Source: a virus
Reading direction: 5' to 3' (one strand)
Virus record (IMG/VR): IMGVR_UViG_3300047673_000554
Location: 1 to 64,000 of that record
DNA: 64,000 bases
Position numbers and translations under genes: made by a program. The notes beneath the pieces were generated by a model. The model saw only the letters and a program-made list of their open reading frames with translations. It did no database searches and was not told the origin of the DNA. This document shows, one piece after another, positions 1 through 64,000 of this stretch (positions are counted from its first letter, which is position 1; the number at the start of each line of letters is the position of its first letter).

Positions 1-216
1 ATGCCAAGTGAGTATTCGCTATCGGACGTGCTGGAAAGGATTTACCACAATCAGTTGGCCTTGGAGGCCGCTTTGATGGAGTTGACGCTCCAAGCCGAGA
101 AGCAGGGATTAACCGAGGTTGGCGACAATGTCCGCGGAGCACTGGACACCATTAGCGAGAACGCAGGCCATATCAAACAGGGGCTTGCACGACTGAAAGG
201 ATTGGGCCTCCTTTGA
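1..216 (+). CDS. Small conserved helical hypothetical protein (copy 1 of 3)
   Basis: 71 aa MPSEYSLSDVLERIYHNQLALEAA...GHIKQGLARL; close copies at 4085 and 46971. Confidence 0.75.
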   Translation: MPSEYSLSDVLERIYHNQLALEAALMELTLQAEKQGLTEVGDNVRGALDTISENAGHIKQGLARLKGLGLL

Positions 217-218
217 CA

Positions 219-243
219 GGCAGTTATCGGCCAAGAGCGGTCA
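219..243. repeat. Imperfect ~25-bp dyad site (cassette-flanking repeat A)
   Basis: GGCAGTTATCGGCCAAGAGCGGTCA; related sites at 1595/1772, 3870, 47247, 48087. Confidence 0.6.
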
Positions 244-404
244 ATCCACACAGGAACACGCCAAGCAGTCACAGGAAAAACTCCTGTAATGGCTCGCGTT
301 ACCCTTAGAGCTTTCGCAGTGGACGTCCACCATCAGTGGATGACTTAATGCTTAAGCCTAGCTATGTTTCGGGGTATCTTTAATCCGACTGCTAAGGAAT
401 TCGT

Positions 405-1373
405 ATGGCCTCATCAAAACCTGCATTCTTCTTTTCCGCGACTCAGAGCGTCGATGATCGACTCGGCGCTGCGTTCACGTTCATCTGGGCTAATTACGCA
501 GGTTTAAGAGAGTTTTGGTGGCAAGTCAGAGGTTTTAAAGAGCAATTTCCAGAGTTACACATAAAAGAAGTTGAGAAAAAGTTTTTATCGGGCCTGCCAA
601 TGCCGGGCGGGATCGACTTTAAAAAAGCTTTTTTGAACTCTGACTGGGCAGCTCATGAGCAAGAGTTTTCTAAGTGGCTCATTTTTGAATGTTGCACACT
701 ATATGAAGGCTGGGCCGAAAAAGTCTGCCATGACTTATTCTCTAAAAGCAAAAGGGACTCACATGCGAAGAGCCTTCAGTTCCCATTTGTGGATGCTGCC
801 AATCCTGGGTATAAATCAGTAATAACTGATGCCAATAGTCAGATCTCCACGTTCATGAAGCAAGAGCTACTGCCTACCCTTAAGACATCAAAGCTAAACT
901 GCTGGGATCAGATGGATGCGCACCTAACTGCATACAGTTACTTTAAAAAATGCCGTAATTCGATAATTCACTCTGATGGTCTATGCACCCAGTCGATACT
1001 GGACTTGCAGGTAAAAATTGCTCTTGAACAGAGCAAACAACCGTCACCATTCAAAAATAATTTTTCGCTTCCTGTGCAAGTGCTCAATCAAAAAATCACT
1101 TTTGATTTACGGGACTGCATACTATTTGGAACAATCGCTCGAAAACTAATTTGCACCCTTGATGCTGCGTTGAGTGTGGCATCAAAAAGCGAAGTGGTAA
1201 TGGAGAATAGACTTCGCAGTTTATCGAGTAAAAATGACAAGTGGAAAAATCTTCCTTCTGACCCATTAAGATATGAGCAACGCATTCATCGTATGCTCAG
1301 CGCTGCCAAAATTCCTGAACCTCAGAACCTTGTAAACTTCATTGGATGGATGAAAGGCAAAAAGCTAATTTAG
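405..1373 (+). CDS. Putative HEPN-domain protein (candidate RNase/defence effector)
   Basis: 322 aa, AT-rich, Rx4H motif RNSIIH plus upstream LYEGW helix typical of HEPN. Confidence 0.55.
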   Translation: MASSKPAFFFSATQSVDDRLGAAFTFIWANYAGLREFWWQVRGFKEQFPELHIKEVEKKFLSGLPMPGGIDFKKAFLNSDWAAHEQEFSKWLIFECCTLYEGWAEKVCHDLFSKSKRDSHAKSLQFPFVDAANPGYKSVITDANSQISTFMKQELLPTLKTSKLNCWDQMDAHLTAYSYFKKCRNSIIHSDGLCTQSILDLQVKIALEQSKQPSPFKNNFSLPVQVLNQKITFDLRDCILFGTIARKLICTLDAALSVASKSEVVMENRLRSLSSKNDKWKNLPSDPLRYEQRIHRMLSAAKIPEPQNLVNFIGWMKGKKLI

Positions 1374-1531
1374 ACTATGGCACTCACACAATGAGACGTA
1401 CGAAGGCCTCACTCACCTATCGCAGGACGAAGCTTGCGGGGGTGTCAGCTGCTGCTCGGCCAGCACGTTTCAATATTTGGGGATCAAGGTCGATGACGCC
1501 CTGGGGATGGCGTAACAAAATTGTGGTCTAA
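1374..1531 (+). pseudogene. C-terminal relic of a small tyrosine recombinase
   Basis: YGTHTMRRTKASLTYRRTK, then frameshifted QLLLG and YLGIKVDDALGMA, matching the HxxR...H...Y end of phage-integrase-family proteins. Confidence 0.75.
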
Positions 1532-1604
1532 CCATGCATACCGACGGTCGAAGTCAGGCCGTCGCTAAGCGGCCGTCAGCCGCCGTACGCAAGCGACAGC
1601 TTTC

Positions 1605-1777
1605 GGCCAATCGTGTTGAAAAAAAGCGGTTCTTTCAAACCGCCCACACACTGACCGCTGAAAATGCTTTTTTTGCGCGCCGCTACCGTAATACTCTACT
1701 CAAAGTATAGATTTCAATCTCAATCGCCTAATTTTGTGCAGTGAAAACCATGGCCTACTTTTTCAACACAATCGGCC
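1605..1777. mobile_element. MITE-like element with 19-bp terminal inverted repeats, inside dyad site B
   Basis: GGCCAATCGTGTTGAAAAA (1605-1623) / TTTTTCAACACAATCGGCC (1759-1777), 17/19 complementary, no ORF. Confidence 0.55.
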
Positions 1778-1952
1778 ATAAGCAGTCAGTCGGAAAGCCG
1801 CCAAAGCTGTATGCTTCCTGACAGTTCGGCAGTCGACAAGGACGCGGCCTTTATGTCAGACCGGCTCAAAGCCCGGTCTCATGCTGCATAATTGATCACC
1901 AGCATTTTCAACACAGAAATCACGAACGCTCAAATTTTAAGGGACTAAAGCC

Positions 1953-3653
1953 ATGCTCAAAGCCGATAAAATACTCGATGAAATAATATTTGTGCTCTCA
2001 ACTTTTGAAAGCTATATCAAGTATAGGTCCAAGCTTAGTCTAACCGACGCCAATATCTCTGCTGAGAGTTTGGTTGCAGATTTGTTGAACGCACTGCACG
2101 GCTGGGACTTGCGCAATACCAACGCCGCAACCAGTAATTATCCGTGTATTGACTTAATCGACGAAAAAAAGAGAATCGGCGTACAAGTAACCGCCACAAC
2201 CACGCTAAAAAAAATAAAGAGTACAATTGATTGCGTAGATTGCCATGAATTTCATTCTAAAATCGATAGATTGATCATCTTCATGCTCCTCTCTCGACAA
2301 TCGGACTATTCTGTTTCGCCTCCAAAGAATATAAAATTCAGCAAGACCGATGATATTATTGATTTTCACACAGTCATCAGATATGCAAAATATTCAGTCG
2401 GTAGTCTGGAGGCGCTCAGCAATATCAGGGCAGTTCTCAGGAATCATATCTCTAGTCGTGTCCCCTACTTCAATAACGAAGTCGAGAATTTGATTATGGT
2501 CGACATGGAGCAACGCTCTACAAGTCTTCCAAAATCCAGCACACAGCTGGAAATTTTCAACTTAATAAAAGGCAATCAGAAAGAGTTGGCGAGGGTTCGA
2601 CTGGATGATTGGGCAAAACAAATATATGCCAATGCATCAGCAGAAATATACAACTTGGCAGAGCTTTACACTCTGGTAAACCCTGTGGAAGCCGAGCTTC
2701 ATTACCAGAGGGCCATTGAGTTGAACCCTGGCAATGTCAAGCATGCAAATATTCATGGTCTGAACCTCATGAAAATTGGGAAGCTGGACGAAGCCGAAAA
2801 ACTATTCAAGGCCTGCCTGACCTCTGCTGATTTATCGCCTACAGAAAAAGAGCATATTTTGGGCAATTTGGGGATACTGTGCAAAAACCGAGCGCGCTGG
2901 CCCGAGGCAATTGATTATCTCACACAAGCCTTGGCGTTCCCTCGGCCTATGATTAATCTGGAAATGGTCAACCACCTAAATAATCTTGCAAGCTGTTACA
3001 ATAATATTGCTAATTACGAAGATTCAGAAATACTTCTCGATGAGGCCTATTCTTTGATTAACGTGCTTATCGAGGAAGAAGATGATCTTGATCGCAAAAG
3101 TATGTTGAAGCTCAAAAAAAGCAATATTCTGACCAATATATCAATCCGTCTCAGGCACAAAGCGAACAGGGATAACGATGAAACCCTACTTTTAAAAGCA
3201 ACCGCCGTAGTTAAGGAAGCGATTGATATTGCTGAGCTACTGAAAGAAAAAACAGAATTGACGCGTCACTACGGAAACCTGTCAAATATTTACAGCCAGA
3301 GGAAAAACTATGAAAGAGCAAGGAGCTTTCTGGAGAAATCGTTAGCTCTTGCCGTGGAAAACCAAGATCATCGCTCAGAGGTCGCGAACCTAGTCAATCT
3401 TGGTTTGCTGCAGATAAATGAACAACTGCTCCCCGACGCTGAACGCACTCTTCAGCATGGGCTCAAAAAAGAAAATAACCAGTACCCTCATTTTCGCGCC
3501 CATCTTTATGCAAACCTGGCTGTTGTGAATAAGTTAATGAAGAAGCATGTAGAATCAGCGCTTTTTTTCTCGGAAGCAGAACAACTTTATATTAAACACA
3601 ATATGCAGTCTCACCTGAAAGAGTTAAACAATAGATTTCTGGAATTGAGATGA
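1953..3653 (+). CDS. SMEK-domain (nuclease-like) + TPR-repeat protein
   Basis: N-term NISAE...NYPCIDLIDEKKRIGVQVTAT fits SMEK; repeated LGNLG/LNNLA/YGNLS/LVNLG TPR helices. Confidence 0.75.
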   Translation: MLKADKILDEIIFVLSTFESYIKYRSKLSLTDANISAESLVADLLNALHGWDLRNTNAATSNYPCIDLIDEKKRIGVQVTATTTLKKIKSTIDCVDCHEFHSKIDRLIIFMLLSRQSDYSVSPPKNIKFSKTDDIIDFHTVIRYAKYSVGSLEALSNIRAVLRNHISSRVPYFNNEVENLIMVDMEQRSTSLPKSSTQLEIFNLIKGNQKELARVRLDDWAKQIYANASAEIYNLAELYTLVNPVEAELHYQRAIELNPGNVKHANIHGLNLMKIGKLDEAEKLFKACLTSADLSPTEKEHILGNLGILCKNRARWPEAIDYLTQALAFPRPMINLEMVNHLNNLASCYNNIANYEDSEILLDEAYSLINVLIEEEDDLDRKSMLKLKKSNILTNISIRLRHKANRDNDETLLLKATAVVKEAIDIAELLKEKTELTRHYGNLSNIYSQRKNYERARSFLEKSLALAVENQDHRSEVANLVNLGLLQINEQLLPDAERTLQHGLKKENNQYPHFRAHLYANLAVVNKLMKKHVESALFFSEAEQLYIKHNMQSHLKELNNRFLELR

Positions 3654-3869
3654 CCATCGAGCACTGCAAGCAAAATTTCTTTCTGATCCTAAATAACCGA
3701 ATCAAAGCTAACCATCTGCTCCTGTGGCTCAAGTTATACAGGACGGAGCCTGTCGGCGATCAGTGCTGGTGACGCCGCAGTACCGGCGTCCAGGCTGAGC
3801 GATGCGTTCAAACATATCCGTTTGGAGCTGACCTGGCTGCTTTGGGCTCATATTCTGCGAGGATTCAAA

Positions 3870-3893
3870 AGCAGCTTTGGGTCGACTGCTGCC
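3870..3893. repeat. Dyad site D
   Basis: AGCAGCTTTGGGTCGACTGCTGCC; reverse complement aligns with site A. Confidence 0.5.
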
Positions 3894-3925
3894 GGTGACG
3901 ACCTAGAGTCGTGAGCTTTTTTCAG

Positions 3926-3939
3926 TGATGGATTGGGCG
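3926..3939 (+). repeat. att core, left end of prophage 1
   Basis: TGATGGATTGGGCG identical to 43965-43978; downstream TGTCGCAATTTCTAAGCAA resembles TGTAGCAAATTTTAAGCAA near 44096. Confidence 0.75.
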
Positions 3940-4084
3940 TAGCTCTGCGTCTCCCCCCTAGCCAGACGGGATAACCCACCACAACCTCTTCGCTTTGTCG
4001 CAATTTCTAAGCAAGCCGTAATAACTGCCTGACAGGGGCACTGCCGGTAATATGCTTGTATTTTTCTTGAAAGGAGTCGACACC

Positions 4085-4305
4085 ATGCCTGGTGATTATT
4101 CGCTATCGGATGTGCTGGAGAGGATCTACCACAACCAGTTGGCCATGGAGGCGCCGTGATGGAGCTGACGCTGCAGGCTGAACAGCAGGGTTCATCTGAG
4201 ACGGGCGGAAATGTCAGGGGAGCGCTGCAAACGATTGGTGAAAACGCAGGCCACATCAAGCAGGGCCTGGTCCGCATCAGGAGATTGGACATCGGCTACC
4301 GCTGA
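4085..4305 (+). pseudogene. Frameshifted copy 2 of the small hypothetical protein
   Basis: MPGDYSLSDVLERIYHNQLAME, then a 1-bp deletion (GAGGCGCCGTGA); homology resumes in another frame; same GAAAGGAGTCG RBS as copy 3. Confidence 0.75.
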
Positions 4306-4540
4306 GCTGGATGAGGCATGCAGGTAACACGCCGAAGCGAATAATGTAGGAGTGTTCCTAGGTTCTACAAGAAAGGAGCGGGTTACTTTCAAAATCCATG
4401 TCTTTGCCAATGGATTGGTTCCTACAGAGCCAAGCTGAAAACCCAGAAACGATTAAATTTCTGGGCCCCTCCAAAAACGGCTGGTTTTCGCTTACGATGG
4501 CATAAATACAGCTAGAATTATTTTAGATAGAGGGGCAAAA

Positions 4541-5680
4541 ATGTTCGAGGTTTTCTCAGTAGACTATGACTCCAGACTAAGTGCTTTTTGTGTAAACTGC
4601 CGGTGCACTTACCAAACATTTTTGCAAATCACTGAAGGTGCGGAATTAAATCTTGCCATACAACGAAACATCATTGGCGGAACGAAAACCTACAGAACAC
4701 TTCGTGCGGATTTAAAGCGTGGATGCATTCTCCCTCCAATCGTACTAGCACTAGACAAACAAGTCCTAACACAAAGGATAATAAACAGAGGCTCTGTCAC
4801 ACCTTCCGAAATATCTTTACTTGGTGAAAAGCTTTCAGCATCGATAGATCAGTGCGAAGTTTACATTATTGATGGATTACAGCGCACTAACGCAATGAGA
4901 ACTGCGGCTAAAGAACTTGAAAATGAATCCGAAGAAGATCTAGGCCAGTATCTTGAGCGTAAAATTCGCCTTGAAATATGGGTAGGTATTTCATTCGGGG
5001 CGATTGCATACCGAATGCTACTTTTAAACGCTGGTCAAAAACCAATGTCTATCAAGCACCAGGTAGAGATTCTTAGCTTCAAACTGAGAGACGATCTAGC
5101 ATCCATTGAAGGCATTGATATTTTCACGTCCAAAGAAAAACGACGTCGTAGGCAGCCAGGACAATTCCATCTATCTGTACTTGCTCAGTCATTTCAGGCA
5201 TGGATTCAAAGACAGCCTAACATTGACATGACCAATACTGTAATGGAGGAACTTTTGGCAGAGTCCGCCATTGAGACTCTCGGCGCAGCACTTTCAACTC
5301 GCGAATCCGACGACGCATTTAAAGATCTGATTCGCTGGATAGTGGATACTGACCAAAAACTAGGCGTAGATTACTTAGAGTTTTTTGGAAATGATACAGT
5401 CATGCTCGGCCTAAGTGCCGCTGTTGGAGAGTTCGGGGCTGACGAAGATTTAAGACATGACATGATGACAGCATTAGAAACATTAACCAAACGATTAAAC
5501 TCTGAGGGCCCCTCTGCAATAGGCATCGAACTATTTAACAAACTTAGACGCGGAATTGACTCTAAGAAGTTCAACGTAGGTGCTGCCACAAGAGATATGG
5601 TATCCAAAGCATTTGAACAATTTTTTTACTCTGGAGGAAGAAAAACCATGGATCGGTGCTGGCAACTGGCGAGTAAGTAA
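4541..5680 (+). CDS. DUF262/ParB-Srx-like protein
   Basis: IQR, LPPIVL, IIDGLQRT and LNAGQKPM motifs. Confidence 0.65.
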   Translation: MFEVFSVDYDSRLSAFCVNCRCTYQTFLQITEGAELNLAIQRNIIGGTKTYRTLRADLKRGCILPPIVLALDKQVLTQRIINRGSVTPSEISLLGEKLSASIDQCEVYIIDGLQRTNAMRTAAKELENESEEDLGQYLERKIRLEIWVGISFGAIAYRMLLLNAGQKPMSIKHQVEILSFKLRDDLASIEGIDIFTSKEKRRRRQPGQFHLSVLAQSFQAWIQRQPNIDMTNTVMEELLAESAIETLGAALSTRESDDAFKDLIRWIVDTDQKLGVDYLEFFGNDTVMLGLSAAVGEFGADEDLRHDMMTALETLTKRLNSEGPSAIGIELFNKLRRGIDSKKFNVGAATRDMVSKAFEQFFYSGGRKTMDRCWQLASK

Positions 5681-5681
5681 A

Positions 5682-6755
5682 ATGGCTTACTCCGAAAAAT
5701 TCTTAGACTTTCTTGAATTACCCGCCGATACCGACTTGGAGGCCTTCAGCAACCGTCTCGAAGAAATAATCCCTGAAACACCGCTTAGCGGATTGATAAG
5801 CAACCAAACAAAACAAACTCTCATAGACAACTTTGACACTACTCTAAATTTCACGACAAAAACTACTATCCCCAACACTACCTTTTCAAATAGCTCTGCA
5901 TATCACGAAATACACTCATCGATAAATGACACATTGATATGCCGCGTCTTGGAGCTTCATAAAATTAGTAGCTTTTCTGCGCTCGCATCTGACGGCGAAC
6001 GGTTGCTTTTATTATTTATCGCGCAAGAAGGTTTCACTGACTTTCCTTTTCTAGCGCCCTCAGGCCCAGGAAACACACTTCCTTTCCAAAACTCAAACTT
6101 CAATGTAATTTTTGAGTGGGCCGACCAAAGCGCGAAAGAAACGGATTTAATCTCGTCAATATATGCCCCTTCATTCACACCATTAGTTGCGCACACCGAC
6201 TACAACACTCATGCAACCGTATCTTTAAACCCAAATGGGTTTTATACAAAATTAGAAGATTTTTCGATATTAAACGAAGCCGTATCAGAATCGAGAATCA
6301 AATGGAGGTTTCTTCTTCTATATCGCATCCTGGAACATGGATACATAAGAAACTTATTAGAGCTAATACAACAGAATATTTTCTTTAAGCCCAAAGACAC
6401 TCTAACAAAAGCGACAGAGACCTTAACAAACGAATATTCACAACTTACAAATCTAATCGAACAAAACGGATTGATTCCTATCTTTGACAAAATACAAAGA
6501 ACGACTCACCACACAACAAATCTTTATCTTGGCGCTATCAAAGAAAAACTTGAACAAGATTCGAGAGCAAAAAATGGCAAACCGTTTCAAAAGGGTGCTT
6601 ACATAATATATCAAATCAGATGCAGCATCGTGCACGCCGGTGAAATGTCAATATTTTATGACAAGTACCCTGATGCTGAGTCAGGGCTGCACGAACTTTA
6701 CGATCTATTCGACAACGCCGTATTTAAATACTTAGGCATCGAATACAAAAAATAA
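5682..6755 (+). CDS. C-terminal HEPN (ApeA/MauJ-like) protein
   Basis: FLLLYRILE and YQIRCSIVHAG (Rx4H); ATG lies 1 nt after the upstream stop. Confidence 0.6.
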   Translation: MAYSEKFLDFLELPADTDLEAFSNRLEEIIPETPLSGLISNQTKQTLIDNFDTTLNFTTKTTIPNTTFSNSSAYHEIHSSINDTLICRVLELHKISSFSALASDGERLLLLFIAQEGFTDFPFLAPSGPGNTLPFQNSNFNVIFEWADQSAKETDLISSIYAPSFTPLVAHTDYNTHATVSLNPNGFYTKLEDFSILNEAVSESRIKWRFLLLYRILEHGYIRNLLELIQQNIFFKPKDTLTKATETLTNEYSQLTNLIEQNGLIPIFDKIQRTTHHTTNLYLGAIKEKLEQDSRAKNGKPFQKGAYIIYQIRCSIVHAGEMSIFYDKYPDAESGLHELYDLFDNAVFKYLGIEYKK

Positions 6756-6762
6756 AAACAAT

Positions 6763-6796
6763 ATGGGCAAGACGACCTATGTCTTGCCCATTTTTC
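6763..6796. terminator. Intrinsic terminator between convergent genes
   Basis: ATGGGCAAGAC-loop-GTCTTGCCCAT followed by a T run. Confidence 0.7.
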
Positions 6797-6800
6797 TCTA

Positions 6801-7601
6801 TTATTGGCTAAAAAGTCCTCCGAAAGCATTCGGCTCCCAATTCATGATCACCAGTTCACCACTCACCTCGGCCTTACCCTGCCGCTGGTTGGTGTTGCAG
6901 TAACGAATGTCCAGCGTCTCGAAATGGAAGCCCTCGAACACTCGGCGAATGTCCGGATGGTCGTTGATACTGACCATCACCTTGCCCTTGCAGCGGCGCA
7001 TGAAGTCGGCCATCCGCTCGTAGTTCTCGAACGGAAAGTCCACGCCGTAACCGGCGGTTTGCCAGTAAGGCGGATCCATATAGTGGAAGGTATGGGGACG
7101 GTCGTAGCGCTCGGCGCACTCAAGCCAGGGCAGGTGTTCGACATAGGTGCCGGACAGGCGCTGCCACGCAGCCGAGAGGTTTTCCTCGATCCGTAACAGG
7201 TTGATCGCCGGGCCGGTGGTGGCGGTACCGAACGTTTGCCCGGTGACCTTGCCGGCGAAGGCATGGTGCTGAAGATAGAAAAATCGCGCGGCGCGCTGAA
7301 TGTCGGTGAGGGTTTCGGGGCGGGTCATCTTCTGCCACTTGAACACCTGGCGCGAACTGAGCGCCCATTTGAACTGGCGAACGAATTCTTCCAGGTGGTT
7401 CTGCACGACGCGGTACAGCGTCACCAGGTCGCCGTTGATGTCATTGAGGACTTCAACCGGCGCGGCCTGAGGTCGCATGAAGTAAAGCGCGGCACCGCCG
7501 GCAAAGACTTCGACGTAGCATTCGTGAGGCGGAAAAAGCGGGATGAGGCGATCGGCCAGGCGGCGTTTGCCGCCCATCCAAGGGATGATGGGTGTAGACA
7601 T
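6801..7601 (-). CDS. DNA adenine methyltransferase (D12/Dam-like)
   Basis: WMGGKRRL, EVFAGGAA, NDING and DPPY motifs. Confidence 0.9.
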   Translation of the reverse strand: MSTPIIPWMGGKRRLADRLIPLFPPHECYVEVFAGGAALYFMRPQAAPVEVLNDINGDLVTLYRVVQNHLEEFVRQFKWALSSRQVFKWQKMTRPETLTDIQRAARFFYLQHHAFAGKVTGQTFGTATTGPAINLLRIEENLSAAWQRLSGTYVEHLPWLECAERYDRPHTFHYMDPPYWQTAGYGVDFPFENYERMADFMRRCKGKVMVSINDHPDIRRVFEGFHFETLDIRYCNTNQRQGKAEVSGELVIMNWEPNAFGGLFSQ

Positions 7602-7618
7602 AGAGAGCAAGACCTTTA

Positions 7619-7634
7619 CTGTATGGATAAACAG
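7619..7634. promoter_or_regulatory. LexA SOS box upstream of the methyltransferase
   Basis: CTGTATGGATAAACAG = CTGT-N8-ACAG, 17 bp upstream of the ATG. Confidence 0.7.
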
Positions 7635-7750
7635 GTGCTAGGCTCGCCGCGCTTCGTGCACGGAGTAAGAGCCTTGGCTGGACTTGCAGGGACCATCTGC
7701 AGGGACGGCGGTCGGGTGGGATGTTGACGCATCCCACCCGGCCGCTCTTT

Positions 7751-8293
7751 TCACTTCGGTGCTGAGACTTCTTTGACGTAGGCCTGACAGGCCGCTAGGG
7801 CGATCAGCCCTTGGTCGCCGGCATTGGTGATGCCGATAATTCGTTGAGCATGCGTTGGGTCAAGTTGGGCTCTTGTGGCTCCATGAACCACGCCGCCGGC
7901 GGTGGTGCTGGCTGGCACTGAGTCACCGCCGACAACAGCGGTGGCGTCGAGTAGGACTGACAGGCGCAGATCAGCAGTGGCAAGGCGGTCGCGCAGGCGA
8001 CCTTGATCACGTTGGGCATCGCTCAGGACTCGGTAATGGGTTTGTTCACTGGCGGAGAGCCGTTGCTCCAGCGCCAGGCGCTTGTCCTGCTCGGCTTGTT
8101 GCTGGGTCGCGGCCGCCAGCGTCTGTTGATTGAGGATTTCAGCCTGCCGGCGGGCTTGCTTCTCCAGCTGCTGGCCGTAGCGCCAGTCCTGGACCTGCCA
8201 CGCTAACGCAGCGGATCCTCCTACCAAGGCGACCAACAGGACACCGCTGGCCAGCAGCCGATACGGCGCCGGGATCAGGTCGACGAGACGCAT
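7751..8293 (-). CDS. i-spanin (Rz)
   Basis: N-terminal TM, coiled coil, downstream of endolysin. Confidence 0.85.
   Translation of the reverse strand: MRLVDLIPAPYRLLASGVLLVALVGGSAALAWQVQDWRYGQQLEKQARRQAEILNQQTLAAATQQQAEQDKRLALEQRLSASEQTHYRVLSDAQRDQGRLRDRLATADLRLSVLLDATAVVGGDSVPASTTAGGVVHGATRAQLDPTHAQRIIGITNAGDQGLIALAACQAYVKEVSAPK
7804..8019 (-). CDS. o-spanin (Rz1) lipoprotein embedded in Rz
   Basis: Lipobox LLICAC, Pro-rich PAPPPAAWFM. Confidence 0.7.
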   Translation of the reverse strand: MPNVIKVACATALPLLICACQSYSTPPLLSAVTQCQPAPPPAAWFMEPQEPNLTQRMLNELSASPMPATKG

Positions 8294-8838
8294 AGCACCG
8301 CCCTCGCCCGCTCCCACAGTTGCAATCGATCCGTCAGGCCATTGAGGCCGCCGTTGATCTTGCGGGTGATCGCTTCGAACTCATCCTCATCGGCCAGCAC
8401 GTTCAGCTCGCGTACCCACCAGAACCACGCGGCAGACTCGGCAGCCCATTGCGGCAATTCCAGCAGCTCAGGTGTGCGCAGCAGTCGCTCATCGCCAAAC
8501 AACGCCAAGCTGCAGCGCAGGTAATTGTTGCGGCCGGTGATCTGGATCAAACCGCGACCGCGATAGCGCTGGCCATCCCCGTCCGCTTCCGGCGTGTTGC
8601 CCAGTTTCGCCGCCAGATTGCCGGTGTCGTACTTGCTCAGGTACTGCTCACCACCCAGTTCACGGACATACTGCAGCTGACCCGACTCATGGCCCACTTG
8701 CGCCAGGAACGCCGCTTGCCGCTTCGGGGTAGTAATTTGCCGGTGCGCCATGGCGGCATTGAGGGCGGATACAAAAACGCCCGCTTGGCGGCGGGCGTTG
8801 GGCATGATGCGTTGCAGTTGTTGTTCGGTAATGGCCAT
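8275..8838 (-). CDS. GH19 chitinase-like endolysin
   Basis: FLAQVGHESG, YRGRGLIQITGRNNY, TRKINGG. Confidence 0.92.
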   Translation of the reverse strand: MAITEQQLQRIMPNARRQAGVFVSALNAAMAHRQITTPKRQAAFLAQVGHESGQLQYVRELGGEQYLSKYDTGNLAAKLGNTPEADGDGQRYRGRGLIQITGRNNYLRCSLALFGDERLLRTPELLELPQWAAESAAWFWWVRELNVLADEDEFEAITRKINGGLNGLTDRLQLWERARAVLCVSST

Positions 8839-8896
8839 ACAAACTCCAGGCATAAAAAAACCGCACACGGCGGATTAGGGATGCGCAACAGCGCGG

Positions 8897-9943
8897 TTAC
8901 AGGTTCACGACTTTAAGCGGCTTCGTTTGTTTCTTAGGCTTCTTGCCCTTGGCTTTCGCCTTGCCGTGCTTGCCGCCGTTGCATTCGACGGTGGTCGACC
9001 AGCCCGCTTGGGTGTAGACCTGCTCTACCGAGTCGGTCAGATACTCGCCATCGAGACCGACCTTGAAGCCCTGGGCAATGATCGGGCGTTCGGCAAACAG
9101 ATCCGTGCGGCCGGGCATTTCGAAACGCACGCCAGCGCTCGATCGGTTGAACGCGGCCAAGCGCGCCTTGGCTGCAGACTCAGCGGCGGTTTTGTCGTGG
9201 TAGATATGCCGATCGGTATGCACCGCCGGCAGGCCGGTCGGCAGGTCGTCATTCTCCAGGGACACCACCACCAGCTTTCCGGTTTTCTTGTCCTGATGCT
9301 TGGCCGCGACCGACTTGTGTGTGTTTCGATCCTCCAGATTGAACTGCCAGCGGCTGACGTCGCTGCGCGTCAGGGTGATCGCGCCGAAGACCTTGCCGCT
9401 GGCGGTCTGTCCGCCTTGACGCGGCATCACCAACAACTTGCCGTCCGCGACCTTGGCCGTGCAGTCGTACTGCTTAGCCAGGCGCGTGACGAAATTGAAG
9501 TCGGATTCGCCGAGCTGGTCCGCTCGGGCGACCTTCGTCGACACCGAGCACCCTGGCGCCCAGCCATTGCGCGTGGCGATATCGCCGACGATCTTCGACA
9601 ACGGCACCTCCTCCCAGCTTCCGCTGCGGATGGTCTTGCCACTGCCGCGCATGTCGCTGGCCTTGCCCTTGATCACGATCGTATCCGGCGGCCCGGACAC
9701 CGTGACCGAATCGACCACGTAGCGGCCCAAGCGGGCCAGCCCCGTCTCGGCATAGCCCAGGTAGACCTCGATCCCGATGCCGCGTCGGGGCAACGTCACC
9801 AGCCCGTCACGGTCATCAATGCGCAGTTCGAACGTGTCCGAATCCATGCCCGGTTTGTCGGTGGTGCTGAGCTGAATCAGCCGATCATTGATCAGGCCGG
9901 TGATATCGGCGCCATCGGCCACAATCCGAAACTGGGGTGTCAT
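8897..9943 (-). CDS. Baseplate hub / late control gpD
   Basis: ESDFNFVTRLA motif, P2 gpD-like, position. Confidence 0.85.
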   Translation of the reverse strand: MTPQFRIVADGADITGLINDRLIQLSTTDKPGMDSDTFELRIDDRDGLVTLPRRGIGIEVYLGYAETGLARLGRYVVDSVTVSGPPDTIVIKGKASDMRGSGKTIRSGSWEEVPLSKIVGDIATRNGWAPGCSVSTKVARADQLGESDFNFVTRLAKQYDCTAKVADGKLLVMPRQGGQTASGKVFGAITLTRSDVSRWQFNLEDRNTHKSVAAKHQDKKTGKLVVVSLENDDLPTGLPAVHTDRHIYHDKTAAESAAKARLAAFNRSSAGVRFEMPGRTDLFAERPIIAQGFKVGLDGEYLTDSVEQVYTQAGWSTTVECNGGKHGKAKAKGKKPKKQTKPLKVVNL

Positions 9944-10025
9944 CGATTTTTTCCCAAAAAAAACCCGCACAAGGCGGGCCAGAAAGTAAGGAAGTTCAAA
10001 CGATGAACGACACGAGTGTAGTCCA

Positions 10026-10232
10026 TCAATCCCACAGGGTGACTTGTTCCTGGGCGGGGGCCGCCAGATCCGGCAACAGGATCACCACGCCGTCGCGGTA
10101 CGGTTGCGGCTCATCGGCCAGGCCCTGATTGGCATTAAGCACCGCCTCCACGCTGCCGTTGAGGTGGCCATAGAAGTTATGGCAGATGGTGTCCAGCAGA
10201 TCCCCGTCAGACGTTCTGCATGTCGTCGCCAT
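10026..10232 (-). CDS. Tail protein X (LysM-like)
   Basis: GDLLDTICHNFYG...VLNANQGLA. Confidence 0.85.
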   Translation of the reverse strand: MATTCRTSDGDLLDTICHNFYGHLNGSVEAVLNANQGLADEPQPYRDGVVILLPDLAAPAQEQVTLWD

Positions 10233-11067
10233 AGTGCCCAAACTCCAGAGTGAACCCTTGTTTACGCGGGATCCCGCCTTGCATCAACGAGCTTTGTTCT
10301 TCCTCGATGCTTTTCAGGCACCAGGTGCCCAGCACGTCGCCATAACCCGTGGTCAGGGTCATCGGCTTGAGCTGGGCACCCAGCGTGCGCAGCGTGTCGA
10401 GCTGTTTCAGGCCGCCCTTGAAGCCGGGGAAAATTGCGCCCTTGAGCGTGATTTTTTCGTCCCCCATGCCCACGCCTTGCTGCGCCGGTCGCCGCGACAG
10501 GCGCTCCTGGGAGGCCCAGCGAAATTCGGTCGAGCGCCGCAATTCATCAAATGCCGCCGTGTCGAGATTGAAGAAATACGGCTGCGCCTTGGGATCTTGC
10601 GGCTGGATGATCAGCAGGTGCGGGAACGGTTTCACCGCCTCCGGTGCCGGCGTCTGGTCCGTGGCAAACGCCCCCGTGGGCACAATGTTGGCCAGCGCCG
10701 GGCTGACCTTGCCGGCGATCTTGCCGATCGCCGTCGTCGCCTTGCCCGCCTGCTCCTTCAGCACGCCCATGCGTTCATCAATTTGCGACAGCGCCCGGGT
10801 GGCCGTGCCGTACATGGCCACCACTTTCCCGACCTGGGCCTGAGCGGCATTCACCCCGCGCATGACGCGCTGAAGCTGGGCGCCGACCGCCGGACCGACA
10901 AAGGGCAGCCCCTCCAGCTCGGAAGCCGCGCCGGTGATTTCCCCGATCGCGCCATTCACCGGCCCCAACATGCCGTCCAGGCTGCGCCGCCCGGTTTCCC
11001 CGGCCGAGGCCAGGAACCCCAGCCCCGACTGTAATCGCTGCAATGCGGTCTTGTTTTGATCAGACAT
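10207..11067 (-). CDS. Tail protein gpU-like
   Basis: C-terminal P2 gpU-like domain (ELRRST-RW, FTLEF). Confidence 0.8.
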   Translation of the reverse strand: MSDQNKTALQRLQSGLGFLASAGETGRRSLDGMLGPVNGAIGEITGAASELEGLPFVGPAVGAQLQRVMRGVNAAQAQVGKVVAMYGTATRALSQIDERMGVLKEQAGKATTAIGKIAGKVSPALANIVPTGAFATDQTPAPEAVKPFPHLLIIQPQDPKAQPYFFNLDTAAFDELRRSTEFRWASQERLSRRPAQQGVGMGDEKITLKGAIFPGFKGGLKQLDTLRTLGAQLKPMTLTTGYGDVLGTWCLKSIEEEQSSLMQGGIPRKQGFTLEFGHYGDDMQNV

Positions 11068-11078
11068 ATGTCCCCCGA

Positions 11079-13739
11079 TTAAACGTGCGGCGCGTCAAAC
11101 AGTTGAGCGCTCCCCACCTGCTTGGCCATGTCGCGATAGTACTGATCGAGCTGCGGCTTGATCTGCGCAAAAAGCTGATTGCCATCCTTCACGTCGCCGT
11201 TGACCGTCAGCGAGAACGGCGCCTGAATCGCCACGTTCGACTCGACCTTGGGCGCCTCCGCTTTCGCCGCCATCGGCTTGACCAGTGCCCCGGCCGCCGG
11301 GTCCGCGCTGGCCGGCGGCAACATCATGGCTTTCGCCGCCTCCCCCGGTTGCGGCGGCGGATCTTCCAGGCCCGAGCGAATGACCTTGGGCCGGCGCAGC
11401 TCGGAGCCCGGGAAACGCACCTTGTTGGCAAAGTGCGGCAGCAACATGGCGTCCTTGGAATTGAGGTCGCGCGGGTCATACGATACCGGCGGCGCAGCAG
11501 CGGCCGACGTGGCGGCGACACTCGCCCCCGGACCGGCGCCGGGGTTGGTCAGCATCAGCGGCCCGGTGGTCGATGGCGCGAACGACTGGGCAATCCCGCC
11601 CAGCACCGGCGGGATGTCCTTGCCGGCATTGGCCATCATCAGCGGTCCGGCGGCCGGTAGACGCTTCAGATCGTCGGGCGTACCGAACGCCGCCTTACCC
11701 AGCGCACCGCCCAGGGCGTCCCCCCCTTCACTGCCGAGATAGCCGCCAATCAGCCCGCCGACAAAAGTACCAATCACCGGCAATACCGCCGTGCCGATGG
11801 CCGCACCGGCTGCCGCACCGACCAGCGTGCCCGCCAAGCCACCAGCGGCCGCACCATAACCTTCGGCTTTATCGTCCTGCGTTTCGGCGTTCTGATACGT
11901 GTCGTAGGCCTTAAACCCGGCATCCACCACCGACACCACGGCGGCGCCCTTGACAGCGGAGCCGATCCCCAAGCCTCGACCACCACCACTTCGCCCCCGC
12001 CCTCGGCCGGACCGCCCGCCTTTCTTGCCTTTTTTGCCGTCCTTGCCTTCGGCATCGAGGTCGCCCGCCTCCAGACCGCCGCCACCGCCGCCACCCCCGC
12101 CCACCACAATGACCTTTTGAGGGATGTTCGGATTGCCCATCAGCGAACCGCGCCCGATGTTGAGCAAGCCCTTGGCAATCTTGAAGGTGCTCATGGCGCT
12201 CTGAAAGGCGATCACCGCCGCCACGGCCGCGCCAATGCCGGTCACCACCTTGGGCGATTCGTCAGACAGCTTGCTCAGCCCCTGGGTGACGTAGGTCAGC
12301 CCGTCCGCCACCTTGTCGGTGACCGGGCGGAATGCGTCGCCGATCGCGCGCATGGCGTCGTCCATGCCCTGGGCCATTTCCGACCACTTCTGCGCCGACG
12401 ACTGCCGGCGCTCCTCCAGGTTCTTGTCCAGGATCCCGGTGGCATTGGCCGAGTCCTTTTTCAGACTGGCATACAGCTCCTTGTTCTGCATGAACGCCGT
12501 CAGCGCGCCCTTGACCTGCATGTCGGCGAACAGGTCGCCGGTGCGCAAGGCTTGCTCCAGGGACGCGATCATGGCCTTGGCCTTTTCCGGGTCCGCCTCC
12601 TTGCTGATCTTGGCCGTGGCTTCTGCCATCGCGGCGGCCTTCTTCGGATCGGTCGCCGCGATGTATTTTTGCGCCAGCTCAAAGCTGGATTCCAACGTGG
12701 ATTTGCCGTTCTGCAGCCCGGTATTCATCGACGCCTGATAATCGATCCCGGCCTTTTTGTAGGCCGTCACCGTGTCACCCGAGCCGATCTTTTCCATCCA
12801 GTTTTTCAGGTTGTTGGCCGCCTCGTCAGAGCCGCCGGCGGTCTTCATTTGCACCTGCAGCATGGCGCCCAGTTGCGACACCGAATCCATGCCGGTGATG
12901 CCCAGCTTGCCCATCCCCGCCAGCAACTCGGGGAACCACCGCGCCATGTCGGCCGCTTCGAAACTGCCCGCCTGCCCTTGGTAGGCGATCGCCTCCAGGG
13001 CCTTTTGCATCATGGCCGGGTCGGTGATCTTGGCGTTCTGCCCCAGGGCGTTGATCATCTTCGCCGTTTCGCCACCGTCGGAGCCTTGGCCCACCGCGAA
13101 CTTGGCGGCGGTCGGGGCGTAGGCCAGTGCCTTGTCCAGCTCCATGCCGGCGCCCACCAGGGCGTTGACCACTTCGGCCACGTCGTTACGCGCCATACCC
13201 GTGTCCCGCGACGTGTCGATAATCTTCTTCGACATCTGCGCTTCTTCGGGGTTGTTGGCAATGTTCGACTTGATCGCAATGTCGCGAATGATCGCGCCAT
13301 AGTCCGCGCTGACCTTGGTCGGAATCGCCATCGCCGCCGTGGCGGCCACCGCTTGGCCCACGCTACTTTTGAGCTTCTGCTTGCCTTCGTCGAGTTGCTG
13401 GTGACCTTTGGCCTTCAGCTCGGCCTTGTGCGCCGCCTGCCCCATGGCCGAGTAGGCCTTGGCCAGATTGCGTACTTCCACGCCTTCTTTCTTCAGGCTG
13501 CTCAGGTTGCTTTCGAGTTGCTTTTGCAACGCCGAAGCGCCCTTTTCGCCCGCCATGTGCGCCCGGCGCCATTCGTCGCGCAGGCGCATGGTGTCGCCAA
13601 TGGTCTTTTCCAGCACCCGGGATTTTTTGCCGGTTGCCTCCAGGCGCTGCATGCGATTGGTGACGTCCTTGAACGCCAAGCCCACCGTGGAGCTGACCGC
13701 CCCGCCAATGACCAGGCCGAGCGCGAGTTTGTTCGCCAT
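11079..13739 (-). CDS. Tail tape measure protein
   Basis: 886 aa, Ala/Gly-rich, follows the tail chaperone. Confidence 0.9.
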   Translation of the reverse strand: MANKLALGLVIGGAVSSTVGLAFKDVTNRMQRLEATGKKSRVLEKTIGDTMRLRDEWRRAHMAGEKGASALQKQLESNLSSLKKEGVEVRNLAKAYSAMGQAAHKAELKAKGHQQLDEGKQKLKSSVGQAVAATAAMAIPTKVSADYGAIIRDIAIKSNIANNPEEAQMSKKIIDTSRDTGMARNDVAEVVNALVGAGMELDKALAYAPTAAKFAVGQGSDGGETAKMINALGQNAKITDPAMMQKALEAIAYQGQAGSFEAADMARWFPELLAGMGKLGITGMDSVSQLGAMLQVQMKTAGGSDEAANNLKNWMEKIGSGDTVTAYKKAGIDYQASMNTGLQNGKSTLESSFELAQKYIAATDPKKAAAMAEATAKISKEADPEKAKAMIASLEQALRTGDLFADMQVKGALTAFMQNKELYASLKKDSANATGILDKNLEERRQSSAQKWSEMAQGMDDAMRAIGDAFRPVTDKVADGLTYVTQGLSKLSDESPKVVTGIGAAVAAVIAFQSAMSTFKIAKGLLNIGRGSLMGNPNIPQKVIVVGGGGGGGGGLEAGDLDAEGKDGKKGKKGGRSGRGRGRSGGGRGLGIGSAVKGAAVVSVVDAGFKAYDTYQNAETQDDKAEGYGAAAGGLAGTLVGAAAGAAIGTAVLPVIGTFVGGLIGGYLGSEGGDALGGALGKAAFGTPDDLKRLPAAGPLMMANAGKDIPPVLGGIAQSFAPSTTGPLMLTNPGAGPGASVAATSAAAAPPVSYDPRDLNSKDAMLLPHFANKVRFPGSELRRPKVIRSGLEDPPPQPGEAAKAMMLPPASADPAAGALVKPMAAKAEAPKVESNVAIQAPFSLTVNGDVKDGNQLFAQIKPQLDQYYRDMAKQVGSAQLFDAPHV

Positions 13740-13775
13740 GTGCGTGCCCTATACGTCGGGGAATTCAAAGGCGGC

Positions 13776-13892
13776 TCAATCCGTGAGCCACCACAGCATC
13801 TGATCGAAGGGCAGCGCTTCAATCTCGGCCGCCGAGAAACCGGTCTCTTTGGCCAAGCGTTGAGCCGCGTCCCTGAGCGTGACAGCGTTAAA
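13776..13892 (-). CDS. gpE-prime-like frameshift extension of the tail chaperone
   Basis: FNAVTLRDAAQRLAKETGFSAAEIEALPFDQMLWWLTD in the +1 frame overlapping the chaperone stop. Confidence 0.6.
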   Translation of the reverse strand, partial: FNAVTLRDAAQRLAKETGFSAAEIEALPFDQMLWWLTD

Positions 13893-14208
13893 CGTCGTCT
13901 TCTTCGACCAAGCGAAAATAGCCCGCCGACAGGCGTTGGTAGTCCTTGTATTTCAAGGTCAGCAGCTCCGCCTCGGTCAGTCCGGTCAGGCTGCCAAACA
14001 ACGACAGCTCCTGTTTTTCGTAGTCGCCATTGCCGGCGACCTTGGACGCGCGCCAGTCCTTGACGCTGGGCGCGCGCATGGTCAGCGCATCCGTGAGGAC
14101 TTCACTGATCAGGGTTGGGTACTTGAGCGTTACGGTCACGCCCTCATCGCTCAGCTTCAGCCACTTCGGCAAGGTCGGCGCGGTGGTGTCTTGGGTTTCT
14201 TGAGTCAT
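13888..14208 (-). CDS. Tail assembly chaperone (gpE-like)
   Basis: LTMRAPSVKD...DYQRL; between tube and tape measure. Confidence 0.8.
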   Translation of the reverse strand: MTQETQDTTAPTLPKWLKLSDEGVTVTLKYPTLISEVLTDALTMRAPSVKDWRASKVAGNGDYEKQELSLFGSLTGLTEAELLTLKYKDYQRLSAGYFRLVEEDDV

Positions 14209-14221
14209 GTTCTTTGAGTCC

Positions 14222-14725
14222 TTAGAGGCCGAGGGCCGAACGTTCTTCCGCCAGTTGATCGACACCGTCGACCACCTGAATCATGTTGAGTGGGTCGATC
14301 TCGTACATCACGCGCCCGTCGATTTCGAGCTTGTAATAAATGGCCTTGATCGCGTGCTTGATTTCCGCTTTGTCGCCCGGCTTCCAGTCGCCCATGTCGA
14401 CCTCTTTGATGCCACCGCGCAGGGTGACCACCACCGGCGTGATCGCGCCTTTGAGGCCCTTGAAGGCGCCCCGAAAAACGATGGTGCAAGCGGTCTGATC
14501 GGCCAGCCCGAAGTACTTCAGCGCCTCACGGCGCACGCCGTTGGTGGTAAAGGCCGCTTCCAGCTTTTCCAGGCCCATGCCCATTTCAATCGGGGCGGAC
14601 ATGCCGCCGCCCTGATAGTCGTCGGTCTTTTGCGTCAGCTTGGGCAGCGACAGGGTGGGCACGTCGCCGGCGAAACTCACACCGTCGACAAAGGCGTTCA
14701 TGTTGGAGAGAACTTGAGGAATCAT
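14222..14725 (-). CDS. Tail tube protein (FII)
   Basis: 167 aa P2 FII-like (YYKLEIDG, EIDPLNM). Confidence 0.9.
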   Translation of the reverse strand: MIPQVLSNMNAFVDGVSFAGDVPTLSLPKLTQKTDDYQGGGMSAPIEMGMGLEKLEAAFTTNGVRREALKYFGLADQTACTIVFRGAFKGLKGAITPVVVTLRGGIKEVDMGDWKPGDKAEIKHAIKAIYYKLEIDGRVMYEIDPLNMIQVVDGVDQLAEERSALGL

Positions 14726-14737
14726 CGTGCGAGCCCC

Positions 14738-15904
14738 TTAGGCGGATTCAAGAACTTCGGTCAGCCATTCGTTGGTGACTTCAATGAGGAAATTCGGGTT
14801 TTCGGCCGGCGGCACGTCGGTGAAGCGGATGCGCCAGAACACTTTGCCCTGCTCGATTTGGCTGGCCGTGTTCCGCTCCTTGTCCGCGTAGACCTCGAAG
14901 TTGATCACCGCACCGGCGTTCTTCTGATCGCGCATGAACGCCTGAAGGCCCTCGGTCACGTCCTGCACGTAGGTCTTGGTGATCGAGCGGTCGACCGCCC
15001 ACTTGTGCCCCGCCTGGATCGCATCCATGAGGATGTCGCAGGTCCGTACCCGGGTGACGAACGCCCATTTCGGATCGCTGGACAGCGTGCGGTTACCCCA
15101 CAGGCGATACCCGCCGTCACGAATGATCGTCGCGATGTTTGCGTTATTCAGCAGGTTGGCCCGGCAGGTTTCGTCGCCGTCCAGGTACTCGATCGGGCGC
15201 GTGGTGCCGGTGATGCCGACAAACTCTTTGTTCGACGGCGATGCCCAGTAGCCATACGTGGCGTCGGTCCAGGCAAACAGGCCCGCCACCCAGGCCGAGC
15301 CCGGCGCGTCGATGGTTGTGCTCAATACCGAGTCCCAGTACTTGACGCCGGGATCGACCATGTACAGACGCTTGCTGCCGAACTCCAGCGCGTAAGCCAA
15401 GGCCGCTTCATCGGTGGTGTTCGGGCCGTCGAGGATGGCCATGGCGCGCAGCTTGGCGGCCAGGGCATCCATGGCGGTGGCCACGGCTTGGGTGGCCGAG
15501 TGCTTCGGGGCGATCAGCAGTTTCGGCTGGGCGTTGTGCTTGCTCTTGCCATCGAGCAGCGCTTGCAACCCGGTACGGTGACCATCGGCCAGCACCCCGC
15601 CAATGATGGCGGATGTTTGCAGCGCGGCGTCTTCCAGCTTAGGGACGCCGATCGCGACGATCACCGCTTTGGCGCGCACGTAGATCGCCTGGGCGGCTTT
15701 GGTGATCGCCGAGTCCGGGCCGAATGCGGCAATGGCTTCGCGCTCGGACGTGAGCAACACCAGCTCGCCGGCCTTGGCCGTACCGCCGCCGAGCAGGCCC
15801 GGGGTGAAGGTGTCGCACAGGCCGATGATCGACGACGACGGCAGCGAAATAGTCCGTGCGCCGGTGTCGATCAGCGAGGTGGTGACGCCGTGAAAGAAAC
15901 TCAT
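14738..15904 (-). CDS. Tail sheath protein (FI)
   Basis: FHGV, WASPSN, GYRLWGNRT. Confidence 0.92.
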   Translation of the reverse strand: MSFFHGVTTSLIDTGARTISLPSSSIIGLCDTFTPGLLGGGTAKAGELVLLTSEREAIAAFGPDSAITKAAQAIYVRAKAVIVAIGVPKLEDAALQTSAIIGGVLADGHRTGLQALLDGKSKHNAQPKLLIAPKHSATQAVATAMDALAAKLRAMAILDGPNTTDEAALAYALEFGSKRLYMVDPGVKYWDSVLSTTIDAPGSAWVAGLFAWTDATYGYWASPSNKEFVGITGTTRPIEYLDGDETCRANLLNNANIATIIRDGGYRLWGNRTLSSDPKWAFVTRVRTCDILMDAIQAGHKWAVDRSITKTYVQDVTEGLQAFMRDQKNAGAVINFEVYADKERNTASQIEQGKVFWRIRFTDVPPAENPNFLIEVTNEWLTEVLESA

Positions 15905-16008
15905 AAGGCTCAATCTCCAGAAACGAAAAAGCCCCGCATAAGCGAGGCTGTCAGGGATGTTTGTGTTACGCGTAACGGAAAAGAAAACGCCCCGTCAGTG
16001 CGGGGCGT

Positions 16009-16566
16009 TTATTTGGGTTTGTCGGCGATCCAGCTCGGCGCCACCGGCCGGTCTTTTTGCTCCGGAAACTGACCGGCTTCCGGCCAGTTGCGCAGAGCCT
16101 GTCGATAGGCATACAGCTCCGCGCGCTGATCGGCGCTTAGCGGATAATCCGGCATGACCAGATAATCGGTGCTCGCAATTTGCGCATTGCGCCACGCTCG
16201 CTCACCCGCTTGCGCCGCTGCAATCTGCGCCGCCTCATCCAGAACCCAATCGCCACCCGCCCACATGTAGAACTGACCCGGCCAGCGTTTAGCGGTCAGT
16301 CCTTCGGGCAGATCGCCAAGCTTGGAATACTCCTCCGCGACGCCTGGTTCTTCCGTGCGGAAAACAGCACCGCGATAGTCGGCCAATAGTTGCGGCTTCC
16401 CCTCGACCAGCGCCCATACGTGGCCAGCCTCGGGCGGGCTCAGAGGCTTTTCAAGCTGGACGGTATTGCCCGGCAGATACGGGCCAAATCCCGGGACATC
16501 TGGAAACTCTGACAACTTAAACGGCCCGGTCAGGATGCCCAGCGGGTCGAACACATAGATATTCAT
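16009..16566 (-). CDS. Tail fibre assembly chaperone
   Basis: RAWRN...YRQALRNWP...RPVAP. Confidence 0.8.
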   Translation of the reverse strand: MNIYVFDPLGILTGPFKLSEFPDVPGFGPYLPGNTVQLEKPLSPPEAGHVWALVEGKPQLLADYRGAVFRTEEPGVAEEYSKLGDLPEGLTAKRWPGQFYMWAGGDWVLDEAAQIAAAQAGERAWRNAQIASTDYLVMPDYPLSADQRAELYAYRQALRNWPEAGQFPEQKDRPVAPSWIADKPK

Positions 16567-16573
16567 TAGCACC

Positions 16574-18337
16574 TCAGATCACTTTAATTCTGCCCGGCCA
16601 GGCGATGTTTTTCGGAACCGTCTCAGCACCGCCAGCGGCGCCAGTGCCACCACCGGCCCAGGTGGCATAGGTGATGCTCCCGCCGCCCATCGCCTGCGTG
16701 CCGTAACCGCCGGAACCGACATAGTGGTTGTGACTCTTGAAGTCATCGAGACGATAGCTGCCCCCAGGACGGCCCGGGTCGATCCCGGCAGATTCGTCAA
16801 GATGGCGGATGAATTTACCGCGCGGATCTGGACTACGGAACGTGGTCGCGCCATCGCCCGAGGTCCAACCGCCCTCCATCCCCGCGCGAGCGGCTTCCGT
16901 AGTCAGCATTCCCGACTGTTGAGCGTGGTCCCACAACCATGGCCAATCGGCACGAACAAAGAGGGCATTGCCCAACGGGACGTGCCCCCCTGGATTCAAT
17001 ACGGTCGTCGTTTCAAGCACGGGCCGCCCGAGTGCCGTACCGTCTAGGCGCGCAATCGGTATCCAGTTGCCCTTGCCATCACTGCGCAAATGCCAATAAT
17101 CCCCGGCCCCCATCAGGTATAAGAATGGATAGCCGGCCGCATTCAGATGGGTATGAAACTTGATTTTGTTGCTGCCGGCCGCCTTGATTGTCAGTCGGTT
17201 GCTGGTGTTATCGACCCGTCGCACCACCACACTACGAACGCCCAGCGCTGAGTTGGCATCGGGCAGATCAACCGTCAACGCCCCCGCGCTGGCATCAATC
17301 AGGACAAGCCCCAACTCGTTCGCCACCAGGGGCCTTGAGGTGTTGACCTCCACCAAAGGGACTTGGCTCGTCCCGTTAATCAAGTCGAGCGTTTCAGTTT
17401 TGGTGAAGGCGTCCGTGATCGCATAACCGGCCAGCGTGGTCGGGTTGGTCCCACCCACCACCCGACCGTATTTGTCCACGGTCACACTGCGGTAGGTGCC
17501 GGCATTGATACCGGTGCGCCCGGCCGCCATTTCAAACAGCAGATCCGTCACGCCCAGGACAATCGGCGCATCCGTCACCAGTTGCCAAATGCTGTCGCCG
17601 TTGATGGTGCCGCGCTCGACATGCACAAACAGCCCGGGCGTCACTTCCAGACTGCTGTCGGCATCCGCGCTACGCGCCCACACACCCGCAGCCGCCACGT
17701 AAAGGCCGTTGTCTTTGGCCACGGCCTGGTTTTTCACCAACACGCGATCACCGGCAACCAGGGCGACCCCGTCAATGGTCTGAAGGCCGATCAGCACCAC
17801 AGGGGCGGTGGTCGCCACCCGTACCGAGTGCTTAAAGTCCAGCTTGCCCAGCTCCTCCAGCACCTTTTGATCGACGTACTCACGTGTTGCCAACACCACC
17901 GATGGATCGATTTTTAACTGAATGTTCGCGGTGCCGCTGGTGACGATGTGCATGCGTACCACTTGGTTACGCCCTGAGCCTTGCGCCAGCAAGGGCTTGT
18001 AACTCGGCGCGGCGTTGGCCACCGCCGAAAACACCCCATCCTTGTCTTCCAGCGCCAGCTCACGAATCCACCAGCCGCCCACGTCCGGCGGCAACACCAG
18101 CTCGGCGATCAACACATTGTCGTCGGTGGGAGAGACGCGCAGCTGATTGAGCTGCGCGCGATAGACCTGATTGACCAGCTTGGTTTGCGATGCACTGGGC
18201 ACCGGATCGGTGCCGTTCGCATCACCGATCAACATGTAACGCGGCTCCCAAGGGATACCCAGCGCGTCGCAGTTGGTTTTTTTGGCGGCCCCCTGAGTCG
18301 TGAGCATGCCGCCGAAAATAGAGTTTTTATCAACCAT
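16574..18337 (-). CDS. Tail fibre protein (gpH-like)
   Basis: P2 gpH N-terminus (GGWWIRE, KIDPSVVLATR), collar PDPRGKFIR, C-terminal ETVPKNIA. Confidence 0.88.
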   Translation of the reverse strand: MVDKNSIFGGMLTTQGAAKKTNCDALGIPWEPRYMLIGDANGTDPVPSASQTKLVNQVYRAQLNQLRVSPTDDNVLIAELVLPPDVGGWWIRELALEDKDGVFSAVANAAPSYKPLLAQGSGRNQVVRMHIVTSGTANIQLKIDPSVVLATREYVDQKVLEELGKLDFKHSVRVATTAPVVLIGLQTIDGVALVAGDRVLVKNQAVAKDNGLYVAAAGVWARSADADSSLEVTPGLFVHVERGTINGDSIWQLVTDAPIVLGVTDLLFEMAAGRTGINAGTYRSVTVDKYGRVVGGTNPTTLAGYAITDAFTKTETLDLINGTSQVPLVEVNTSRPLVANELGLVLIDASAGALTVDLPDANSALGVRSVVVRRVDNTSNRLTIKAAGSNKIKFHTHLNAAGYPFLYLMGAGDYWHLRSDGKGNWIPIARLDGTALGRPVLETTTVLNPGGHVPLGNALFVRADWPWLWDHAQQSGMLTTEAARAGMEGGWTSGDGATTFRSPDPRGKFIRHLDESAGIDPGRPGGSYRLDDFKSHNHYVGSGGYGTQAMGGGSITYATWAGGGTGAAGGAETVPKNIAWPGRIKVI

Positions 18338-18941
18338 GTGGGTACACATCCAATTCGTCGAGGTTGTATTCGCTAACGCCGTGGCAGCCCTGAATCACCA
18401 CGTCCAAATCGGGATTGTTCCAGGGGTAAACATCGATCTCGTCGCCGTCATACACAGCGAAGCCGACATAGGCGTTCAATCGGGTTTCCAGCGTGATATC
18501 GAGACCGGTCAAATGCCGGGTCACGGGCTTGGCGTCGTCGATCAGGCGCTCCAGCTCCTGATACATGTCTTCGGTGATCCCGGTGTCCAGCACACCGACC
18601 TTCAGCGCAAAGGTGCCCGGCGGCCCTTCGGGGACGGTGTTGAACCACTCAATGATTTCGACCAGATAGCCTAGGGGCTCGACCACCCGGCGCAACGCAC
18701 CGATGGTGCCCTTGCGGGCATGGATGTAATACGACGCCTTGATCGCCGCGCGCTTGGTCGCCTCCGACCACCGATAGTCCCAGCGATCGACCGACCACGC
18801 CCATGCCAAATGCGGCAGCAGATGGACCGGACAGGTGTCGGGGTTGTACAGGGTGCGCAGCGGGACAATGGTTCGCTCGTAGAAAGCCGCCTCCAGAGCG
18901 CGCTCCAGTTGCGTGCTATTGCTTGGCAGCAGGCTTTTCAT
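18330..18941 (-). CDS. Baseplate/tail protein I
   Basis: LLPHLAWAWSVDRW, KGTIGA. Confidence 0.9.
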   Translation of the reverse strand: MKSLLPSNSTQLERALEAAFYERTIVPLRTLYNPDTCPVHLLPHLAWAWSVDRWDYRWSEATKRAAIKASYYIHARKGTIGALRRVVEPLGYLVEIIEWFNTVPEGPPGTFALKVGVLDTGITEDMYQELERLIDDAKPVTRHLTGLDITLETRLNAYVGFAVYDGDEIDVYPWNNPDLDVVIQGCHGVSEYNLDELDVYPHG

Positions 18942-19825
18942 GTCGCCCCCGCCAGCTTCACCTCATAGCCGGTACACCATGCCGCCTGAGCCTTGCTCGG
19001 CGCCAAGTCCACCCAGCCGATCAGCTCAACCCGGGACACACCGGCGACGTGCAATTGCGCATCCACCGCCGAGCGTGCGACTTCGACACCCAAGCGCTTG
19101 CGCGGATTGATCCACTTTGCCAAGCGGTTGATGGCTTCGGCCAAACTGGCGTCCCCCTCAGGCCCGGCGCCGTTCATGTGCAAAAGGGCGTTAATGCGAT
19201 AGTCGATAATCTGCGCACCCTGCACCGTCACCCGATCGCCCAGCGGGCGCACGTCTTCATCACTCAAGCCCGCTTCGACGGTAGCCAGCAGCGCGGGACT
19301 GGCCTCGCCGCGCCCCTCGGAACTCAGCACCGTTACCGTAACGCAGCAAGGCTTCGGGCTTTCCGCCGAGGCATCCATCACCAACCCCGAGGCGTTACGG
19401 GCGTGCAGAATGTAGCTGACACGCGGCCCGGCCGTGGTCAGCCCCTCAAACGCCAACTGGATGCGCTCGCGAAACGGGTCGTCCAGCTCCTTGACCTCGG
19501 CCACCGGCGGCACCGCCGCTAGGTCCGCCGCCTGGATTACCAGGCGCTTGAGGTTGTAGTTCGCGCCCAACTGATCGAGGTCCGGGCCGATCGCGTGAGC
19601 CAGTAACAGCGCCTTGGCGGCGTCATTGACCCGGGCACGGTTACCGACCTTCTGATAGGCCCCCACCTCCAGCACCTTCACCACCGGATCGCTCTCAATT
19701 GCCGCGCTCCAGTTGTCGCCCATGTAGCCGCGAAACGTGCCCAGGGCTTCGTCATAGGTGACTTCGAAGTCCAACGGTTCCAGCACGTCCGGCGCCGGCA
19801 ACGCCGACAGATCCACGATGCTCAT
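18938..19825 (-). CDS. Baseplate protein J
   Basis: DLSALPAP, TAGP, VRPLGDRV. Confidence 0.9.
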   Translation of the reverse strand: MSIVDLSALPAPDVLEPLDFEVTYDEALGTFRGYMGDNWSAAIESDPVVKVLEVGAYQKVGNRARVNDAAKALLLAHAIGPDLDQLGANYNLKRLVIQAADLAAVPPVAEVKELDDPFRERIQLAFEGLTTAGPRVSYILHARNASGLVMDASAESPKPCCVTVTVLSSEGRGEASPALLATVEAGLSDEDVRPLGDRVTVQGAQIIDYRINALLHMNGAGPEGDASLAEAINRLAKWINPRKRLGVEVARSAVDAQLHVAGVSRVELIGWVDLAPSKAQAAWCTGYEVKLAGAT

Positions 19826-20148
19826 ACGCTCACCTCAAACAGAAAACGGTCGCCGAGGTACTCGCCGGCAATGCTCAGATTGATTTGCCCGCCCAGCACC
19901 GAGAGCGCGCGGACGCGCTCCAGCTTGACGCGCGGCTCCCACCGCCCGATCGCGCAGACCGCCTCGGCTTGCACCGAACTTTTCCAGCCTTCGTTAATCG
20001 GCATGTCGACGTACAAGGGGATCTTGCTGCCGTACTCCGGCCGCTGCCGGCGACTGCCCAGGCGCGTGCCCAAGATGTCGGCAATGGACTGCCGCACATG
20101 CTCGATGCCGGAGATGGGTTGGCCGGTGTGGCGGTCCATTCCGATCAT
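19822..20148 (-). CDS. Baseplate wedge gpW/gp25
   Basis: HVRQSIADIL...RPEYGS...RWEPR. Confidence 0.9.
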   Translation of the reverse strand: MIGMDRHTGQPISGIEHVRQSIADILGTRLGSRRQRPEYGSKIPLYVDMPINEGWKSSVQAEAVCAIGRWEPRVKLERVRALSVLGGQINLSIAGEYLGDRFLFEVSV

Positions 20149-20153
20149 CTAAC

Positions 20154-20390
20154 TCACTCCAGCGGTTCGAACTCTTGATGGGTCTTCAGGTAACGAACGG
20201 CCGGCTCGTCTGAAACAGATACTTCGACGCAGCCTCTGGCTACCGGCAACGTCCGTCCCGATTCGGGAAGGACCAAGGTGCGCGACGTGTACACCCGGTC
20301 GCGAAATTTCATCGTCAGATCCGCCGCCCGTTGCGGCTGCGGCTGCGGCTGCGGCTGCTCAATACTGAGCACATCGTTTGTCTTCGCCAT
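20154..20390 (-). CDS. Hypothetical phage protein with PQ repeat
   Basis: GGAG RBS, in operon, (CAGCCG)n repeat. Confidence 0.6.
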   Translation of the reverse strand: MAKTNDVLSIEQPQPQPQPQRAADLTMKFRDRVYTSRTLVLPESGRTLPVARGCVEVSVSDEPAVRYLKTHQEFEPLE

Positions 20391-20444
20391 GATTTCTCCA
20401 GGCATGAAAAAGCCCGCACTCGGCGGGCTTGGATGAGTTAGTGA

Positions 20445-21050
20445 TTAGTGCGAGTGATGGTTGCTGTTACCTGTGGCGTCGAGAATCGAGGCGTCACTGG
20501 TGATGTCCTGCGTGACGTGTAACGGCCCGTCGATCGCCACTGCGCCCACCAACTTGATAGCCGCTGCTTTGACCGTCGCCGAACCCGGCGTCAGCGCCAC
20601 CTCAGTGCCTCCGACCTTGGCCGTCACGGCGGCATCCGTAACGACGACCTCGGTGCTACCGACCTTGATGGTGACGGTGCCGGTGGGCAGGGTGATGGTG
20701 TAGCTCTTGGCCTGCCAGTCATAGACTAATGAACCGCCGTCGTCGAAACGCCACACCTCCACATGGTCGCGGTTATCCGGCGGCGCGCCGGCATTGCCGT
20801 ACAGCCCCGGGATAAAGGTGCCCATGCCGGCCTGACCACTGGGGTTGAACAGCACCCCCTGCTCGCCCAGGCTCGGCGCCCGCCAATGCCGCGCCTTACC
20901 CGCCGCGAGGCTGTGCCAGCGCACCCAGGCGCTTGTCCACTCGCCATTCGACACTCGCACCGCCGGCCCCGTCAGATCCACCCCGACCACCGCGCAGGGC
21001 ATCAGCATGGCCGCGATCATGCGGTCATGCTCGGCACTGGCGTAACTCAC
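20445..21050 (-). CDS. Baseplate spike gpV
   Basis: [14 protein letters not shown]-terminal HHSH. Confidence 0.88.
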
Positions 21051-21556
21051 AGATCCTCCGGATTGAAAGGCCCATCGCCCGATTCAACGTCGAATACCAG
21101 CGAGCCCGGCGGCTCATTCGGCCAGGGCCACTCCTCAACACCCAGGTAGAGTTGGTGAGTCCATTCCACTAACCAGACCACGTAGCCATCCAGCTCCGGC
21201 TTGGTCCAGTCCTGCATCGCCTGGCCAAACTCGGCGGGCTCTACCTCAAGCCCCCACGTTTGCAGTCGTAACAACACAGCCAATTGGGCTGCAAGGTACG
21301 CGGCTTGCTGCAAATGCTGTGGTCGTATCGGGTCGACAATAATCCGCGCTTCGAACTTGCAAACCAGAGTGGTTTGCCCCGTTCCAATGTCGACACCAGG
21401 TTCCATCTCAGCCAGCTCGATGAACACCGCCGGTAGTGCAATGCGATCCTTGATGTTGGGCCACGCCGTCACCGCTTGAACGCCCGGCAGATGATCCTTC
21501 AGGTTCTGTTCTATTGCCCGGTAGAGCTGGTCGAGACTAAAAGGCTCGTCAGACAT
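21047..21556 (-). CDS. Putative tail terminator/completion protein
   Basis: Position and size. Confidence 0.55.
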
Positions 21557-22214
21557 TCGCCGTCCCCTTCAAATACTTTTGCAGCTCAAAGTTGAATTCC
21601 TGCCGCAGGATTTCCAGCAGGCGCGCATCAGCGCGTTTAACCCAACTGTCGAAGTGCGGCTGGGCTTGTTCCAGTGACACCTTGGCTTTGGCCAGCGGAA
21701 AGCGATCGCCGTTTTCCGCCACCCACCCCGAACTGGGTCCACCGCCGGACGACACGGTGCTGTCGGGATAGTGATCCGCATTGAAGTGCTTGCTCGCGGT
21801 ACGAATCCAGATATCGGGTTTGTTGCCGTAGACCTTCTTGAGAAAGGCGCCCTGGTAACGCCGGCCGGCCACCGACACGCCAGTGCCAGACTGCCGTGCC
21901 CGGCCGATACGACTGGACTCGATGGCATTCAAACCGAACCACAACTTGCCACTGGTGGCCCCGCCGGAGACCGGGTAGCTGCGCAAGCGCTGACGAACCG
22001 CCGCCACGGCAATGCGTTCCTGCCGACTTACGGCCCGGGCAATGTGCGTGCGCAGCCAACCTAGCGTTTTGTTGATCGCCCGACGTTGGGCGGCGGCGGC
22101 CGCCTTGGGCACCAGCTTGGCGAAGTCCTGGAACGCTTTCAGGTCCGCCATCGAGGACTGGATGGAAATCATCCCACCACCGGCCGAGGGCTTGAAGTGA
22201 CTGCCGACACTCAT
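21549..22214 (-). CDS. Minor tail / neck protein (gpZ-like)
   Basis: RRAINKT basic motif, position. Confidence 0.6.
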   Translation of the reverse strand: MSVGSHFKPSAGGGMISIQSSMADLKAFQDFAKLVPKAAAAAQRRAINKTLGWLRTHIARAVSRQERIAVAAVRQRLRSYPVSGGATSGKLWFGLNAIESSRIGRARQSGTGVSVAGRRYQGAFLKKVYGNKPDIWIRTASKHFNADHYPDSTVSSGGGPSSGWVAENGDRFPLAKAKVSLEQAQPHFDSWVKRADARLLEILRQEFNFELQKYLKGTANV

Positions 22215-22531
22215 GGGCGCATCCTCAGAATCAAGGCGACCAGACCGTCACCGCTCGGCTCCAGCTGCAACAGGTCGTAATCGCCACCGCCATCCAGCGC
22301 GGGCAGATCGATGCTGACCAGCATGCCCTGCTCCATGCCGTGCGAATCGCTGACGCGGATCTCGAACCGCGGCTCACGCAAACCGGTGTTCAGCTTGCCG
22401 AACTTGGGCTGCAACCACGGAGCGGCGAACATACCCAACACCGGTTCTTCGCGACCCTCGATCCGTGCGGTATCGCCCAGCGTTTCGAACACCACTGCGT
22501 CCACCTCGGCAATTAGATCGCGAAAGCTCAT
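22211..22531 (-). CDS. Head-tail joining protein
   Basis: Directly after capsid, ~106 aa. Confidence 0.6.
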   Translation of the reverse strand: MSFRDLIAEVDAVVFETLGDTARIEGREEPVLGMFAAPWLQPKFGKLNTGLREPRFEIRVSDSHGMEQGMLVSIDLPALDGGGDYDLLQLEPSGDGLVALILRMRP

Positions 22532-22533
22532 GG

Positions 22534-23529
22534 TCAGAGCTCCAGCAGGATCTGGGCGCGCGGCCGGGTGCACAAGTGCAGCGGGTTGGACTGGGCTTCG
22601 CCGGCCATGCCCTTGCCGAACTGCATCGGCTCAATCTTGCTGTAATACGGAATGCCTTGGGTGTTAACCGTTTCCATGTAGTCAGCCGGTGCGAACACTG
22701 AGATGTACAGATCAGGAACACCTTCAGGAACCAGCAGCGCCTTATCGTCGTGGACGAAAGAGACGCCCGCAACTTTGCCACGGTAGCGCTCCCAGATGAT
22801 GCCGCCGAACTCGAAGCTTTCCCGGGCATCACCACGCAACGCCGCTGCCTGTTGGCTGTTGAGGTAAGTCTCTTTGACCGAATCGTGAACGATCAGACTG
22901 TTCCAGAAATGCTTGCCGCAGAACGCGCGGGAACCCGTGCTGGTGACGGCACCGAGTGCGTCCTCCTGCATGTCCAGCGCTTCGACACATTGAACACGCA
23001 GCTCGGTGTTGGGGTCCGTCAGGCCCATGGAGAGCTTCTGACGCTCCACACCGAAACGATCATAGAGGTTCAACAGCACCGTCGAACCGTCGGCATCAAG
23101 GATCACGCCATTGAGTGCGCCCATGCGCTGAAACTCGTGGGTTGCGTCCAACTGGCGGCGCGCTTTGGCCAGGCGGGCATTGACCACATCTTGCACGGCC
23201 TGCAACTCGGTGCGGGTACCGAAGGCGCGAATGCCCTGGATCTCGTCGGCCTTGATGGTGAAGCGTTCCGGCAGGTGCACGGTGTTGAAGGGAATCAGGT
23301 TGCGCTTGCTGGCGGCGACCACCAGACCAGAGCCACCGCGCTCACCGGCCGGCACCAGCGCCAGGGTGTCGCCGTCCTTTTCGATCTGTACGGTCAGGGT
23401 GTTGATCCCTTCCTCGCGAAACAGGCCCAGGGCGCTGATACGGCCCGGCAGGTAGGGTTGATCGTTGAGTGCAGCAGTCAGCGCGGTAACGGTAAACGCT
23501 TCGTCGTCAAAAATGGCGATCTCGGCCAT
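22534..23529 (-). CDS. Major capsid protein (lambda gpE family)
   Basis: DEIQGIRAFG, EAQSNPL. Confidence 0.88.
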   Translation of the reverse strand: MAEIAIFDDEAFTVTALTAALNDQPYLPGRISALGLFREEGINTLTVQIEKDGDTLALVPAGERGGSGLVVAASKRNLIPFNTVHLPERFTIKADEIQGIRAFGTRTELQAVQDVVNARLAKARRQLDATHEFQRMGALNGVILDADGSTVLLNLYDRFGVERQKLSMGLTDPNTELRVQCVEALDMQEDALGAVTSTGSRAFCGKHFWNSLIVHDSVKETYLNSQQAAALRGDARESFEFGGIIWERYRGKVAGVSFVHDDKALLVPEGVPDLYISVFAPADYMETVNTQGIPYYSKIEPMQFGKGMAGEAQSNPLHLCTRPRAQILLEL

Positions 23530-23591
23530 GGGTACTCTCCAGAAATTGAAAAGCCCGCTCAAGGCGGGCTGGGTAAACGTGACTAAAGGTC

Positions 23592-23936
23592 CTAGCGGAC
23601 GATCAGGAAATGGGCGGCCAGGTCTTTCTCGGCCTCAGGGTCCAGTCCGGTCAGGTGTACTTCGCTGACCTCCGCCAGTCGCACCACGGCGCGCCCCCGG
23701 CGCACGATGTCCGACGCCCCCAGTGGCCCGAAGAGAATCGCCACAGCAGTCTGGGTGCCGTCTTCAGCGGTCGGGTGGTACGGCGCGAATTCACGCGTCG
23801 CGGTCACCAGCCCCAGGACTTGCCCTGGGTACAGCGCTGGACCTGCCGCAACGTTGATCGATTCCCGCGAAATGTTCCCCGCCCCTTCAGACAGAAGAAA
23901 CTCACCCGCGTGGATCGGCTCTTTTTTGATGGTCAT
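23592..23936 (-). CDS. Head decoration protein
   Basis: GQVLG...DGTQTAVAIL. Confidence 0.8.
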   Translation of the reverse strand: MTIKKEPIHAGEFLLSEGAGNISRESINVAAGPALYPGQVLGLVTATREFAPYHPTAEDGTQTAVAILFGPLGASDIVRRGRAVVRLAEVSEVHLTGLDPEAEKDLAAHFLIVR

Positions 23937-25093
23937 GGTCTTGCTCCTTTCGCGCCGCGCGCAGTTCCAGATTGGGCCGCTTGACGCGAAGCCCAGATCG
24001 AGGTGGGATCAGGTTGTTTGGCCAGCACCTTGGGGGCTGGGTCGTCATCCAGCGGCAGACTGTTATCGATTTCGAAGCCCTTGCCGCTGGTGACAATTTT
24101 GTCGAACAGACGCGCCCGAACTGCTGCAGCATCCAACCCCGCCGCAACGTATTCAGCGCTGAACTCCGGTAAACGAGCCGCCACGCAGAGATCATTCACG
24201 GCCTTGGCACGTGCCAACCCGGCCAAGACGATCTCTTCGCTTTCGAGCTGGGTCGAACTGAGCAACGGCTCGACCAGATTGGAGATGCCCGCCGCCGTGC
24301 AGCGCTGGGAGATCATCAGTGCCAACTTGGCCGAATCGACCACCGGCGGCACCAATGGCGGATCGACCGGATCCAGCTCCAGATCCGGATCCGCTTCCGG
24401 TGGCTCGTCGAGCTGGGCCAACAACTCAGCCGGCGTATGCTGGTAACGCTGCAACACACCACCTTGGCCAAGGCAGGCATTGACCTTAATGCCGTCGCCG
24501 ACTTCATCGGCCAAGCCCAAGGCCACGGCCTCATTCGCGGTGAGCCAGGTTTCAGCGGCAACCAGCCGTCGCAGTTCGACCTCATCGATTTCCGGCGCCT
24601 TCGCTTTGTAGGCTGCGATGATCGCCTCCATCGTCTGGTCGAGCGCATCGGCCACCTTGCGGAAGTCTTCGGCATCCCCGGTGGCGTAGGTCCAGGGGTT
24701 GTGAATCATCAACATGGCATTGGCCGCAATCACAACCTTATGCGCGCCGCACACCGCCACGCTGGCGGCACTGGCGGCCAGCGCATCAACACGACCGGTG
24801 CAACGCTCAGCCAGACGCGACAACGCGTTGTGCATAGCCAGCCCGTCGAACAAATCGCCGCCGATGCTGTTGAACGCCGCGATCACCGGCGATACACCGT
24901 CATCCATGGCCCGCAGGTCTTGCACGAACTGATTGGCCGTAATGCCCCAGGTACCGATCTCGCCATAGACAAAGACCTCAATCACCCGCTCGGCAGCTTC
25001 GCCGCTGGCCTGCACGGCATACCAGGTTTTGTCCTGAACCGGCACACGCTGGCCGGCGCGGTTGTAAATGCGCGGTCGCGCTTTTTTGCTCAT
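23933..25093 (-). CDS. ClpP-like prohead protease/scaffold
   Basis: NSIGGD, AASAAS, MIHNP, ETWLTA. Confidence 0.9.
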   Translation of the reverse strand: MSKKARPRIYNRAGQRVPVQDKTWYAVQASGEAAERVIEVFVYGEIGTWGITANQFVQDLRAMDDGVSPVIAAFNSIGGDLFDGLAMHNALSRLAERCTGRVDALAASAASVAVCGAHKVVIAANAMLMIHNPWTYATGDAEDFRKVADALDQTMEAIIAAYKAKAPEIDEVELRRLVAAETWLTANEAVALGLADEVGDGIKVNACLGQGGVLQRYQHTPAELLAQLDEPPEADPDLELDPVDPPLVPPVVDSAKLALMISQRCTAAGISNLVEPLLSSTQLESEEIVLAGLARAKAVNDLCVAARLPEFSAEYVAAGLDAAAVRARLFDKIVTSGKGFEIDNSLPLDDDPAPKVLAKQPDPTSIWASRQAAQSGTARGAKGARP

Positions 25094-26571
25094 GGTTGCT
25101 CCTTGTCGTCGTTGGTGTCGACGGCATCCAGGGTGTTGTAGTTGAGGCCCAGTTTCGTGGCCCGTGCCAGATCGGCGGCGTTTTCCTGATCGACCGTTTC
25201 AGCGTCGTAGCCGGTGCGCAGAACCATCTCGCTGCGTGAGGCAAAGCCGGCCTGCACTTCCATCCGCCGGGCTTGCACGTCCTGCACCGGCTGGATGTAG
25301 GCCCAACCTTGCGGCACCCAGCGGGTACGCAAGTAGTCGCGGCGTTTCTGCGCGTAATCGCCCAGCACCAGGACACCCGACAACACGGCCATGTCCATCC
25401 AGGCCGCCCGCACTGGGCGGCAGAGCTGGTGGACGTAAACGCCGAATTGCAGTTGTTCCAGGCGGCGCCGAAACTCGTTGAGCACCACTCGCAGCGCTCG
25501 GTCGTTGATGCCGCGCATGTCGCCGGTGAGGATCTCGTAAGGCGTGCCGGACCCCGCCGCTGCAGCCATCAGTTGCTGCCGCATGAAGTCTGGGTAGTTG
25601 TTGCCCGCGTCCGGTGGCTTGGAGAACTCCACCTCTTCGCCAGGACCCAACTCCTGCATGGTGCCGGGTTCAAGGGCGACCATCGGTGTGAAGCCATCAC
25701 GATCCAGATTCAACGGAGCGCCTGTCACCGGATCTCTGGGTACAGGCCCAGACTCCGGCGTCGGTCGCTTGATAAAGCCGGCAAACAGGTTGGCCACTTC
25801 CTGGCGAAACAACACGGCGTCGTCGTAGTTGTCGAGACTGCGCAGACGCTTGAGCACCGGCGACAATCGCGGCACGCCGCGCAGTTGACCGGGCTCCACC
25901 GGTTCAAAGATGTGCAGCACCTGCGACGCCGGAACCCGCACCAGTTGGTTGTAGCCAGCGTTCAGCGACGCCGCATCGCGCGGATGCGACAAGTACATCC
26001 AGTAAGCCACGCGCTTGCCGCCGGGGTTGAACTCGATCCCGGCGCGGATGGTGTTGCCGGTTTTAGTGCTCTCATACTTGTCGTGCGGGACAAACTCCGG
26101 CGCCAGAATCTGCAACTGCAGCGGAACCGCCAATCCCTCGTCCAGGCTGCGCGGTCGCAACCGCACAAAGCACTCGCCCGAGGTTTCAACCGTGCGCGCC
26201 ACCAGGCCCTGCTGGCCGTAGAAGTCAGTGCGATCATCCGCATCCGACTCATCGACCCAATCGCCCCACAGTTCCTGCAGCAACTTGCGTAAAGCATCGT
26301 CTTCAGTGGTGGGTCGCGGGGTGATGCCCGTGCCGATCAAGTTGCTGACGCGTTTGTCGATCACGTTGAAGGCATACGGGTCATTGCGAACGGCTGCCCG
26401 AGAGCGCGAACGCAGGTTGCGCAATGCCGGGGTGTTGATGCTGTTGATCCCGTTGTCGGGAGCATCCCAACCAGTGGAGCGCCGGCCCTCCCCGGCGCCT
26501 TCGTAACTGGCCTTGATGTTCGACGGCAACACGAATCCGTTACGGGTCAGAGTCGGAAAGTGTCGGGCCAT
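25090..26571 (-). CDS. Portal protein, lambda family
   Basis: LRSRSRAAVRND, PGQLRGVP. Confidence 0.92.
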   Translation of the reverse strand: MARHFPTLTRNGFVLPSNIKASYEGAGEGRRSTGWDAPDNGINSINTPALRNLRSRSRAAVRNDPYAFNVIDKRVSNLIGTGITPRPTTEDDALRKLLQELWGDWVDESDADDRTDFYGQQGLVARTVETSGECFVRLRPRSLDEGLAVPLQLQILAPEFVPHDKYESTKTGNTIRAGIEFNPGGKRVAYWMYLSHPRDAASLNAGYNQLVRVPASQVLHIFEPVEPGQLRGVPRLSPVLKRLRSLDNYDDAVLFRQEVANLFAGFIKRPTPESGPVPRDPVTGAPLNLDRDGFTPMVALEPGTMQELGPGEEVEFSKPPDAGNNYPDFMRQQLMAAAAGSGTPYEILTGDMRGINDRALRVVLNEFRRRLEQLQFGVYVHQLCRPVRAAWMDMAVLSGVLVLGDYAQKRRDYLRTRWVPQGWAYIQPVQDVQARRMEVQAGFASRSEMVLRTGYDAETVDQENAADLARATKLGLNYNTLDAVDTNDDKEQP

Positions 26572-26778
26572 TTAGAGTCCTTTGCCCCCGTGGTAAAGCC
26601 GAACCGCACGCGAACGCGGTCCGGCAGCGTTGACCAGCGACGAACGAATCTCTTCGCGTGCTCTAAGCAGTTCGTCGACGGTGCGGTACTCCACGGTACG
26701 GTCGGTGTAACGCACGGTTTTCTCACCGCGAGCGATGGCCGCCTCAACCGCGTCGAGGTGCTTCTGGGTAAATGACAT
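26572..26778 (-). CDS. gpW-like head-tail joining protein
   Basis: 68 aa between terminase and portal. Confidence 0.75.
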   Translation of the reverse strand: MSFTQKHLDAVEAAIARGEKTVRYTDRTVEYRTVDELLRAREEIRSSLVNAAGPRSRAVRLYHGGKGL

Positions 26779-26779
26779 A

Positions 26780-28795
26780 TCAGCGTCTCTTCAGGTAACC
26801 GCTGGTGGAACTGCGGCGTTGAGGTGGTGTTGCTGCGGGGCGCGTTTGCACGACTGCAACAGCGGGTGGTGACGCCGGTTGCCGAGTCGATGTTTCTGGA
26901 TCAGAACTATCGACCCGTTCGCCTTGAACGGGCTTGATGCCCAGGGCTTCGTCAAACAGTCCGGACTGCGCCAGGGACTGACGCACGCGCTCCCAGTCGT
27001 GTTCCTTGTAGCGATTCAGGCCCAGGTAATGCGCCATGGCCAGGCAATACACCATCAGGTCGAGCGCTTCGTTGCGCTCGGCTTTGCCCTTCACCCATTC
27101 GATGCGCTTGTGACCGCGCACGTAGCGCGCAACTTTTCGCTCTGCGACGCACTGATCGAAGAAGTCATCCGGCAGGTCATTGGCAAAGTGCAACGCGCCC
27201 GGTCCGGATTCGAACGGGTAGCGGTTGTAGATCCAGTCCTTTGCCGTGTCCGTACCGACGAACCACAGCTCGGCACCATTGCGTTCGGTCTGGCCTCTCC
27301 AGGTCACGTCGACCATCGATGGGCGTTGAGCAATGACCGGCTTGCCGGGTTTGCTCGCGCCTTTGATGGCGAACACGTTGCGCCAGCGACGAACACGGCA
27401 GAACTGATAAACCTCATCGGTGTGGTGACCGCCGGAGTCGACGGCCACCGCGAGAATGCCCAAACCAACACCGCACGGATGGCGGTATTTGGCCTTGAGC
27501 AATTCATCCAGCGCCGCCCAGGTGCGCTCGTCGGCGGGAGCGCCCGAGACTACTTGGAAATCAACGATCCAGCGCTCCATGCCGGCACCCCAGCCCATGG
27601 CCATGAATTCCAGCCGGTTGGCTTGAACATCGACGGCCCCAGTGATCATCAACACTGCCGCCGGCATTGAGCCGAGGGTGTAACCTTCCAACCGCGCCCG
27701 CTGCCTGAGCACGTCCGCTTTGGTCTGCTCTTGCGCCGCGTCCCAAACCTTCGCCAGACGGGTGTTATAGAACACCTGCATGGGCTCAAGGTCGCCTTTG
27801 GCCTGGGCCTTTTTGGCCTTCTCGAATTGCTTAGCCAGTGACTTCCAGTCCATCCACCCTAGCGGCGAATACAGCGCGTTGAGGTGGAAGCCCACCGTCT
27901 CGCCGTCACCTTCGGCGTGAGCGCGCCATTCGCCGTTGGCGAGCATTTCGCCCTTGTGGTACTCCTCGATCAGCACATCACAGTCAGGTCCAGCGCACTG
28001 GTAATGCACCACGCTGAAGTCCGGCGAGTAGTGCAGCCGCTCCCACTCAAGGATTTGCATGTGCCCACACGTCGGGCATGGCACGTAGTAGTGACGCTGG
28101 TCGCTGCCATCGAACAGGTCGGAGATTCGCGAGGCGCCCTTGATCGTCGGCGAGCTGGAGAAGTAGAACTTGGCGTTGCGGCCAAAGGTACTGCCCCTGG
28201 TTTCTGCCAGCTCGATAGGGTCACCCTCCTCGCCGATGTCCACCTCCCAGCGGTCGATCTCGTCGCCGTACACGTAGCGCGCTGACAGCTCCGACAAGTT
28301 GGCGGCCGAGCCGGCGGTGGTCACGTACAACGTACCGCCCTCGAACTCTTTGGTGTCCATGGTGTTGCGCGAATCTCGCGAGCGGTTGGCCGCCACACGT
28401 TCGCGCAACACCGGCGTCGCCTTGATCGTTTTGCCGATCCGCGAGGACACCCGTTTTGCCAATCCCAGACTGGGCAGCAGCGCCAGGATATTCGATGGCG
28501 CCATGTGCATCAGGCCGCCGATCCAGTTCAGACCAATCTGAGTTTTCATCAACTGCGACGCGACCATGGTGATCACGCGCTTGCAGGGGTGAGCCGGCGA
28601 CAGGCAACGCATGGGCTCGCGGGCATACGGCGTACGCGAGGTGCGGTACTGGCCCGGCTCAGCGGCGCCGGTATCACGCGGGATACGCATGTACTCGTCA
28701 GCCCACTGATCGATCCAGACATCCGGGTCAGGCCGTAGCCCACGGAAGTACGCCTCGCGGTACACCTCTGCACCGTCAGGAAATCCGGTGGGCAT
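26780..28795 (-). CDS. Terminase large subunit (gpA family)
   Basis: ASQLMKT, DEID, SSPT, AVDSGG, NEALD. Confidence 0.93.
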   Translation of the reverse strand: MPTGFPDGAEVYREAYFRGLRPDPDVWIDQWADEYMRIPRDTGAAEPGQYRTSRTPYAREPMRCLSPAHPCKRVITMVASQLMKTQIGLNWIGGLMHMAPSNILALLPSLGLAKRVSSRIGKTIKATPVLRERVAANRSRDSRNTMDTKEFEGGTLYVTTAGSAANLSELSARYVYGDEIDRWEVDIGEEGDPIELAETRGSTFGRNAKFYFSSSPTIKGASRISDLFDGSDQRHYYVPCPTCGHMQILEWERLHYSPDFSVVHYQCAGPDCDVLIEEYHKGEMLANGEWRAHAEGDGETVGFHLNALYSPLGWMDWKSLAKQFEKAKKAQAKGDLEPMQVFYNTRLAKVWDAAQEQTKADVLRQRARLEGYTLGSMPAAVLMITGAVDVQANRLEFMAMGWGAGMERWIVDFQVVSGAPADERTWAALDELLKAKYRHPCGVGLGILAVAVDSGGHHTDEVYQFCRVRRWRNVFAIKGASKPGKPVIAQRPSMVDVTWRGQTERNGAELWFVGTDTAKDWIYNRYPFESGPGALHFANDLPDDFFDQCVAERKVARYVRGHKRIEWVKGKAERNEALDLMVYCLAMAHYLGLNRYKEHDWERVRQSLAQSGLFDEALGIKPVQGERVDSSDPETSTRQPASPPAVAVVQTRPAATPPQRRSSTSGYLKRR

Positions 28796-28799
28796 GGGC

Positions 28800-29402
28800 T
28801 TAACTCGTGGTCAGTGCGTGTTCAAGGTCCGCTGAAGACATCCGTTCGGCGTCTTCCAGCGAGCGGCGGATCGCCGCCGTGAGGTGCTTTTCGATTTCCC
28901 AAGGGTCGGTCATCGATGCCAGTTCAGGAGCCAGTTGCGGCGGCATCCCCAGCAGTTGATCGCGCAGCATGCGACCGGCGTTGTAAGCACCGGTTTGAAC
29001 TGCCGACAGAACTACCAGCGAGCCCTTGGCTTTGTGCAACTCGATCTCGGCGAGCTGGGCCAGGTTGTGCTCGCGCAATGCGCGGGCTTTCTGGAAATCG
29101 GGGAGCTGTCCCGCAGGGGTGATCGCGAGCGGCGGCGCAGCCGTTGAAGTCGGCTCGACCTGGCTGGATAGCTGACTGTAAACGTCACGCTGAAGCCGAT
29201 CTTGGTGGTGGCGGTCAGCGACAGCAGTCTTGCTGGGGTCAGCGGTGTCGCGAATCAATGCTTCGCTCGCCGTGACATCGACCTGTTTACCGTCGGCGGT
29301 CAACACCAGGCGGTTGTTGTTTTTCAACCAGGTGATGTAGCTGGGCGCCCTGCCGATCCGAGCCGCGAAGGCGCTCTTTGACAGGTACATTGGTTCTGTC
29401 AT
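28800..29402 (-). CDS. Terminase small subunit
   Basis: N-terminal wHTH-like SKSAFAARIG, upstream of gpA. Confidence 0.75.
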   Translation of the reverse strand: MTEPMYLSKSAFAARIGRAPSYITWLKNNNRLVLTADGKQVDVTASEALIRDTADPSKTAVADRHHQDRLQRDVYSQLSSQVEPTSTAAPPLAITPAGQLPDFQKARALREHNLAQLAEIELHKAKGSLVVLSAVQTGAYNAGRMLRDQLLGMPPQLAPELASMTDPWEIEKHLTAAIRRSLEDAERMSSADLEHALTTS

Positions 29403-29492
29403 AAGCCCTCCTTTTCAACGGCTTTTCAATGGAACCTTTCGATTTCAATGGATTGAATTTCAGTAAGCTGGCAACCCTGCCGCTAACAACTT

Positions 29493-29538
29493 CCCGCGGG
29501 TTTCCGACCCCGTACCCGCGGGATAACCCCAGGGTCCC
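29493..29538 (-). other. Lambda-like cos site (cosQ-cosN)
   Basis: Minus strand GGGACCCT...TACG GGGTCGGAAACC CGCGGG versus lambda GGGTCCT...TTACG GGGCGGCGACCT CGCGGG. Confidence 0.7.
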
Positions 29539-29568
29539 CGGCAGTTTTCGACGCCCCAAATCGGTGCA

Positions 29569-29913
29569 TCACCCCTGCTCACCACCAGCAGGTGGCACTT
29601 CGCAGACCCCCAGCCGCTTGGCGGCCCATCGCTCGTACAAGCCGATGGCCACATCGGCTCCGGCCATTGCGGTCAGGCAGCCCATCGCCGACGCAGCCCA
29701 GATCGACACCCCGGCGGCGTGCAACAACATCATGGTGGACAGTCCGCAACCAACGCAGGCACCGGACCGAAGTGCCAGGCGCCGTAACAATGCCCAACCC
29801 CTTGCCCCGTCCTTATCAGCTCGCCACATCTCGCCCGACACGCCGCCGACCAGGGCCAGGACGATCACTAACCAGATCGGCATCTCTGCCAGCGTTTGCT
29901 GCTCGTTCGTCAT
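29569..29913 (-). CDS. Holin
   Basis: ~114 aa, 2-3 TM segments, pyocin-holin-like. Confidence 0.8.
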   Translation of the reverse strand: MTNEQQTLAEMPIWLVIVLALVGGVSGEMWRADKDGARGWALLRRLALRSGACVGCGLSTMMLLHAAGVSIWAASAMGCLTAMAGADVAIGLYERWAAKRLGVCEVPPAGGEQG

Positions 29914-30138
29914 CGCCCTACCCCATAAACGCAAAAACCCGGCGCAATGGCCGGGTTTGGTGTGTGGTGCCTTCCGCTCTCTGCGGTCGCACCTATCGAA
30001 GATGACTACTTTTTACAGGTGGATTCCGGTGGCAGCAACCCCACTTTAATGCCACCCGGTGAATATGTGGGTAACGCAGGGTGAACGCCTAGGCAATGTC
30101 GGTGAATACACCACCTCGGCTATCTGTTGCTTTTGCGT

Positions 30139-30415
30139 TGTCCCATTTGTCCCACTTTTCAAAATCGAAGTGGGACGCCTGAGAGCGCCTAAATTCGGGG
30201 CGTCGCCCCACTGTCCTACTTTTTTATCTTCTTTCTCGTGTAAAGAAAGTAATTGAATTACACGCGTGCGCGCCACGGGCGCGTGCTGGTGCCCGCTCCG
30301 CTCACATGGGCGGGAGGCTCCAACAGGCGGGACGGTGGGACAGCCCAACAACGACAAGGCCCGCACTTGTCCCACTACGTTAAAACGCAGCGGGACAAGG
30401 CGAGCCAGAGGGACA
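30139..30415. repeat. Putative replication origin (TGTCCC/GGGACA iterons)
   Basis: About 8 copies in both orientations around an AT-rich core, downstream of the primase-helicase. Confidence 0.55.
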
Positions 30416-30440
30416 ACAACTACCGGTGTCGTGCCTGGGA

Positions 30441-30806
30441 TCACGCAGCCTTCCCCATCAACATGCCGGCGATGCACAAATGCGCCTCATGCAAACGCTG
30501 GTAGTACGTGTCACGACTACACCCGCAATGGGTGTATTTCTGCGATAGAAAGCTTTCGTGATTGCAGTAATGCTCCCTCACCACCACCGACAACTGCGGT
30601 GGCAGGTGTTTGTTCACGATCAGTTCAATATCCGCCGACTCATCCAACAACACCCGACTGCCTCTAGTCCCGCGAATCAACTCACCTTTGCATTCCATCA
30701 GCATGGCGATCATGTTGCCGCCACTCGCCCCGCCGAAAGACTCGGCCACCGGCGAATGCAAGTCCTCAGCCCAAAGCTTGAGCATTTCATCAATTCGCTT
30801 AATCAC
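30441..30806 (-). CDS. Q-like late regulator/antiterminator
   Basis: C-terminal HTH (CSRDTYYQRLHEAH), upstream of the late operon. Confidence 0.6.
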   Translation of the reverse strand: MIKRIDEMLKLWAEDLHSPVAESFGGASGGNMIAMLMECKGELIRGTRGSRVLLDESADIELIVNKHLPPQLSVVVREHYCNHESFLSQKYTHCGCSRDTYYQRLHEAHLCIAGMLMGKAA

Positions 30807-33018
30807 CGAAGCAAGGCTCCTCGATCGGTTCCACCTTCAACGCCGAAGCGCCACCCCAACCTGCCGGCTTCTTGTAAGCCCAAGGACGCTGCCCACTTTT
30901 CGCCAGCGCCGGCATCCGGGTACGCCGCCAACCAAGCCGGTGCATGATCGCCCCGACACGCATCTGCTCGGGCTTACCCCAATGACCGAAGTCGAGCTTC
31001 AGCGCATTAGTCAGCACCTCACTGCCGGACGTGGTTTCACCGATCTGCGATTCTTCCAACCAGGTCAGGATTGGCCCTTCCCACTCATCCACAACAAAGC
31101 GCTCTTCCTGCGCCTCGGCAAAGGTCGGCGCCTCATCAGGCGTCACCCACCAGATGTCACCCGCCTCATAGCAAAACATCGCTTCAGCCCAGAGCTGGTC
31201 ACGGATCTCACGCAACTGCTCCAGATCGACCTTGGTACAAGCCACCGGCCAATATCGCCGGTTGCCAGTGGCGTCCTTGAGGTACTCGTCTTGGTTGGTC
31301 GTGCCCACGAACACACACTGGCGTGGCACGTCGTTCGTTCTGCGGCCATAGCTTTCGCGGTAGGTATCGGTCGACGCTGAGAAGAACTGTTTAGCCTTGG
31401 TGCTTTCCGCCTTGTTGAAGCTGTCCAGCTCCCCCAACTCGACGATCCATTTGCCACGGATCGCCTGAAAGCCGTCCTTGTCACCCAGGGCAAAAGGCGT
31501 ATCCATGAACCACTCGCCGCCGAGGATGCTCATCGCCGTCGACTTACCCGCGCCCTGCGCGCCTTCAAGAATCATCACCGAGTCAGCCTTGCAGCCGGGC
31601 CTCATAACCCGCCCCACCGCCGACAGCATCCAGCGCTTACCGACCTTGGCCGAGTAGTCGCTGGCCTGCACGCCCATGACATCGGTGAGCCAACTTTCCA
31701 ACCGAGGTACCCTGTCCCATTCGAGCTTTTGCAGGTACTCCCGCACTGGATGAAATGCATGGTCATGAGCAACAACGCTCACCGCCTCAATCACCTGCGT
31801 CGACTTGACCCTTAGGTTGTATTGCTGCGCGAGCCACTTCATCACCCGCACGTCATCGATGTCGGCCCAGTCGCCCGTACCACCGCCATAAGGGGCAGAA
31901 CGTAGCTTGACGATCTTCGAACTGAAGGCGCTGTAAGTGATCACGCCGGCCCAGCGTTCGTCGTTGCCAAGTATCAGCTCAACGTTCTGCATGTGGGCAA
32001 TCAGGGCGCCGCTTTCGGTGCGAGCCAATTGGTCTTTCCATCCACCCGCTGCCGGCGGCTTGACCACCGCCAACACCTGACGCCGGACTGCCTCCAAGCC
32101 TTCGGCGACGTGCAGATCATTGAAGTCCGTCCACTTGTCTTCCCGCTCACCGGAGAAGATCGGCGCGACGACCTGGCCACCGACGATCAATGCCGCGTTG
32201 TTGGCCTTCTCCTCCCCGGGGTTCCAGGCATCACCATTGGCGCGTTTCGTCTTCCAGTCATCATCCCGGCAAACAATCAGCGGGCAACCCGGAAAGCGCT
32301 CACGCATGGCCTTGCATACCACCAACAGGTTGCCCGCATCGAAGGCGATGGCCACCGTCAGCGAGGTCGCCATATGCAGACTCGCGCCCGTGGCGTAACC
32401 CTCACATACCAGCACCGGCTCCCCCGGTTCAGGGTGAGGCCCGATCAGGTGAAAAGCCCCCTCCTTCGACATCCCATAAGGCCAGTAAGACTTATCCCGA
32501 CCGGTATCTTCCTGCTTAGCCGGAAAGACCACCTGCAGGCCAACAATCTGGTCCCGCACGTTGCACATCGGCACCAAAAACGCGCCCGTGCGCGGCGCGT
32601 AACGAACACCAAAACCAACGATCTGTTTTCGATCCAGGTAGTCGCTACGCCCCTTCTCCGGCATGCGCTTGAACAGCCCTGCCGCACGGTTCGCCGCTCG
32701 ACGTGCAGCATTGGCCGCTATCTCGGCGGCGCGACGCTTGGCGTCCTCCTGCCGAGCGCGCATGACCTCACGTCCTTCAGGCGACATCCGCCCAGCCTTC
32801 ACTTTGATCTTCTGCGTCTCGCCCGAACGCCAGTCACCGAAGCTCCCGAAGATCAACGTCTCGCCTTTCTCGGTGCGATGTTCGTGGACGACATACCAAC
32901 CGTTCTTTTCTTTGCCCTTGTCCTGAGCGGTCTTGCAGCGGGTCAGCTTGCCAAAGATTAAGGGCTGGTCTGGCTCAAGGCCGTAGTCCGCGAATTGACC
33001 CAGTACCTCATCGAGCAT
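30799..33018 (-). CDS. TOPRIM primase-VapE/SF3-type helicase
   Basis: CEGYATG, DDD, TDFND; Walker A GAQGAGKST. Confidence 0.88.
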   Translation of the reverse strand: MLDEVLGQFADYGLEPDQPLIFGKLTRCKTAQDKGKEKNGWYVVHEHRTEKGETLIFGSFGDWRSGETQKIKVKAGRMSPEGREVMRARQEDAKRRAAEIAANAARRAANRAAGLFKRMPEKGRSDYLDRKQIVGFGVRYAPRTGAFLVPMCNVRDQIVGLQVVFPAKQEDTGRDKSYWPYGMSKEGAFHLIGPHPEPGEPVLVCEGYATGASLHMATSLTVAIAFDAGNLLVVCKAMRERFPGCPLIVCRDDDWKTKRANGDAWNPGEEKANNAALIVGGQVVAPIFSGEREDKWTDFNDLHVAEGLEAVRRQVLAVVKPPAAGGWKDQLARTESGALIAHMQNVELILGNDERWAGVITYSAFSSKIVKLRSAPYGGGTGDWADIDDVRVMKWLAQQYNLRVKSTQVIEAVSVVAHDHAFHPVREYLQKLEWDRVPRLESWLTDVMGVQASDYSAKVGKRWMLSAVGRVMRPGCKADSVMILEGAQGAGKSTAMSILGGEWFMDTPFALGDKDGFQAIRGKWIVELGELDSFNKAESTKAKQFFSASTDTYRESYGRRTNDVPRQCVFVGTTNQDEYLKDATGNRRYWPVACTKVDLEQLREIRDQLWAEAMFCYEAGDIWWVTPDEAPTFAEAQEERFVVDEWEGPILTWLEESQIGETTSGSEVLTNALKLDFGHWGKPEQMRVGAIMHRLGWRRTRMPALAKSGQRPWAYKKPAGWGGASALKVEPIEEPCFGD

Positions 33019-33235
33019 GACGGGCCTCCCGCGATTCTGCGATCGATTGGCAAGGCACGCACTGCGAACAACCGGGCTGCGCTAAGCGACGGTCTTCCGG
33101 TATCGGGTCATCACACCCCTCACAGAATAGAAATGAATGCGCCGCCGAAGCGGGCTTGGCGGCGTTACGTTCAGCGAGTGCCTGATCAAGACGCTCCTGC
33201 ACCAGGTCGTTGGCAAAGTCAGCGATGTCAGCCAC
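33008..33235 (-). CDS. TraR/DksA C4 zinc-finger protein
   Basis: GTG start, ADIADFA, CEGC...IPEDRR...CVPC. Confidence 0.85.
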   Translation of the reverse strand: MADIADFANDLVQERLDQALAERNAAKPASAAHSFLFCEGCDDPIPEDRRLAQPGCSQCVPCQSIAESREARHAR

Positions 33236-33746
33236 GGTCGACACCCCGCGTGGTCTGATTGACGTAGGTAGCGCGGTTGAACATCCCCAACAGCCCTTGA
33301 ATACCGCGAAACACTTGCAGCCGGATTTCGGCCAATTCGTGGTCACTCACCACCCCATCACCAATGCTCTTGGCCCAAGTGTCGGCCAGATCAGCAACCT
33401 GCCGGAAATAAGCAGCAATGCCGGTGGTCAAGGTTTCAGGCATGTCGTTGGTGTACGCCTCGGCCAACTCCTGCCAAGTCGTATCCCCGACCAGCGCATG
33501 CACTGCATCGAGAATGCGGCGGTCTTTGGTCAACTCCAGGATCTCGCCGAACTCCTGAATGTTCACGGTATGGCTAGGGTGGGTTGGAGACAGCTTGTGC
33601 TGCAGCGTGGTGGCGTTTCTGCCGGTGGTGGCGGCAATTGCAGCGGCGCCGCCGGGATAGTCTCGGGCAGCATGGTAAAGCGCTAAATCGAGCGGCAGGA
33701 TTTCCCGCTGCGCCCGTTCTACAGAACTCAGAGCGATTCGGCTCAT
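33228..33746 (-). CDS. Phage CII-family regulator
   Basis: YPGGAAAIA, LQHKLSP, DGVVSDHE. Confidence 0.75.
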   Translation of the reverse strand: MSRIALSSVERAQREILPLDLALYHAARDYPGGAAAIAATTGRNATTLQHKLSPTHPSHTVNIQEFGEILELTKDRRILDAVHALVGDTTWQELAEAYTNDMPETLTTGIAAYFRQVADLADTWAKSIGDGVVSDHELAEIRLQVFRGIQGLLGMFNRATYVNQTTRGVDRG

Positions 33747-33804
33747 GGCATTAATCCTTACAGGTTGCCAGTGCCTCGCGACATGCAGTGGTGATACATT
33801 TGCC

Positions 33805-34072
33805 GCGTGGCTTGAAAGGGCCCAAACGCCGGCTAGATCTTCAGGATCGAACCGGCACCGTGCCGAGGCGAACAATCCGTTGTTCACCCCTGGCGCAACA
33901 GCTGCCCAATCTGTGGTGGAAAAGGCAGCAACACCAAGGCATCCGTGCCTTGGAAAGCGCGATAAAGAGAGGTGGTTAGCATGTGGTGTGCCCGCCTATC
34001 TTTACCGCGACCCGACAGCGCTGTGGTGGTGCGTGGCGGGAGGAACTGGGCGACCTTAGGGTCGCCTTTTTT
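33805..34072 (+). ncRNA. Putative multi-hairpin antisense RNA with UGUGGUG loops
   Basis: Extended -10 TGaTACATT (33792-33800); three hairpins with TGTGGTG loops; G-U pairs favour the + strand; + strand terminator. Confidence 0.55.
34049..34072 (+). terminator. Intrinsic terminator
   Basis: GGCGACC-TTAG-GGTCGCC-TTTTTT. Confidence 0.75.
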
Positions 34073-34076
34073 CTTG

Positions 34077-34337
34077 CTACGCAGCGGTTTTTTGAGGAGC
34101 CGATGCGTTCAAAAGCCAAGCAGCTTGGAAAGCATTGCCTTTCTGTTCCGCAGCAATTGCCAATAGCTCAGCGTATTTGGTTTCACCTGTGAAATCCGTT
34201 CGCGGCAGACATGCCGCCTGACGCCATTTGTTCAACGCCTGATAGCTTCTATTGCATATCTTCGCGGCGGCCCCGATGCCGCCTACGGCTTCAAAAGCGA
34301 ACGCAATGGCGCTCGGAAATTTTGCGGGGTCCAACAT
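34077..34337 (-). CDS. cro: Cro-like repressor
   Basis: Small HTH divergent from cI. Confidence 0.75.
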   Translation of the reverse strand: MLDPAKFPSAIAFAFEAVGGIGAAAKICNRSYQALNKWRQAACLPRTDFTGETKYAELLAIAAEQKGNAFQAAWLLNASAPQKTAA

Positions 34338-34351
34338 GACAACCTCCATTT

Positions 34352-34424
34352 ATCAACTCGTGGTTGATGTTATAGATCAACTGACTATTGCGCAACCTTT
34401 GTGAGACTCTCAACTCATGGTTGA
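34352..34424. promoter_or_regulatory. OR-like operators TCAAC-N5-GTTGA
   Basis: ATCAACTCGTGGTTGAT (34352-68), degenerate middle copy, TCAACTCATGGTTGA (34410-24) overlapping the cI ATG. Confidence 0.7.
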
Positions 34425-35148
34425 TAAAAATGCACTCCGCGCAGCTTTTAGCGAGCGCCTCCATGAAGCACTCGACGACGCCGGCGTACGTACCCGGGGT
34501 CGTGGCGTGGACATCCATCGTCAGTTGAAAAGCTTGGGGGTAGATAAAACCACACAGGCCATCAGCAAGTGGCTGAATGGTGAAGCCATAGCTGAGGCTG
34601 ACAGCATGGTTGCGCTTTGTTCTTGGCTAAAGGTGCGGCGCGAGTGGCTGGAGTATGGCGTTTTGCCAAAAGAGCGGACAAGTGAGAGTAATGTTCGCCA
34701 TATGGGGCTCGGCGATGGGAGTAATGTTAGTGAAATCAACCATCGCTTTGGCAAGGTTCCCTTGATTTCCTGGGTACAAGCTGGAGCATGGTGCGAGGCT
34801 TTTTCAAACATTGAGATCTACGATGCAGACTCATGGCTTTCTTGCCCTGTTCCGATCAGCAACAATGGATTTGCATTGAGAGTGCAAGGCGATTCGATGA
34901 CGAATCCAGGGCCTGGTCGCAGTTATCCAACCGGTTGCATAATCTTTGTAGACCCTGAAGCAGAGACACGAACTGGTGACCGCGTAATAGCTAGAGTTCC
35001 CCGTACCAACGAGGCTACATTTAAAGTTCTAGTAGAGGATGCCGGTCGACAATTTCTGAAGCCGATCAATCCGCAATACCCAATCATTGATATTACGGAA
35101 GAGACGCACATCTGTGGCAAAGTAGTTGGATCATTCATCCCTGAATAA
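34417..35148 (+). CDS. cI: CI repressor (HTH + S24 autopeptidase)
   Basis: VPLISWVQAG, VQGDSM, ATFK. Confidence 0.92.
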   Translation: MVDKNALRAAFSERLHEALDDAGVRTRGRGVDIHRQLKSLGVDKTTQAISKWLNGEAIAEADSMVALCSWLKVRREWLEYGVLPKERTSESNVRHMGLGDGSNVSEINHRFGKVPLISWVQAGAWCEAFSNIEIYDADSWLSCPVPISNNGFALRVQGDSMTNPGPGRSYPTGCIIFVDPEAETRTGDRVIARVPRTNEATFKVLVEDAGRQFLKPINPQYPIIDITEETHICGKVVGSFIPE

Positions 35149-35158
35149 ATCCATTTCG

Positions 35159-37651
35159 CTACCGGTTTTTCACCCTAAATGGAACCGTGTACATATCACA
35201 AAAATCAGAAGCGCGAAGTTTAGCGGCGATCAATTTTTGTCTTATCGCAACCGCATCACCCAACTCATTACTGCTTGCTACTGAATTAATGAATTTCCGA
35301 ACAGACTCTCTAAACTCTCCAAGCTTTTCCCGTGTCATGACACGAATATTTTGGTTAGGTGAAGCAGCGTATTCGAACAACGAATATGGGTGCACCAAAA
35401 TTGGAGTATAAGCACTCGAGTGATCATAACGCTCCTCAAACCACTCACAAGAGCCATTAAGCTGATTACAGTAATACTTGGTTATAGTTTCAACCACAGC
35501 CTCATTTTTACATTCAATCACAAAATAATTTAACTCTCCAACTTTCCACAGTACATCAGGCCCCTTTTGGTACTCTTGCTCCGGGCGTTGACTACGGAAG
35601 CCTAAATACCTAGCTACATCCTTCATCCTTGCTTCAAACAATTCGGAACTATCAAGCTTAAAGTCCAGCCCCTCCAACACCCCATTTATTTCCACTACAA
35701 GCTTATTTGGATCTTGAAACGTTTTAGTCAAAAACTCACTACATGCTTTAGCCTGATCCAGCACCGCCCCAGAAATTTTATGATATTGAATACCTTCGAT
35801 AGGCTTCAATAGCCTTCTATTGTCCCCAACAGCAGACATTTGAATTTTTTGAGCAGAGGCTTGATCTAGCAAATTAGTGTATTCCGCATAATGCTGCTTA
35901 ACCAAACCTCTAAACTTCAAGTCAGCAACTGCATTAACTAACTCCTTTAACTCTTGAGCCGCAGCAGCAAAATTGCTATTGCACGCATAATCGTATGCTT
36001 TTCTGAGTGACAAGATATTACTATCAATGGAGTTTTCTTGAGTGTAAGCCAAAGTTGCCAACACCCCCTTACTTGCTGCAACCCACTCCTCTTTGCGCGC
36101 CCAGCAATAATTTAACGTATCTGTAATCTCTGATAATTTCTTTCCTTTGATCTGTTCAGAAACCTGCTCGGACAGGGCTAACTGGGCTCTAGTACCCGGT
36201 GAAAACTTGCTCATAGCACCTTGCGCATAAAGCTTGCTGGTCAGATCTCTACCCATTAAAAAAACAACACAGTAATCATCATTTGATCTAACGCCACGCC
36301 CCATACCCTGTTCAACGCGTTGAATTACCTGATTTACGTCCCGATCACTTCCCAATAAAACCGTTTGATTGACCCTGTCGATTTTGCTGCGAACATCTGG
36401 AAACCCATCTATCACTAACAGCCTGCAGGCATCACCGGGCAGGTCAATCCCATCATACTTATTAACAAGTACGACCAAACCAACTTTACCGGCCTTTAGC
36501 TTATCCACCCCCTCGTAAAGATTATTTGCAAATAGAACTAAATTAGCGCTATCCCTCCAGTAATCAGCACGCGCCTTCGAAGGTACAATAACTACCACAT
36601 TCATATATTCAGCGATGAACTTGCAATATTTCTTTATATGATCATCAGCTAGTTCAGAATTAATTACTTGAGGCAGGAGTATCATACGATCCCCAACATC
36701 ACCCGCTGAATCAGGAACGATAGGACGCTGTAGAAATTTATCATCAACCCCGAAATGACTAGCCAAAATTGAATCATCAACTAACGTGGCGGTCATGAAC
36801 AACTTACGATCGGCATCAATGATACTAGGAATCATATGAATCGGAATTGCATGCGGGGTGATCTCGATACTCTTCGCCCCAACGACACAATGACTCAATT
36901 TTGGAAACTCTTTCACAAGAGGCCACACAAACTGTAAATAATCTTCTTTTTTATGCGCAATTAGAATTTTACAAACTTCTGATATTTTACTCTGCCAAAC
37001 CCAATAGGGAACTTGCATCAACGCAGCTGAACTACCACTTTCGACTTCAAGAGCTTTTGATTCGCATTGGTTATGGAGAGATTCCTTAAATAAATCATAC
37101 AGCGCGGTATATACCGCGGTGCCCTGCGGAATCTCGATTGTAAACTGCTCTTCAACGTAGCCAATACATGCATGAGCATCATCTACGACAAGACTAGCAA
37201 TTTTTATTTTTACACCTTCGTCACCAACGCCGAACGCTGATCGGCCATTGACCAATTTGAAAATATTCGCCACGAGAATTGCTTTACCGGAAATAAAGCG
37301 ATGTGAATGTACATCGTCAGTAACTTCAACACCCAGTTCTTCAGCAGCATCCATCACTTGTTTTACAAGATAAGGATCAGGGCAAATATATACAGCGGGA
37401 AACTTTCCCTCATTTATACAACTTTTTAACGCAAGTAAACCAACGACAGTTTTTCCGCTACCAGTGTTTAACTTTAGAACTAAACTATTTTCATTTCGAC
37501 GCTCGAACCACTTCGACCAAACCTGAGATTGGACATCTCGAGGATATTGAAACTTTTGAGCATTTTTTTTGGGTAAAGCATTAAAAATTTCCCTGGGCTG
37601 CAGGACGGTATCAACCGTTACACCTGTTCCAATACGTGTGAAGTCAATCAT
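35159..37651 (-). CDS. DinG/XPD-like SF2 helicase + C-terminal PD-(D/E)xK nuclease (Hna-like defence protein)
   Basis: NTGSGKT, DDAH, TAT, DGIDLPGDACR, QGMGRGVR; PDVLW...IECK; AT-rich. Confidence 0.75.
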   Translation of the reverse strand: MIDFTRIGTGVTVDTVLQPREIFNALPKKNAQKFQYPRDVQSQVWSKWFERRNENSLVLKLNTGSGKTVVGLLALKSCINEGKFPAVYICPDPYLVKQVMDAAEELGVEVTDDVHSHRFISGKAILVANIFKLVNGRSAFGVGDEGVKIKIASLVVDDAHACIGYVEEQFTIEIPQGTAVYTALYDLFKESLHNQCESKALEVESGSSAALMQVPYWVWQSKISEVCKILIAHKKEDYLQFVWPLVKEFPKLSHCVVGAKSIEITPHAIPIHMIPSIIDADRKLFMTATLVDDSILASHFGVDDKFLQRPIVPDSAGDVGDRMILLPQVINSELADDHIKKYCKFIAEYMNVVVIVPSKARADYWRDSANLVLFANNLYEGVDKLKAGKVGLVVLVNKYDGIDLPGDACRLLVIDGFPDVRSKIDRVNQTVLLGSDRDVNQVIQRVEQGMGRGVRSNDDYCVVFLMGRDLTSKLYAQGAMSKFSPGTRAQLALSEQVSEQIKGKKLSEITDTLNYCWARKEEWVAASKGVLATLAYTQENSIDSNILSLRKAYDYACNSNFAAAAQELKELVNAVADLKFRGLVKQHYAEYTNLLDQASAQKIQMSAVGDNRRLLKPIEGIQYHKISGAVLDQAKACSEFLTKTFQDPNKLVVEINGVLEGLDFKLDSSELFEARMKDVARYLGFRSQRPEQEYQKGPDVLWKVGELNYFVIECKNEAVVETITKYYCNQLNGSCEWFEERYDHSSAYTPILVHPYSLFEYAASPNQNIRVMTREKLGEFRESVRKFINSVASSNELGDAVAIRQKLIAAKLRASDFCDMYTVPFRVKNR

Positions 37652-37753
37652 GGTCAGTTCGTCCCTTTCTGATGCAGTGGGATCGCACCGTAAACCTTAG
37701 GCGCTGACGATGTCCATACGATATCAGTCGATACACCCTCAACAACTCGCATA

Positions 37754-37796
37754 TCAACCACTGGTTGTTGACAATTAGCAACTTACGGTTGATATT
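37754..37796 (+). promoter_or_regulatory. PL-like promoter with OL operators
   Basis: TTGACA-N17-GATATT overlapped by TCAACCACTGGTTGT and GCAACTTACGGTTGA. Confidence 0.7.
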
Positions 37797-37831
37797 TGCT
37801 TCACTCTTCCACCACAGAGCGAGGCAACACC

Positions 37832-38008
37832 ATGCACACCACAGCCACCCTGCACGTCCATCCGGCTGCTGCTGATCCATTCCGCATCTTCGAAATCCGC
37901 CGCCTGGCCCGCGAATGCGGCTGCACGTTTGTCACTACCAAACCAAAGCAGAAAGCCCGCATCTCACCCACTCCGTTCGATCCGAATGGCGGAGGGTGTG
38001 CAGCATGA
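37832..38008 (+). CDS. Small early phage protein
   Basis: GAGG RBS, first gene after PL. Confidence 0.6.
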   Translation: MHTTATLHVHPAAADPFRIFEIRRLARECGCTFVTTKPKQKARISPTPFDPNGGGCAA

Positions 38009-38595
38009 GCAAGTACAAGCTAGACAACCGCACCCTGCAATTGCTCAACGCTCAGGTCAACCTGACCGAGACCTTCAACCACACGCTAAGGTCGACGCCT
38101 AAGCGCGAAGCTCTGTCGTTCCGCCTGAAAGTTGAACGCAACACATCCGACACCCTTTTCACCGTTGAACTGGGCAGCGAGCGCCACACGCTGACCTTGA
38201 AGAACGAAAAAAAGATGCACCTCAAGCTGGCCGACTTTATCGAAGAGATCGTCAATGGCCCCTTCGACCCCAACAATGCTGCCGACCTGTTGAACCTCCC
38301 CCACGCCAGCCGTCAATACGCTCGCTTCGACACTGAGCACAAGCAGCGGGTATTCGAGCTGGTGCGCACGGGTGGTGTGGTGAGCCTCGACATGGGTTTT
38401 GATCTGCCCCTCCACGTCGCATTGCATCGCACACAAGCCCGCTCGGGTGTCACCAGCATCATGAGCATCGGCGAGAAAAGGCCACGCACCAAATGCTTCA
38501 CCGTGTACGGAAGCGATGTCGAGATCTACGAGAAAGTGTCCGAGTCCATCAACCACCTGGCTGCGGCAGCAACACCCGCCGCACACGCTGCGTGA
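38005..38595 (+). CDS. Hypothetical early phage protein
   Basis: GGAGG RBS, ATGA overlap. Confidence 0.7.
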   Translation: MSKYKLDNRTLQLLNAQVNLTETFNHTLRSTPKREALSFRLKVERNTSDTLFTVELGSERHTLTLKNEKKMHLKLADFIEEIVNGPFDPNNAADLLNLPHASRQYARFDTEHKQRVFELVRTGGVVSLDMGFDLPLHVALHRTQARSGVTSIMSIGEKRPRTKCFTVYGSDVEIYEKVSESINHLAAAATPAAHAA

Positions 38596-38604
38596 GGGGG
38601 TGTC

Positions 38605-38889
38605 ATGGAACGCACTCTCGCCCAAGCCGCGAAGCACCTCGGCATCACTCGGCCCAAGCTGATCGAACTTATGCGGGCTAAAGGTCTGCTCAATAACCGG
38701 AACCTGCCCACCTACCCGACCCGCGATCGCGAATACCTGCGGATCAAGGACAGCAACTGGTACCACGAGACCGCCGGCATGCAGTACAGCCAGTCAACCC
38801 GCGTCAGACAACCCGGCATCCGCTGGCTGGCCGATCAACTGGGGCTGGATCTACCCGCCATCCCGGCAAACCACCGTGACGTGGCCTAG
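38605..38889 (+). CDS. Antirepressor KilAC-like protein
   Basis: LAQAAKHLGI...MRAKGLL...TRVRQPGIRWL. Confidence 0.7.
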   Translation: MERTLAQAAKHLGITRPKLIELMRAKGLLNNRNLPTYPTRDREYLRIKDSNWYHETAGMQYSQSTRVRQPGIRWLADQLGLDLPAIPANHRDVA

Positions 38890-39055
38890 GGAATACGCTC
38901 GCCAGATCGTCGCCATGAGCACACGCGAAGAGCGCAATGCCGCGCTCCTCGAAGTGCCTGAACATCTGCGGGAGCTGACCAAAACACACTGCCTGAATGC
39001 CTGGAACCACCCGGCAAGAACACAACGCAAGGAGGCTCAGCAAGCCGATGCATAA
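38876..39055 (+). CDS. Small hypothetical phage protein (not in ORF track)
   Basis: GTG start, 59 aa, overlaps both neighbours. Confidence 0.55.
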   Translation: MTWPREYARQIVAMSTREERNAALLEVPEHLRELTKTHCLNAWNHPARTQRKEAQQADA

Positions 39056-39365
39056 CACCAGCCAAACACCGCTACGACTGCGACCCGCACCCGAGTCAGC
39101 CACCGTGGAACTGCTTTACCGCACCTTCGGTGACGTGCTGATCCCGCTGGAAAAAGTCCGCGAGCAGTACTTCCGCAACCTCAACGAGCAATCGTTCGTG
39201 GCCGAGATCAATAGCGGCCGGATCCAGCTCCCCATCACCACGCTGGACACCAGCCGCAAGGCCCCGAAATACGCACACATCCGCCATGTCGCTTCGCTGA
39301 TCGACATCCGCGCCTACAAGGCGGATGAAGAGATGCTGCGACCGCAGGACGATTCAACCGAGTAA
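39048..39365 (+). CDS. PrtN-family DNA-binding protein
   Basis: LIPLEKVREQYF...SRKAPKYAHIRHVASLID. Confidence 0.7.
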   Translation: MHNTSQTPLRLRPAPESATVELLYRTFGDVLIPLEKVREQYFRNLNEQSFVAEINSGRIQLPITTLDTSRKAPKYAHIRHVASLIDIRAYKADEEMLRPQDDSTE

Positions 39366-39422
39366 GACACCCGACCCAAAGGCTGCCACCACCGGCCTAC
39401 GACATCACCAGGAGCACACCAC

Positions 39423-39842
39423 ATGACTGCAATTCAAATCTGCGCATTGATCGGCCTCATCGTCGGCGCTGCCCTTCTCTACTGGACCGGCTACCGAGGC
39501 GGTCAAATCGATGGTCGCATCGAGGGAATCGACGAAGGCAAAGCCATCCAACAATCCGACAACTCGCAAGCCCTCCGAAACCTGGAGCACTCACTACTCC
39601 AAGCACGCGCCGAGGAGTTGCAACTGTACGGCCACTACGAGCGTGCACTGGCGGCCTCAAAACTGGGAGAGCAGGAGCGTCAAACCCTACTTGCCATCGC
39701 CGAAAAACTCAGGATCGCCGCGGAGACATTCAGCGCATTCCGCACCGGCAAAAAACTCGAACGCGATTCACTAGCCCTGCGCGAACAAGCGCTCTCCATG
39801 GCAGCCCTGCTAGAGCCAGAAACGCAGGAGGATGCGGCATGA
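39423..39842 (+). CDS. Membrane-anchored coiled-coil phage protein
   Basis: N-terminal TM; AGGAG RBS. Confidence 0.7.
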   Translation: MTAIQICALIGLIVGAALLYWTGYRGGQIDGRIEGIDEGKAIQQSDNSQALRNLEHSLLQARAEELQLYGHYERALAASKLGEQERQTLLAIAEKLRIAAETFSAFRTGKKLERDSLALREQALSMAALLEPETQEDAA

Positions 39843-40060
39843 ATCGCTCGCTTCCAATGTTACGCCTGACACCACAGGCGGCCGGCGCCTTGCAACAGCA
39901 ATGCACCAAAGCCACCACCGAGTTGCGGGAACTGACGCGCTTTCGCAAAGAGTTCGACCGGCAACTGGTCGCACTGATCGGCAACGACGCCCTGCGCAAA
40001 CTGAACAAAGATACCAAGAACGCTCTGCTACTGGCGGACTTGGTCAAGGAGGCAGCATGA
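39839..40060 (+). CDS. Hypothetical phage protein
   Basis: ATGA coupling on both sides. Confidence 0.65.
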   Translation: MNRSLPMLRLTPQAAGALQQQCTKATTELRELTRFRKEFDRQLVALIGNDALRKLNKDTKNALLLADLVKEAA

Positions 40061-40812
40061 GCCAAATTTCTCACCATCATCGCAACACGGCTCACGCTTC
40101 ATCAGCACTTGATGGACCAACTCGCTATCGAACACCGGAGCAAAGCGGCATCAAAATGGACCAGCACACCACCCAAACATCGACCGCTTTGCTCTGCAAC
40201 GCGAATGGGGTCGACACACCAGAAACAAACAGCCTCTGCTGCGCAGCAGCAGGCATTATTGCCCCTCTCAGCGCCACTGCCGAGGCACTTATACCCCACG
40301 AAAAGCTGCGCGAGGCAGCCGCACCTGATGCAACGCTAATCGCTCAAAATCGGCTGCCCGCGCAGCTTGTCGAGGGGTATAAGCTACTTTTACATACTCA
40401 TGACGCTTCGAAGCAGGCTGCCGTCAAGGCCGCCAAAATTGATGAGCGCGCAGAGTTCGAGAAAGAGTTTCCAGCTCCTGAGGGGCTTCAGTATTGCAAA
40501 CAACGTGGGACGTACATTACGTCGCCTGGTGTGAGCGTATCTGCCACATTTTCGCGCGAGCATTACGCGTACAGAGCAGGCTATTCAGCGTGGATGCGTC
40601 GAGCTTGGAAGCACGGCGCTTTGGTCAACCAGCAACCTCCGGACCGAGAATGCAGTAATAATCCGTTGCCTATAGGCATTGATAGCGCGCCCGCCGAGAA
40701 GGCTCCCCTGCCGAATAAGACCGCCGAACCTCCTATGTTCAGCGACGTTTCAACATGGGCACAGCCAGCAGCTATCGCCTCAAGTGAATCTCCGCGGGAA
40801 AGAGAGCAATGA
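40057..40812 (+). CDS. Hypothetical phage protein (start 40057 or 40156)
   Basis: In operon; mosaic, low-complexity sequence. Confidence 0.55.
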   Translation: MSQISHHHRNTAHASSALDGPTRYRTPEQSGIKMDQHTTQTSTALLCNANGVDTPETNSLCCAAAGIIAPLSATAEALIPHEKLREAAAPDATLIAQNRLPAQLVEGYKLLLHTHDASKQAAVKAAKIDERAEFEKEFPAPEGLQYCKQRGTYITSPGVSVSATFSREHYAYRAGYSAWMRRAWKHGALVNQQPPDRECSNNPLPIGIDSAPAEKAPLPNKTAEPPMFSDVSTWAQPAAIASSESPREREQ

Positions 40813-41078
40813 ACACCTTGTTTTTATTGATGGCTCAATACAACGGTCAAGCCGTAATTCCCCTCGATCGTGTATGCGCTGACTATATGCACCTGACGGT
40901 CGAGAAGTTCAAACGCAAACGGTTGGACGGAGAGATTGATGTTCCGATAGTGCGCTTGGGGGCTGACAGCCAAAAGGCAGCACTTGGTATCCACCTAAAA
41001 GATCTGGCCGATTATATAGACCGCCAGCGGGAAAAAGCAGCCAAGGAGCAGAACCAACTGATGGGGAGAGCTGCTTAA
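40809..41078 (+). CDS. PrtN-family protein, possible excisionase
   Basis: MNTLFLLMAQY...SQKAALGIHLKDLADYID; last early gene, facing int. Confidence 0.7.
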   Translation: MNTLFLLMAQYNGQAVIPLDRVCADYMHLTVEKFKRKRLDGEIDVPIVRLGADSQKAALGIHLKDLADYIDRQREKAAKEQNQLMGRAA

Positions 41079-41145
41079 CTCCAAACATGGGCGAGCCTAA
41101 ACATTGACCTCGCCCTTTTTTCCATCATTAATAACCTGCATAACT

Positions 41146-41640
41146 CTACTCACCATACATAGAAATTTCCGCTCGCAAATTGTTTGCGGTAACGAATCCC
41201 ACCAACTGAACAAGCACCACAACAAGAACACTCAACAAACAAGCACCCCGAATAGACAAGGCACCCCACACCCAATATTGCGAAAACCCCAATTTCTGTG
41301 CAAAAGCCATTTCCCCAACAGCACCAACAACAAATGCAACCACAATCAAGACAACAACCAAAACAACATTAACAATAACTTCTCGCTTCAAATCAGTCAA
41401 AGCGCTAACAACCAACACGTACGCCTGCGGCTTTTGCAACCTTAACTTCCTTGGGACATCCTTCAAGATTCCTTCAACGTAGTTAAAAAACGCGAACGAT
41501 AGAGCCCCGAACAATGCACCCAAGGCGAATAAAACAGTATTAACATTACTAAACATTGGGCTAGCCTCCCCTGCCGACCCCCATAATGACAGGAAGGAAA
41601 GACCGAACGATGTTAAAAACACAAATACCAGGCGAAGCAT
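41146..41640 (-). CDS. ~4-TM membrane protein (cargo)
   Basis: Hydrophobic segments; starts 1 nt after the partner stop. Confidence 0.75.
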   Translation of the reverse strand: MLRLVFVFLTSFGLSFLSLWGSAGEASPMFSNVNTVLFALGALFGALSFAFFNYVEGILKDVPRKLRLQKPQAYVLVVSALTDLKREVIVNVVLVVVLIVVAFVVGAVGEMAFAQKLGFSQYWVWGALSIRGACLLSVLVVVLVQLVGFVTANNLRAEISMYGE

Positions 41641-41641
41641 A

Positions 41642-42586
41642 CTAACGCCTCAATGAATTACCTATAGCAGAATAAACTTCAGCCACCATGCGGGCATCGT
41701 TATCAGAACGACCCGGAGCAGGCTGTCCAGTTTCAAGTTCCAGCTGCCCCTCGTGCATCACTACCTCATCCGATGGAACATCCAGATCAAGAGTAACTAT
41801 AGCAGAGATGCTTTTATGTGTTTTTTTGCCACCATGATCACCTTCAGTAGTAACACTCCACTTACCTTCTCCCTCCTCAATATAATCCACGTAATCTTCA
41901 ATGGGCGCCTTCGGGATTCTGAGGTCGCCATATTCGTTACTCAGTGTAATCTTAACCTCATCTTGATCAAAAAGCTCTTTCATGGCCTTAAGTGCATCAC
42001 GTGCTTTGACATTCGTTTCTAAAATATTTGGAGAGATGAGCTCCAACTCAACTTTATACACTTTCTTATGAGTTTTAATAACATTCCAAAACTCACCTTT
42101 AATGGTTTTCGGCTCAATGAAAATCGAGTAATTATACTCATTCAAGACAGCGTCTTTTAATCCCGCATGAATAGCATTTGCAATTTGTTCTTCAGTACCA
42201 AAGCGCCAATCATGCTGTACAAAAACATACTGCTCCACGATATCCACTATTGTAATTACTGGAACCCAATCATCAGCATCATGAGGGACAATATCACCTG
42301 GTATCTTATCGCCAACTTTTGTTATTTTGTGTTTAGCCGTCTTCCCGACCAGAAATCTTCCCTTCGGGAATTCATCAGCTATAGGGTCAACGTACGAAAA
42401 GCCTACAAAACTATAACGAACCTTATTTTTAACAAACTCACTGCCATCGTCCTGAAGGGCAGAAACGACCACCGCTCCTTTGGGGCTCGGTAAGGGCTTT
42501 GGAACAAGGGCGCCCTGCTTGTTTTCGATCAACGAGTATCGCAGCACTAAAAACGGTTTGATTCCTTTCACAACAAAATCCTTCAA
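41642..42586 (-). CDS. Soluble cargo protein (DUF4747/RexA/KwaB-like?)
   Basis: 314 aa, AT-rich, TTG start, VELELISPN motif. Confidence 0.55.
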   Translation of the reverse strand: MKDFVVKGIKPFLVLRYSLIENKQGALVPKPLPSPKGAVVVSALQDDGSEFVKNKVRYSFVGFSYVDPIADEFPKGRFLVGKTAKHKITKVGDKIPGDIVPHDADDWVPVITIVDIVEQYVFVQHDWRFGTEEQIANAIHAGLKDAVLNEYNYSIFIEPKTIKGEFWNVIKTHKKVYKVELELISPNILETNVKARDALKAMKELFDQDEVKITLSNEYGDLRIPKAPIEDYVDYIEEGEGKWSVTTEGDHGGKKTHKSISAIVTLDLDVPSDEVVMHEGQLELETGQPAPGRSDNDARMVAEVYSAIGNSLRR

Positions 42587-42691
42587 CGTAAATTAGGAGT
42601 TCAGCAGTGCTCGGCAACGTACCCTTTTTAGAGAGCGATCTCAATGTGCAATCACGCGACTCTTAAGTATGCGACCGCTTCGCTACGCCGG

Positions 42692-43780
42692 CTAAACCAG
42701 CTTGCTTAACCACTCCCACTTTTTATAAGCGTCCCCTCTCCCTCGAAGGTGGGTATACCGCCTCAACGAGTTCCAGTCCCTGTGCCCTGAAACACTCGAC
42801 ACTCTCGGGATATCCCAGTCCATCTCAAACAACCGACTCACCCCTTCGTGTCGCAGATCATGGAAATGCAGGTCTTCGATGCCTAGCATCGGGCAGGCCC
42901 GGGTGAAGGACGCCGACACCGACCTGGCGTTGTAGGGAAAGATCTCCACTTCCGTTTTGGGCATGGACTGCAGGATCGCCCAGGCTTCATCCGGCAGATG
43001 ACACCACACGTTGTTGCCGATCTTCTGCCCGGGGTTTTTCATGTCCCGCACCAGGACGGCCTGACGGATCTCATCCAGGTCCTCCCAGCGAATCCGCGTA
43101 ATCTCTTCCTGCCGGCGAGTTGAGAAGAGCGCGAAAGCAATCAGCTTTGGCATATCGATTTGGCTTTTTCGACGCTCCTGCATTTCGAAAAAATGCTTCA
43201 TCAGCTTGTCCAGCTCATCAAGGGTTGGCCGACGGTTACGCTCCTTGCTCTTGCTCACCATGCCCAACTTGCGCAACACCCTGCGTGCGTCGGACATGGC
43301 CAGCGGGTTCACCTCATAACCCCAGGCTGGCCTCGCCACGGACAGCACCGCCCCTAGGTGCGACAAATCGTTGCCGACTGTCTGCGCCTGGACGCCACCA
43401 CCCTCCTTGCTCATTCGCCACTGCGCGAACTCCACCAGCTTCTGACTACTCAGCGCCGCGTCGTCGAGCTCGCCCAACCAGGTGTCCTTGATCGCGTTCA
43501 GCGTGGCGCTCTTGGTCTTGCCCAGCGGTCGGATCTTCTCGTACTCATCCAGGTACTGCTGGATCATCTTCTTGATCGTCACCCCTTTGCGGTTCGCGCG
43601 CTCGATGGCACCCGGTTCCGCCAGCTCTGTTTCCCGGCGCTTGATCCAAGCCTGGGCTACCTGCTTGCGGTCGAAGGTTTGGCTTTCCTGATAAACTGTC
43701 TTCCCGTCCCGATTGATCCGTATCTGCGCCGTGTAGGCCGTCGAGTTGTCCTTGCGCTTACGTGATGTGATCGTGCCCAT
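42692..43780 (-). CDS. int: Tyrosine integrase (dusA-associated type)
   Basis: STRRQEEI, HDLRHEG, SGHRDW...RYTH; next to the dusA 5-prime fragment. Confidence 0.93.
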   Translation of the reverse strand: MGTITSRKRKDNSTAYTAQIRINRDGKTVYQESQTFDRKQVAQAWIKRRETELAEPGAIERANRKGVTIKKMIQQYLDEYEKIRPLGKTKSATLNAIKDTWLGELDDAALSSQKLVEFAQWRMSKEGGGVQAQTVGNDLSHLGAVLSVARPAWGYEVNPLAMSDARRVLRKLGMVSKSKERNRRPTLDELDKLMKHFFEMQERRKSQIDMPKLIAFALFSTRRQEEITRIRWEDLDEIRQAVLVRDMKNPGQKIGNNVWCHLPDEAWAILQSMPKTEVEIFPYNARSVSASFTRACPMLGIEDLHFHDLRHEGVSRLFEMDWDIPRVSSVSGHRDWNSLRRYTHLRGRGDAYKKWEWLSKLV

Positions 43781-43882
43781 TTCCAGTTGCTACATTGCTG
43801 AAGTCGATTGCTACATTGTAGCAACCGACTTCGAAAAACAAGGAAAAATGGGTAAAAACCGCTGTATAAAAGACCAGTATCA

Positions 43883-43984
43883 ATGAATCTCGAAAAACCT
43901 GAAGCGCCCGTAAATACTAGCCACACCCGTTCCGAGCCATCCCGCCGCTTCAGCGTGGCCCCGATGATGGATTGGGCGCACTAA
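43883..43984 (+). pseudogene. dusA: Phage-supplied dusA 5-prime end containing the att core, not fused to a dusA body
   Basis: MNLEKPEAPVNTSHTRSEPSRRFSVAPMMDWAH*; RRFSVAPMMDW is the DusA N-terminal motif; TGCTACATT arm-like repeats upstream. Confidence 0.8.
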
Positions 43985-44413
43985 CGGTCCCCCCCCCCGC
44001 AAATAAAGGCCGTTAGGTCTGTTCTAAATCCCCGGTACCAATTTCGTACCAGCAACATTCGTCCTCCATCAAATCCGAGTAGCTCTCTCACCCGCTGTAG
44101 CAAATTTTAAGCAACCGTTTTCGGCTCCAATCATGGGCACTGTTGTGACTGCCCCCCCTTATCCGCTACAGTTTCCAGGTTGATTGTTGATTGTTTATTT
44201 TTGCATGTATGTACACGCACGCTCTGCGTTAATAAAAACAAAATATATCACTACACCCCCCTAACCTCGCTCATATTATCAATGCACATTACAACCCCTT
44301 TAAACTAAAAAATACGCCCCCATCGCCAAAGCAAAAAGAATTTGAAAATTAATTTAAAAAATGAGAAGGTGGCATTTTGCCCACAATGGATTGCATCCCT
44401 AAGGAAATATTAA

Positions 44414-46231
44414 ATGATTGTAACTTCAGCAATGGCTGCCGCAGCCATACGCAGCCTCACTCCGCTGATTGGTGCAGCCTACAAAGGTGCAAGCAAATCA
44501 TTGAAATCCAGTTTTTCAAACTGGTCCAATACGAATAGTAATGAAGAAATTGCGAATCATCTTTTACAGATCGGCGTTGTTAAAACAATCTGGTCATCAG
44601 GAAAAAGCAAGTTTATTAAAGACTTTTATTACCCATCAAAGATTGACGAAATCAACGATGGCGAGGGCATTGACCATGTCGATCAACTCCCTAAAGGAAA
44701 CATAGTTATTCAAGGCATAGTTGGCCAGGGCAAATCTATGTTCATGCGCCACCTAGCTTGTTCTGCCATTGGAGAAATTGGGAACTCTTATATACCGGTA
44801 TTCATTGAACTTCAAAAGATAAGTTCAAAAAAAGGCTTGAAACAGATCATATTTGAAAACTTGGAACTATTGGGAATCACAGTAACTGAAGAGAGTGTTA
44901 AATATCTAGCATCAAAAGGCTACTTAGTCTTTCTGTTAGATGGATTTGATGAAGTCGTAGATGCATGCATCAATGAAACTGTTGAAGCGCTTGATGAATT
45001 TCAGAGACGCTATCCAAAACTTAAAATCATTGTCTCATCACGCCCCGGTAGTGGCATCCAGCAGATGGTAGGCTTCGAAGTTCTAGATCTGACGCCTTTA
45101 ACGGAAGATGATTACGAACCTTTCTTAAAGTGCCTCCAGCTAGATACCGTAAAAAGAGAGGCGTTGATAGCCGCAACTGAATCTGCTCCAGATTCAGTTA
45201 AAGAAATTATAAGCACACCATTAATGCTCACGTTAGTTGTTTGGGTTTACGAATCCGAACAAGAAATTCCATCTACGCTAAGAGATTTCTTTGAAAAACT
45301 ATTCCATGTCGTTTTCACCAGACACGATAGTTTAAAGGTTGGCTTTACAAGACAACACTACAGCGGTCTTTCGGAAACAAAACTCCTACAACTTTTTGAG
45401 GCGTTCTGTTTTATGATCGTTCAAGAAAATTTCGGAAGAAGTTTAACACGACCAGAATTTAATACTGCATTCACCAATGCACTTGAGTATTCAGAAGCAA
45501 CAAATTGCGATGTGGACCATTTCAGAAAAGACATTGTAAAAGTCGCATGCCTGATGCTGGAAGATGGCCTTGACCTAACTACTTTTCTGCACAAAAGCAT
45601 TTTGGATTATTATGCCGCCGCATTTATATTACACAGCGAAGAAGAGTTATCCGAACTATTTTATTCGGACGCTTTTGAAGGATTTAGCCAATGGCAGCAT
45701 GTGTTATTCTTCTTAGCTGACGCTGACAAATACCGATATTCAAAACATTATTTACTCACCCATTTCCAACCGGGCATTGATGAAATCGATCAGTTACTTA
45801 AATCAAAGAGTGACGATATTTTATTACGACACATAAATAAGAAGCATACTGGCTTCACTTACTTAATTAGTGAAAAAGGGCAAATGCTTGGTTGGTCAGG
45901 CGCCAAATCGGCAGCAACGCAAATTGGTATCTATTTTGAAAGAGCATTAATTTACGGAGGCCAAAAAATATTCAATGGGAGTTTACCTGCCACCCAGCTA
46001 GCCCAAATAATAAAAGTTGCGGCTGTACAAGGGAAAAACAAACCTGCAGGTAGAAACTATTATCACATTGAAATCAGCGAGGTTATGCGCATTATTGGCA
46101 CTGATTCATACTGGCGCGAAATTGCTCTCATCGATCTTGAATTACACAAAAAAATGGACGAGGCACAACGCACAGTTGAACATCAAAACAAAAAGAAAAA
46201 AATCTTTGGTAAAAAACTGAAGCCCCGCTAA
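44414..46231 (+). CDS. NACHT NTPase (bacterial NLR-related protein)
   Basis: Walker A GIVGQGKS, Walker B LLDGFDE, SSRP, TPLML, FLHKS. Confidence 0.85.
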   Translation: MIVTSAMAAAAIRSLTPLIGAAYKGASKSLKSSFSNWSNTNSNEEIANHLLQIGVVKTIWSSGKSKFIKDFYYPSKIDEINDGEGIDHVDQLPKGNIVIQGIVGQGKSMFMRHLACSAIGEIGNSYIPVFIELQKISSKKGLKQIIFENLELLGITVTEESVKYLASKGYLVFLLDGFDEVVDACINETVEALDEFQRRYPKLKIIVSSRPGSGIQQMVGFEVLDLTPLTEDDYEPFLKCLQLDTVKREALIAATESAPDSVKEIISTPLMLTLVVWVYESEQEIPSTLRDFFEKLFHVVFTRHDSLKVGFTRQHYSGLSETKLLQLFEAFCFMIVQENFGRSLTRPEFNTAFTNALEYSEATNCDVDHFRKDIVKVACLMLEDGLDLTTFLHKSILDYYAAAFILHSEEELSELFYSDAFEGFSQWQHVLFFLADADKYRYSKHYLLTHFQPGIDEIDQLLKSKSDDILLRHINKKHTGFTYLISEKGQMLGWSGAKSAATQIGIYFERALIYGGQKIFNGSLPATQLAQIIKVAAVQGKNKPAGRNYYHIEISEVMRIIGTDSYWREIALIDLELHKKMDEAQRTVEHQNKKKKIFGKKLKPR

Positions 46232-46370
46232 AACGTCATGGCGTGATACTGGTGCAAAACATTTCCTTGCCCGACATCACTATCGGCAAGTGTTTCCCTT
46301 TTGCGTCGGAGGTGTCGCCGTAGGATTCGTTAATGACGGTTTTGGAGACTTTAATAACCCTCCCCGCTTC

Positions 46371-46426
46371 CTCGTTATCAGCTTCCCAAGCTGATAACGA
46401 GGGTTCGATTCCCTTCACCCGCTCCA
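46371..46426 (+). repeat. att site: 3-prime half of tRNA-Gly(CCC), not an intact tRNA
   Basis: TCAGCTTCCCAAGCTGA-TAAC-GAGGGTTCGATTCCCTT-CACCCGCT-CCA; no D arm; perfect 14-bp inverted repeat around CCC. Confidence 0.85.
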
Positions 46427-46577
46427 CTATTTTCAAGGCCTGCAGCCCTGTTCATCCATTACCGTAACCCACTGGGGGACGTATTGGGGGACGTTTGATG
46501 CAAGCACACGCAACGCGCTGTAACTCCTGATCCAACCCCCGTATAGGTGCCAATCCTAAAATCCGTGGGGGTTCGAA

Positions 46578-46862
46578 AAAATAGTAATATCAGTAATACC
46601 CCCTCCGTAAAACAGCCACAGCCCTTATCGATCAAGGCGTCCAGCGATTCATGGGGAAGGCGATATTTAAGCGATAGAAAGGCGATAGTATTACCTTTCT
46701 ATAAAGCTATATTTCCATTCTTTGAAACCCAATGAATCCGGGGGTTTGGCCGAAATATTACTTTTCATATCGCCTCGTATTACCTTGCTTTGTAATACCG
46801 AAAGCCTAGTAAAACCGGGGGCTCCAAACCCGCTACCTATAAGGTATCGCTGATATCGCTCT
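46578..46862. repeat. Iteron-like AT-rich region (GTAATA/TATTAC, GCGATA/TATCGC)
   Basis: More than 10 short motifs in converging orientations, no credible ORF. Confidence 0.45.
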
Positions 46863-46970
46863 TTTTGAAAATGCCCCCGCCCCCTAAGAATCACTCTCAA
46901 TAAAGCGATGTTTTCGGTTCTCGGTCTGTCGCTGCTATGCTTGAATTTCTTTCGAAAGGAGTCGGCAACC

Positions 46971-47201
46971 ATGGCAAGCGAGTATTCACTGGCGGATGTG
47001 CTGGAACGGATTTACCACAATCAGTTGGCCTTGGAAGCGGCAGTGATGGAGCTGACTCGGTGGGCAGAGCAGCAGAATGCAGTAGATGTGGGCGATAACG
47101 TGCGGGGAGCGCTCTACACTATTGGCGAAAACGCAGGTCATATCAAACAAGGCTTGGCTCGACTGAGCGGGTTCCCGCCAGATCTTCGTGAGGCCAATTA
47201 G
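46971..47201 (+). CDS. Small conserved hypothetical protein (copy 3)
   Basis: MASEYSLADVLERIYHNQLALEAA; AAGGAG RBS. Confidence 0.75.
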   Translation: MASEYSLADVLERIYHNQLALEAAVMELTRWAEQQNAVDVGDNVRGALYTIGENAGHIKQGLARLSGFPPDLREAN

Positions 47202-47246
47202 ACGATGGCTTAGCGTCTTATGAACAGTTCTCCCCGCTAGGCAATC

Positions 47247-47271
47247 GACAGTAATTGGCCAAAAGCAGTCA
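47247..47271. repeat. Dyad site C
   Basis: GACAGTAATTGGCCAAAAGCAGTCA. Confidence 0.6.
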
Positions 47272-47304
47272 TTCAATCCTCTACAAAAGCAGGGGCGATT
47301 CACC

Positions 47305-47955
47305 ATGCAGGATCACGTACTCAAGCGCATCGATGAACTGATTTCGCGGGGCAATGCCGCCGCCCGGTCACAATCATCCCAAGACTATTGGATGAAAGAC
47401 GTCGTGGAGGCACAGAGTTGGTTCTCGTCCGCGGCTAACGCGATACACCAGGTCGCCCCGCCTGGCAGTTTCTACATGGCAGAGCTGCAGAGGATCGTCG
47501 AGCATGAGCAACTCCAAAGCGGCTTCCCGATTTCCTCCGTCGAAAAACTCCTTGGTCTGCTTCAGTCGGTGCAGCTTGAAGCGCGAGCTGGGTTGCTGGT
47601 CAAACTCGAGGACCAAGTAGTCGCCTCAGCGTTCGATGACTTTCTTGATCACGCGACGCAGTATCACAAGGCCGGCAAGGTCAACGAAGCTGCTGTCCTG
47701 GCTTCTGCGGTGCTTGAAGACACTATCAAGCGCATAGCACGGAAGTCTGAGATTGCGGTTGGTGGTGTGTCTCTCGAACCTCTCATTGATGAACTGACCA
47801 AGCGCAGCGTCTTTACGCAGGTGAAGGCGAAGCGTTTGAAATCATACGCAGCGGTTCGCAACCACGCTCTTCACGCGGAGTGGGAGAAATTGGACATTAG
47901 AGACGTTGGTGCACAACTCTCTGGGCTTCGTGAACTTCTAGATGAGCATCTTTGA
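47305..47955 (+). CDS. DUF4145/HEPN-domain protein (gene cassette)
   Basis: AAVLASAVLED...AVRNHALHAEW (Rx4H). Confidence 0.75.
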   Translation: MQDHVLKRIDELISRGNAAARSQSSQDYWMKDVVEAQSWFSSAANAIHQVAPPGSFYMAELQRIVEHEQLQSGFPISSVEKLLGLLQSVQLEARAGLLVKLEDQVVASAFDDFLDHATQYHKAGKVNEAAVLASAVLEDTIKRIARKSEIAVGGVSLEPLIDELTKRSVFTQVKAKRLKSYAAVRNHALHAEWEKLDIRDVGAQLSGLRELLDEHL

Positions 47956-47962
47956 CGCTGAC

Positions 47963-48020
47963 GCCTAACCCGTCGTTCCAGCCGACCGCCTTCGGCGGCG
48001 GTTGAACTCCAACGTTATGC
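47963..48020 (+). other. Integron attC site (58 bp)
   Basis: GCCTAAC-N5-GTTCCAGC-hairpin-GTTGAAC-N6-GTTATGC; R and L boxes with an extrahelical base. Confidence 0.8.
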
Positions 48021-48086
48021 AAAAGGAGTTCGCCGCCCCCTGAAATTTCTGACTGAATCGGACTTAGTTTTTAGACAAGCCGGTAT

Positions 48087-48110
48087 GTCAGTAATGGATC
48101 GATTGCAGTC
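48087..48110. repeat. Dyad site E
   Basis: GTCAGTAATGGATCGATTGCAGTC. Confidence 0.45.
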
Positions 48111-48484
48111 GTCTGAATTATCCGTACACGGGTGATCACCTGTGAAATGCGCTATAGGGCCTGAAAGCCCCCTGTGTCGGGGCTTCCGGGCAAGCTACCC
48201 CTCGTCCTAAAACACTTCAAAGCGCCCCTGATACGAACTTTTGAGAATTCGAAAACTCAATAAGACGCTTATTTTCCAGCGTCACACCCTTGTAAATTGG
48301 GGGTTCTGCAGATCGACCACCGACCTGGCTTGCTCTGGACGATACGCAAAGCCACTGCACTTTTTTGCAAAACCTTGCACACCGTGAAATTGCAAAATGC
48401 GCCACTAACTGCTCGGCGGGCTTGGGCGCGACCTTGACTTGCGCAACACCCGCCTTTGCACAATAAAGGGACGCAAAGCCCGTC

Positions 48485-48503
48485 GGCGGGAGGGGGATAA
48501 GTG
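48485..48503. other. Putative P2/HP1-type cos of prophage 2
   Basis: GGCGGGAGGGGGATAAGTG resembles P2 cos GGCGAGGCGGGGAAAGCAC; TTGCA repeats nearby; sits between tail and att. Confidence 0.4.
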
Positions 48504-48888
48504 CTTTTTTAATCGTTTTTTTATCATCCAATGATTTTTTTGCTGTAGGACTGCGGTTACACACTACTGCGTTCATCAATACTGCAAGCGTCATCTTGAT
48601 CAATCCTCGTTGCGATCGGCAGCCACACGGCGCCCCAGGCATCGCCGACTACATCGCACGATCAGCGTCCCTCCACCCATTGCGGCGCTCCAAGACGGCA
48701 TCCTCAGGAGTGCATTTGTTCTCATTAGCCGCAAATGAGTGCGAAGGCTACAGCGCTGAATTTAGCTACCTTAGCCCTCCATAGCCGTTCGACAACCTCC
48801 AAACACCTTAACTCGCTCTAGCATTACACCCTTAGAAATGCTATCTAAATCGAAAGTCGTTTAAGTAATCAGCGTAGGAGTTAAATGG

Positions 48889-50610
48889 ATGTTTCAGCAA
48901 CCTCAAATTTTTTTAATTGATACGGATGAAGATATTTCTAAGGCCATCCTTAAAAGCTGGTCTAATATTGGTACTGGAACGCTCGGCACCCCATATGAAA
49001 CTCCTACTGATAGTGACTGGCGCCCAGTAATCCAAAATAAACCGCTGGGTAAATTTGAGGAATCAGATTTAATCATTGTTGATCTTTCATCAAAAAAATT
49101 AGCACATCATGCACCAGGCGAAAAGCACACACCGACAGGAGAAGTAGATCTATGGGCGAAGTGTGACAAAGGCTGGATTGATGCCAGAGTTCGCACAGTT
49201 TTATCCGCAAAAGCAGATCTGAATAGAATTGTAAGGAATGGCGGCGTACTTATCATTTTTGCCGCACCTGATAGCCCAATGAATTTTCAATGGGCAACAG
49301 TTAGCAACTATCGAATGTCAACTCGAAGTACCGTTGATGGTGGAGTATGGAATCTTGCCGACCCACTAGATCGATTGAGAGTTGATGCCGAGTCTGGATC
49401 CGTAATTAACGTAACAGACAACTCCCCAATAGGATCGCTTTTAAAACGGCATTTGACAGGTGCCGAATTCACATGTGTGTTCAGCTCTGTATGGGATCAC
49501 GACTCAACATGGAAATCATTAGCGACTAATAAGTATGGCGTGAGTGTTGCGGTCTCTGCTGAACATGGCAACGGACATATTTTCGTACTCCCTCAGTTAA
49601 TAGAAAAAGCACGGTTCATCGAAGAGTTATTAGGGTCAATTCTTCCTGAAATAGTACCCAACCTATTTCCAGATATCGAAAAAGGCAAATGGACTCATCG
49701 GCCGGAATACGAACTTGAGCGTGTTAAAGAATTAGAATCTCGAAAAGCCTTAGTAATCGCCGAGGCAGAAAAACAACTCAATAACATACAACAAGAAATC
49801 GATGAAAATCGTGCCGCGAATGGCTGGCTACATGATCTAATTACGGGAACAGGTGATGACCTAGTTAACGCTATAAAAATCGCCCTTTCAGAACTAGGCT
49901 TTCAGCGTGTTATAGACGTTGATGAAATACGAGACGCTGAAGGCAAAAGCCGACGCGAAGACCTTCGAATAGAAGACGGCGACCCGCTCTTGATTGTCGA
50001 CATCAAAGGCGTCGGCGGGAGAGCTGGTGACGATGACATTATGCAAGCAAACAAACACGCCTTAATTAACATGAGGGAACTAGACAGAACCAACATTCAA
50101 GGTTTATCGATAATTAACCAGCAAAGACATTTACCCCCATTAGAAAGGGATAACAACGAAGCTTTTCGAAAGGAAATAGTAGATTTTGCTGGTGAAACAG
50201 GCCTAGGGCTACTAACTGCATTCGACCTTTATCGAATAGTTGTAAACAAACAAAGACACGGCTGGTTACCAGATTGGGTAAAACCGCTTTTTTTTAGGCA
50301 TCAACGCATTACTGCTGTGCCTACGCACTATAAATATCTAGGAACAATCTCCAAAGTCTTTACCGAAGTTTTTGGCATGCATATATTAGAAAACGAAATC
50401 GAAGTAGGCGACTACTTAGCGGTGGAGGGAGACATTTATTTTGAGGAGGTCGAAGTTCTGTCAATACAAGTAGAAAATGTTGAAGTAACAAGTGCTGCCG
50501 TTGGGGATCGTGCGGGCTTCAAATGGCCACAAAGTGCAGCGAAGCTTCGAGAGAATATGCGCGTCTATGCAATACCTCGCTCATTTCAAGACTCGAGGTT
50601 GCAGCCTTAA
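48889..50610 (+). CDS. Coiled-coil + PD-(D/E)xK nuclease + EF-Tu-domain-II-like barrel protein
   Basis: REDLRIEDGDPLLIVDIKG; C-terminal IEVGDYL...VLSIQVENVEVTSAAVGDRAG; AT-rich. Confidence 0.65.
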   Translation: MFQQPQIFLIDTDEDISKAILKSWSNIGTGTLGTPYETPTDSDWRPVIQNKPLGKFEESDLIIVDLSSKKLAHHAPGEKHTPTGEVDLWAKCDKGWIDARVRTVLSAKADLNRIVRNGGVLIIFAAPDSPMNFQWATVSNYRMSTRSTVDGGVWNLADPLDRLRVDAESGSVINVTDNSPIGSLLKRHLTGAEFTCVFSSVWDHDSTWKSLATNKYGVSVAVSAEHGNGHIFVLPQLIEKARFIEELLGSILPEIVPNLFPDIEKGKWTHRPEYELERVKELESRKALVIAEAEKQLNNIQQEIDENRAANGWLHDLITGTGDDLVNAIKIALSELGFQRVIDVDEIRDAEGKSRREDLRIEDGDPLLIVDIKGVGGRAGDDDIMQANKHALINMRELDRTNIQGLSIINQQRHLPPLERDNNEAFRKEIVDFAGETGLGLLTAFDLYRIVVNKQRHGWLPDWVKPLFFRHQRITAVPTHYKYLGTISKVFTEVFGMHILENEIEVGDYLAVEGDIYFEEVEVLSIQVENVEVTSAAVGDRAGFKWPQSAAKLRENMRVYAIPRSFQDSRLQP

Positions 50611-50741
50611 GCGCCGCGACTTCTTTTGCTCTTGGCCCCGCTTTCAGTTAGTGCCGCAACTACGTGGTCTAGAACCCCGAGTGCAGCCCATTGGCGAGCT
50701 GGGGCTTCTAGGCAACAATAACCTTAAACTGACTGTCACGA

Positions 50742-50768
50742 ATGAAAAGGCCCCGCACATGCGGGGCA
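50742..50768 (-). terminator. Late-operon terminator of prophage 2
   Basis: GCCCCGCA-TG-TGCGGGGC-CTTTT on the minus strand. Confidence 0.65.
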
Positions 50769-50778
50769 TGAGCCGTAT

Positions 50779-51504
50779 TCAAGGAATTGCGTACGCTCTG
50801 TGTAGTTCGATGGAAGCCGCCTCGATATCCGAATTGTTCAGTGCACGGTCGTATGCCCTGATAAAGGCATAGCCTCCCACCAGCCCTGCTGTGGCCAGCG
50901 CCGATCCTTGCCCGCCCAGAATATTCCGTCCGCTGAGAGACACCCCGGTCGCGCCTTCGACGATTGGGCTAGTGCCGACTTTGATTTTGGAGGTTGGACC
51001 GTCGAACACGGCGAGGATGACCGTCCACTCGGTCGATTTGTCACTGCTTTCCAGTCGACTGGCCGCTGAGATACTTTCATAGAAGCCATTCGCACCTGGT
51101 GCGAGGATCTGGGCGCCCGACGCCATCAGACGCGCCTGATTCGCCGCAAAGACAGAAGCCTTGACCACCATCGCGTAAGTCATCGACTGCGCGATAGCGA
51201 CCGTGCCCGGGCCATTTCCGATCTGCTGTGTCCCGTCAAATAACACGGCTGGGTTGCCACCTGGTCCACCAGTCAGCGAAAACTTCGGTTTCCCCCAGCC
51301 CGTGTACTGGAAGTTGAAAGTGCGGTTGACGATCGGCGCCGGTCCGTTTGCCAGCCAGGTGTCCACGGCAGCACCGTCGGCCAGTGCGGCCAGACTCGCG
51401 GCATCGAGCTCGTAAATGATGTTCGACTGCACATCAGGGATGGTTGGGGTATCGGAGAGAGGGTTGGACAACACACCAGGTGCGCTAATCACGAGAGAAA
51501 ACAT
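50779..51504 (-). CDS. LamG/concanavalin-like beta-sandwich protein
   Basis: ELDA...PAVLFDG...WTVILAVFDG...RAYDRALN. Confidence 0.6.
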   Translation of the reverse strand: MFSLVISAPGVLSNPLSDTPTIPDVQSNIIYELDAASLAALADGAAVDTWLANGPAPIVNRTFNFQYTGWGKPKFSLTGGPGGNPAVLFDGTQQIGNGPGTVAIAQSMTYAMVVKASVFAANQARLMASGAQILAPGANGFYESISAASRLESSDKSTEWTVILAVFDGPTSKIKVGTSPIVEGATGVSLSGRNILGGQGSALATAGLVGGYAFIRAYDRALNNSDIEAASIELHRAYAIP

Positions 51505-51523
51505 TTGATGCTCCTTACTGCGT

Positions 51524-53428
51524 TCAGCGCAGCGCGGTGTAGAAGAATTCAGAAATCACTGGGGCGCCCTTGGCCGGATCCGGATGGATTTTGTCATCAC
51601 TGATCAGCGGGGTTTGCCCGGTACTGGCGTACTTCGCCGGGTCACCCATGGCCGCGTACTGCATATCCATAAAGGCAATGCCCTGCGTCCAGCACCAGGC
51701 AGCGGCGAGCTTGGTGTAGGCACTCATGGGGTACTGACTGGATCGTGTGGTGTCCCATCGCATGGCGACGATGAAGGACGCGCCGGGATGGACTTCCAGG
51801 TGAGTCGCGACCACGCCCTGCAGGTTGGCGAGAAAGGTCGCCGGCGTGACTGATGCGCCCTGATCGTTACCGCCCAGCATCACCAGCACGGCATCTGCGG
51901 GAATGAAGCCCGTGGCGGTCTTCTGCTGCGTTAACCAGGTCGTATCGTTCTTGTACCAGTCACCCGAGGCCGAACCGCTGGCCGCGCACTTGGAGACGAC
52001 CACACCCGACGTACTGTTTTCGGTGTAGATGCCAAACAGCGTCGGCGTGCCGGTGAAGACTTCCATGCGCAGCTTCCAGTTACCGCCAGCAGGCAACACC
52101 GGAAAGGCCACTTGCTGGGGCCCCACCCCGGACAGCGACAACGTGTTCCACTCCAGGGCATCACCCCAGCGATACCGCAGGGTGGAATTTGTGCCATCGC
52201 CCAGGAATAGCAGCTTCGCCAGTGTCGCCGCTGTCGAGATATCCGCGGTGTCGACGGCTGCGATGCTCACGTAATCACCCACAGCCCCCGCCTTGATCGT
52301 CCTGTTGTCGGGACTGGCCGCGCCCAATGGCGATAGCGTCCAGCTGCCGCCGAAGTAGGTCAGGCTGCCATTGGTGTACAAGAAGTTTTTCGTGCCCAGG
52401 GACGAGCCGTGGTTGAAGCCGATGTAACCCGAACCGCCAAAGCCAAAGTCTTTGGCTAAAAACCGGGTGAGGTCGTTCATGTAGAAGTTGTGAGCGGCGG
52501 AATAGGAGTCGCCGATGATTTTTAGGTACAGCTTTACCCCAGGTACACCCGCGCGAATCTGGCCTTGCTTCATTCGCATTTTGGGCACGTTGGAGATGTT
52601 GTTGTAGGCCGTCTTCGGATGACTGTCGTCACTCCCGATCAGCGGTTTCAGCCGCTTGGCCCAACGAAAGATCACCCAGTCCGGCACCTGACCGTCGGTG
52701 TCGCGGATCGACAAATCAGTCAGGCGTCCCAGGGCATCAGGAAACGCATACAGCAGACCCGGGACATACGCTGGCTTGACGCCCAGGTACTTGTACAACA
52801 TCTTCAGCGCCCAATTGCTCGGCCCGCCATCCCGATTATTGATGCCCATCCACGTTTCATGGCCGGCGGCATCACGCACTGCCACCAACGTGTCATTGAC
52901 GGTCTGAACTTTGAATTTGCTCTGCACAAAGCTGTTGATCGTTTCGACGGCGGTCGAGCTCGGGTAGCGCGTTTGCTCAATTGCCACCCCCGCTTCATTT
53001 TTAAACAGAATCAGCGACTGGGCGTTCTCGGGTGAAACCACCGTGAAAAACATGCCGTCGGTCGTGGTGCGCAAGCCTTCCGCCGTGCTGGCTTTCACGC
53101 CGGCAGCCAACTGGGCCGCATCCCTTGCCGATTCTGCGCGTAACGCCGCGCCGTTCGCCTCGGCTAGGGATTCGGTGACGTCCAGGAACTGGACGGGCAA
53201 ACGGTAATCCCGTTTTCCTTTGGTGATGCGCAGGTCATACAGCCCGTTCGGCGCGGCAAACTGGGCCAATCCGTTTGCGTCGGCCAGGAACGGGTTGAGC
53301 AATCCTAAGCCGTTGCTTTTACGTAAACCGAAGACGATGTTTTCGGTGCCGCGCTCGTACAGGTAGCAGGTCGCAGCGGGCAAGGCATTGCCCAGGTCAT
53401 CCTGTGCAAAGAAACTCTTGAGTTCCAA
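51524..53428 (-). CDS. Tailspike-like protein with SGNH/GDSL esterase domain
   Basis: TTG start; virion-attachment-like N-terminus; IIGDS, GGND, DKIHP. Confidence 0.75.
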   Translation of the reverse strand: MELKSFFAQDDLGNALPAATCYLYERGTENIVFGLRKSNGLGLLNPFLADANGLAQFAAPNGLYDLRITKGKRDYRLPVQFLDVTESLAEANGAALRAESARDAAQLAAGVKASTAEGLRTTTDGMFFTVVSPENAQSLILFKNEAGVAIEQTRYPSSTAVETINSFVQSKFKVQTVNDTLVAVRDAAGHETWMGINNRDGGPSNWALKMLYKYLGVKPAYVPGLLYAFPDALGRLTDLSIRDTDGQVPDWVIFRWAKRLKPLIGSDDSHPKTAYNNISNVPKMRMKQGQIRAGVPGVKLYLKIIGDSYSAAHNFYMNDLTRFLAKDFGFGGSGYIGFNHGSSLGTKNFLYTNGSLTYFGGSWTLSPLGAASPDNRTIKAGAVGDYVSIAAVDTADISTAATLAKLLFLGDGTNSTLRYRWGDALEWNTLSLSGVGPQQVAFPVLPAGGNWKLRMEVFTGTPTLFGIYTENSTSGVVVSKCAASGSASGDWYKNDTTWLTQQKTATGFIPADAVLVMLGGNDQGASVTPATFLANLQGVVATHLEVHPGASFIVAMRWDTTRSSQYPMSAYTKLAAAWCWTQGIAFMDMQYAAMGDPAKYASTGQTPLISDDKIHPDPAKGAPVISEFFYTALR

Positions 53429-53429
53429 A

Positions 53430-54380
53430 TTAGGCTCCCGTGATGGGCTTGAGCTGCCCAGTAAGCTGTAGGCCGGTACCGGCGTTGGTAGTGAAGTTCG
53501 CGGCGTTGGCAGGGACAGGGCTAGGTCCGTGGACGTGGGCCGCCAGTTCGGTGTTCGTCTGCGTGACCAGGTCAATCAGATCGCACAGCACCTGCAGTAC
53601 GTTGACCGACTCAGAGCCCAACCAGGTCTTGGCAGCGATGCTGCGGCGGGCACCTTCGATGCGCTCGAGCAGCTGGCCTCCCACGGTCAAATTGAGCTTC
53701 TGGCCCACCACCTGGTTGAGGTCACGCCCGCTGGCCAGGTGCAAGTCATCCAGTGCGGCCAGGCTGGCGGAACCGCCCGACAGCAACTTGAGCGAGCCGA
53801 TCGCTTCGATCGTCTTAATGCCCCCGACCGACTCGGTCGAATGGTCGTCCACCGTCACCGTGCTGCTCTGGTGGCGCTCGACGTTGGTCAGGCTTTCAAC
53901 CTCACGCTCGATCGACTTGTCCAGAATCCGGCCATCGGTCTGGCGCAGCCAGTTGCCGTCCGCATCGGCGCGCTGCTGGGCGGCGTCGCTGTGCTGCCAC
54001 ACCTGGTCACCTTTCGGCACCTTGGGCAGACTCAGGCCGTGCGGCAGGATTGCCTGGATAAACGGCTTGCTCGGCAGGCCGTAGGCGAAGGACACGACAA
54101 CCCGTGTCCCTTCTTCAGGGAACGCGAAAAAGCCCATCTCATCGCCGCCCATAGGCATGGGCAGCGGCACGCCGGCGAGCACTGGCAGCTCCGGATCCGG
54201 CTCGTCATCCTCACCCAACAGTTCGAGGTCCACCGCAAAGCGCGGACGGAAGTCGTCGCAGATCCCGGCGCCGGCGGGAGCATCGGCCACACCCACCACG
54301 CGGGCGAAGCGCGGCAGGTGATAACCGCCGGTGAGTTCGGGAAATTGCCGCTCTACGCTGCGGCGGATTGCGTCTTCCAT
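53430..54380 (-). CDS. Baseplate spike (gpV-like)
   Basis: PEEGTRVVVSF OB-fold, beta repeats, C-terminal HVH. Confidence 0.7.
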   Translation of the reverse strand: MEDAIRRSVERQFPELTGGYHLPRFARVVGVADAPAGAGICDDFRPRFAVDLELLGEDDEPDPELPVLAGVPLPMPMGGDEMGFFAFPEEGTRVVVSFAYGLPSKPFIQAILPHGLSLPKVPKGDQVWQHSDAAQQRADADGNWLRQTDGRILDKSIEREVESLTNVERHQSSTVTVDDHSTESVGGIKTIEAIGSLKLLSGGSASLAALDDLHLASGRDLNQVVGQKLNLTVGGQLLERIEGARRSIAAKTWLGSESVNVLQVLCDLIDLVTQTNTELAAHVHGPSPVPANAANFTTNAGTGLQLTGQLKPITGA

Positions 54381-55063
54381 CGGATCGCCATTTGGTTGCC
54401 GGTGAGCGTGACATTCGTGATCCGCTCGCCTTGGTTGATGGATGCACCTGGTCGCAACCCGGGAAGGGCCGCGATCATCGCGCTCTGATTGTTTTGGTAG
54501 CCGTTGAACAGCTCGACGGGCAGCTGCAGCGGCGATCGGGAACCGAAAAAGCCGTCAGCCCAACTGCCCACATACACTTCGCCGTCGCCTTGCTGCTGCC
54601 AGATAAAGTCGGGAATCCCGAACACCCGGGACAGGCTGTCCATGGCCTGGTAGCCGGCGGCCAGATTGTAGAAAAACGGGGCTTTGACTTTGGCGTAGGC
54701 CTTGTCCGGCACTCGAAAGCTCAACCCGGTTATCTGGTTGATTTCCCCCAGCACAGTCGTCAGATCCGCATGGCGCAGGTTGAGCGGTAAAGGGTTGGCC
54801 AGGATCGCCGCCAGTTCACGACAGAACAGCACTTGCTCGATCGCATTGGACGACGTGCAACGTTCGACATATCCAATGAAGTGGCGCTGCAGCGAGCTGT
54901 CGTTGTAGCCGATATCGAGCGTCACCAGTCCCTTCACCGGCGCAACCGCTTGAATGGTCAGCGTGGCGCGGCCGGGGGTGCGCAGCTCAAGGCGAACGTC
55001 ATCGGTGATCAGCGGATAGACCACGCCACCGACGGTCAGCACCTTGTGCAGTTTCATGCTCAT
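54353..55063 (-). CDS. Baseplate hub-like tail protein
   Basis: Position; FIWQQQGDGEVYVGSW. Confidence 0.65.
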   Translation of the reverse strand: MSMKLHKVLTVGGVVYPLITDDVRLELRTPGRATLTIQAVAPVKGLVTLDIGYNDSSLQRHFIGYVERCTSSNAIEQVLFCRELAAILANPLPLNLRHADLTTVLGEINQITGLSFRVPDKAYAKVKAPFFYNLAAGYQAMDSLSRVFGIPDFIWQQQGDGEVYVGSWADGFFGSRSPLQLPVELFNGYQNNQSAMIAALPGLRPGASINQGERITNVTLTGNQMAIRWKTQSAAA

Positions 55064-55602
55064 GCCCCACCGCCCAAGTAGTTATCCAGCTTTTTCAGGG
55101 TGGCTTCGAAGCCACTGAGCTCCTCACCTGGTGCGCCGGTTTCACCTGCACCTGGTGCCGTCACTGACTGCCCCGGGGCGCCCTGCTGCGTGACAGCCTT
55201 GGCCGATCGCCGCGTCTCGACCCGCTCGGGGTTGGAGAGCTTTTCCGACAGCGTGAATTGAACGAGCCAGGCGCGAAGCGAGTCGTCTTCCCGGGCGCTG
55301 ACGCCCTCGGAGAACTGCACCTGGCGCACGCCGAATGCGGACGCGGTGTCGTTGACCAGCCGATAGGTTTTGAGCTGGCCACCGGTGCCGGTCGCCTCGG
55401 CCAGGCGCATCAGACTGCGTAGCTGCGACTCATCGACAAACGGGATCAGCAATGTGACCGCCAGCGTCTTGGGTTTGAAGCCTTTGTGGGCCGAGTCGGT
55501 GTTGCTGGTTTGGCCGGACAGGTCGTCGCTTTCGATTCGCAGGTTGGCGGTGACCTTGAGGTTCTTGCCGCGTACCTGTTCGCCATCGAGCAATAAGGTC
55601 AT
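55060..55602 (-). CDS. Phage tail protein
   Basis: ATGA-coupled in the tail operon. Confidence 0.6.
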   Translation of the reverse strand: MTLLLDGEQVRGKNLKVTANLRIESDDLSGQTSNTDSAHKGFKPKTLAVTLLIPFVDESQLRSLMRLAEATGTGGQLKTYRLVNDTASAFGVRQVQFSEGVSAREDDSLRAWLVQFTLSEKLSNPERVETRRSAKAVTQQGAPGQSVTAPGAGETGAPGEELSGFEATLKKLDNYLGGGA

Positions 55603-56519
55603 AGGCCCACCAATTCCCGAACAAAGCCCAACCCTTTCAGGGAGCCGACCAGCAGCACGCCGGCCGACAGTCCCCACTCGTGACCTGGTGCGTCGCCCTG
55701 CAGCAGCTGGTGCCGCAACTCGGCGGCATTCCCCGGACCGATCAGGCGGGCGCGCATGGTGTCGTCGGCCGTGCCGCCGGCGAACTGCGATTTGAGGTTG
55801 GCCAACTGTTTGGCCTGTGCCTGGGCCTGGCTGGCTTTACGAGTAGCCAACCGTGCTAGATCCGCCATCGGCGAATTGTCCGCATAGCTTTCCAGTGCCG
55901 ACAGCTGACTGTTCAGGGCTTGCGTGGCGGCCTTGGTCACGGTGCAACGCTCCAGGGGCAGCGCGCCCCAACGCGGGAGCGTGCCGGCGGTGGGCAGTTC
56001 CCACTTTTCGGCGTCCAGCGCGAACAGGTTCTTCGCTCGACGTTCGGCGCGCTGCAGGTCAGGCATGGGCAGCACTGCGTTGAAGCGGGACAAGGTCGCC
56101 GCGAACTTGTCATAGCGCGTGCCCAGGAACATCACCGCCAAGGCGTATTGCGCGCCGGCAGGACGACCGTCATCGCCGGTGTCTTCCAGCTTCTCGCCCA
56201 GCTGCTGCAGCAAGTTCGGCGCGGACAGATAACGCTGGTTACCTCGGCCCTGCCCTACCCCACTTTGGAATGGCGTCACCACCAGGCAGGCCGGTACTTC
56301 GCCCAAGGCACCACTGAGTCCGGCGCGGCCAGCGGCCACGGCCGCTTCTGCAGCGGCGCCGACCGGCCCCGGCGAGGTGGTGGCCAAGTCGGCGAGATCT
56401 GCCAGACGTTGCCCGGTGCTGGTCAGTTCGAGACTCGCCAGATCCTTGGCCGCCTCGAGGTCGTCAAGCCACTGGGTGGACTGCTCCGGCCAGCGCATGG
56501 TGATAGGCGCCCAATTCAT
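55599..56519 (-). CDS. Phage tail-region hypothetical protein
   Basis: ATGA-coupled in the tail operon. Confidence 0.6.
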   Translation of the reverse strand: MNWAPITMRWPEQSTQWLDDLEAAKDLASLELTSTGQRLADLADLATTSPGPVGAAAEAAVAAGRAGLSGALGEVPACLVVTPFQSGVGQGRGNQRYLSAPNLLQQLGEKLEDTGDDGRPAGAQYALAVMFLGTRYDKFAATLSRFNAVLPMPDLQRAERRAKNLFALDAEKWELPTAGTLPRWGALPLERCTVTKAATQALNSQLSALESYADNSPMADLARLATRKASQAQAQAKQLANLKSQFAGGTADDTMRARLIGPGNAAELRHQLLQGDAPGHEWGLSAGVLLVGSLKGLGFVRELVGL

Positions 56520-57226
56520 ACCGGCGTGGACTCCCACACCACAGCGTTGAGCGCGTCGAGGTCCGACGTCGATCGCGCCGCTGCCAAGGCTTGCTTGAGG
56601 TCGTTGGCTTTGAGCAGACGCTGCAGTTTGAAGTCGGTGAACTCGTCACCGATCTGGCGCAGTTGGTCGCTGGTGTGTTCCAGGAAGGCTTTCACCCCGG
56701 CTTGATCCTGGCAGGGGCAGAGGCCACCCAACCCGCGCAAAATCATGCTGGTCAGGTTCAACTGATCCTGAAGCTGAGTTTCGTAGAAAAAACGATCGCC
56801 CAACACCGACGACCAGAACCCGCCGGTGATCTCCTGCAGACACGCCGTGTTGATCGCCGCCAGTTGGGCGACGTAGCGCAACTCAATCACGGCCGGGATA
56901 TCGTCAACCCAGTGACCGTTGCCCCAGATCTGGCCCGGGCCTGGCACTTCCAGCGTGTAGCCGGTCGGCAGCGAACCCGCCCGCTCAATGACCAGGGGCT
57001 CACGGGTTTGGATGTTGTAGGCCGTCAGCCCCTGGTAAGAGTCAACCAACTGCCAGCGTCGACCATCCCAAAACGCCGCCTTTCTTTCCGGTACCGCTGG
57101 CGGCGCCACTTCGACACACCCGCCGGGAATCAACCAAACATCCGGTTCCAGCGGCGAGCGATCGGCCACTGTCTTGCCGGTAAAGATGCCCAGGTGATCG
57201 GTTTGATAGACGGTTTTGGTATCCAT
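56516..57226 (-). CDS. Tail fibre assembly protein (DUF4376-like C-terminus)
   Basis: SPLEPDVWLIP, DQLNL, HTSDQL. Confidence 0.75.
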   Translation of the reverse strand: MDTKTVYQTDHLGIFTGKTVADRSPLEPDVWLIPGGCVEVAPPAVPERKAAFWDGRRWQLVDSYQGLTAYNIQTREPLVIERAGSLPTGYTLEVPGPGQIWGNGHWVDDIPAVIELRYVAQLAAINTACLQEITGGFWSSVLGDRFFYETQLQDQLNLTSMILRGLGGLCPCQDQAGVKAFLEHTSDQLRQIGDEFTDFKLQRLLKANDLKQALAAARSTSDLDALNAVVWESTPV

Positions 57227-57234
57227 GGCGGGTC

Positions 57235-58902
57235 TCAATACTTAATGCAGGCAAGGAAGGCGATGTTTTGGGGGCGTGTTTCCGCGCCTCCCGAGTAGCC
57301 AACGGTGACGGCGTGGGCATGATCACCAACAGCTCCGACGGTGATGACGTGCGCGTGGTCGCCGACGGCGCCCACGCTGATGTTGTGGGAGTGGTTACCC
57401 GCTTCGTTGGTGATGTTGGCCGGTTGATCGACCCCGCCGCCGAAATCCGCGAAAGTCCAACTGCCGGGAAAGACGCCCGCCGCACTGGAGTTGTTGACGG
57501 TGTGGGCGTGGTTACCCTGGGCATCTGCCCATGCCGAGTGACCGTGTCCACCAGCAGCCCCTGCATTAGCTGAGTGGCTGTGGCCACCCGCGGCCGCCGA
57601 ACTGCCGGCGTGGTTGTGGGCGCGCGTTTCGTCCGCTTGCGAGCTCCCCAATACCCGGCCGGCATCGATGCCGCGACCGTCATCCAGCACGCGGATGAAC
57701 TTGCCGCGTGGGTCCGGCAGGTTGAACGTGTTGACGCCGTCACCCGCGCCGTAAAGGGTGCCGATCTTGGCGAACAACGCGGCGTACACCGTGCGCGACA
57801 CCGCCGCGCCATTGGCCCGAAACCATCCCGGCGGCGGTGTGGCCATCGCAAAGGTGCCGATGCGCCCGACTTCGGAGTCAGCGATAACCTTGCGCAGGGC
57901 GTTGAGCGCCTTGGTGGTCGCCAGAATCTCGCTGCTGTCCGTACCTGGGTCGTCACTTTTCGCGTTGGGCAGCTCGCCCAGGTCGACGTCGTCTTTGGTC
58001 GTGGCCCGGGCGCGCAGGTTTTCGTAGTCGCCGTTGCGCAGCGCGAATTGCTTGACCAGGGCGCCGGTGATCGGCTCGCTTTGACGCAGATCCGTGATGT
58101 CCTCGGACACCGACACCTGGGCGAGCTCCACCAGGTAATGGGCGGTACCGTTGCTGTCGACGTAGTCCGTCTTCGCGGCGCCGAACACCACCTTCCAGGC
58201 GGCGACCGAGTCGCTGCCCTCGCGGGCCAGCGCAACGTCGAGCCAGGCTTTGACGGGGAGCGCCGGCAGTTGCACCTGGACCGGCTCAGCCAGCTCGACG
58301 CGAATGCCTTCCACGTAGGCAATGCCCGCTTTCACCTGGTACAGGTCAAAACTGCGTTCCATCTGCAGGCTGTCGGCCAGGTAGCAGACCCGACCAAAGA
58401 CGTCGCGGTTGCTCATGCGTTCGCGCAGATCGATGCCGTTCAGGCGAATCGTGAAGTCGTGCTGCCAGGTACTGGCGTCGACGGTGATGCCCGTCAGTGC
58501 CTGGGCACCGTTGAACTCCACCAGGAAGTTGCGGGTGACGTTGTTGCCGATCTGCAGCGGCGGAATGTTCTTGCGCTTCTGCTGCACAGGCACGGTCGCG
58601 ACTGCTAGCAGCACGCCTTCCGACGCTTCCAGGCCAATCCAGTTAAAGTCCCAGTCGCCCACGTCGGAGCCCACCATCAGGCTGTAGATCACCTGATTGG
58701 GGCTGACGTAGCCTTTGCGGTCGTAGGCTTTGGTGAAGACAATCTGAGACGCTGGCGGCTTGCCGGCGGCGCGATCAACCGGGGCGTTCGGATCAAGGCC
58801 TGGCACAAGTGCCAGGACGAAGCGAGCAACCTCGAGCTTCTCCCCGGCGCCTTGCTTCTGGGCAATAAGACTCTCGCCGGCAAGCGTGATGCTAGCTCCC
58901 AT
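57235..58902 (-). CDS. Tail fibre with collar domain and HxH repeats
   Basis: GDWDFNWIGL, PPPGWFRANG, 7 HxH motifs, ETRPQNIA. Confidence 0.88.
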   Translation of the reverse strand: MGASITLAGESLIAQKQGAGEKLEVARFVLALVPGLDPNAPVDRAAGKPPASQIVFTKAYDRKGYVSPNQVIYSLMVGSDVGDWDFNWIGLEASEGVLLAVATVPVQQKRKNIPPLQIGNNVTRNFLVEFNGAQALTGITVDASTWQHDFTIRLNGIDLRERMSNRDVFGRVCYLADSLQMERSFDLYQVKAGIAYVEGIRVELAEPVQVQLPALPVKAWLDVALAREGSDSVAAWKVVFGAAKTDYVDSNGTAHYLVELAQVSVSEDITDLRQSEPITGALVKQFALRNGDYENLRARATTKDDVDLGELPNAKSDDPGTDSSEILATTKALNALRKVIADSEVGRIGTFAMATPPPGWFRANGAAVSRTVYAALFAKIGTLYGAGDGVNTFNLPDPRGKFIRVLDDGRGIDAGRVLGSSQADETRAHNHAGSSAAAGGHSHSANAGAAGGHGHSAWADAQGNHAHTVNNSSAAGVFPGSWTFADFGGGVDQPANITNEAGNHSHNISVGAVGDHAHVITVGAVGDHAHAVTVGYSGGAETRPQNIAFLACIKY

Positions 58903-59503
58903 GGGTGCTCCTAAACGGGTTGTTCAAAAAGGTGAGCAATGCGAGCTCGTTGATCACGACTAGGCGACTGGCGCTGTCGTCCAGGGTGGCAATCAGGGTT
59001 TGTTGGTCGTCGTTAAGATCGGCCACGCCGATGTTCAGCTTCACGGGGGTGATCGTGACAAAGTCGTAGCGCCGGCACGTGCGGCCGTATTGCTGCATCA
59101 GGACGCGCAGCAACACCGGGTTTTCGCTCAGCTGCGTGTCGGACAGGTGCAACAGGACCACGTCCCAATCGAGGTCCGGCAGGCGCTCCTGGATCTCCAC
59201 ATAACCGACGCCCAGGCGTTCGAAAATGCGGACCATGCCGGCGGTGCTGCCCGCGTCCACAGCATTGATGAAGGCGTACTTCACCCGCCGGCGGTAGAGC
59301 TTTTCGGGTTCGCCGTGAAAGCGTTGGATGTCGCGCTGCCAGGCCAGCAGATCGAGCACGCTCAGGTGGCAGGTCTCGGCGTCCATTTGCAGCAACGGCC
59401 AGTGCAGCCAGCCTTCGACCTTGACCCACCAGGCTTGCGCGGCCGCTTTCAGCTTGGCCAGCTCCGGCCCATCCAGCCAAAACGGGAGACTCAACTTAAG
59501 CAT
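58892..59503 (-). CDS. Baseplate/tail protein I-like
   Basis: LDLLAWQRDI, YGRTCRRY. Confidence 0.75.
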   Translation of the reverse strand: MLKLSLPFWLDGPELAKLKAAAQAWWVKVEGWLHWPLLQMDAETCHLSVLDLLAWQRDIQRFHGEPEKLYRRRVKYAFINAVDAGSTAGMVRIFERLGVGYVEIQERLPDLDWDVVLLHLSDTQLSENPVLLRVLMQQYGRTCRRYDFVTITPVKLNIGVADLNDDQQTLIATLDDSASRLVVINELALLTFLNNPFRSTHGS

Positions 59504-60671
59504 TCAACATCACCTCAACCCCGGACAGGCGCGGGATGGTCAGCTTGGAAATGATGTCCGCGTTGTCAAAGTCCAGCGAGTCGATGCCCGGGAATTGCTG
59601 GTGCAGCTCCTCGCCCAAACGGCTGAAGGAGAACCGCGACTGGGGGTGAGTCAGCGTCGGTTGGTAATCACTGGCCGTGCTCTCACGAAATGCGGCGCGG
59701 ATGAACAGCTCGATATCAGATTTCAACGCTGGCCAGCGCTCGGCACCGACTTCGGCCTTGGGCCAGACCGTCAACCTCACCGTATGCAGCGTGGCGGGCA
59801 TCTCCAACACCAAAAGGTCGTCACCGTGACCATGGTTGCCCTGGTCCCGGATGTAGTGGTTGATTTCAGCCAGGAAGGTATCCGCCGGCGAGTCGGCTTC
59901 GAACAGCACAAAGGCATTGGCACTGCCGGGGCCCCGGGGCGCGTTGTGTTCAAAGTAAACGCCGTCGGGCTGCACACCGGGGAACACGGCAATCATGGCG
60001 CGATAGACGGCGTCGGTGTGCCATTGGTTGACGGCCGAGAACTGGTTGCGCACACGCAAACGCAGCTCGTCGTCAGGCTCAGTGTCGGCGCCGGGTTGGC
60101 TCAGCCAACCGTCAGCGTTCACCACCTGGACAACCCCCGGCACCGGCTCCGGCAGAATGGAAAAGTAACCTGGTGCGAGATTGAATCCGCTACCGGCCTG
60201 CTTGGCCCGGGCCAACACCCGGATCTGGGATTCACCGTCGGCAAAGCTGGCCGCTGCCACCGTCACCAGCTCGTAGACGTTGCCGTTGATCGCGATCGAT
60301 TGCACCCGAGTACCGGCCGGCACTTCCAGCAGACCGGCCAGCGCGCTTCGGGTGAACAGCAGCAACCCCTCGGCCTTGGTCGCCGGCTTGCGGGTGACGT
60401 TCACCGCCCAGGCCAACATGTCCAGCCAGGCACCGGCGGCGGTCTTCACGAAAAAGTTCGGCAATACGGTGCCGGCGATAAAGTCGATCAGCCACATGAC
60501 CGGCTTGGTCACCAGGGCGGTGATCACCCGCCAGAACGGTGACCAGGCGCTGGTGTTGCTCAACTTGCTGCCCTGGGCGACGACTTCCAGTTCCCAGGCA
60601 GCGCGCAGCTTAGCCTCGGTCGTCGGAATACCGGCGTCACTCAACGCCTGTTTGAAATCTACGTCACTCAC
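59496..60671 (-). CDS. Baseplate J/gp47
   Basis: GADTEPDDELR, APRGPG. Confidence 0.85.
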   Translation of the reverse strand: MSDVDFKQALSDAGIPTTEAKLRAAWELEVVAQGSKLSNTSAWSPFWRVITALVTKPVMWLIDFIAGTVLPNFFVKTAAGAWLDMLAWAVNVTRKPATKAEGLLLFTRSALAGLLEVPAGTRVQSIAINGNVYELVTVAAASFADGESQIRVLARAKQAGSGFNLAPGYFSILPEPVPGVVQVVNADGWLSQPGADTEPDDELRLRVRNQFSAVNQWHTDAVYRAMIAVFPGVQPDGVYFEHNAPRGPGSANAFVLFEADSPADTFLAEINHYIRDQGNHGHGDDLLVLEMPATLHTVRLTVWPKAEVGAERWPALKSDIELFIRAAFRESTASDYQPTLTHPQSRFSFSRLGEELHQQFPGIDSLDFDNADIISKLTIPRLSGVEVMLNA

Positions 60672-60985
60672 AGCACTACCTCGACAGATCCGAATTCAAC
60701 GGTTTTGGCGGTGACCAGGTATCTGCCCTTCCCCTCTTCCAGGATCCGGACGGTGCCTGGTACCAGGCGCACGTCCGCCTCAACCAGTAGTTCCAGTTGC
60801 TGGATGCAGTCGGCTTGACGGAAACGATCGCGCTCGGCCACCTGCGTCACCAACAAGCCGCTTTCGCGGATCATGTGACCGATGTCCTGGGCGATGCTGG
60901 CCCGATCGTCCACCAGCAATGGCTGATTCGAAGGGTCCAGGGTCAGGTCGTTATTGGTGATCAACAGATCGATATAGAGACTCAT
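60668..60985 (-). CDS. DUF2590 / gp25-like wedge protein
   Basis: SIAQDIGHMIRESG...DVRLVPGT. Confidence 0.75.
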   Translation of the reverse strand: MSLYIDLLITNNDLTLDPSNQPLLVDDRASIAQDIGHMIRESGLLVTQVAERDRFRQADCIQQLELLVEADVRLVPGTVRILEEGKGRYLVTAKTVEFGSVEVVL

Positions 60986-62964
60986 CCGCCTACCCCCATC
61001 GCGACCATGTTTTCCAGCTCCAACGGGGTCAGCGGCTTGGCGGTGTGGATGTTCACGTTTTCAACGTGGGTGCCCTTGTTCTGGCTGTTGGTGTTCTGAA
61101 TGCTGGTCAGCAACCCGCCCGGGGGCACGGCAGAGGCCCGCGACGGTGAAAGGCTGGGGATTGCCGCATTGATGGTCTGCTGGGTTTTCTGCGCGGTGCT
61201 GGCGGCGTTGGCCGCACTAATCGCCGCGTCGACACCGGGCACTTCCGGCATGCCGCCAAAACGCGCTTCGATGTTCACACCCGGGATGCTGTTGATCATC
61301 TCGATCAGGCTGTTGATGGATTTGTAAAAGACGCTGACGATGCTGTCCCACGCGCCCTTGGCCATGCTCGACCAGCCGCCCATGGAGCCGAACCAGTCGG
61401 ACAGCGTTTTGAACTGGTCACTGACCCACTTGAAGGCCTCGCTGTTGAGCAGCGCGGCGGTCCATTCGTCCCAGTAGTAGACGGCGGCAATGACCAGCGC
61501 GACCAGGGCGGCAATCCCCATCACCACGACGCCGATCGGGTTGGCAGTCAGGGCAAAGTTGACCAGCCAGATCGCGCCCTGCCACAGCATCATGGCGCCC
61601 CGAATGACAGCCAGGCCGGCGCTCAGGCCATAGATCACGCCGGTATAGGCCAGGATGGCCAGCTTTTGTAGGACGAAACCTGCAGCGGTGCGCAGATTGA
61701 GCAGCTGCACCACTTTCCACACCGTGACCAACCCAAGCCAAGTGGTCCTGGCGATTCCGACCACAAGGGTGAGCAACGACATGCTGGCCACAATGCCCAG
61801 AACAGTCAGCGTGGTGATGCCGATCACGCGGGTGATATTCGGAAAAATCTGCGTCCAGCGCGTAAGGGTTTTCCCGATACCCACCAGCTTATCCATGAGA
61901 GGCGCCAGGATCGGAATCAGCACCTGGCCGAAGGCAATACGCAACGCCTCGACGGCAGCGGCGAACTGTTGCCACGGATCGACCATGGCTTTGGCCATGT
62001 TCTCGGCGTTCTCCAGGCCTCGGACTTTGCCCAGTTGGTCCATGCCGTTGCGCAGGCGATCAGTGTCCTTGGTCAATGCGGTGATGACGCGGGCGCCCTC
62101 CCCGCCAAAGGCTTCGATCAGCTTGGCGCCGGTACTCGCGCTGTTCAGGTCGCCAAACTTGCCTTCCAGCTTGCCGAGGATGTCGAGCATCGGTAGCAAC
62201 TTGCCGTTCTGGTCGACGAACTTCATCCCCAGCTTTTCCGAAGCCCCGCCGATGTTTTCGAAAAATGATTTGTAGATGCCGCCAGCGTCCCCGCCTTCCA
62301 TGGTGCTGCTGAGTGAGCCGATCACCGCGAACTGCTCGGCCAGGTCCACACCGGCAGTGGTGGCGATCGAGCCGACTTCCTTGAACGCGTCCTTCAACTG
62401 CGCGCCGTCGGTACGGAACAACTGCACTGCCAGCGCCGTTTGGCCGCCGAGTTTCTCCACCCACTCGCCCTTGCCCATGGCGTCGGCCTGGCCTTTGAAC
62501 AGGTTGTACATGGTGCCCACGTAGTGCCCCATTGTTTCGGCGTCGGTCCGGGTCGCCTTGGCCATCACGTCAGAGGCATTGGTGAACACCGCCAACTGGT
62601 TGCCGGTCAGTCCCTTGATGGCGCCCTCAACGGTGGTCGCCGAGGCGACAAAGTCCCGGGCGCTTTCGCCGTAGGTAACCGAAAATTCCAACGCCTTCTG
62701 ATTGAGCGCGGACAACGCATCTTCGGCCACGCCCAGCGAGCGGACCTCGCCCAAGGCGCGGTTCACTTCCAGCGCCGGCGCCAAAGACTCGGTAATGGCC
62801 ACACCGGCACCGACCAGGCCACCCAGCCCCAAGCCCATCGTCTTGATGTTTTTTTCGCTCTTTTCGGCAAGGTCGGAAAACCCCATTTTCACTTTACCCA
62901 GGGGCGCGGTGACCTTGTCGGTCAGACTCAAGATGAAGGCCAGGCGAGCAGCGCGGTCAGCCAT
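60982..62964 (-). CDS. Tail tape measure protein
   Basis: 660 aa, ANPIG and periodic aromatic repeats. Confidence 0.9.
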   Translation of the reverse strand: MADRAARLAFILSLTDKVTAPLGKVKMGFSDLAEKSEKNIKTMGLGLGGLVGAGVAITESLAPALEVNRALGEVRSLGVAEDALSALNQKALEFSVTYGESARDFVASATTVEGAIKGLTGNQLAVFTNASDVMAKATRTDAETMGHYVGTMYNLFKGQADAMGKGEWVEKLGGQTALAVQLFRTDGAQLKDAFKEVGSIATTAGVDLAEQFAVIGSLSSTMEGGDAGGIYKSFFENIGGASEKLGMKFVDQNGKLLPMLDILGKLEGKFGDLNSASTGAKLIEAFGGEGARVITALTKDTDRLRNGMDQLGKVRGLENAENMAKAMVDPWQQFAAAVEALRIAFGQVLIPILAPLMDKLVGIGKTLTRWTQIFPNITRVIGITTLTVLGIVASMSLLTLVVGIARTTWLGLVTVWKVVQLLNLRTAAGFVLQKLAILAYTGVIYGLSAGLAVIRGAMMLWQGAIWLVNFALTANPIGVVVMGIAALVALVIAAVYYWDEWTAALLNSEAFKWVSDQFKTLSDWFGSMGGWSSMAKGAWDSIVSVFYKSINSLIEMINSIPGVNIEARFGGMPEVPGVDAAISAANAASTAQKTQQTINAAIPSLSPSRASAVPPGGLLTSIQNTNSQNKGTHVENVNIHTAKPLTPLELENMVAMGVGG

Positions 62965-62970
62965 GTTTTT

Positions 62971-63165
62971 TTATCCGTTCAGTGCATGAGCGATGCCGTT
63001 AGCCACGGCGATTTCCATGCGTCTCCAGTGTTCGTCCTCCAACCACTTGGCTGCGCCCATCACCTCGGGTGTGGGCTCAGCACCAGGCAGCCAGCGACTG
63101 GACAAGGTCATCAGTTGACCAAGCCCGTCTTCACTCAGGCGCTCAGCGTGCTCGAGTGCTTTTTT
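62971..63165 (-). CDS. -1 frameshift extension of the tail chaperone
   Basis: Slippery A AAA AAG at 63159-63165; -1 frame open to TAA at 62971. Confidence 0.7.
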   Translation of the reverse strand, partial: KKALEHAERLSEDGLGQLMTLSSRWLPGAEPTPEVMGAAKWLEDEHWRRMEIAVANGIAHALNG

Positions 63166-63422
63166 ACGATGATTTCAACGTCCGGCGCGTACTCCTCGAG
63201 CAGCGCACCGGCGATCTGCATCGTCATCACCGGGTTGGCCAGCAGCGTGCGCAGCTCGGTGCGTTGATCGGGCGCCACGGTGTTGCTGAGCAGGTTGTGC
63301 GACGGCGACACCTTGTTGTTGGCGGTCATCGCGTTGAAGTACTTGGTCACGTCCTGCGGGGTCATGGAGAAGGTGAATTCTTTGTCGCCGACTTCCAGGG
63401 TGATATCGCGTTTCTCGGTCAT
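63135..63422 (-). CDS. Tail assembly chaperone
   Basis: NKVSPSHNLL; upstream of the tape measure gene. Confidence 0.8.
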   Translation of the reverse strand: MTEKRDITLEVGDKEFTFSMTPQDVTKYFNAMTANNKVSPSHNLLSNTVAPDQRTELRTLLANPVMTMQIAGALLEEYAPDVEIIVKKHSSTLSA

Positions 63423-63453
63423 CTCGTTGTTCCATTCAGGTTTAAAGGTGAGG

Positions 63454-63921
63454 TCAGCGCAGGCAGATCCGGCGCACGTGGTCCTGCAGGCCCAGGATCA
63501 TTTGCCGACTCAGGGCAAGCTGATTTCTGAGGGTGAAATAATCCGATCGAGCGTCTGCTGTGAGTTCGGCGGTGCCTGCATTAGCCACGCGGCCGGCGTC
63601 GGGTTGGGCGGGCGTTGCGGTGCTGCAGGTGGCGGCGAGGCGCAGCCGCTGACGGCCATCGTCAACAGAGCGGCGCAGGTCATCGTTTTGATTGAGCGCA
63701 TGGCTCAGCTCCTGGGTACGTTGAAGATCGATCGCATCGCGGTCGGCCAACATCTCACCGCTGATGCGGGCCGCTTCGCGCAGGCCTGTAACCTCACGCT
63801 GCACGTCGTCGCGTTCGCGGCGAGCGGTCTCGAGCTGATCGATCACCTGGTCAAACGCGACCCAGACCAGCAGCCCGGACAGCAGAAGAAAAAGGACGAG
63901 GCGCAACGGTGGAATGGTCAT
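63454..63921 (-). CDS. i-spanin (Rz)
   Basis: N-terminal TM + coiled coil. Confidence 0.85.
   Translation of the reverse strand: MTIPPLRLVLFLLLSGLLVWVAFDQVIDQLETARRERDDVQREVTGLREAARISGEMLADRDAIDLQRTQELSHALNQNDDLRRSVDDGRQRLRLAATCSTATPAQPDAGRVANAGTAELTADARSDYFTLRNQLALSRQMILGLQDHVRRICLR
63510..63701 (-). CDS. o-spanin (Rz1), embedded
   Basis: Lipobox AVSGC, Pro-rich PAAWLM. Confidence 0.65.
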   Translation of the reverse strand: MRSIKTMTCAALLTMAVSGCASPPPAAPQRPPNPTPAAWLMQAPPNSQQTLDRIISPSEISLP

Positions 63922-64000
63922 TGCGCGCACAGGCTCGCTTCCGCCAGGCGCCGTGCATGCAGTCCGCGAACAAACTGTTTGCGGCCCTGGGCGTCGGTAA
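63918..64000 (-). CDS. Endolysin (GH24-like), C-terminal fragment
   Basis: ...FVRGLHARRLAEASLCAQ*, overlapping the Rz start. Confidence 0.65.
   Translation of the reverse strand, partial: TDAQGRKQFVRGLHARRLAEASLCAQ

Follow-up and report, generated by a model that had tools for sequence, protein, structure and literature searches.

A family of 24-bp palindromic sites, each composed of two 10-bp arms around a central GGCC (10-4-10), lies among accessory genes in a 64,000-nucleotide viral stretch (positions 1 to 64,000 of IMG/VR record IMGVR_UViG_3300047673_000554; hereafter the window). We put at somewhat better than even the chance that these dyads are the recombination and landing sites of a small tyrosine recombinase. 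In the window they would form a fossil array, since the recombinase is truncated and frameshifted, an insertion-sequence derivative interrupts site B and site F has decayed. An earlier note on this DNA had proposed recombination sites that shuffle single-gene defence cassettes independently of IntI and attC. The site family, the breakpoints at its members and the link to a recombinase all stand, and integron-like cassette shuffling by the enzyme is a plausible reading of the sequence comparisons.

The consensus, derived from 46 sites, is GGCAGCAATC GGCC AAAAGCGGNC, followed by RTTC. Scoring of the window used a position matrix trained on 44 sites, all from other genomes, against a background of 100 versions of the 79.6-kb contig simulated with a second-order Markov model. 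The simulated contigs gave a mean maximum of 11.7 bits and a top value of 19.9, with 0 matches above 20 bits (n = 100). Sites A and E, together with site B rebuilt by removal of bases 1609–1777 (34.3 bits), score 34–39 bits, indicating that the dyads are a real site family (Table 1). The spacing first proposed for the motif (N3-6-N3) was wrong, and a literal search with it returns only the two halves of B and chance matches. The list of sites needed revision as well: A, B and E hold by score, C is a weaker member on the minus strand, and F fails by score and is recovered by comparison with other genomes. A junction site at the right end of the recombinase relic was absent from that list. As reported earlier, there are no sites among the phage structural and replication genes, where the best match (position 27475, 10.5 bits) does not rise above chance; the sequence 3′ of the second copy of the small phage gene (−7.7 bits) is not a scorable site.

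Table 1. Coordinates of sites, genes and inserted elements in the window.
Feature	Position	Strand	Description
Small phage gene, copy 1	1–216	+	71 aa; phrog_12397 (PHROG), function unknown
Site A	219–242	+	GGCAGTTATC GGCC AAGAGCGGTC; 38.9 bits; 2 bp past the stop codon of small phage gene copy 1
Cargo gene	405–1373	+	322 aa; RNSIIH motif (Rx4H, HEPN-like)
Tyrosine recombinase relic	1376–1518	+	Residues 151–203 of 206 aa; frameshifted, lacking residues 1–150
Junction site, right end of relic unit	1561–1584	+	GTCGCTAAGC GGCC GTCAGCCGCC; 10 bp before B
Site B, left arm and GGCC	1595–1608	+	GACAGCTTTC GGCC
MITE, non-autonomous, 165 bp	1609–1773	.	ISCfr1-like, IS1182 family; terminal inverted repeats AATCGTGTTGAAAAA / TTTTTCAACACAATC
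Site B, second GGCC and right arm	1774–1787	+	GGCC ATAAGCAGTC
Cargo gene, SMEK_N and TPR repeats	1953–3653	+	566 aa; Pfam PF21941 (E = 1.5e-37) plus TPR families
Site C	3870–3893	-	GGCAGCAGTC GACC CAAAGCTGCT; GACC-centre class; 19.6 bits, level with the top simulated value
Small phage gene, copy 2	4085–4305	+	1-bp deletion; left end of complete prophage
Small phage gene, copy 3	46971–47201	+	
Site E	47247–47270	+	GACAGTAATT GGCC AAAAGCAGTC; 35.5 bits
Cargo gene	47305–47955	+	216 aa; no family match; conserved leader from site E to start codon
attC-like element, integron type	47963–48020	+	GCCTAAC ... GTTATGC, read from sequence; not in the 24-bp family
Site F	48087–48110	+	Degenerate, centre mutated to GATC; 7.1 bits

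The recombinase remnant noticed before site B is real. By tblastn, positions 1376–1432 match residues 151–169 of the intact 206-aa homologue P0002 at 95% identity, and positions 1462–1518 match its residues 185–203 in another reading frame. The relic and its intact relatives belong to the tyrosine recombinase superfamily. The intact enzyme, which is unnamed, consists of the catalytic domain only (Pfam PF00589, E = 8.9e-20; 71.6 bits, cut-off 27.1), and alignment to XerA (4a8e) and XerD places its LRACDL, HTMRRT, LLGHT and VRYL motifs at the catalytic Arg, His-x-x-Arg, His and Tyr positions. The family is very large, with at least 8,000 clusters at 90% identity that bear generic names throughout. 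No intact member is present on this contig, on which the only other integrase is the 362-aa enzyme of the prophage.

Intact recombinase genes are found in units of ~0.75 kb that end in GGCC, with half-sites on both flanks (GGCC-GGTTAGCGAC ... GTCGCTAACC-GGCC). All 12 of the intact genes examined lie between GGCC and half-sites, with perfect inner inverted repeats, and these 12 units share their ends with the relic unit. The true end of the relic is the junction site: among the relic alignments to other genomes that were listed, 26 of 33 end at 1574, the last C of its GGCC. Evidence from plasmids is less favourable. The unit in pPA942-IMP45 abuts a ptx gene block at a place that is a non-site in 627 other plasmids, which counts against the recombinase acting at these sites; pPUV-1 has only one near-identical relative with shared flanks, and that relative also carries the unit. 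No pair of empty and occupied versions of one locus was found, a further point against that reading. Literature searches by topic, protein accession and unit end sequence found no published description of the recombinase and its sites.

As the earlier note had anticipated, similarity to other genomes is interrupted at the centre of the dyad, for the relic as well as for sites E and F. At site E, the homologue in genome G147 (720 bp, 92% identity) begins at 47257, the first G of GGCC, and the left arm is unrelated. At site F, homology with G294 and G146 begins at 48094–48096, and a canonical partner site sits 10 bp upstream in G294. Neither of these two cargo breakpoints adjoins an insertion-sequence or MITE remnant. 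At loci upstream of the small phage gene, homology likewise breaks at the site centre. Only 11 alignments cross site centres, against 134–429 at offsets of 150–300 bp. Alignment ends at 90 loci show a modest excess, with 14 unique ends at centres against 0–12 at offset controls, one of which comes close; the crossing count is the clearer of the two tests. Two unpublished genomes, G154 and G102, enter only the tallies 165/301, 93/101 and 57/101, and G154 alignments were left out of the alignment counts.

Sites occur in 93 of the 101 Pseudomonas genomes sampled, at 1–19 per genome (E <= 0.001), and are clustered, often as doublets 34 bp apart. The pattern read backwards as a control gave 0–2 matches per genome against 2–12 real ones, and most of the ~84 matches in IMG/VR carry the family signature at positions left free by the search. 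Centres of the GACC/GGTC class are common among paired sites in other genomes, and genes in the arrays lie on both strands. These whole-genome counts and the clustering rule out repeats of REP-like abundance, which the earlier note had set against its own proposal.

The predicted co-occurrence with the recombinase holds in part. Intact genes are always bounded by sites and near others: of the 28 genomes with the recombinase or a relic, at least 13 have a strong site within 16 kb of it, where ~0.9 would be expected (binomial P = 6e-13), and genomes with a recombinase or relic carry 5.9 sites against 3.8 in those without (P = 0.002). Two findings count against the recombinase-site reading, namely that 65 of the 73 genomes lacking the recombinase still carry sites and that the arms are loosely conserved, whereas the enzyme is 85–95% identical across genomes. 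No recombinase adjoins the arrays in complete genomes.

The element within site B, first described as a MITE, is indeed a non-autonomous insert, and it can now be placed as a derivative of the known ISCfr1-like IS1182 family of DDE elements. Full-length elements with the same ends are present in L304, L305 and L306, with open reading frames that match PF05598 and PF13751 (DUF772 and DDE_Tnp_1_6 transposase); RefSeq names the full-length element in plasmids ISCfr1. The site B insertion therefore belongs to the IS1182 family. In other genomes, 20 of 20 MITE copies lie between two GGCC inside a site of the 24-bp family, full-length elements also sit between duplicated GGCC inside sites, and 9 of the listed MITE alignments to published genomes stop at base 1777, where GGCC has its final C. 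The MITE terminal repeat was detected in 57 of 101 genomes, at up to ~12 copies per genome. Since this IS1182-family element finds GGCC centres through a mechanism of its own, the interruption of site B does not count in favour of the recombinase; the cleanest evidence of insertion is the DDE transposase's, a further point against the recombinase-site reading. Our literature search found no published report that the ISCfr1 family prefers such 24-bp sites.

These insertions support an alternative that we consider rather unlikely, in which the palindromes are REP-like hairpin or cruciform elements of accessory DNA with another primary role and serve as mere safe landing pads for mobile elements unrelated to them, namely the ISCfr1-like DDE family with its MITEs and the recombinase unit. 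Cargo would then not be moved by the recombinase, and the breakpoints at GGCC would stem from insertion-sequence activity or short-repeat recombination. Such a reading would also accommodate the persistence of sites in recombinase-less genomes, the resemblance between the inner arm of many sites (AATC-GGCC) and the insertion sequence end (GAATC-GGCC), and the 10-bp stem, closed by a GGCC loop, that X-GGCC-X′ arms would form. However, the sites are far fewer per genome than the members of REP families, and the recombinase unit carries perfect inverted ends of its own, which join at GGCC, and shows a strong spatial linkage to sites. The clean breakpoints at E and F also argue against insertion-sequence activity, and the position of the sites, which flank genes on either side and in either orientation, suggests no other role.

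The cargo itself proved more varied than the defence genes first proposed. In other genomes, genes between sites include those for GNAT, glyoxalase, histidine kinase and GGDEF proteins, so that the cargo is not specifically defensive, and because the blocks span 0.7–4.4 kb they are not strictly single genes. The 322-aa cargo gene has no Pfam or NCBIfam match, and no relatives of the SMEK-TPR gene or of the 216-aa gene were found in viral contigs. Beyond the cargo, the window contains a stack of elements: a complete prophage with the 362-aa integrase, a NACHT gene without an integrase of its own and a second prophage, along with a tRNA 3′ fragment at 46402–46426.

Such stacking would fit a second alternative, that the sites are attL/attR core scars left by tandem integration of prophages or islands through conventional large integrases, as would the position at prophage ends of the small gene that adjoins sites. 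We judge this very improbable: the sites lie within cargo regions rather than at prophage boundaries, similarity to other prophages sets in at 3926 and not at site C, and arrays occur among ordinary chromosomal accessory genes with no phage or large integrase nearby. Across five complete genomes, no conventional integrase was a consistent neighbour of the arrays.

That the sites are operators or terminators of neighbouring genes (bound, for example, by the 71-aa protein) or ordinary integron attC sites is the most doubtful explanation; the small gene immediately precedes A and E, some sites form a subfamily with a conserved leader between site and cargo start codon, and a genuine attC-like element lies in the E–F block, but only ~12 of 80 small-gene loci have an adjoining site, most genomic sites are far from any such gene, no T-runs follow the sites and R″/R′ boxes (RYYYAAC / GTTRRRY) are lacking, and the recombinase scores far below the integron-integrase models (TIGR02249, 24.3 bits against a cut-off of 265; NF011946, 18.1 against 435). 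Folding of paired sites in the manner of attC was likewise rejected, with arm complementarity (5.36 of 10 variable positions) barely above that of shuffled pairs (4.82 ± 0.19), and a search of window positions 1–5000 for known RNA families gave no match.

Independence from IntI and attC, as originally claimed, is only partial. The sites do not resemble attC and the enzyme is no IntI; the gene between E and F is nonetheless followed by an attC-like element, so the E–F block is not independent of integron material. That element is missing from the G147 homologue, whose similarity stops at 47976.

Returning to the recombinase-site reading, we envisage that the 206-aa enzyme would use the dyads as double-stranded core sites, with two ~10-bp arms around the palindromic GGCC. 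A circular form of the ~0.75-kb unit would carry one palindromic site and could recombine with a target inside GGCC to yield hybrid sites on both sides. Since each integration would leave hybrid sites, sites would accumulate in accessory DNA, also in the corner of Pseudomonas prophages that holds cargo beside the phrog_12397 gene, and blocks of one to a few genes between them may be swapped, flipped or deleted. Independently of the enzyme, the ISCfr1-like IS1182 family, with its MITEs, uses the same GGCC centres as a safe target.

This arrangement shares with integrons a tyrosine recombinase linked to short palindromic sites that separate small blocks of accessory genes, arrays that often outlast the recombinase, as CALINs do, and a specialised insertion sequence that hits the sites, as the IS1111-attC group hits attC. 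Unlike integrons, which are defined by an IntI-type integrase, attC sites and a fixed platform with co-oriented cassettes, it shows no attI, cassette promoter or fixed platform. Its sites are 24-bp duplex-type dyads without R/L boxes, its blocks, which may contain several genes, occur in either orientation, and its recombinase gene is itself a mobile, site-bounded block. At 206 aa the enzyme has no room for the IntI extra domain, and it lacks a core-binding domain.

The pdif modules of Acinetobacter plasmids are similar in that short arm-spacer-arm sites bracket gene modules, often in alternating orientation, and in that modules recur in different contexts. However, pdif sites are akin to chromosomal dif (11-6-11), and the host XerC/XerD are believed to act on them, whereas a dedicated small recombinase travels with the sites described here and their 10-4-10 GGCC consensus shows, by eye, no likeness to the dif sequences of Pseudomonas or Acinetobacter. 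REP/REPIN-RAYT systems likewise pair one enzyme gene, flanked by inverted copies of a short palindrome, with dispersed copies, often in doublets of fixed spacing (34 bp here). In contrast, RAYT, a Y1 HUH transposase, works on single strands, and the present enzyme is a classical tyrosine recombinase; REPs number hundreds per genome, a copy number the 24-bp sites do not approach in 101 genomes, and the sites occupy variable islands and prophage cargo rather than the whole core genome. The B insert, with its ISCfr1-type ends and GGCC flanks, recalls site-hunting insertion sequences (IS1397 in REPs, IS1111-attC) in its strict choice of a palindromic target, and that parallel explains the B insertion only, not the sites. 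Recombinases of the FimB/FimE type (~200-aa invertases) come close in size, have no arm-binding domain either and recombine short inverted sites, but the match to the tyrosine-type invertase model is weak (20.8 bits, cut-off 222), and those enzymes flip one fixed promoter segment and are not themselves mobile units.

If the recombinase does act on the sites, bacteria and phages would have a second, integron-independent route for trading accessory and defence genes. Few site-specific recombinases with a defined target, here of 24 bp, would be smaller than this enzyme, a property of interest for tools, and the strong variation of prophage cargo corners beside the phrog_12397 gene would find an explanation. 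Sites are present in almost every Pseudomonas genome sampled. We suggest, tentatively and with somewhat less than even confidence, that Pseudomonas and its relatives, with their phages and plasmids, may share a widespread, undescribed system of gene-module exchange parallel to integrons. In such a system the recombinase, itself a mobile block, would insert, swap and invert accessory and defence blocks at the GGCC sites of prophage cargo regions and genomic islands, and IS1182-family insertion sequences would parasitise the sites. Clinical resistance plasmids often carry ISCfr1, whose landing places a sequence-defined target would help to explain.

Relatives of two window genes occur in other settings. 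The homologue of the small phage gene in Pseudomonas phage VW-6S lies between cI and int, and genome G256 carries a gene 78% identical to the 322-aa cargo gene, followed by degenerate sites.

The window carries members of a family of 24-bp palindromic sites that is spatially linked to the ~0.75-kb mobile unit of a 206-aa tyrosine recombinase, and homology with other genomes breaks at the GGCC centre of these sites. Of the dyads that the earlier note had taken to be related, A, B and E do belong together, giving a good alignment once read as 10 + GGCC + 10, and 46 sites in Pseudomonas genomes give the consensus GGCAGCAATC-GGCC-AAAAGCGGNC, with conservation extending beyond the 24 bp (GA at −4/−3, RTTC 3′ of the site). 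The motif spacing first proposed was wrong, and a literal search with it recovers little. The matrix used to score the window was built exclusively from 44 sites of other genomes; the top score among 100 simulated contigs was 19.9 bits. As had been noted by eye, the scan placed no site among the phage core genes. An additional site, absent from the earlier note, lies at 1561–1584, 10 bp ahead of B.

Features of the window, with matrix scores of the 24-bp sites
Feature	Position	Details	Score (bits)
Site A	219–242		38.9
Site B	1595–1608 + 1774–1787	rebuilt across insertion	34.3
Site C	3870–3893	minus strand, GACC centre	19.6
Site E	47247–47270		35.5
Site F	48087–48110		7.1
Complete siphovirus-type prophage	~3926–44120	tape measure, tail fibre, portal, large terminase, primase-helicase genes	
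Prophage integrase	42692–43780	362 aa	
NACHT gene		right of complete prophage	
tRNA 3′ fragment	46402–46426	right of complete prophage	
Second prophage's cargo end		right of complete prophage	
phrog_12397 phage gene, three diverged copies	1–216; 4085–~4305; 46971–47201	71–79 aa, function unknown	
attC-like element	47963–48020	ordinary integron type (GCCTAAC ... GTTATGC), 7 bp past stop of 216-aa cargo gene	

The provirus record in IMG/VR is 79.6 kb long, and the window covers its initial 64 kb; the claimed dyads all lie in accessory stretches beside the first and third copies of phrog_12397; the middle copy carries a 1-bp deletion. A prophage cargo region begins at each copy. The tRNA 3′ end (GGTTCGATTCCCTTCACCCGCTCCA) stands alone on a contig without any complete tRNA and is likely an attachment-site duplicate left by an earlier integration. 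The ~127 bp at 3695–3821 match a transposase-annotated gene of phage MD8 and sequences of many Pseudomonas genomes, the latter often lying at contig ends, with 80–81% identity; they probably represent one end of a further insertion sequence.

Five complete genomes yielded 2–12 pattern matches each versus 0–2 with a backwards-read control, in tight clusters, and a sequence-only covariance model agrees with the pattern search on both the low count and the clustering. Matches (E ≤ 0.001) number 1–19 in 93 of 101 sampled Pseudomonas genomes. Few per genome and clustered, the sites are not dispersed genome-wide like REP elements, whose defining test of copy number the system fails. Of about 100 close pairs, 74 have a start-to-start distance of exactly 34 bp; most pairs face head to head, and the 10-bp spacer between them is conserved (TCGYGACR). 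A second site class has a GACC/GGTC centre. Most matches on IMG/VR viral contigs show these extra features and are therefore true family members. Inter-site blocks span 0.7–4.4 kb; those of P. gorinensis hold GNAT, glyoxalase, HEPN-like, histidine-kinase and GGDEF genes. At 16 of 410 sites a conserved ~35-nt leader, ATTCAAT..CTCTACAAAAGCAGGGGCGATTCACC, follows and reaches the next gene's start codon (window 47271–47304; comparison loci L162, L136, L238, L086, L088 and L063); at L063 the same ~39 bp form inverted repeats at either end of a 2.2-kb block.

The recombinase relic suspected beside site B proved to be the frameshifted C-terminal quarter (1376–1518) of the 206-aa enzyme. An intact relative, WP_003118388.1 from a P. 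aeruginosa plasmid, consists of the catalytic domain only, with catalytic residues that align with those of XerA and XerD, and the recombinase scores far under integron-integrase cut-offs, in keeping with the proposed independence from IntI. The family comprises at least 8000 clusters at 90% identity, under generic names only. All 12 intact copies inspected lie in a unit of the form GGCC-GGTTAGCGAC ... GTCGCTAACC-GGCC with family half-sites directly outside. The window retains the unit's right end at 1561–1574, and 26 of 33 relic alignments, among the matches listed in other genomes, end at 1574, the last C of GGCC. The gene or its fragments occur in 28 of the 101 genomes (85–95% identity); a strong site lies within 16 kb of them in at least 13 of the 28 (binomial P = 6e-13), and genomes with the gene have more sites (5.9 versus 3.8, P = 0.002). 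On the P. aeruginosa plasmid pPA942-IMP45 (L119:3700–4489), a phosphite-oxidation block (ptx genes and a LysR regulator), which 627 plasmids from Klebsiella, Pseudomonas and others share at 98.6% identity, stops inside the unit's left GGCC, where the LysR gene is truncated.

Homology breaks at the same tetranucleotide. Comparison genome G147 has a 92%-identical homologue (720 bp) of the cargo gene that follows E; it begins at 47257, the first G of GGCC, and has an unrelated left arm. After F, homology with two genomes begins at 48094–48096, one of them having a canonical partner site 10 bp upstream; upstream of the phrog_12397 gene in several species, similarity starts at TGGCC, with divergent outer arm and flank. 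In a set of 90 loci, site centres are crossed by only 11 alignments, versus 134–429 at offsets of 150–300 bp; a simpler count of alignment ends gives only modest enrichment at centres.

The main rival reading, in which the palindromes have another primary role and are mere landing pads for unrelated mobile elements, draws its strength from DDE insertions at GGCC centres. All 20 fetched copies of the 165-bp element in site B sit between two GGCC within a family site, with different outer arms each time. Its terminal repeats also bound 1.6–2.0-kb elements encoding DUF772 and a DDE transposase, so the insertion is the MITE of a DDE insertion sequence, and we dropped it as support for the recombinase. 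RefSeq names the full element ISCfr1 (IS1182 family), on about 900 plasmids, clinical Enterobacterales plasmids among them; its terminal repeat occurs in 57 of the 101 genomes. IS and MITE are always GGCC-flanked on both sides within 24-bp palindromes (window 1609–1773; loci L304, L305, L306, L307:876–2495 and L308:2501–4120). They select the GGCC centre through a mechanism of their own, comparable to the targeting of attC by IS1111-attC elements; the literature searched contained no defined target preference for ISCfr1-like elements. The sites are thus a recognised target on mobile DNA, and these insertions are uninformative on the tyrosine recombinase. In P. gorinensis, two direct ISCfr1-type left ends with the same following bases (L110:16594 and 18800), 2.2 kb apart, flank a CHASE-GGDEF gene.

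Under recombination by the small enzyme, dimers would bind both arms and exchange strands inside the palindromic GGCC; a circular one-site unit could integrate at a target site, leaving hybrid sites, and site pairs would permit deletion, inversion or replacement of intervening blocks. The palindromic centre would impose no polarity, which would fit the occurrence of blocks in both orientations. As found in the window, the system is inactive, short of a supply of the enzyme by the host.

We found no description of this site/recombinase system in the literature searched. It would work like pdif modules and integrons, yet it fails the integron-defining tests (enzyme, attC, platform). The suggested independence from attC stands for the 24-bp sites, which fail the attC test, but not for their surroundings, as an ordinary attC-like element follows the gene after E. 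The contig lacks an integron integrase. The 92%-identical G147 homologue is without the attC-like element, its similarity stopping at 47976.

Follow-up and report, generated by a model that had tools for sequence, protein, structure and literature searches.

The C4-type RNAs (P1 and P7 c4, P4 CI and N15 CA; Rfam C4, RF01695) are structured phage RNAs that act on an early or antirepressor operon through exposed loops. The loops base-pair with two short sites there, of which one lies at a ribosome-binding region, and the RNAs are processed from the transcript that they control. In phage λ, the OOP RNA is a short, terminated transcript made against the PR operon near cII and wholly complementary to it; it overlaps cII at the 3′ end of the gene, and no trans targets of OOP are known in the PL operon. 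The sar RNA of P22 acts on an antirepressor operon by blocking one of its ribosome-binding sites, and is encoded in cis, opposite the arc–ant junction that it controls. The nutL/nutR sites of λ and the putL/putR sites of HK022 are elements that recur in the same sense after PL and between cro and cII. Finally, PreS of λ and VpdS of VP882 are phage sRNAs that end in a terminator and regulate in trans through base pairing; their described targets are host mRNAs (dnaN, alaS) for PreS and both host and phage mRNAs for VpdS (bioRxiv 10.1101/2024.10.31.621285).

We analyzed a window of 64,000 nt (positions 1 to 64,000 of IMG/VR record IMGVR_UViG_3300047673_000554) carrying a Pseudomonas prophage. 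Comparison with related loci indicates that a conserved small RNA not described before, predicted to be ~265 nt long, is very likely encoded in the cro–cII spacer of this prophage. Like the C4-type RNAs, the predicted sRNA is structured, with exposed loops that could pair at two short sites of an early operon, one at a ribosome-binding region, and it would supplement the protein repressor as a further level of regulation. Both also share the same 5′-to-3′ order of loops and targets, which implies independent loop contacts and not one long duplex. By contrast, the predicted sRNA matches the Rfam C4 model in neither sequence nor structure, has its own promoter and terminator, and is encoded in the territory of the other early operon, 1–4.6 kb from its targets. 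It is also larger, at ~267 nt and seven to eight hairpins versus the roughly 77 nt of C4-type RNAs, and it would act on start regions preceded by a CCACCAC hairpin, where no induced terminator is visible.

As with OOP, this would be a terminated RNA directed against the PR operon near cII, fully complementary to it and expected to lower cII, but its position is upstream of cII, its length is three to four times that of OOP, and its conserved loop motifs correspond to sites far away. It would resemble sar in being a phage antisense RNA against a ribosome-binding site of an antirepressor operon, except that its anti-start-site element lies away from the sites that it fits, which belong to two unrelated genes. 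Like PreS and VpdS, it is terminator-ended and proposed to pair in trans; unlike theirs, its conserved targets belong to early-left genes of the phage itself, and its own gene is located in the immunity region.

Organization of the immunity region

The spacer (33748–34076) separates cII (33228–33746, minus strand; Phage_CP76 family, Pfam E-value 6.9e-21, PHROG 101) from a cro-like gene (34077–34349, minus strand), which was assigned from its position and a weak PHROG 35 match. An S24 repressor is encoded at 34417–35148 on the plus strand. The PL promoter (37755–37796, plus strand) comprises TTGACA, a 17-bp spacer and GATATT, together with two CAAC-N5-GTTG operators of the same motif as the operator at the cI/cro region. 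The first PL gene (37832–38008, plus strand; PHROG 35204) encodes 58 aa and, like the 139-aa ORF at 39423–39842 (plus strand) that carries the second conserved target described below, has no assigned function; antirepressor-like and PrtN/excisionase-like genes are carried in the same operon. Replication genes neighbour the motif-bearing intergenic region.

A predicted small RNA gene in the cro–cII spacer

A sequence-only reading of the window had described a chain of three hairpins between an extended −10 element and a plus-strand terminator. This arrangement was found at 33792–34072, and every coordinate and string of that reading was present in the sequence. The extended −10 element of the predicted promoter (33792–33800, plus strand; here TGATACATT) has the form TGnTACATT. 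Of 170 unique spacers, 169 retain this form and differ at n only (A in 141, G in 16 and T in 13). Diverged lineages have TGCTAGAGT, TGCTACAGT, TGGTACAGT or TGTTAGAGT at this position. No good −35 element was found for the promoter at 33792–33800. The intrinsic terminator (34048–34072, plus strand) consists of an 8-bp GC-rich stem (34048–34067) followed by six T, and ends 4 nt from the cro stop codon. The T6 run was present in 140 of the 170 variants, and the search pattern lacked a terminator match in 28. One pair of the stem occurs as G·U (62), A–U (35) or G–C (3) and would be mismatched on the other strand. The T-run terminator is exclusive to the plus strand; the Halomonas lineage likewise has a U-run terminator on this strand, and in phage Haddon no clear U-run terminator was seen.

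With its start placed from the −10 element and its end from the terminator, the predicted transcript spans 33806–34072 on the plus strand (~267 nt; median of 267 nt and range of 248–272 nt across variants), with a fold z-score of −5.3. It fills the cro–cII spacer in convergent orientation to PR and is thereby the antisense of the cro–cII intercistronic mRNA.

The motif UGUGGUG occurs at the tips of three plus-strand hairpins (TGTGGTG at 33912–33918, 33982–33988 and 34022–34028). These are preceded by 5′ hairpins (33802–33895, plus strand), defined by consensus folds and pair counts: 33802–33833, in which the G·U pairs 33812/33819 and 33813/33818 form on the plus strand only, and 33836–33848 and 33861–33895, both with compensatory changes. 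Hairpin 1 (33901–33929, plus strand) has a 6-bp stem and a 17-nt loop with UCUGUGGUGGAA. It is followed on the same strand by a small hairpin (33935–33952) of 7 bp with a UCCG loop, which shows double changes at all seven of its pairs and is identical in phage Haddon. Hairpin 2 (33958–34009, plus strand; fold z-score of −4.3) presents at its tip (33979–33991) the anti-start-site element GCAUGUGGUGUGC. Three stem pairs of hairpin 3 (34011–34040, plus strand; GCUGUGGUGGUGC) are G·U in 30%, 41% and 100% of sequences, so this hairpin is restricted to the plus strand. In single-sequence folds, each motif appears as a GUGGU pentaloop closed by U·G, with UGUGGUG partly paired.

The stems co-varied among related loci: 25 stem pairs showed double changes, a number matched by none of 500 shuffles. 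Overall, 97.5% of cells were paired, none of the 500 shuffles matched any of five measures, and slid controls scored far lower. The consensus fold energy was −78.0 kcal/mol for the plus strand versus −62.8 for the minus strand, and in 81 of 100 sequences the plus strand folded more stably; the Haddon element gave −149 and −134, respectively. Two helices run contrary to this bias, the lower stem of hairpin 2 and the 33871–33884 hairpin, in which A·C cells would be G·U on the other strand. Together, the conserved extended −10, the terminator, the stem covariation and the strand bias in folding support a plus-strand RNA gene in the spacer.

The element was conserved at 80–97% in 187 related Pseudomonas loci, and when 151 genomes of the genus were sampled, a covariance model matched in 27 of them. 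The model also detected a diverged version in Pseudomonas phage Haddon (E = 9.5e-12); a weaker, diverged version occurs in a Halomonas phage. The initial impression that the motif belongs to no described family agreed with a search of Rfam, in which no family matched the spacer element.

Conserved complementary sites on the PL transcript

Six target sites had been proposed on the PL transcript. Four are conserved and form two bipartite targets, in each of which a CCACCAC site precedes a start region with complementarity to hairpin 2; the sites at 39869 and 40164 are not conserved. The first of these two, ACACCACAG (39869–39877, plus strand), lies within coding sequence, is variable among relatives and falls outside the system. 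The second, GCACACCAC (40164–40172, plus strand), is doubtful: it lies within the 39832–40812 frame, away from any supported start codon, and is only partly conserved.

Target 1 is conserved in ~150 loci. Its first part, target 1a (37804–37819, plus strand), is CUCU[UCCACCAC]AGAG at the 5′ end of the PL mRNA, where TTCCACCACAGA (37807–37818) is complementary to the hairpin 1 loop at 12 of 12 positions. In the 125 relatives from which both elements could be extracted, this complementarity extended over 9–18 bp. With a PL start at ~37803, the 5′ hairpin that displays the site would have only four pairs. The second part, target 1b (AUGCACACCACAGC; 37832–37845, plus strand), is the start of the 58-aa first gene, in which GCACACCACA (37834–37843) is complementary to hairpin 2 at 10 of 10 positions. 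The wobble base of codon 3 of this gene is constrained, with an entropy of 0.24 versus 1.0–1.5 at other four-fold sites.

Conservation of target 2 was scored on the 74 loci that cover the region. Target 2a (39381–39397, plus strand), the hairpin GGCUG[CCACCAC]CGGCC, is conserved among them with variable flanks, and in Haddon the stem reads GGCCG...CGGCC, a compensatory change. Target 2b (39410–39425, plus strand) spans the SD, spacer and AUG of gene 39423–39842 (AGGAG-CACACCAC-AUG) and is nearly invariant; the linker between 2a and 2b varies. Here, GCACACCACATG (39414–39425) matches hairpin 2 at 12 of 12 complementary positions. The PL sense strand is enriched ~7-fold in CACACCAC, which adjoins an SD and ATG at 103 of 143 sites on that strand versus 0 of 60 controls. 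The hairpin with its downstream motif was found at 118 of 224 sites versus 0 of 222 controls.

Co-variation of loops and targets

Loops and targets were not only conserved together, as had been anticipated, but co-varied in several lineages. Loop/target pairs are UGGUGUGC/GCACACCA in some lineages versus UGGUUUGC/GCAAACCA in others (subgroup B, L293–L295 and Halomonas), and the UGGUGUGC and UGGUUUGC variants of hairpin 2 follow their targets. Similarly, GGUGGAA occurs with UUCCACC versus GGUAAG with UUUACC. The loop–target duplexes are of 16 and 13 bp in L292 and of 15 and 11 bp in L293, the 11-bp duplex covering the GGAG of the SD. Haddon has GCAUGGUGGU opposite ACCACCAUGC, and Halomonas has perfect complements of 11 and 12 nt. 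Several target changes preserve pairing through G·U. The independent events are few, about four to six, the changes being common by descent among related sequences. These data support conserved, co-varying complementarity between the predicted sRNA and PL-operon start regions.

Within the window, TGTGGTG occurs 20 times versus 8.4 expected, which none of 100 shuffles matched. Complementary 12-mers number six versus roughly 2–3 expected; exact 12-mers are thus near chance level, and a lone exact 12-mer match is not significant by itself. The duplex of loop 1 with the PL 5′ end ranked first of 25,428 windows in energy, and in this genome the duplexes of loops 2 and 3 were not outstanding. Since only loop 1 stood out energetically and the 12-mers were near chance, the case rests on comparative data and not on one genome.

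Alternative explanations

PR also reads the spacer, so the minus-strand RNA carries the PL-target sequences, and each loop–target co-variation is also an identity between two sense transcripts. The CCACCAC hairpins of both early transcripts might therefore be the functional elements, as nut- or put-like sites or sites for an RNA-binding protein of phage or host origin. The PL 5′ leader would then correspond to nutL and the spacer to nutR, the 58-aa first gene would perhaps be N-like, the outcome would be antitermination or translation control, and the plus-strand RNA would be irrelevant or secondary. We consider this unlikely. The motif does recur in the same sense directly after PL and between cro and cII, as in λ; the motifs co-change in all lineages, as paired sites of one factor should, so the observed co-variation is equally predicted; the PL sequence CACUCUU is similar to the boxA consensus, CGCUCUU; the first PL gene is small with no function assigned; and some helices suit the minus strand. 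However, this explanation does not account for the conserved extended −10, the strand-specific U-run terminator or the better plus-strand fold, all of which belong to the opposite strand, and the minus strand can form neither hairpin 3 nor the terminator. The hairpin contexts are also unlike copies of boxB, with a 7–8-nt loop on a short stem in PL versus a 17-nt loop in the spacer, where the motif occurs in three copies and in a different order. The PL leader, at ~30 nt, is too short for the two-hairpin put element. Moreover, the second motif overlaps the SD, spacer and AUG or the first codons of two unrelated genes, which is better explained by occlusion through pairing, and the G·U-preserving target changes break sequence identity.

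It is likewise improbable that the RNA acts in cis only, as an OOP-like antisense to the PR transcript or as the terminated leader of a CII-activated PRE/pE-type transcript towards cI, with the PL-operon matches due to another cause. λ PRE and 186 pE lie just upstream of and opposite to the start of cII and are directed towards cro/cI (PMC8538670). The sRNA promoter occupies this position, the lack of a usable −35 is frequent in activator-dependent promoters, and complementarity to the PR mRNA is complete by construction. Yet a cis-only RNA needs neither conserved loop motifs nor conserved matching sites 1–4.6 kb away, and the PL matches are conserved, co-varying and located at start regions. 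An establishment transcript for cI is at odds with the strong, invariant terminator and with the lack of an SD in front of cI. We looked for the invariant −35-region block elsewhere and found no other copy; the block is better explained as a hairpin around the cII start site.

More doubtful still is activation, in which loop 1 would open a PL 5′ stem that sequesters the SD (CCUC/GAGG), as DsrA does on rpoS. Most relatives can form CCUCACUCU/AGAGCGAGG around target 1a with the SD GAGG in the 3′ arm, but with the predicted start at ~37803 the CCUC of the 5′ arm is untranscribed, and the placement of hairpin 2 over AUG-proximal codons and over the SD–AUG of target 2 is classical repressing geometry. 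DNA-level sites for the P4-alpha-like primase-helicase (iterons), CII or Cro are very improbable: the short motif is repeated, intergenic and beside replication genes, but its stems are preserved through compensatory and G·U changes that DNA sites do not need, its flanks co-vary with distant partners as reverse complements, and those partners overlap SD/AUG signals.

Proposed mechanism

We favour, as the probable role of the predicted sRNA, trans-acting antisense repression of PL-operon translation, combined with a cis-antisense effect on the PR transcript. We infer its expression, pairing in vivo, repression and timing. The GUGGUGG loop of hairpin 1, with that of hairpin 3 as a spare, would pair with the CCACCAC site of the PL mRNA 5′ end and with that in the hairpin upstream of gene 39423. 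The hairpin 2 tip, GCAUGUGGUGUGC, would pair over codons 1–4 of the 58-aa first PL gene and would also cover the SD–AUG of gene 39423. Translation initiation would likely be blocked, possibly with polarity or decay farther along the PL operon. In cis, the sRNA would be complementary along its whole length to the stretch of the PR transcript that separates cro from cII, and would be transcribed against it; it would lower expression of cII and the replication genes, and PR activity would in turn reduce sRNA synthesis. The RNA would act in the lysogen, or during establishment if its promoter needs CII; the earlier proposal of a second, RNA-based immunity layer would require that it be made in the lysogen. 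Since its loops fit two gene starts of the PL operon, the predicted sRNA looks like an RNA layer of the lysis–lysogeny switch.

The immunity region and the PL operon

The stretch analyzed belongs to a 79.6-kb provirus record and represents a prophage of the fluorescens lineage of Pseudomonas. Its immunity region comprises a gene encoding an S24 CI-type repressor (34417–35148, + strand), a cro-like gene (34077–34349, − strand) and a CP76-type cII gene (33228–33746, − strand). A spacer of 329 bp separates cro from cII, and a DksA-like gene and a P4-alpha-like primase-helicase gene lie past cII. A sigma-70 promoter at 37768–37796 (TTGACA, 17-bp spacer, GATATT) is flanked by two CAAC-N5-GTTG operators, a motif that recurs in the window only at cI/cro and in one further place. 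This promoter was identified as PL.

The PL operon encodes, in order, a 58-aa ORF (orf58; ATG at 37832; PHROG 35204), a 196-aa ORF, a KilAC-domain protein, a PrtN/excisionase-like protein, a 139-aa ORF (gene 39423; PHROG 28176) and further proteins. No Pfam family was found for orf58, whose homologues are all annotated as hypothetical. The second gene was called as a 226-aa ORF (37915–38595); its start is most likely ATG 38005, preceded by GGAGGG and sharing an ATGA overlap with the stop codon of orf58. From this start the product is 196 aa long and matches PHROG 15582 end to end.

The segment between cI and PL (35159–37880) carries an 830-aa helicase-family gene (PHROG 16128), missing from most relatives, and a 78-aa ORF upstream of it. 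We consider this segment an inserted cargo module at the position of lambda rex, because in many relatives PL is only 1.0–1.2 kb from the end of the spacer RNA described below. The start called for the 78-aa ORF (37644–37880, − strand) is doubtful, because this ORF runs across the conserved promoter and leader of PL. Further downstream, a near-perfect inverted repeat of ~96 nt (40288–40383) lies within reading frame 39832–40812; its weak match to a plant microRNA precursor (both strands, E ~0.07–0.12) is surely spurious as a family assignment. Near the integrase/att region, TGCTACATT occurs twice, 21 bp apart (43788–43817), and these copies may be arm-type repeats.

A conserved structured element in the cro–cII spacer

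A + strand RNA of ~267 nt is predicted to extend from ~33806 to 34072, filling the cro–cII spacer exactly and staying clear of the cII RBS and the cro coding sequence. Its fold includes 5′ hairpins, hairpin 1 (33901–33929), a small hairpin (33935–33952), hairpin 2 (33958–34009), hairpin 3 (34011–34040) and a terminator. On either strand, the spacer folds far better than shuffled sequence (z of −5.3 for + and −4.6 for −).

Relatives were found via IMG/VR, GTDB genomes and a tblastn search with CII. A three-motif pattern scan of viral contigs yielded many chance matches, and a similarity filter was applied. In 187 related loci, drawn from IMG/VR and 79 Pseudomonas genome loci, the spacer is 80–97% identical, with 168 unique variants. 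In an alignment of 100 sequences, 97.5% of cells are paired in the consensus + strand structure and 25 of the 70 consensus pairs have changed on both sides. None of 500 column shuffles reached even one of the five structure measures, and sliding the 3′ partners by 1–3 columns halved the pairing.

The covariance model of the C4 family (Rfam RF01695: P1/P7 c4, P4 CI and N15 CA) was not matched by the spacer RNA. More broadly, a cmscan of 33000–41000 against Rfam 15 gave no match at E values up to 10, five related loci matched only a tRNA at the gathering score, and no match to the spacer turned up when 50,697 phage records were searched by blastn. Our literature searches likewise gave no account of this RNA. 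The strings and positions quoted in the sequence-only reading are all present in the sequence, its stem-loops are borne out by covariation across relatives, and its statement that it did not recognise the motif as a described family agrees with these searches.

We then built a covariance model from hairpin 1, the small hairpin and hairpin 2. This model matched, on the expected strand, the cro–cII spacer of Haddon, a cultured phage of P. aeruginosa (PQ571161; E = 9.5e-12), and, marginally, Halomonas phage vB_HmeY_H4907 (E = 0.023), which has the same order cI-cro-spacer-cII-dksA. It also matched 27 of 151 genomes sampled evenly across the genus Pseudomonas. Strains in which the element occurs include P. 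koreensis DSM 16610, P. migulae CFML 95-321 and P. chlororaphis PCL1601. Some genomes (G005, G027, G048, G131 and G146) hold two or three copies of the element, indicating polylysogeny with related immunity regions; such genomes would help to determine if immunity groups at the RNA level are set by loop variants.

A coding function for the spacer, whether in + strand ORFs or in a 46-aa ORF of Haddon, was rejected in view of indels of 1–2 nt and compensatory stem changes. The Haddon ORF (3295–3435), annotated as a hypothetical protein, lies opposite the homologous RNA element, on the other strand, and is probably a mis-call.

Strand of the predicted RNA

Several features suggest that the RNA is read from the + strand. 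The sequence TGnTACATT (33792–33800) is kept in 169 of 170 variants and varies only at n (A in 141, G in 16, T in 13), the pattern expected of an extended −10 element. The site is intergenic and clear of cII and the cII RBS. In diverged lineages this position holds TGCTAGAGT, TGCTACAGT, TGGTACAGT or TGTTAGAGT. No good −35 sequence was found. At the other end, a GC-rich hairpin followed by six T (34048–34072) lies 4 nt from the cro stop, and the T run is absent from the reverse strand. The T run was seen in 140 of 170 variants; 28 others have no terminator by the search pattern used. Of 100 sequences, 62 have a G.U at one pair of the terminator stem, which the other strand would show as C.A; A-U occupies this pair in 35 and G-C in 3. 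In the Halomonas lineage, a separate U-run terminator, likewise containing a U.G pair, occurs on this strand.

The energies of folding agree with this assignment: the consensus scores −78.0 kcal/mol on the + strand and −62.8 on the − strand, the Haddon element −149 and −134, respectively, and of 100 sequences compared, 81 are more stable as the + strand. A tally of G.U versus A.C in the separate folds of the two strands did not help, since a predicted fold favors the strand for which it was optimised; helix-by-helix counts were therefore used. By these counts, three elements rich in G.U (hairpin 3, the first 5′ hairpin and the terminator) are unable to form from the minus strand. Against the + strand, some A.C cells in the lower stem of hairpin 2 and in one 5′ hairpin would pair on the other strand. 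The minus strand of the spacer is also transcribed, from PR.

An invariant block, GTTGCCAGTGCC, covers the −35 region of the predicted sRNA promoter. Further copies of this block, a possible CII site, were not found above chance. The block is better explained by a hairpin on the other strand: in the minus-strand RNA (33745–33775), UGGCA pairs with UGCCA just before the cII AUG, placing the RBS in the loop. This hairpin is invariant in 100 relatives, occurs in a sequence-changed version in Haddon and the Halomonas phage, and may control cII translation.

Candidate target sites at PL start regions

Within the window, statistics in favor of targets are modest, and the case for them is carried by comparative sequence data. 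The loop heptamer TGTGGTG occurs 20 times against 8.4 expected, and exact complementary 12-mers number six against two or three by chance, which is not discriminating within one genome. Only for loop 1 does the predicted duplex, formed with the 5′ end of PL, rank first in the window (1 of 25,428); duplex energies of loops 2 and 3 do not discriminate within one genome.

Across relatives, conservation extends over 37787–37866, a stretch spanning the −10, leader and first codons; it is seen in ~150 loci and in every case on the strand of PL. This stretch lies 1.0–4.6 kb from the RNA across loci, and here 3.7 kb away on a separate transcript. It holds CUCU[UCCACCAC]AGAG, then AUGCACACCACAGC. Before gene 39423, a hairpin, GGCUG[CCACCAC]CAGCC (39381–39397), is followed by AGGAG-CACACCAC-AUG; both elements are nearly invariant in the 74 loci covering the region, while the 12–17 nt between them vary freely. 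There are thus two bipartite candidate targets of similar spacing (25–28 nt), in each of which loop 1 complements a CCACCAC loop and the tip of hairpin 2 complements a start region.

Over 81 loci at species level, the density of CACACCAC is 2.06 per 10 kb on the sense strand of PL, as compared to 0.26–0.35 in three controls, and the motif adjoins an SD and ATG in 103 of 143 copies (0 of 60 in controls). The second motif lies within 55 nt downstream of a CACCAC hairpin in 118 of 224 cases and in none of 222 controls. Moreover, at codon 3 of orf58, whose wobble position is four-fold degenerate and falls within the target, this position has an entropy of 0.24, against 1.0–1.5 at comparable sites. 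Other CCACCAC hairpins on the PL strand, in stretches coding for GVTTI and PITTLD, were explained by protein coding.

Co-variation of loops and targets

Loop and target sequences have changed together between lineages. In the main group, sRNA UCUGUGGUGGAA is complementary to UUCCACCACAGA over 12 bp, or 15 bp where the loop is GGAAGAG. In subgroup A (16 loci) the corresponding sequences are CUCUGUGGUAAG and UUUACCACAGAG. Lineage L292 has GCUCUGUGGUGGAGAG opposite CUCUCCACCACAGAGC (16 bp) and CGUGGUGUGCUCC opposite GGAGCACACCAUG (13 bp, one G.U, from the SD through the AUG); lineage L293 has UGGUUUGCUCC opposite both GGAGCAAACCA and AUGCAAACCA. In L294, L295 and subgroup B, UGGUUUGC faces GCAAACCA; as subgroup B is nested in the main clade, this G/U-C/A switch occurred more than once. 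In the Halomonas phage, CCGUGGUGGGG faces CCCCACCACGG and, across first codons, GCAUUGGUUUGC faces GCAAACCAAUGC. In Haddon, GCAUGGUGGU matches ACCACCAUGC at the second target, whose hairpin shows a compensatory stem change; the UGUGGUGUGC loop is absent, as is GCACACCACA at the orf58 start. GGUAAG/UUUACC is also among the natural variant pairs. Independent co-variation events are few, roughly four to six. Some target substitutions retain pairing only as G.U: CGC for CAC in subgroup A, CUACCAC, GCAAACCG and CACGG opposite CUG. The tip of hairpin 2 always holds CAU or the complement of SD-proximal bases.

The sequence-only reading had named the joint conservation of loops and targets as a test, and such conservation is seen in these relatives. 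Two further sites that it listed as targets, 39869 and 40164, lie within coding sequence and are not conserved.

The same co-variation could reflect motifs that act in the PR and PL transcripts themselves, as each match between loop and target is also an identity between two sense transcripts, and the PR transcript of the spacer carries PL leader sequences in the layout of nutL and nutR. This reading is rather unlikely given the strand-specific promoter and terminator, the helices confined to the + strand, the G.U-type exceptions and the overlap of the second motif with the SD/AUG of two unrelated genes. The hairpin contexts also differ. Unlike at boxA/boxB nut sites, the 12–16 nt shared by both transcripts lie in dissimilar hairpins (a 7–8-nt loop on a 4–5-bp stem in PL; a 17-nt loop on a 6-bp stem in the spacer), with three copies in the spacer. 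Nor was the ~70-nt two-hairpin element of HK022 put found; the PL leader has ~30 nt ahead of the first AUG.

Comparison with known systems and proposed mechanism

Like lambda OOP, the predicted RNA (33806–34072) would be short and terminated and would run against the PR transcript near cII, to which it is antisense. By contrast, it exceeds OOP in length and is positioned upstream of cII, without overlap with the coding sequence or RBS of that gene. Its predicted promoter is located where lambda PRE and 186 pE lie. The RNA acting solely in cis as an antisense, or being a terminated PRE transcript, is nevertheless unlikely, as this would leave the conserved distant matches unexplained: conserved and co-varying complementarity to PL sites argues for additional targets in trans. 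P22 sar differs from this RNA in acting only in cis. A variant in which the sRNA activates its targets appears quite improbable, and an action of the motifs as DNA-level sites highly so.

The resemblance to c4, CI and CA is one of functional analogy only: two loop elements would face two target elements, one of them at an RBS. C4 RNAs are cut from their own operon's transcript upstream of their targets, whereas the spacer RNA has its own −10 and terminator, and its candidate targets are on another transcript. It shares with Hfq-type sRNAs a terminator with U6 and predicted seeds of 8–16 nt at the SD/AUG. Lambda PreS is located elsewhere and acts on host genes (bioRxiv 10.1101/2024.10.31.621285).

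According to the mechanism that we propose from these sequence comparisons, the RNA would be made and its GUGGU-tipped hairpins would contact the CCACCAC sites by loop pairing, while the tip of hairpin 2 would cover the target start region. Translation of orf58 and gene 39423 would be blocked, with possible polarity on the KilAC, PrtN-like and later genes; P1 c4 exerts polarity through icd. Given that the gene points towards PR and its RNA complements the cro–cII intercistronic RNA, a cis effect on cII and the replication genes would be expected, as would transcriptional interference by PR. The promoter would be either constitutive, with a role in the lysogen, or CII-dependent.

The observation and its core interpretation appear well supported by the comparative data. 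More tentatively, the element may be a widespread RNA arm of the lysis–lysogeny switch in lambdoid prophages of Pseudomonas and Halomonas. In this model, a multi-hairpin sRNA gene lies head-on within the PR operon, PR silences it by collision and pairing, and the sRNA shuts PL start sites by a kissing loop and start-site occlusion, such that the two early operons are coupled through RNA in addition to CI and Cro. If the RNA is real, it would represent an unannotated regulatory family placed centrally in the immunity region and carried by roughly a sixth of the genomes sampled from the genus, as well as by at least one cultured phage, Haddon. The list of phage immunity RNAs (c4, CI, CA, sar and OOP) would extend to lambdoid Pseudomonas phages, with a different design: a separate RNA gene running against PR, whose product would act in trans on the PL operon through two bipartite targets. 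The system can be tested directly, as loop/target pairs are defined at single-nucleotide level and compensatory variants found in nature suggest which mutations to introduce. It would bear on how stable prophages are, on their induction and on immunity to superinfection in Pseudomonas of plant-associated and clinical origin.

What the first reader, a model, noticed from the sequence alone, without database searches (positions are those of the whole stretch)
48889..50610. Nuclease fused to an EF-Tu-domain-II-like barrel: possible decoy-sensor defence protein
Seen: AT-rich 573-aa moron oriented opposite to the prophage 2 tail operon. It has an unknown N-terminal domain, a coiled coil, an (E)D...DIK restriction-like nuclease core and a ~85-aa C-terminal barrel (IEVGD...VLSIQVENVEVTSAAVGDRAG). 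That barrel echoes the EF-Tu/EF-1A domain II pattern V.SIEM....V..A..GD..G. Known: some phage products engage EF-Tu (e.g. the T4 Gol peptide in Lit exclusion). Inference: the barrel may be a bait for phage proteins that bind translation factors, or a tRNA/ribosome-targeting module controlling the nuclease.
Basis: partly seen in the sequence, partly recalled or inferred. Interest (0 to 1): 0.75.

Follow-up and report, generated by a model that had tools for sequence, protein, structure and literature searches.

The report
Nuclease fused to EF-Tu-like barrel
This prophage cargo gene encodes a member of a large, unnamed bacterial protein family that joins a FokI-type DNA-cutting domain to a small barrel shaped like domain II of translation factors; it is probably an undescribed one-gene anti-phage nuclease, but nothing supports the idea that the barrel is an EF-Tu decoy.

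Summary
The ORF at 48889-50610 (+) is a real 573-aa gene. It is AT-rich (GC 0.41-0.44, against 0.56-0.65 in the neighbouring tail genes) and convergent with those genes.

A high-confidence AlphaFold2 model (pLDDT 95.5) shows four modules:
- a ThuA/class-I-glutamine-amidotransferase-like domain without a catalytic triad (residues 3-260);
- a 43-residue heptad helix (277-319);
- a FokI-like PD-(D/E)xK cleavage domain (about 311-476), with E357 and D358 invariant, position 371 always D or E, and K373 nearly invariant;
- a C-terminal barrel (481-563) that superposes on domain II of eRF3, EF-Tu, eEF1A and SelB at Z about 11 and 2.0-2.2 Å.

No Pfam, NCBIfam, PHROG or PADLOC model matches the protein, yet full-length relatives fill more than 450 clusters.

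Five of 29 informative genomic relatives sit inside type I restriction-modification operons, the slot PrrC occupies. One more lies beside an MmeI-like system, and a plasmid relative lies beside pifCA and an Abi gene.

Best reading: a solitary, autoinhibited, dimerising DNA endonuclease used in defence.

The decoy idea is unsupported. The barrel is only 15-18% identical to EF-Tu, fits other barrels equally well, is acidic, and lacks EF-Tu's E259. A tRNA-directed role is still possible.

Another first-stage note in this scan flagged the same stretch.

The parts
48875..48880 (+). Shine-Dalgarno sequence TAGGAG, 8 nt upstream of the ATG
   Evidence: Read directly from the sequence
48889..50610 (+). 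CDS of 573 aa (P0001), including the stop codon
   Evidence: full-length homologues
48895..49668 (+). Residues 3-260: ThuA-like / class I glutamine-amidotransferase-like alpha/beta domain without a catalytic triad. Conserved D11, E58, D98, R100, W154, K215. Proposed role: sensor or oligomerisation module
   Evidence: VIA-align: 5e9a Z 12.0 (176 aligned), 1t0b Z 10.9, 2gk3 Z 10.9, 3rht Z 10.7. No conserved Cys or His at 90% or more
49669..49716 (+). Residues 261-276: conserved linker (P261, W268, Y274, E275)
   Evidence: Alignments A1 and A2
49717..49845 (+). Residues 277-319: long helix with a heptad pattern, the putative dimerising coiled coil
   Evidence: DSSP on the AF2 model; 3.5-residue periodicity of conserved hydrophobic columns
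49846..50316 (+). Residues 320-476: FokI-like PD-(D/E)xK nuclease domain. E357-D358 lie at nt 49957-49962 and D371-I-K373 at nt 49999-50007. D345, N410 and R420 are also invariant
   Evidence: 2fok Z 11.7-11.8, rmsd 3.1-3.2, 142-143 aligned; N.BspD6I Z 10.7-11.1; column counts
50317..50577 (+). Residues 477-563: six-stranded barrel of the translation-factor domain II fold, preceded by the conserved P478-x-H480-Y481 motif. Net charge is -7
   Evidence: 3e20 Z 11.6, rmsd 2.1; 1exm Z 11.1, rmsd 2.2; 7anu Z 11.3-11.6; 4he5 Z 11.2. PF03144 sub-threshold hit at 50398-50523.
50750..50767 (-). GC-rich hairpin with a T-tail on the minus strand. It is a terminator-like site of the convergent tail gene, between the two gene ends
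   Evidence: sequence

Best explanation
P0001 is a single-gene, mobile-element-borne defence nuclease of an undescribed family. Two chains pair through the heptad helix (277-319). This brings two FokI-type PD-(D/E)xK domains together so that they can cut both strands of DNA without sequence specificity, as FokI's cleavage domain does. The N-terminal ThuA/GATase1-like domain (no triad) and the acidic C-terminal EF-Tu-domain-II-like barrel are regulatory or sensing modules. They keep the nuclease silent in uninfected cells and release it on an infection cue. In relatives embedded in type I R-M operons, the cue may be the state of the restriction complex, as for PrrC. In this window the gene works alone. 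Shown here: the gene, the four predicted folds, the conserved catalytic motif, the fixed architecture, the sporadic and horizontally transferred distribution, and the genomic associations. Inferred: dimerisation, DNA as substrate, autoinhibition, the trigger, and the defence phenotype itself.
For: - The AF2 model has pLDDT 95.5.
- The nuclease domain's nearest solved folds are all type IIS DNA-cleavage domains: FokI Z 11.7-11.8, N.BspD6I Z 10.7-11.1 and R.BspD6I small subunit Z 10.4.
- E357, D358, (D/E)371 and K373 are invariant or nearly so, and the nuclease is the best-conserved module (45% mean pairwise identity, against 27-33% for the others).
- The long helix has a heptad pattern.
- The only gene families that recur next to relatives are type I R-M subunits. 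This holds in 5 of 29 loci, with 0-15 nt gaps or overlaps, in two type I families and two gene orders.
- These embedded members are scattered over the family tree, which also disagrees with taxonomy.
- One relative lies next to SNF2 and MmeI-like genes. A full-length plasmid relative lies next to pifC-pifA and an Abi gene.
- No conserved partner gene was found, and no methyltransferase is present in the 79.6-kb record.
- The gene is AT-rich cargo between an integrase and tail genes, close to a NACHT NTPase gene.
- The family is rare: none of the 400 other Pseudomonadota genomes sampled had a match.
Against: - There is no experimental evidence for defence, toxicity or nuclease activity.
- No PADLOC model matches.
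- 23 of 29 genomic relatives have no recognisable defence neighbour within two genes.
- The family is almost absent from sequenced phages: one weak hit, and none in IMG/VR.
- All modules are net acidic, which is unusual for a DNA-binding enzyme.
- The oligomeric state was not modelled.
- Pfam's FokI cleavage-domain model does not match, even at E 10.
- The role given to the barrel is only a placeholder.
Confidence: 0.55

Rival explanations
1. tRNA- or translation-directed nuclease (PrrC-like in logic). The barrel docks the acceptor end of (aminoacyl-)tRNA or a ribosomal site, as the equivalent barrels of EF-Tu, IF2-C2, eIF5B-IV and Pbp11 do. The PD-(D/E)xK domain then cuts RNA and shuts down translation on infection.
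For: - The barrel fold equals the tRNA-end-binding domains of translation factors.
- A free-standing barrel of this fold, Pbp11, binds tRNA (PMC9540759).
- The gene occupies the slot in type I R-M operons that the anticodon nuclease gene prrC occupies in EcoprrI (PMC3874165).
- From my own knowledge, not checked here: some PD-(D/E)xK-fold toxins, such as CdiA-CT of B. pseudomallei 1026b, are tRNases.
Against: - The nearest folds of the nuclease domain are all DNases of the FokI type.
- The EF-Tu E259 equivalent is not conserved: Q in 69, R in 17 and E in 13 of 122 sequences.
- The barrel is acidic, net -7 here and -2.8 on average across the family.
- Most relatives are not in R-M operons.
Confidence: 0.13
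2. Type IV-like, modification-dependent restriction enzyme. The N-domain or the barrel, or both, read a phage-specific DNA modification (for example glycosylated or hypermodified bases), and the FokI-like domains cut nearby. Unmodified host DNA is spared, so no methyltransferase is needed.
For: - It is a solitary nuclease with no cognate methyltransferase.
- Its cleavage domain is type IIS-like.
- From my own knowledge: co-location with type I R-M genes is also typical of type IV enzymes such as Mrr, McrBC and GmrSD.
- The N-domain fold recurs as an accessory domain of carbohydrate-active enzymes (GH42, GH164, beta-1,2-glucosyltransferase, Agd3).
Against: - No known modified-base reader fold (SRA, EVE, ASCH, YTH, winged helix) was detected.
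- Neither non-catalytic module is basic.
- No match to type IV models in PADLOC.
Confidence: 0.17
3. The barrel mimics EF-Tu domain II and baits phage proteins that target EF-Tu; their binding releases the nuclease.
For: The fold resembles EF-Tu domain II. Guard and decoy logic is known in immunity (my own knowledge).
Against: - Identity to EF-Tu is only 15-18%.
- The fit to eRF3, SelB, IF2-C2, Pbp11 and U32-C is equally good.
- The family spans many phyla whose EF-Tu is highly conserved, yet the barrel is only 33% identical between members.
- The key EF-Tu surface residue is not kept.
Confidence: 0.04
4. Not a defence gene: a mobile-element maintenance or DNA-processing nuclease (addiction, recombination or repair) that hitch-hikes in variable regions.
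For: Most loci show no defence neighbours. A Klebsiella plasmid copy sits beside a RelE/ParE toxin-antitoxin pair.
Against: - Repeated, tight embedding in type I R-M operons in at least four separate clades.
- No conserved partner such as an antitoxin.
- No recombinase or replication gene recurs next to it.
Confidence: 0.11

Closest known systems
FokI / N.BspD6I type IIS cleavage domain (Pfam PF09254)
   Same: Same predicted fold: Z 11.7-11.8 to 2fok over 142-143 residues, and Z 10.7-11.1 to N.BspD6I. The same D...(D/E)xK catalytic arrangement is conserved across the family.
   Different: The Pfam model does not match, even at E 10. Identity is 16%. There is no sequence-recognition domain of the FokI kind and no adjacent methyltransferase. 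The domain sits in the middle of the protein, between a coiled coil and a barrel.
Domain II of translational GTPases (EF-Tu, eEF1A, eRF3, SelB; Pfam PF03144) and related barrels (IF2-C2, eIF5B-IV, Pbp11, U32-peptidase C-domain)
   Same: Six-stranded barrel that superposes at 2.0-2.5 Å over 80-84 residues, with Z 10.7-11.6. Weak profile similarity.
   Different: No GTPase domain is attached. The score is below the Pfam cut-off (13.9 against 30.3 bits). EF-Tu E259 is not conserved. The barrel is acidic and is fused to a nuclease.
PrrC anticodon nuclease of the EcoprrI type IC locus
   Same: Relatives occupy the same kind of slot inside type I R-M operons. The order is hsdM-hsdS-X-hsdR in L009, L019 and L023, and hsdR-X-hsdM-hsdS in L013 and L028. 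PrrC is described in PMC3874165. This suggests a second-line effector coupled to the restriction complex.
   Different: There is no homology: PrrC is an ABC-ATPase-like protein with a C-terminal anticodon-nuclease domain. The window's copy and most relatives have no R-M neighbour. The substrate here is unknown and is more likely DNA.
ThuA-like / class I glutamine amidotransferase-like domains (1t0b, 2gk3, 3rht; domain B of GH42 enzymes)
   Same: Fold of residues 3-260: Z 10.7-12.0 with 176-179 residues aligned.
   Different: No Cys-His-Glu triad and no conserved Cys or His at 90% or more. No Pfam match.
Single-protein defence nucleases with variable sensor domains (for example Shedu SduA)
   Same: One polypeptide with a PD-(D/E)xK effector plus non-catalytic modules. 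Sporadic, horizontally transferred distribution in variable regions.
   Different: No match to any PADLOC model, Shedu included. The architecture is fixed rather than modular: no shorter or longer forms were found.

Membership tests
PD-(D/E)xK nuclease, FokI-type cleavage domain | Restriction-endonuclease-like alpha/beta core that superposes on the FokI cleavage domain | tested here: met
   2fok Z 11.7-11.8, rmsd 3.1-3.2 Å, 142-143 residues aligned; N.BspD6I and R.BspD6I2 Z 10.4-11.1. This rests on a predicted model with pLDDT 95.5.
PD-(D/E)xK nuclease, FokI-type cleavage domain | Conserved acidic residue on strand 2 and (D/E)-x-K on strand 3 | tested here: met
   D358 in 122 of 122 sequences; position 371 is E in 68 and D in 54; K373 in 120 of 122; E357 and D345 are also invariant.
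PD-(D/E)xK nuclease, FokI-type cleavage domain | Match to Pfam PF09254 (FokI_cleav_dom) | tested here: not met
   No hit in the record at E<=10. No Pfam hit for the whole protein at E<=1.
PD-(D/E)xK nuclease, FokI-type cleavage domain | Metal-dependent DNA cleavage that needs dimerisation | not testable with these tools
   Needs biochemistry. Only a heptad helix hints at dimerisation.
Translation-factor domain II barrel (GTP_EFTU_D2, PF03144) | Barrel fold that superposes on EF-Tu domain II | tested here: met
   EF-Tu 1exm residues 220-308: Z 11.1, rmsd 2.2, 82 aligned. eRF3: Z 11.6, rmsd 2.1.
Translation-factor domain II barrel (GTP_EFTU_D2, PF03144) | Pfam model score above the gathering cut-off | tested here: not met
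   13.9 bits against a cut-off of 30.3, at 50398-50523.
Translation-factor domain II barrel (GTP_EFTU_D2, PF03144) | Located after a translational GTPase domain | tested here: not met
   The preceding domain is a nuclease. No P-loop or GTPase fold is present.
Translation-factor domain II barrel (GTP_EFTU_D2, PF03144) | Residue that contacts the tRNA 3' end (E. coli EF-Tu E259) is conserved | tested here: not met
   The aligned position 527 is Q in 69, R in 17, E in 13 and M in 9 of 122 sequences. The role of E259 is taken from PMC9540759.
Class I glutamine amidotransferase | Cys-His-Glu catalytic triad on the GATase1 fold | tested here: not met
   The fold is met (Z 10.6-10.9 to 1kxj, 3rht and 1t0b), but no Cys or His column reaches 90%. 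The best is C196 at 75%, and it is not at the nucleophile elbow.
PrrC-type R-M-coupled abortive-infection effector | Gene embedded within a type I R-M operon | tested here: inconclusive
   Met for 5 of 29 relatives. Not met in this window: no N6_Mtase or Hsd gene in the 79.6-kb record.
PrrC-type R-M-coupled abortive-infection effector | ABC-ATPase-like N-domain and anticodon-nuclease C-domain | tested here: not met
   No such domains were found by Pfam or NCBIfam or by fold search.
Any catalogued anti-phage system (PADLOC-DB v2) | Match to a system protein model | tested here: not met
   0 families at E<=1. The library dates from 2023, so later catalogues were not tested.
Type II/IIS restriction-modification system | Cognate DNA methyltransferase encoded next to the nuclease | tested here: not met
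   No methyltransferase among the neighbours, none in the record, and none recurrent outside type I operons.

The most novel reading that the evidence does not exclude
The family is a PrrC-like second line of immunity built from different parts. It would be a FokI-fold nuclease whose EF-Tu-domain-II-like barrel docks the acceptor end of charged tRNA or the translation apparatus. Loss of restriction activity, or another infection cue, would then turn it into a translation-disabling RNA nuclease. That would make it the first PD-(D/E)xK defence enzyme aimed by a translation-factor module.
Probability: 0.12. Interest if true: 0.85.

Novelty: new variant of a known kind. Interest (0 to 1): 0.62.

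Why it matters
If the defence role is confirmed, this would add a widespread single-gene system. The family has more than 450 sequence clusters across Pseudomonadota, Planctomycetota, Verrucomicrobiota, Acidobacteriota and others, and no curated library names it. Its domain combination has not been described: a ThuA/GATase1-like domain, a coiled coil, a FokI-like nuclease and a translation-factor-type barrel.

Its repeated insertion into type I R-M operons gives a second, unrelated test case for the PrrC principle, in which an effector is coupled to the state of a restriction complex.

The barrel raises a concrete question that can be tested: can translation-factor domain II modules be re-used outside translation to regulate or aim a nuclease?

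Tried and rejected
- hmmscan of the protein against Pfam, NCBIfam, PHROGs and PADLOC gave nothing meaningful. The only hits were 16-bit matches to topoisomerase over the coiled coil.
- phmmer of the protein against PDB sequences gave nothing.
- The Pfam FokI cleavage-domain and U32-C models gave no hit in the record.
- IMG/VR viral contigs held no relative. GenBank phages held one weak hit at 26% identity.
- Searches for N-domain-only short proteins and for longer fused forms found nothing. The tool itself rates the second result as weak evidence.
- A sample of 400 other Pseudomonadota genomes held no further copy, so it gave no extra context.
- The ESM Atlas returned only unnamed clusters.
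- Literature searches for a described system with these domains found nothing relevant. The library is incomplete, so this does not prove the family is undescribed.
Context therefore came from genome-contig loci and plasmid records.
- No repeat or dyad specifically brackets the gene.
- A functional pairing with the nearby NACHT gene was considered and rejected, because no NACHT gene recurs next to relatives.
- Model coordinates could not be read. Active-site geometry, surface electrostatics and the barrel-nuclease interface were therefore not examined.
Full report
**1. The observation**

The window holds a 1722-nt ORF at 48889-50610 on the + strand, encoding 573 aa. A TAGGAG ribosome-binding site lies 8 nt upstream of the ATG.

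GC content is 0.41-0.44 across the gene. It is 0.56-0.65 in the minus-strand genes that begin at 50779. Those genes encode a tail-fibre protein with a GDSL esterase domain and two baseplate proteins. A GC-rich hairpin at 50750-50767 separates the convergent gene ends.

To the left lie a tyrosine integrase (42692-43780, minus strand), an AT-rich NACHT NTPase gene (44414-46231) and several small ORFs without family matches. The record behind the window is an IMG/VR provirus of 79,597 bases.

The description 'AT-rich moron opposite to the tail operon' is therefore correct. Other first-stage notes place the right end of a first prophage near 44120. If so, the gene belongs to a cargo block between two phage-derived segments. 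I did not test this.

**2. It is a real, conserved gene of an unnamed family**

No Pfam, NCBIfam, PHROG or PADLOC model matches, and phmmer finds no PDB sequence. Even so, full-length relatives of 570-620 aa are plentiful:
- 194 clusters at 90% identity, including Pseudomonas (up to 73% identity), Burkholderia, Paraburkholderia, Dyella, Gallionellaceae and Victivallales, all labelled 'hypothetical'.
- 1255 clusters at 50% identity with E<=1e-3, of which 454 have E<=1e-30.

All the listed hits cover the whole length. Searches for shorter N-domain-only proteins and for longer fusions found nothing, so the architecture appears fixed.

The family is rare per genome. None of the 400 other evenly sampled Pseudomonadota genomes carried it. 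Its tree also disagrees with taxonomy. For example, Lysobacteraceae, Verrucomicrobiaceae and Myxococcales copies sit in one tight clade. This points to horizontal transfer.

**3. Anatomy**

An AlphaFold2 model built on a 122-sequence alignment has mean pLDDT 95.5 and pTM 0.74. Two structure comparisons agree on three known folds and show no multi-domain match: a second look at Foldseek's hits and an exhaustive alignment to 48,161 PDB representatives.

- **Residues 3-260: ThuA / class I glutamine-amidotransferase-like fold.**
  - Matches: GH42 domain B 5e9a Z 12.0 with 176 aligned; ThuA-like 1t0b Z 10.9; STM3548 2gk3 Z 10.9; GATase1-like 3rht Z 10.7.
  - No conserved Cys or His could form a triad.
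  - The conserved polar residues are D11, E58, D98, R100 and K215, plus W154.
- **Residues 277-319: a single long helix.**
  - Its conserved hydrophobic columns repeat every 3.5 residues (spectral power 45, against <5 at other periods).
  - This is the signature of a coiled coil.
- **Residues about 311-476: FokI cleavage-domain fold.**
  - Matches: 2fok Z 11.7-11.8, rmsd 3.1-3.2 Å, 142-143 aligned, 16% identity; nickase N.BspD6I Z 10.7-11.1; R.BspD6I small subunit Z 10.4.
  - The motif is E357-D358 ... (D/E)371-x-K373.
  - E357 and D358 are invariant; position 371 is E in 68 and D in 54 of 122 sequences; K373 occurs in 120 of 122.
  - D345, N410 and R420 are also invariant.
  - This is the best-conserved module: 45% mean pairwise identity, against 27-33% for the others.
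- **Residues 481-563: six-stranded barrel matching domain II of translational GTPases.**
  - GTPase matches: eRF3 3e20 Z 11.6, rmsd 2.1, 81 aligned; EF-Tu 1exm residues 220-308 Z 11.1, rmsd 2.2; also eEF1A, SelB and GTPBP1.
  - It matches equally well the C-terminal barrels of IF2 and eIF5B, the free-standing Pbp11 (Z 11.3-11.6) and the C-domain of a U32 peptidase (Z 11.1-11.2).
  - Foldseek's top PDB hits for the whole model are IF2, eIF5B and EF-Tu.
  - Sequence methods point the same way, weakly. Pfam GTP_EFTU_D2 gives its single hit in the record at 50398-50523 (13.9 bits, cut-off 30.3).
  - The family profile's best PDB matches are eIF5B barrels (E 0.012), and hhalign against a Burkholderia EF-Tu gives E 5.5e-4.

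**4. Genomic associations**

Thirty loci from species-representative genomes were fetched with 8-kb flanks, and 29 had usable neighbours. Clustering of all neighbouring ORFs gave only three recurrent groups besides the family itself. These are HsdR, HsdS and HsdM of type I R-M systems.

Scans of the two nearest genes on each side against Pfam and PADLOC confirm that type I R-M families are the only recurrent neighbours.

In five loci the gene sits inside the operon, with gaps of 0-15 nt or overlapping stop and start codons:
- hsdM-hsdS-X-hsdR in L019 and L023, and hsdS-X-hsdR in L009; these carry HindI-like HsdR.
- hsdR-X-hsdM-hsdS in L013 and L028, with EcoEI-like HsdR.

These five come from different phyla and lie at four or more separate places in the family tree. 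A sixth relative (L008) lies between an SNF2 helicase, a 2OG-oxygenase-like protein and an MmeI-like enzyme.

On a conjugative Klebsiella michiganensis plasmid, a full-length relative (hhalign E 1.4e-39) follows pifC-pifA and lies near an Abi gene. The remaining loci show unrelated housekeeping neighbours, as expected for a solitary cargo gene.

A random gene would sit next to hsd genes in well under 1% of cases (my estimate, from about six adjacent slots per type I operon in a genome of several thousand genes). Five of 29 is therefore a strong association.

**5. Most likely mechanism**

The evidence best fits a solitary, regulated DNA endonuclease used in defence against phages or other mobile DNA.

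FokI-type domains are non-specific and need two copies to make a double-strand break (established knowledge of FokI). The heptad helix immediately upstream provides a plausible way to pair two of them.

A nuclease of this kind with no methyltransferase must be kept off host DNA. That requires either autoinhibition or a requirement for a phage-specific feature. The N-domain and the barrel are the only candidates for that control. I therefore propose that they sense a cue and gate the nuclease.

In R-M-embedded relatives the cue may be the state of the restriction complex, as for PrrC in EcoprrI (PMC3874165).

The folds, motif, architecture and associations are shown. Dimerisation, DNA as substrate, autoinhibition, the trigger and the phenotype are inferred. 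I put this reading at 0.55.

**6. Rivals**

- **tRNA- or translation-directed nuclease (0.13).**
  - For: the barrel is the module that holds the tRNA acceptor end in EF-Tu, IF2 and eIF5B, and Pbp11 of the same fold binds tRNA (PMC9540759). The PrrC-like slot also fits.
  - Against: every close fold of the nuclease domain is a DNase. The EF-Tu E259 equivalent is Q in 69, R in 17 and E in 13 of 122 sequences. The barrel is acidic, net -7 here and -2.8 on average.
- **Type IV-like modification-dependent enzyme (0.17).** It fits the missing methyltransferase and the neighbourhood. However, no known modified-base reader fold is present.
Identity to EF-Tu is 15-18%. The barrel is no closer to EF-Tu than to six other barrel families. 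It is only 33% identical between family members, although EF-Tu itself is highly conserved across those hosts.
- **Non-defence maintenance or DNA-processing nuclease (0.11).** This cannot be excluded without experiments.

**7. Comparison with known systems and novelty**

By fold and motif the protein works like a FokI-type cleavage module, but it fails the Pfam model. Its barrel has the fold of translation-factor domain II. It fails the other defining features of that family, namely the score cut-off, an attached GTPase domain and the tRNA-contact residue.

Some relatives sit where PrrC sits, but the protein shares no domain with PrrC. It matches no PADLOC system. I found no paper describing this domain combination, although the library is incomplete.

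I class it as a new variant of a known kind: defence-island PD-(D/E)xK nucleases with accessory sensor modules. The domain combination appears to be undescribed, and the family is large and unnamed.

**8. Limits**

- All structural statements rest on one predicted monomer.
- Coordinates could not be inspected, so interfaces and electrostatics were not examined.
- No experiment exists for any family member that I could find.

Noticed in passing
window 44414-46231 (+): AT-rich 605-aa NACHT/STAND NTPase gene (Pfam NACHT E 3e-11; PHROG 32986 E 4e-61). It lies in the same cargo block, just right of the integrase, and is a candidate NLR-like (Avs-type) defence gene. It does not recur next to relatives of P0001.
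   Followed up: partly
window 47963-48019: Directly after the ORF 47305-47955 lies a GCCTAAC ... hairpin ... GTTATGC element that resembles an integron attC site, followed by AAAAGGAG. Another first-stage note (e1-6046572) flagged it. I only read the sequence. The ORF itself has no Pfam or PHROG hit.
   Followed up: partly
window 51524-53575 (-): The 683-aa tail-fibre protein carries a C-terminal GDSL/SGNH esterase domain (Pfam E 9e-11; phrog_38670 tail fibre). This may be a receptor-modifying (deacetylase-type) tail enzyme.
   Followed up: no
L023:5386-9030 (+): In a Candidatus Eisenbacteria MAG, the HsdR that follows the family member has a C-terminal Peptidase_S24 (LexA-like) domain fused to it (1214 aa; Pfam E 6e-7). 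This is an unusual HsdR fusion.
   Followed up: no
L008:184-11222: In a Terrimicrobiaceae MAG the family member lies in a co-directional block: an SNF2 helicase (1184 aa), an 800-aa protein with a 2OG-Fe(II) oxygenase domain, X, a 162-aa ORF and an MmeI-like type IIL enzyme. This may be a composite defence island.
   Followed up: partly
L032:3450-8674 (Klebsiella michiganensis plasmid NZ_CP024642.1): A full-length, 23%-identical relative of P0001 lies immediately downstream of pifC-pifA (the T7-exclusion genes of F-type plasmids). An Abi-family gene lies about 3 kb further on.
   Followed up: partly
window 41146-42586 (-): An AT-rich two-ORF module (314 aa and 164 aa) lies left of the integrase, with no Pfam or PHROG match for the larger ORF. 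Another first-stage note reads it as a RexAB/Kiwa-like pair.
   Followed up: no
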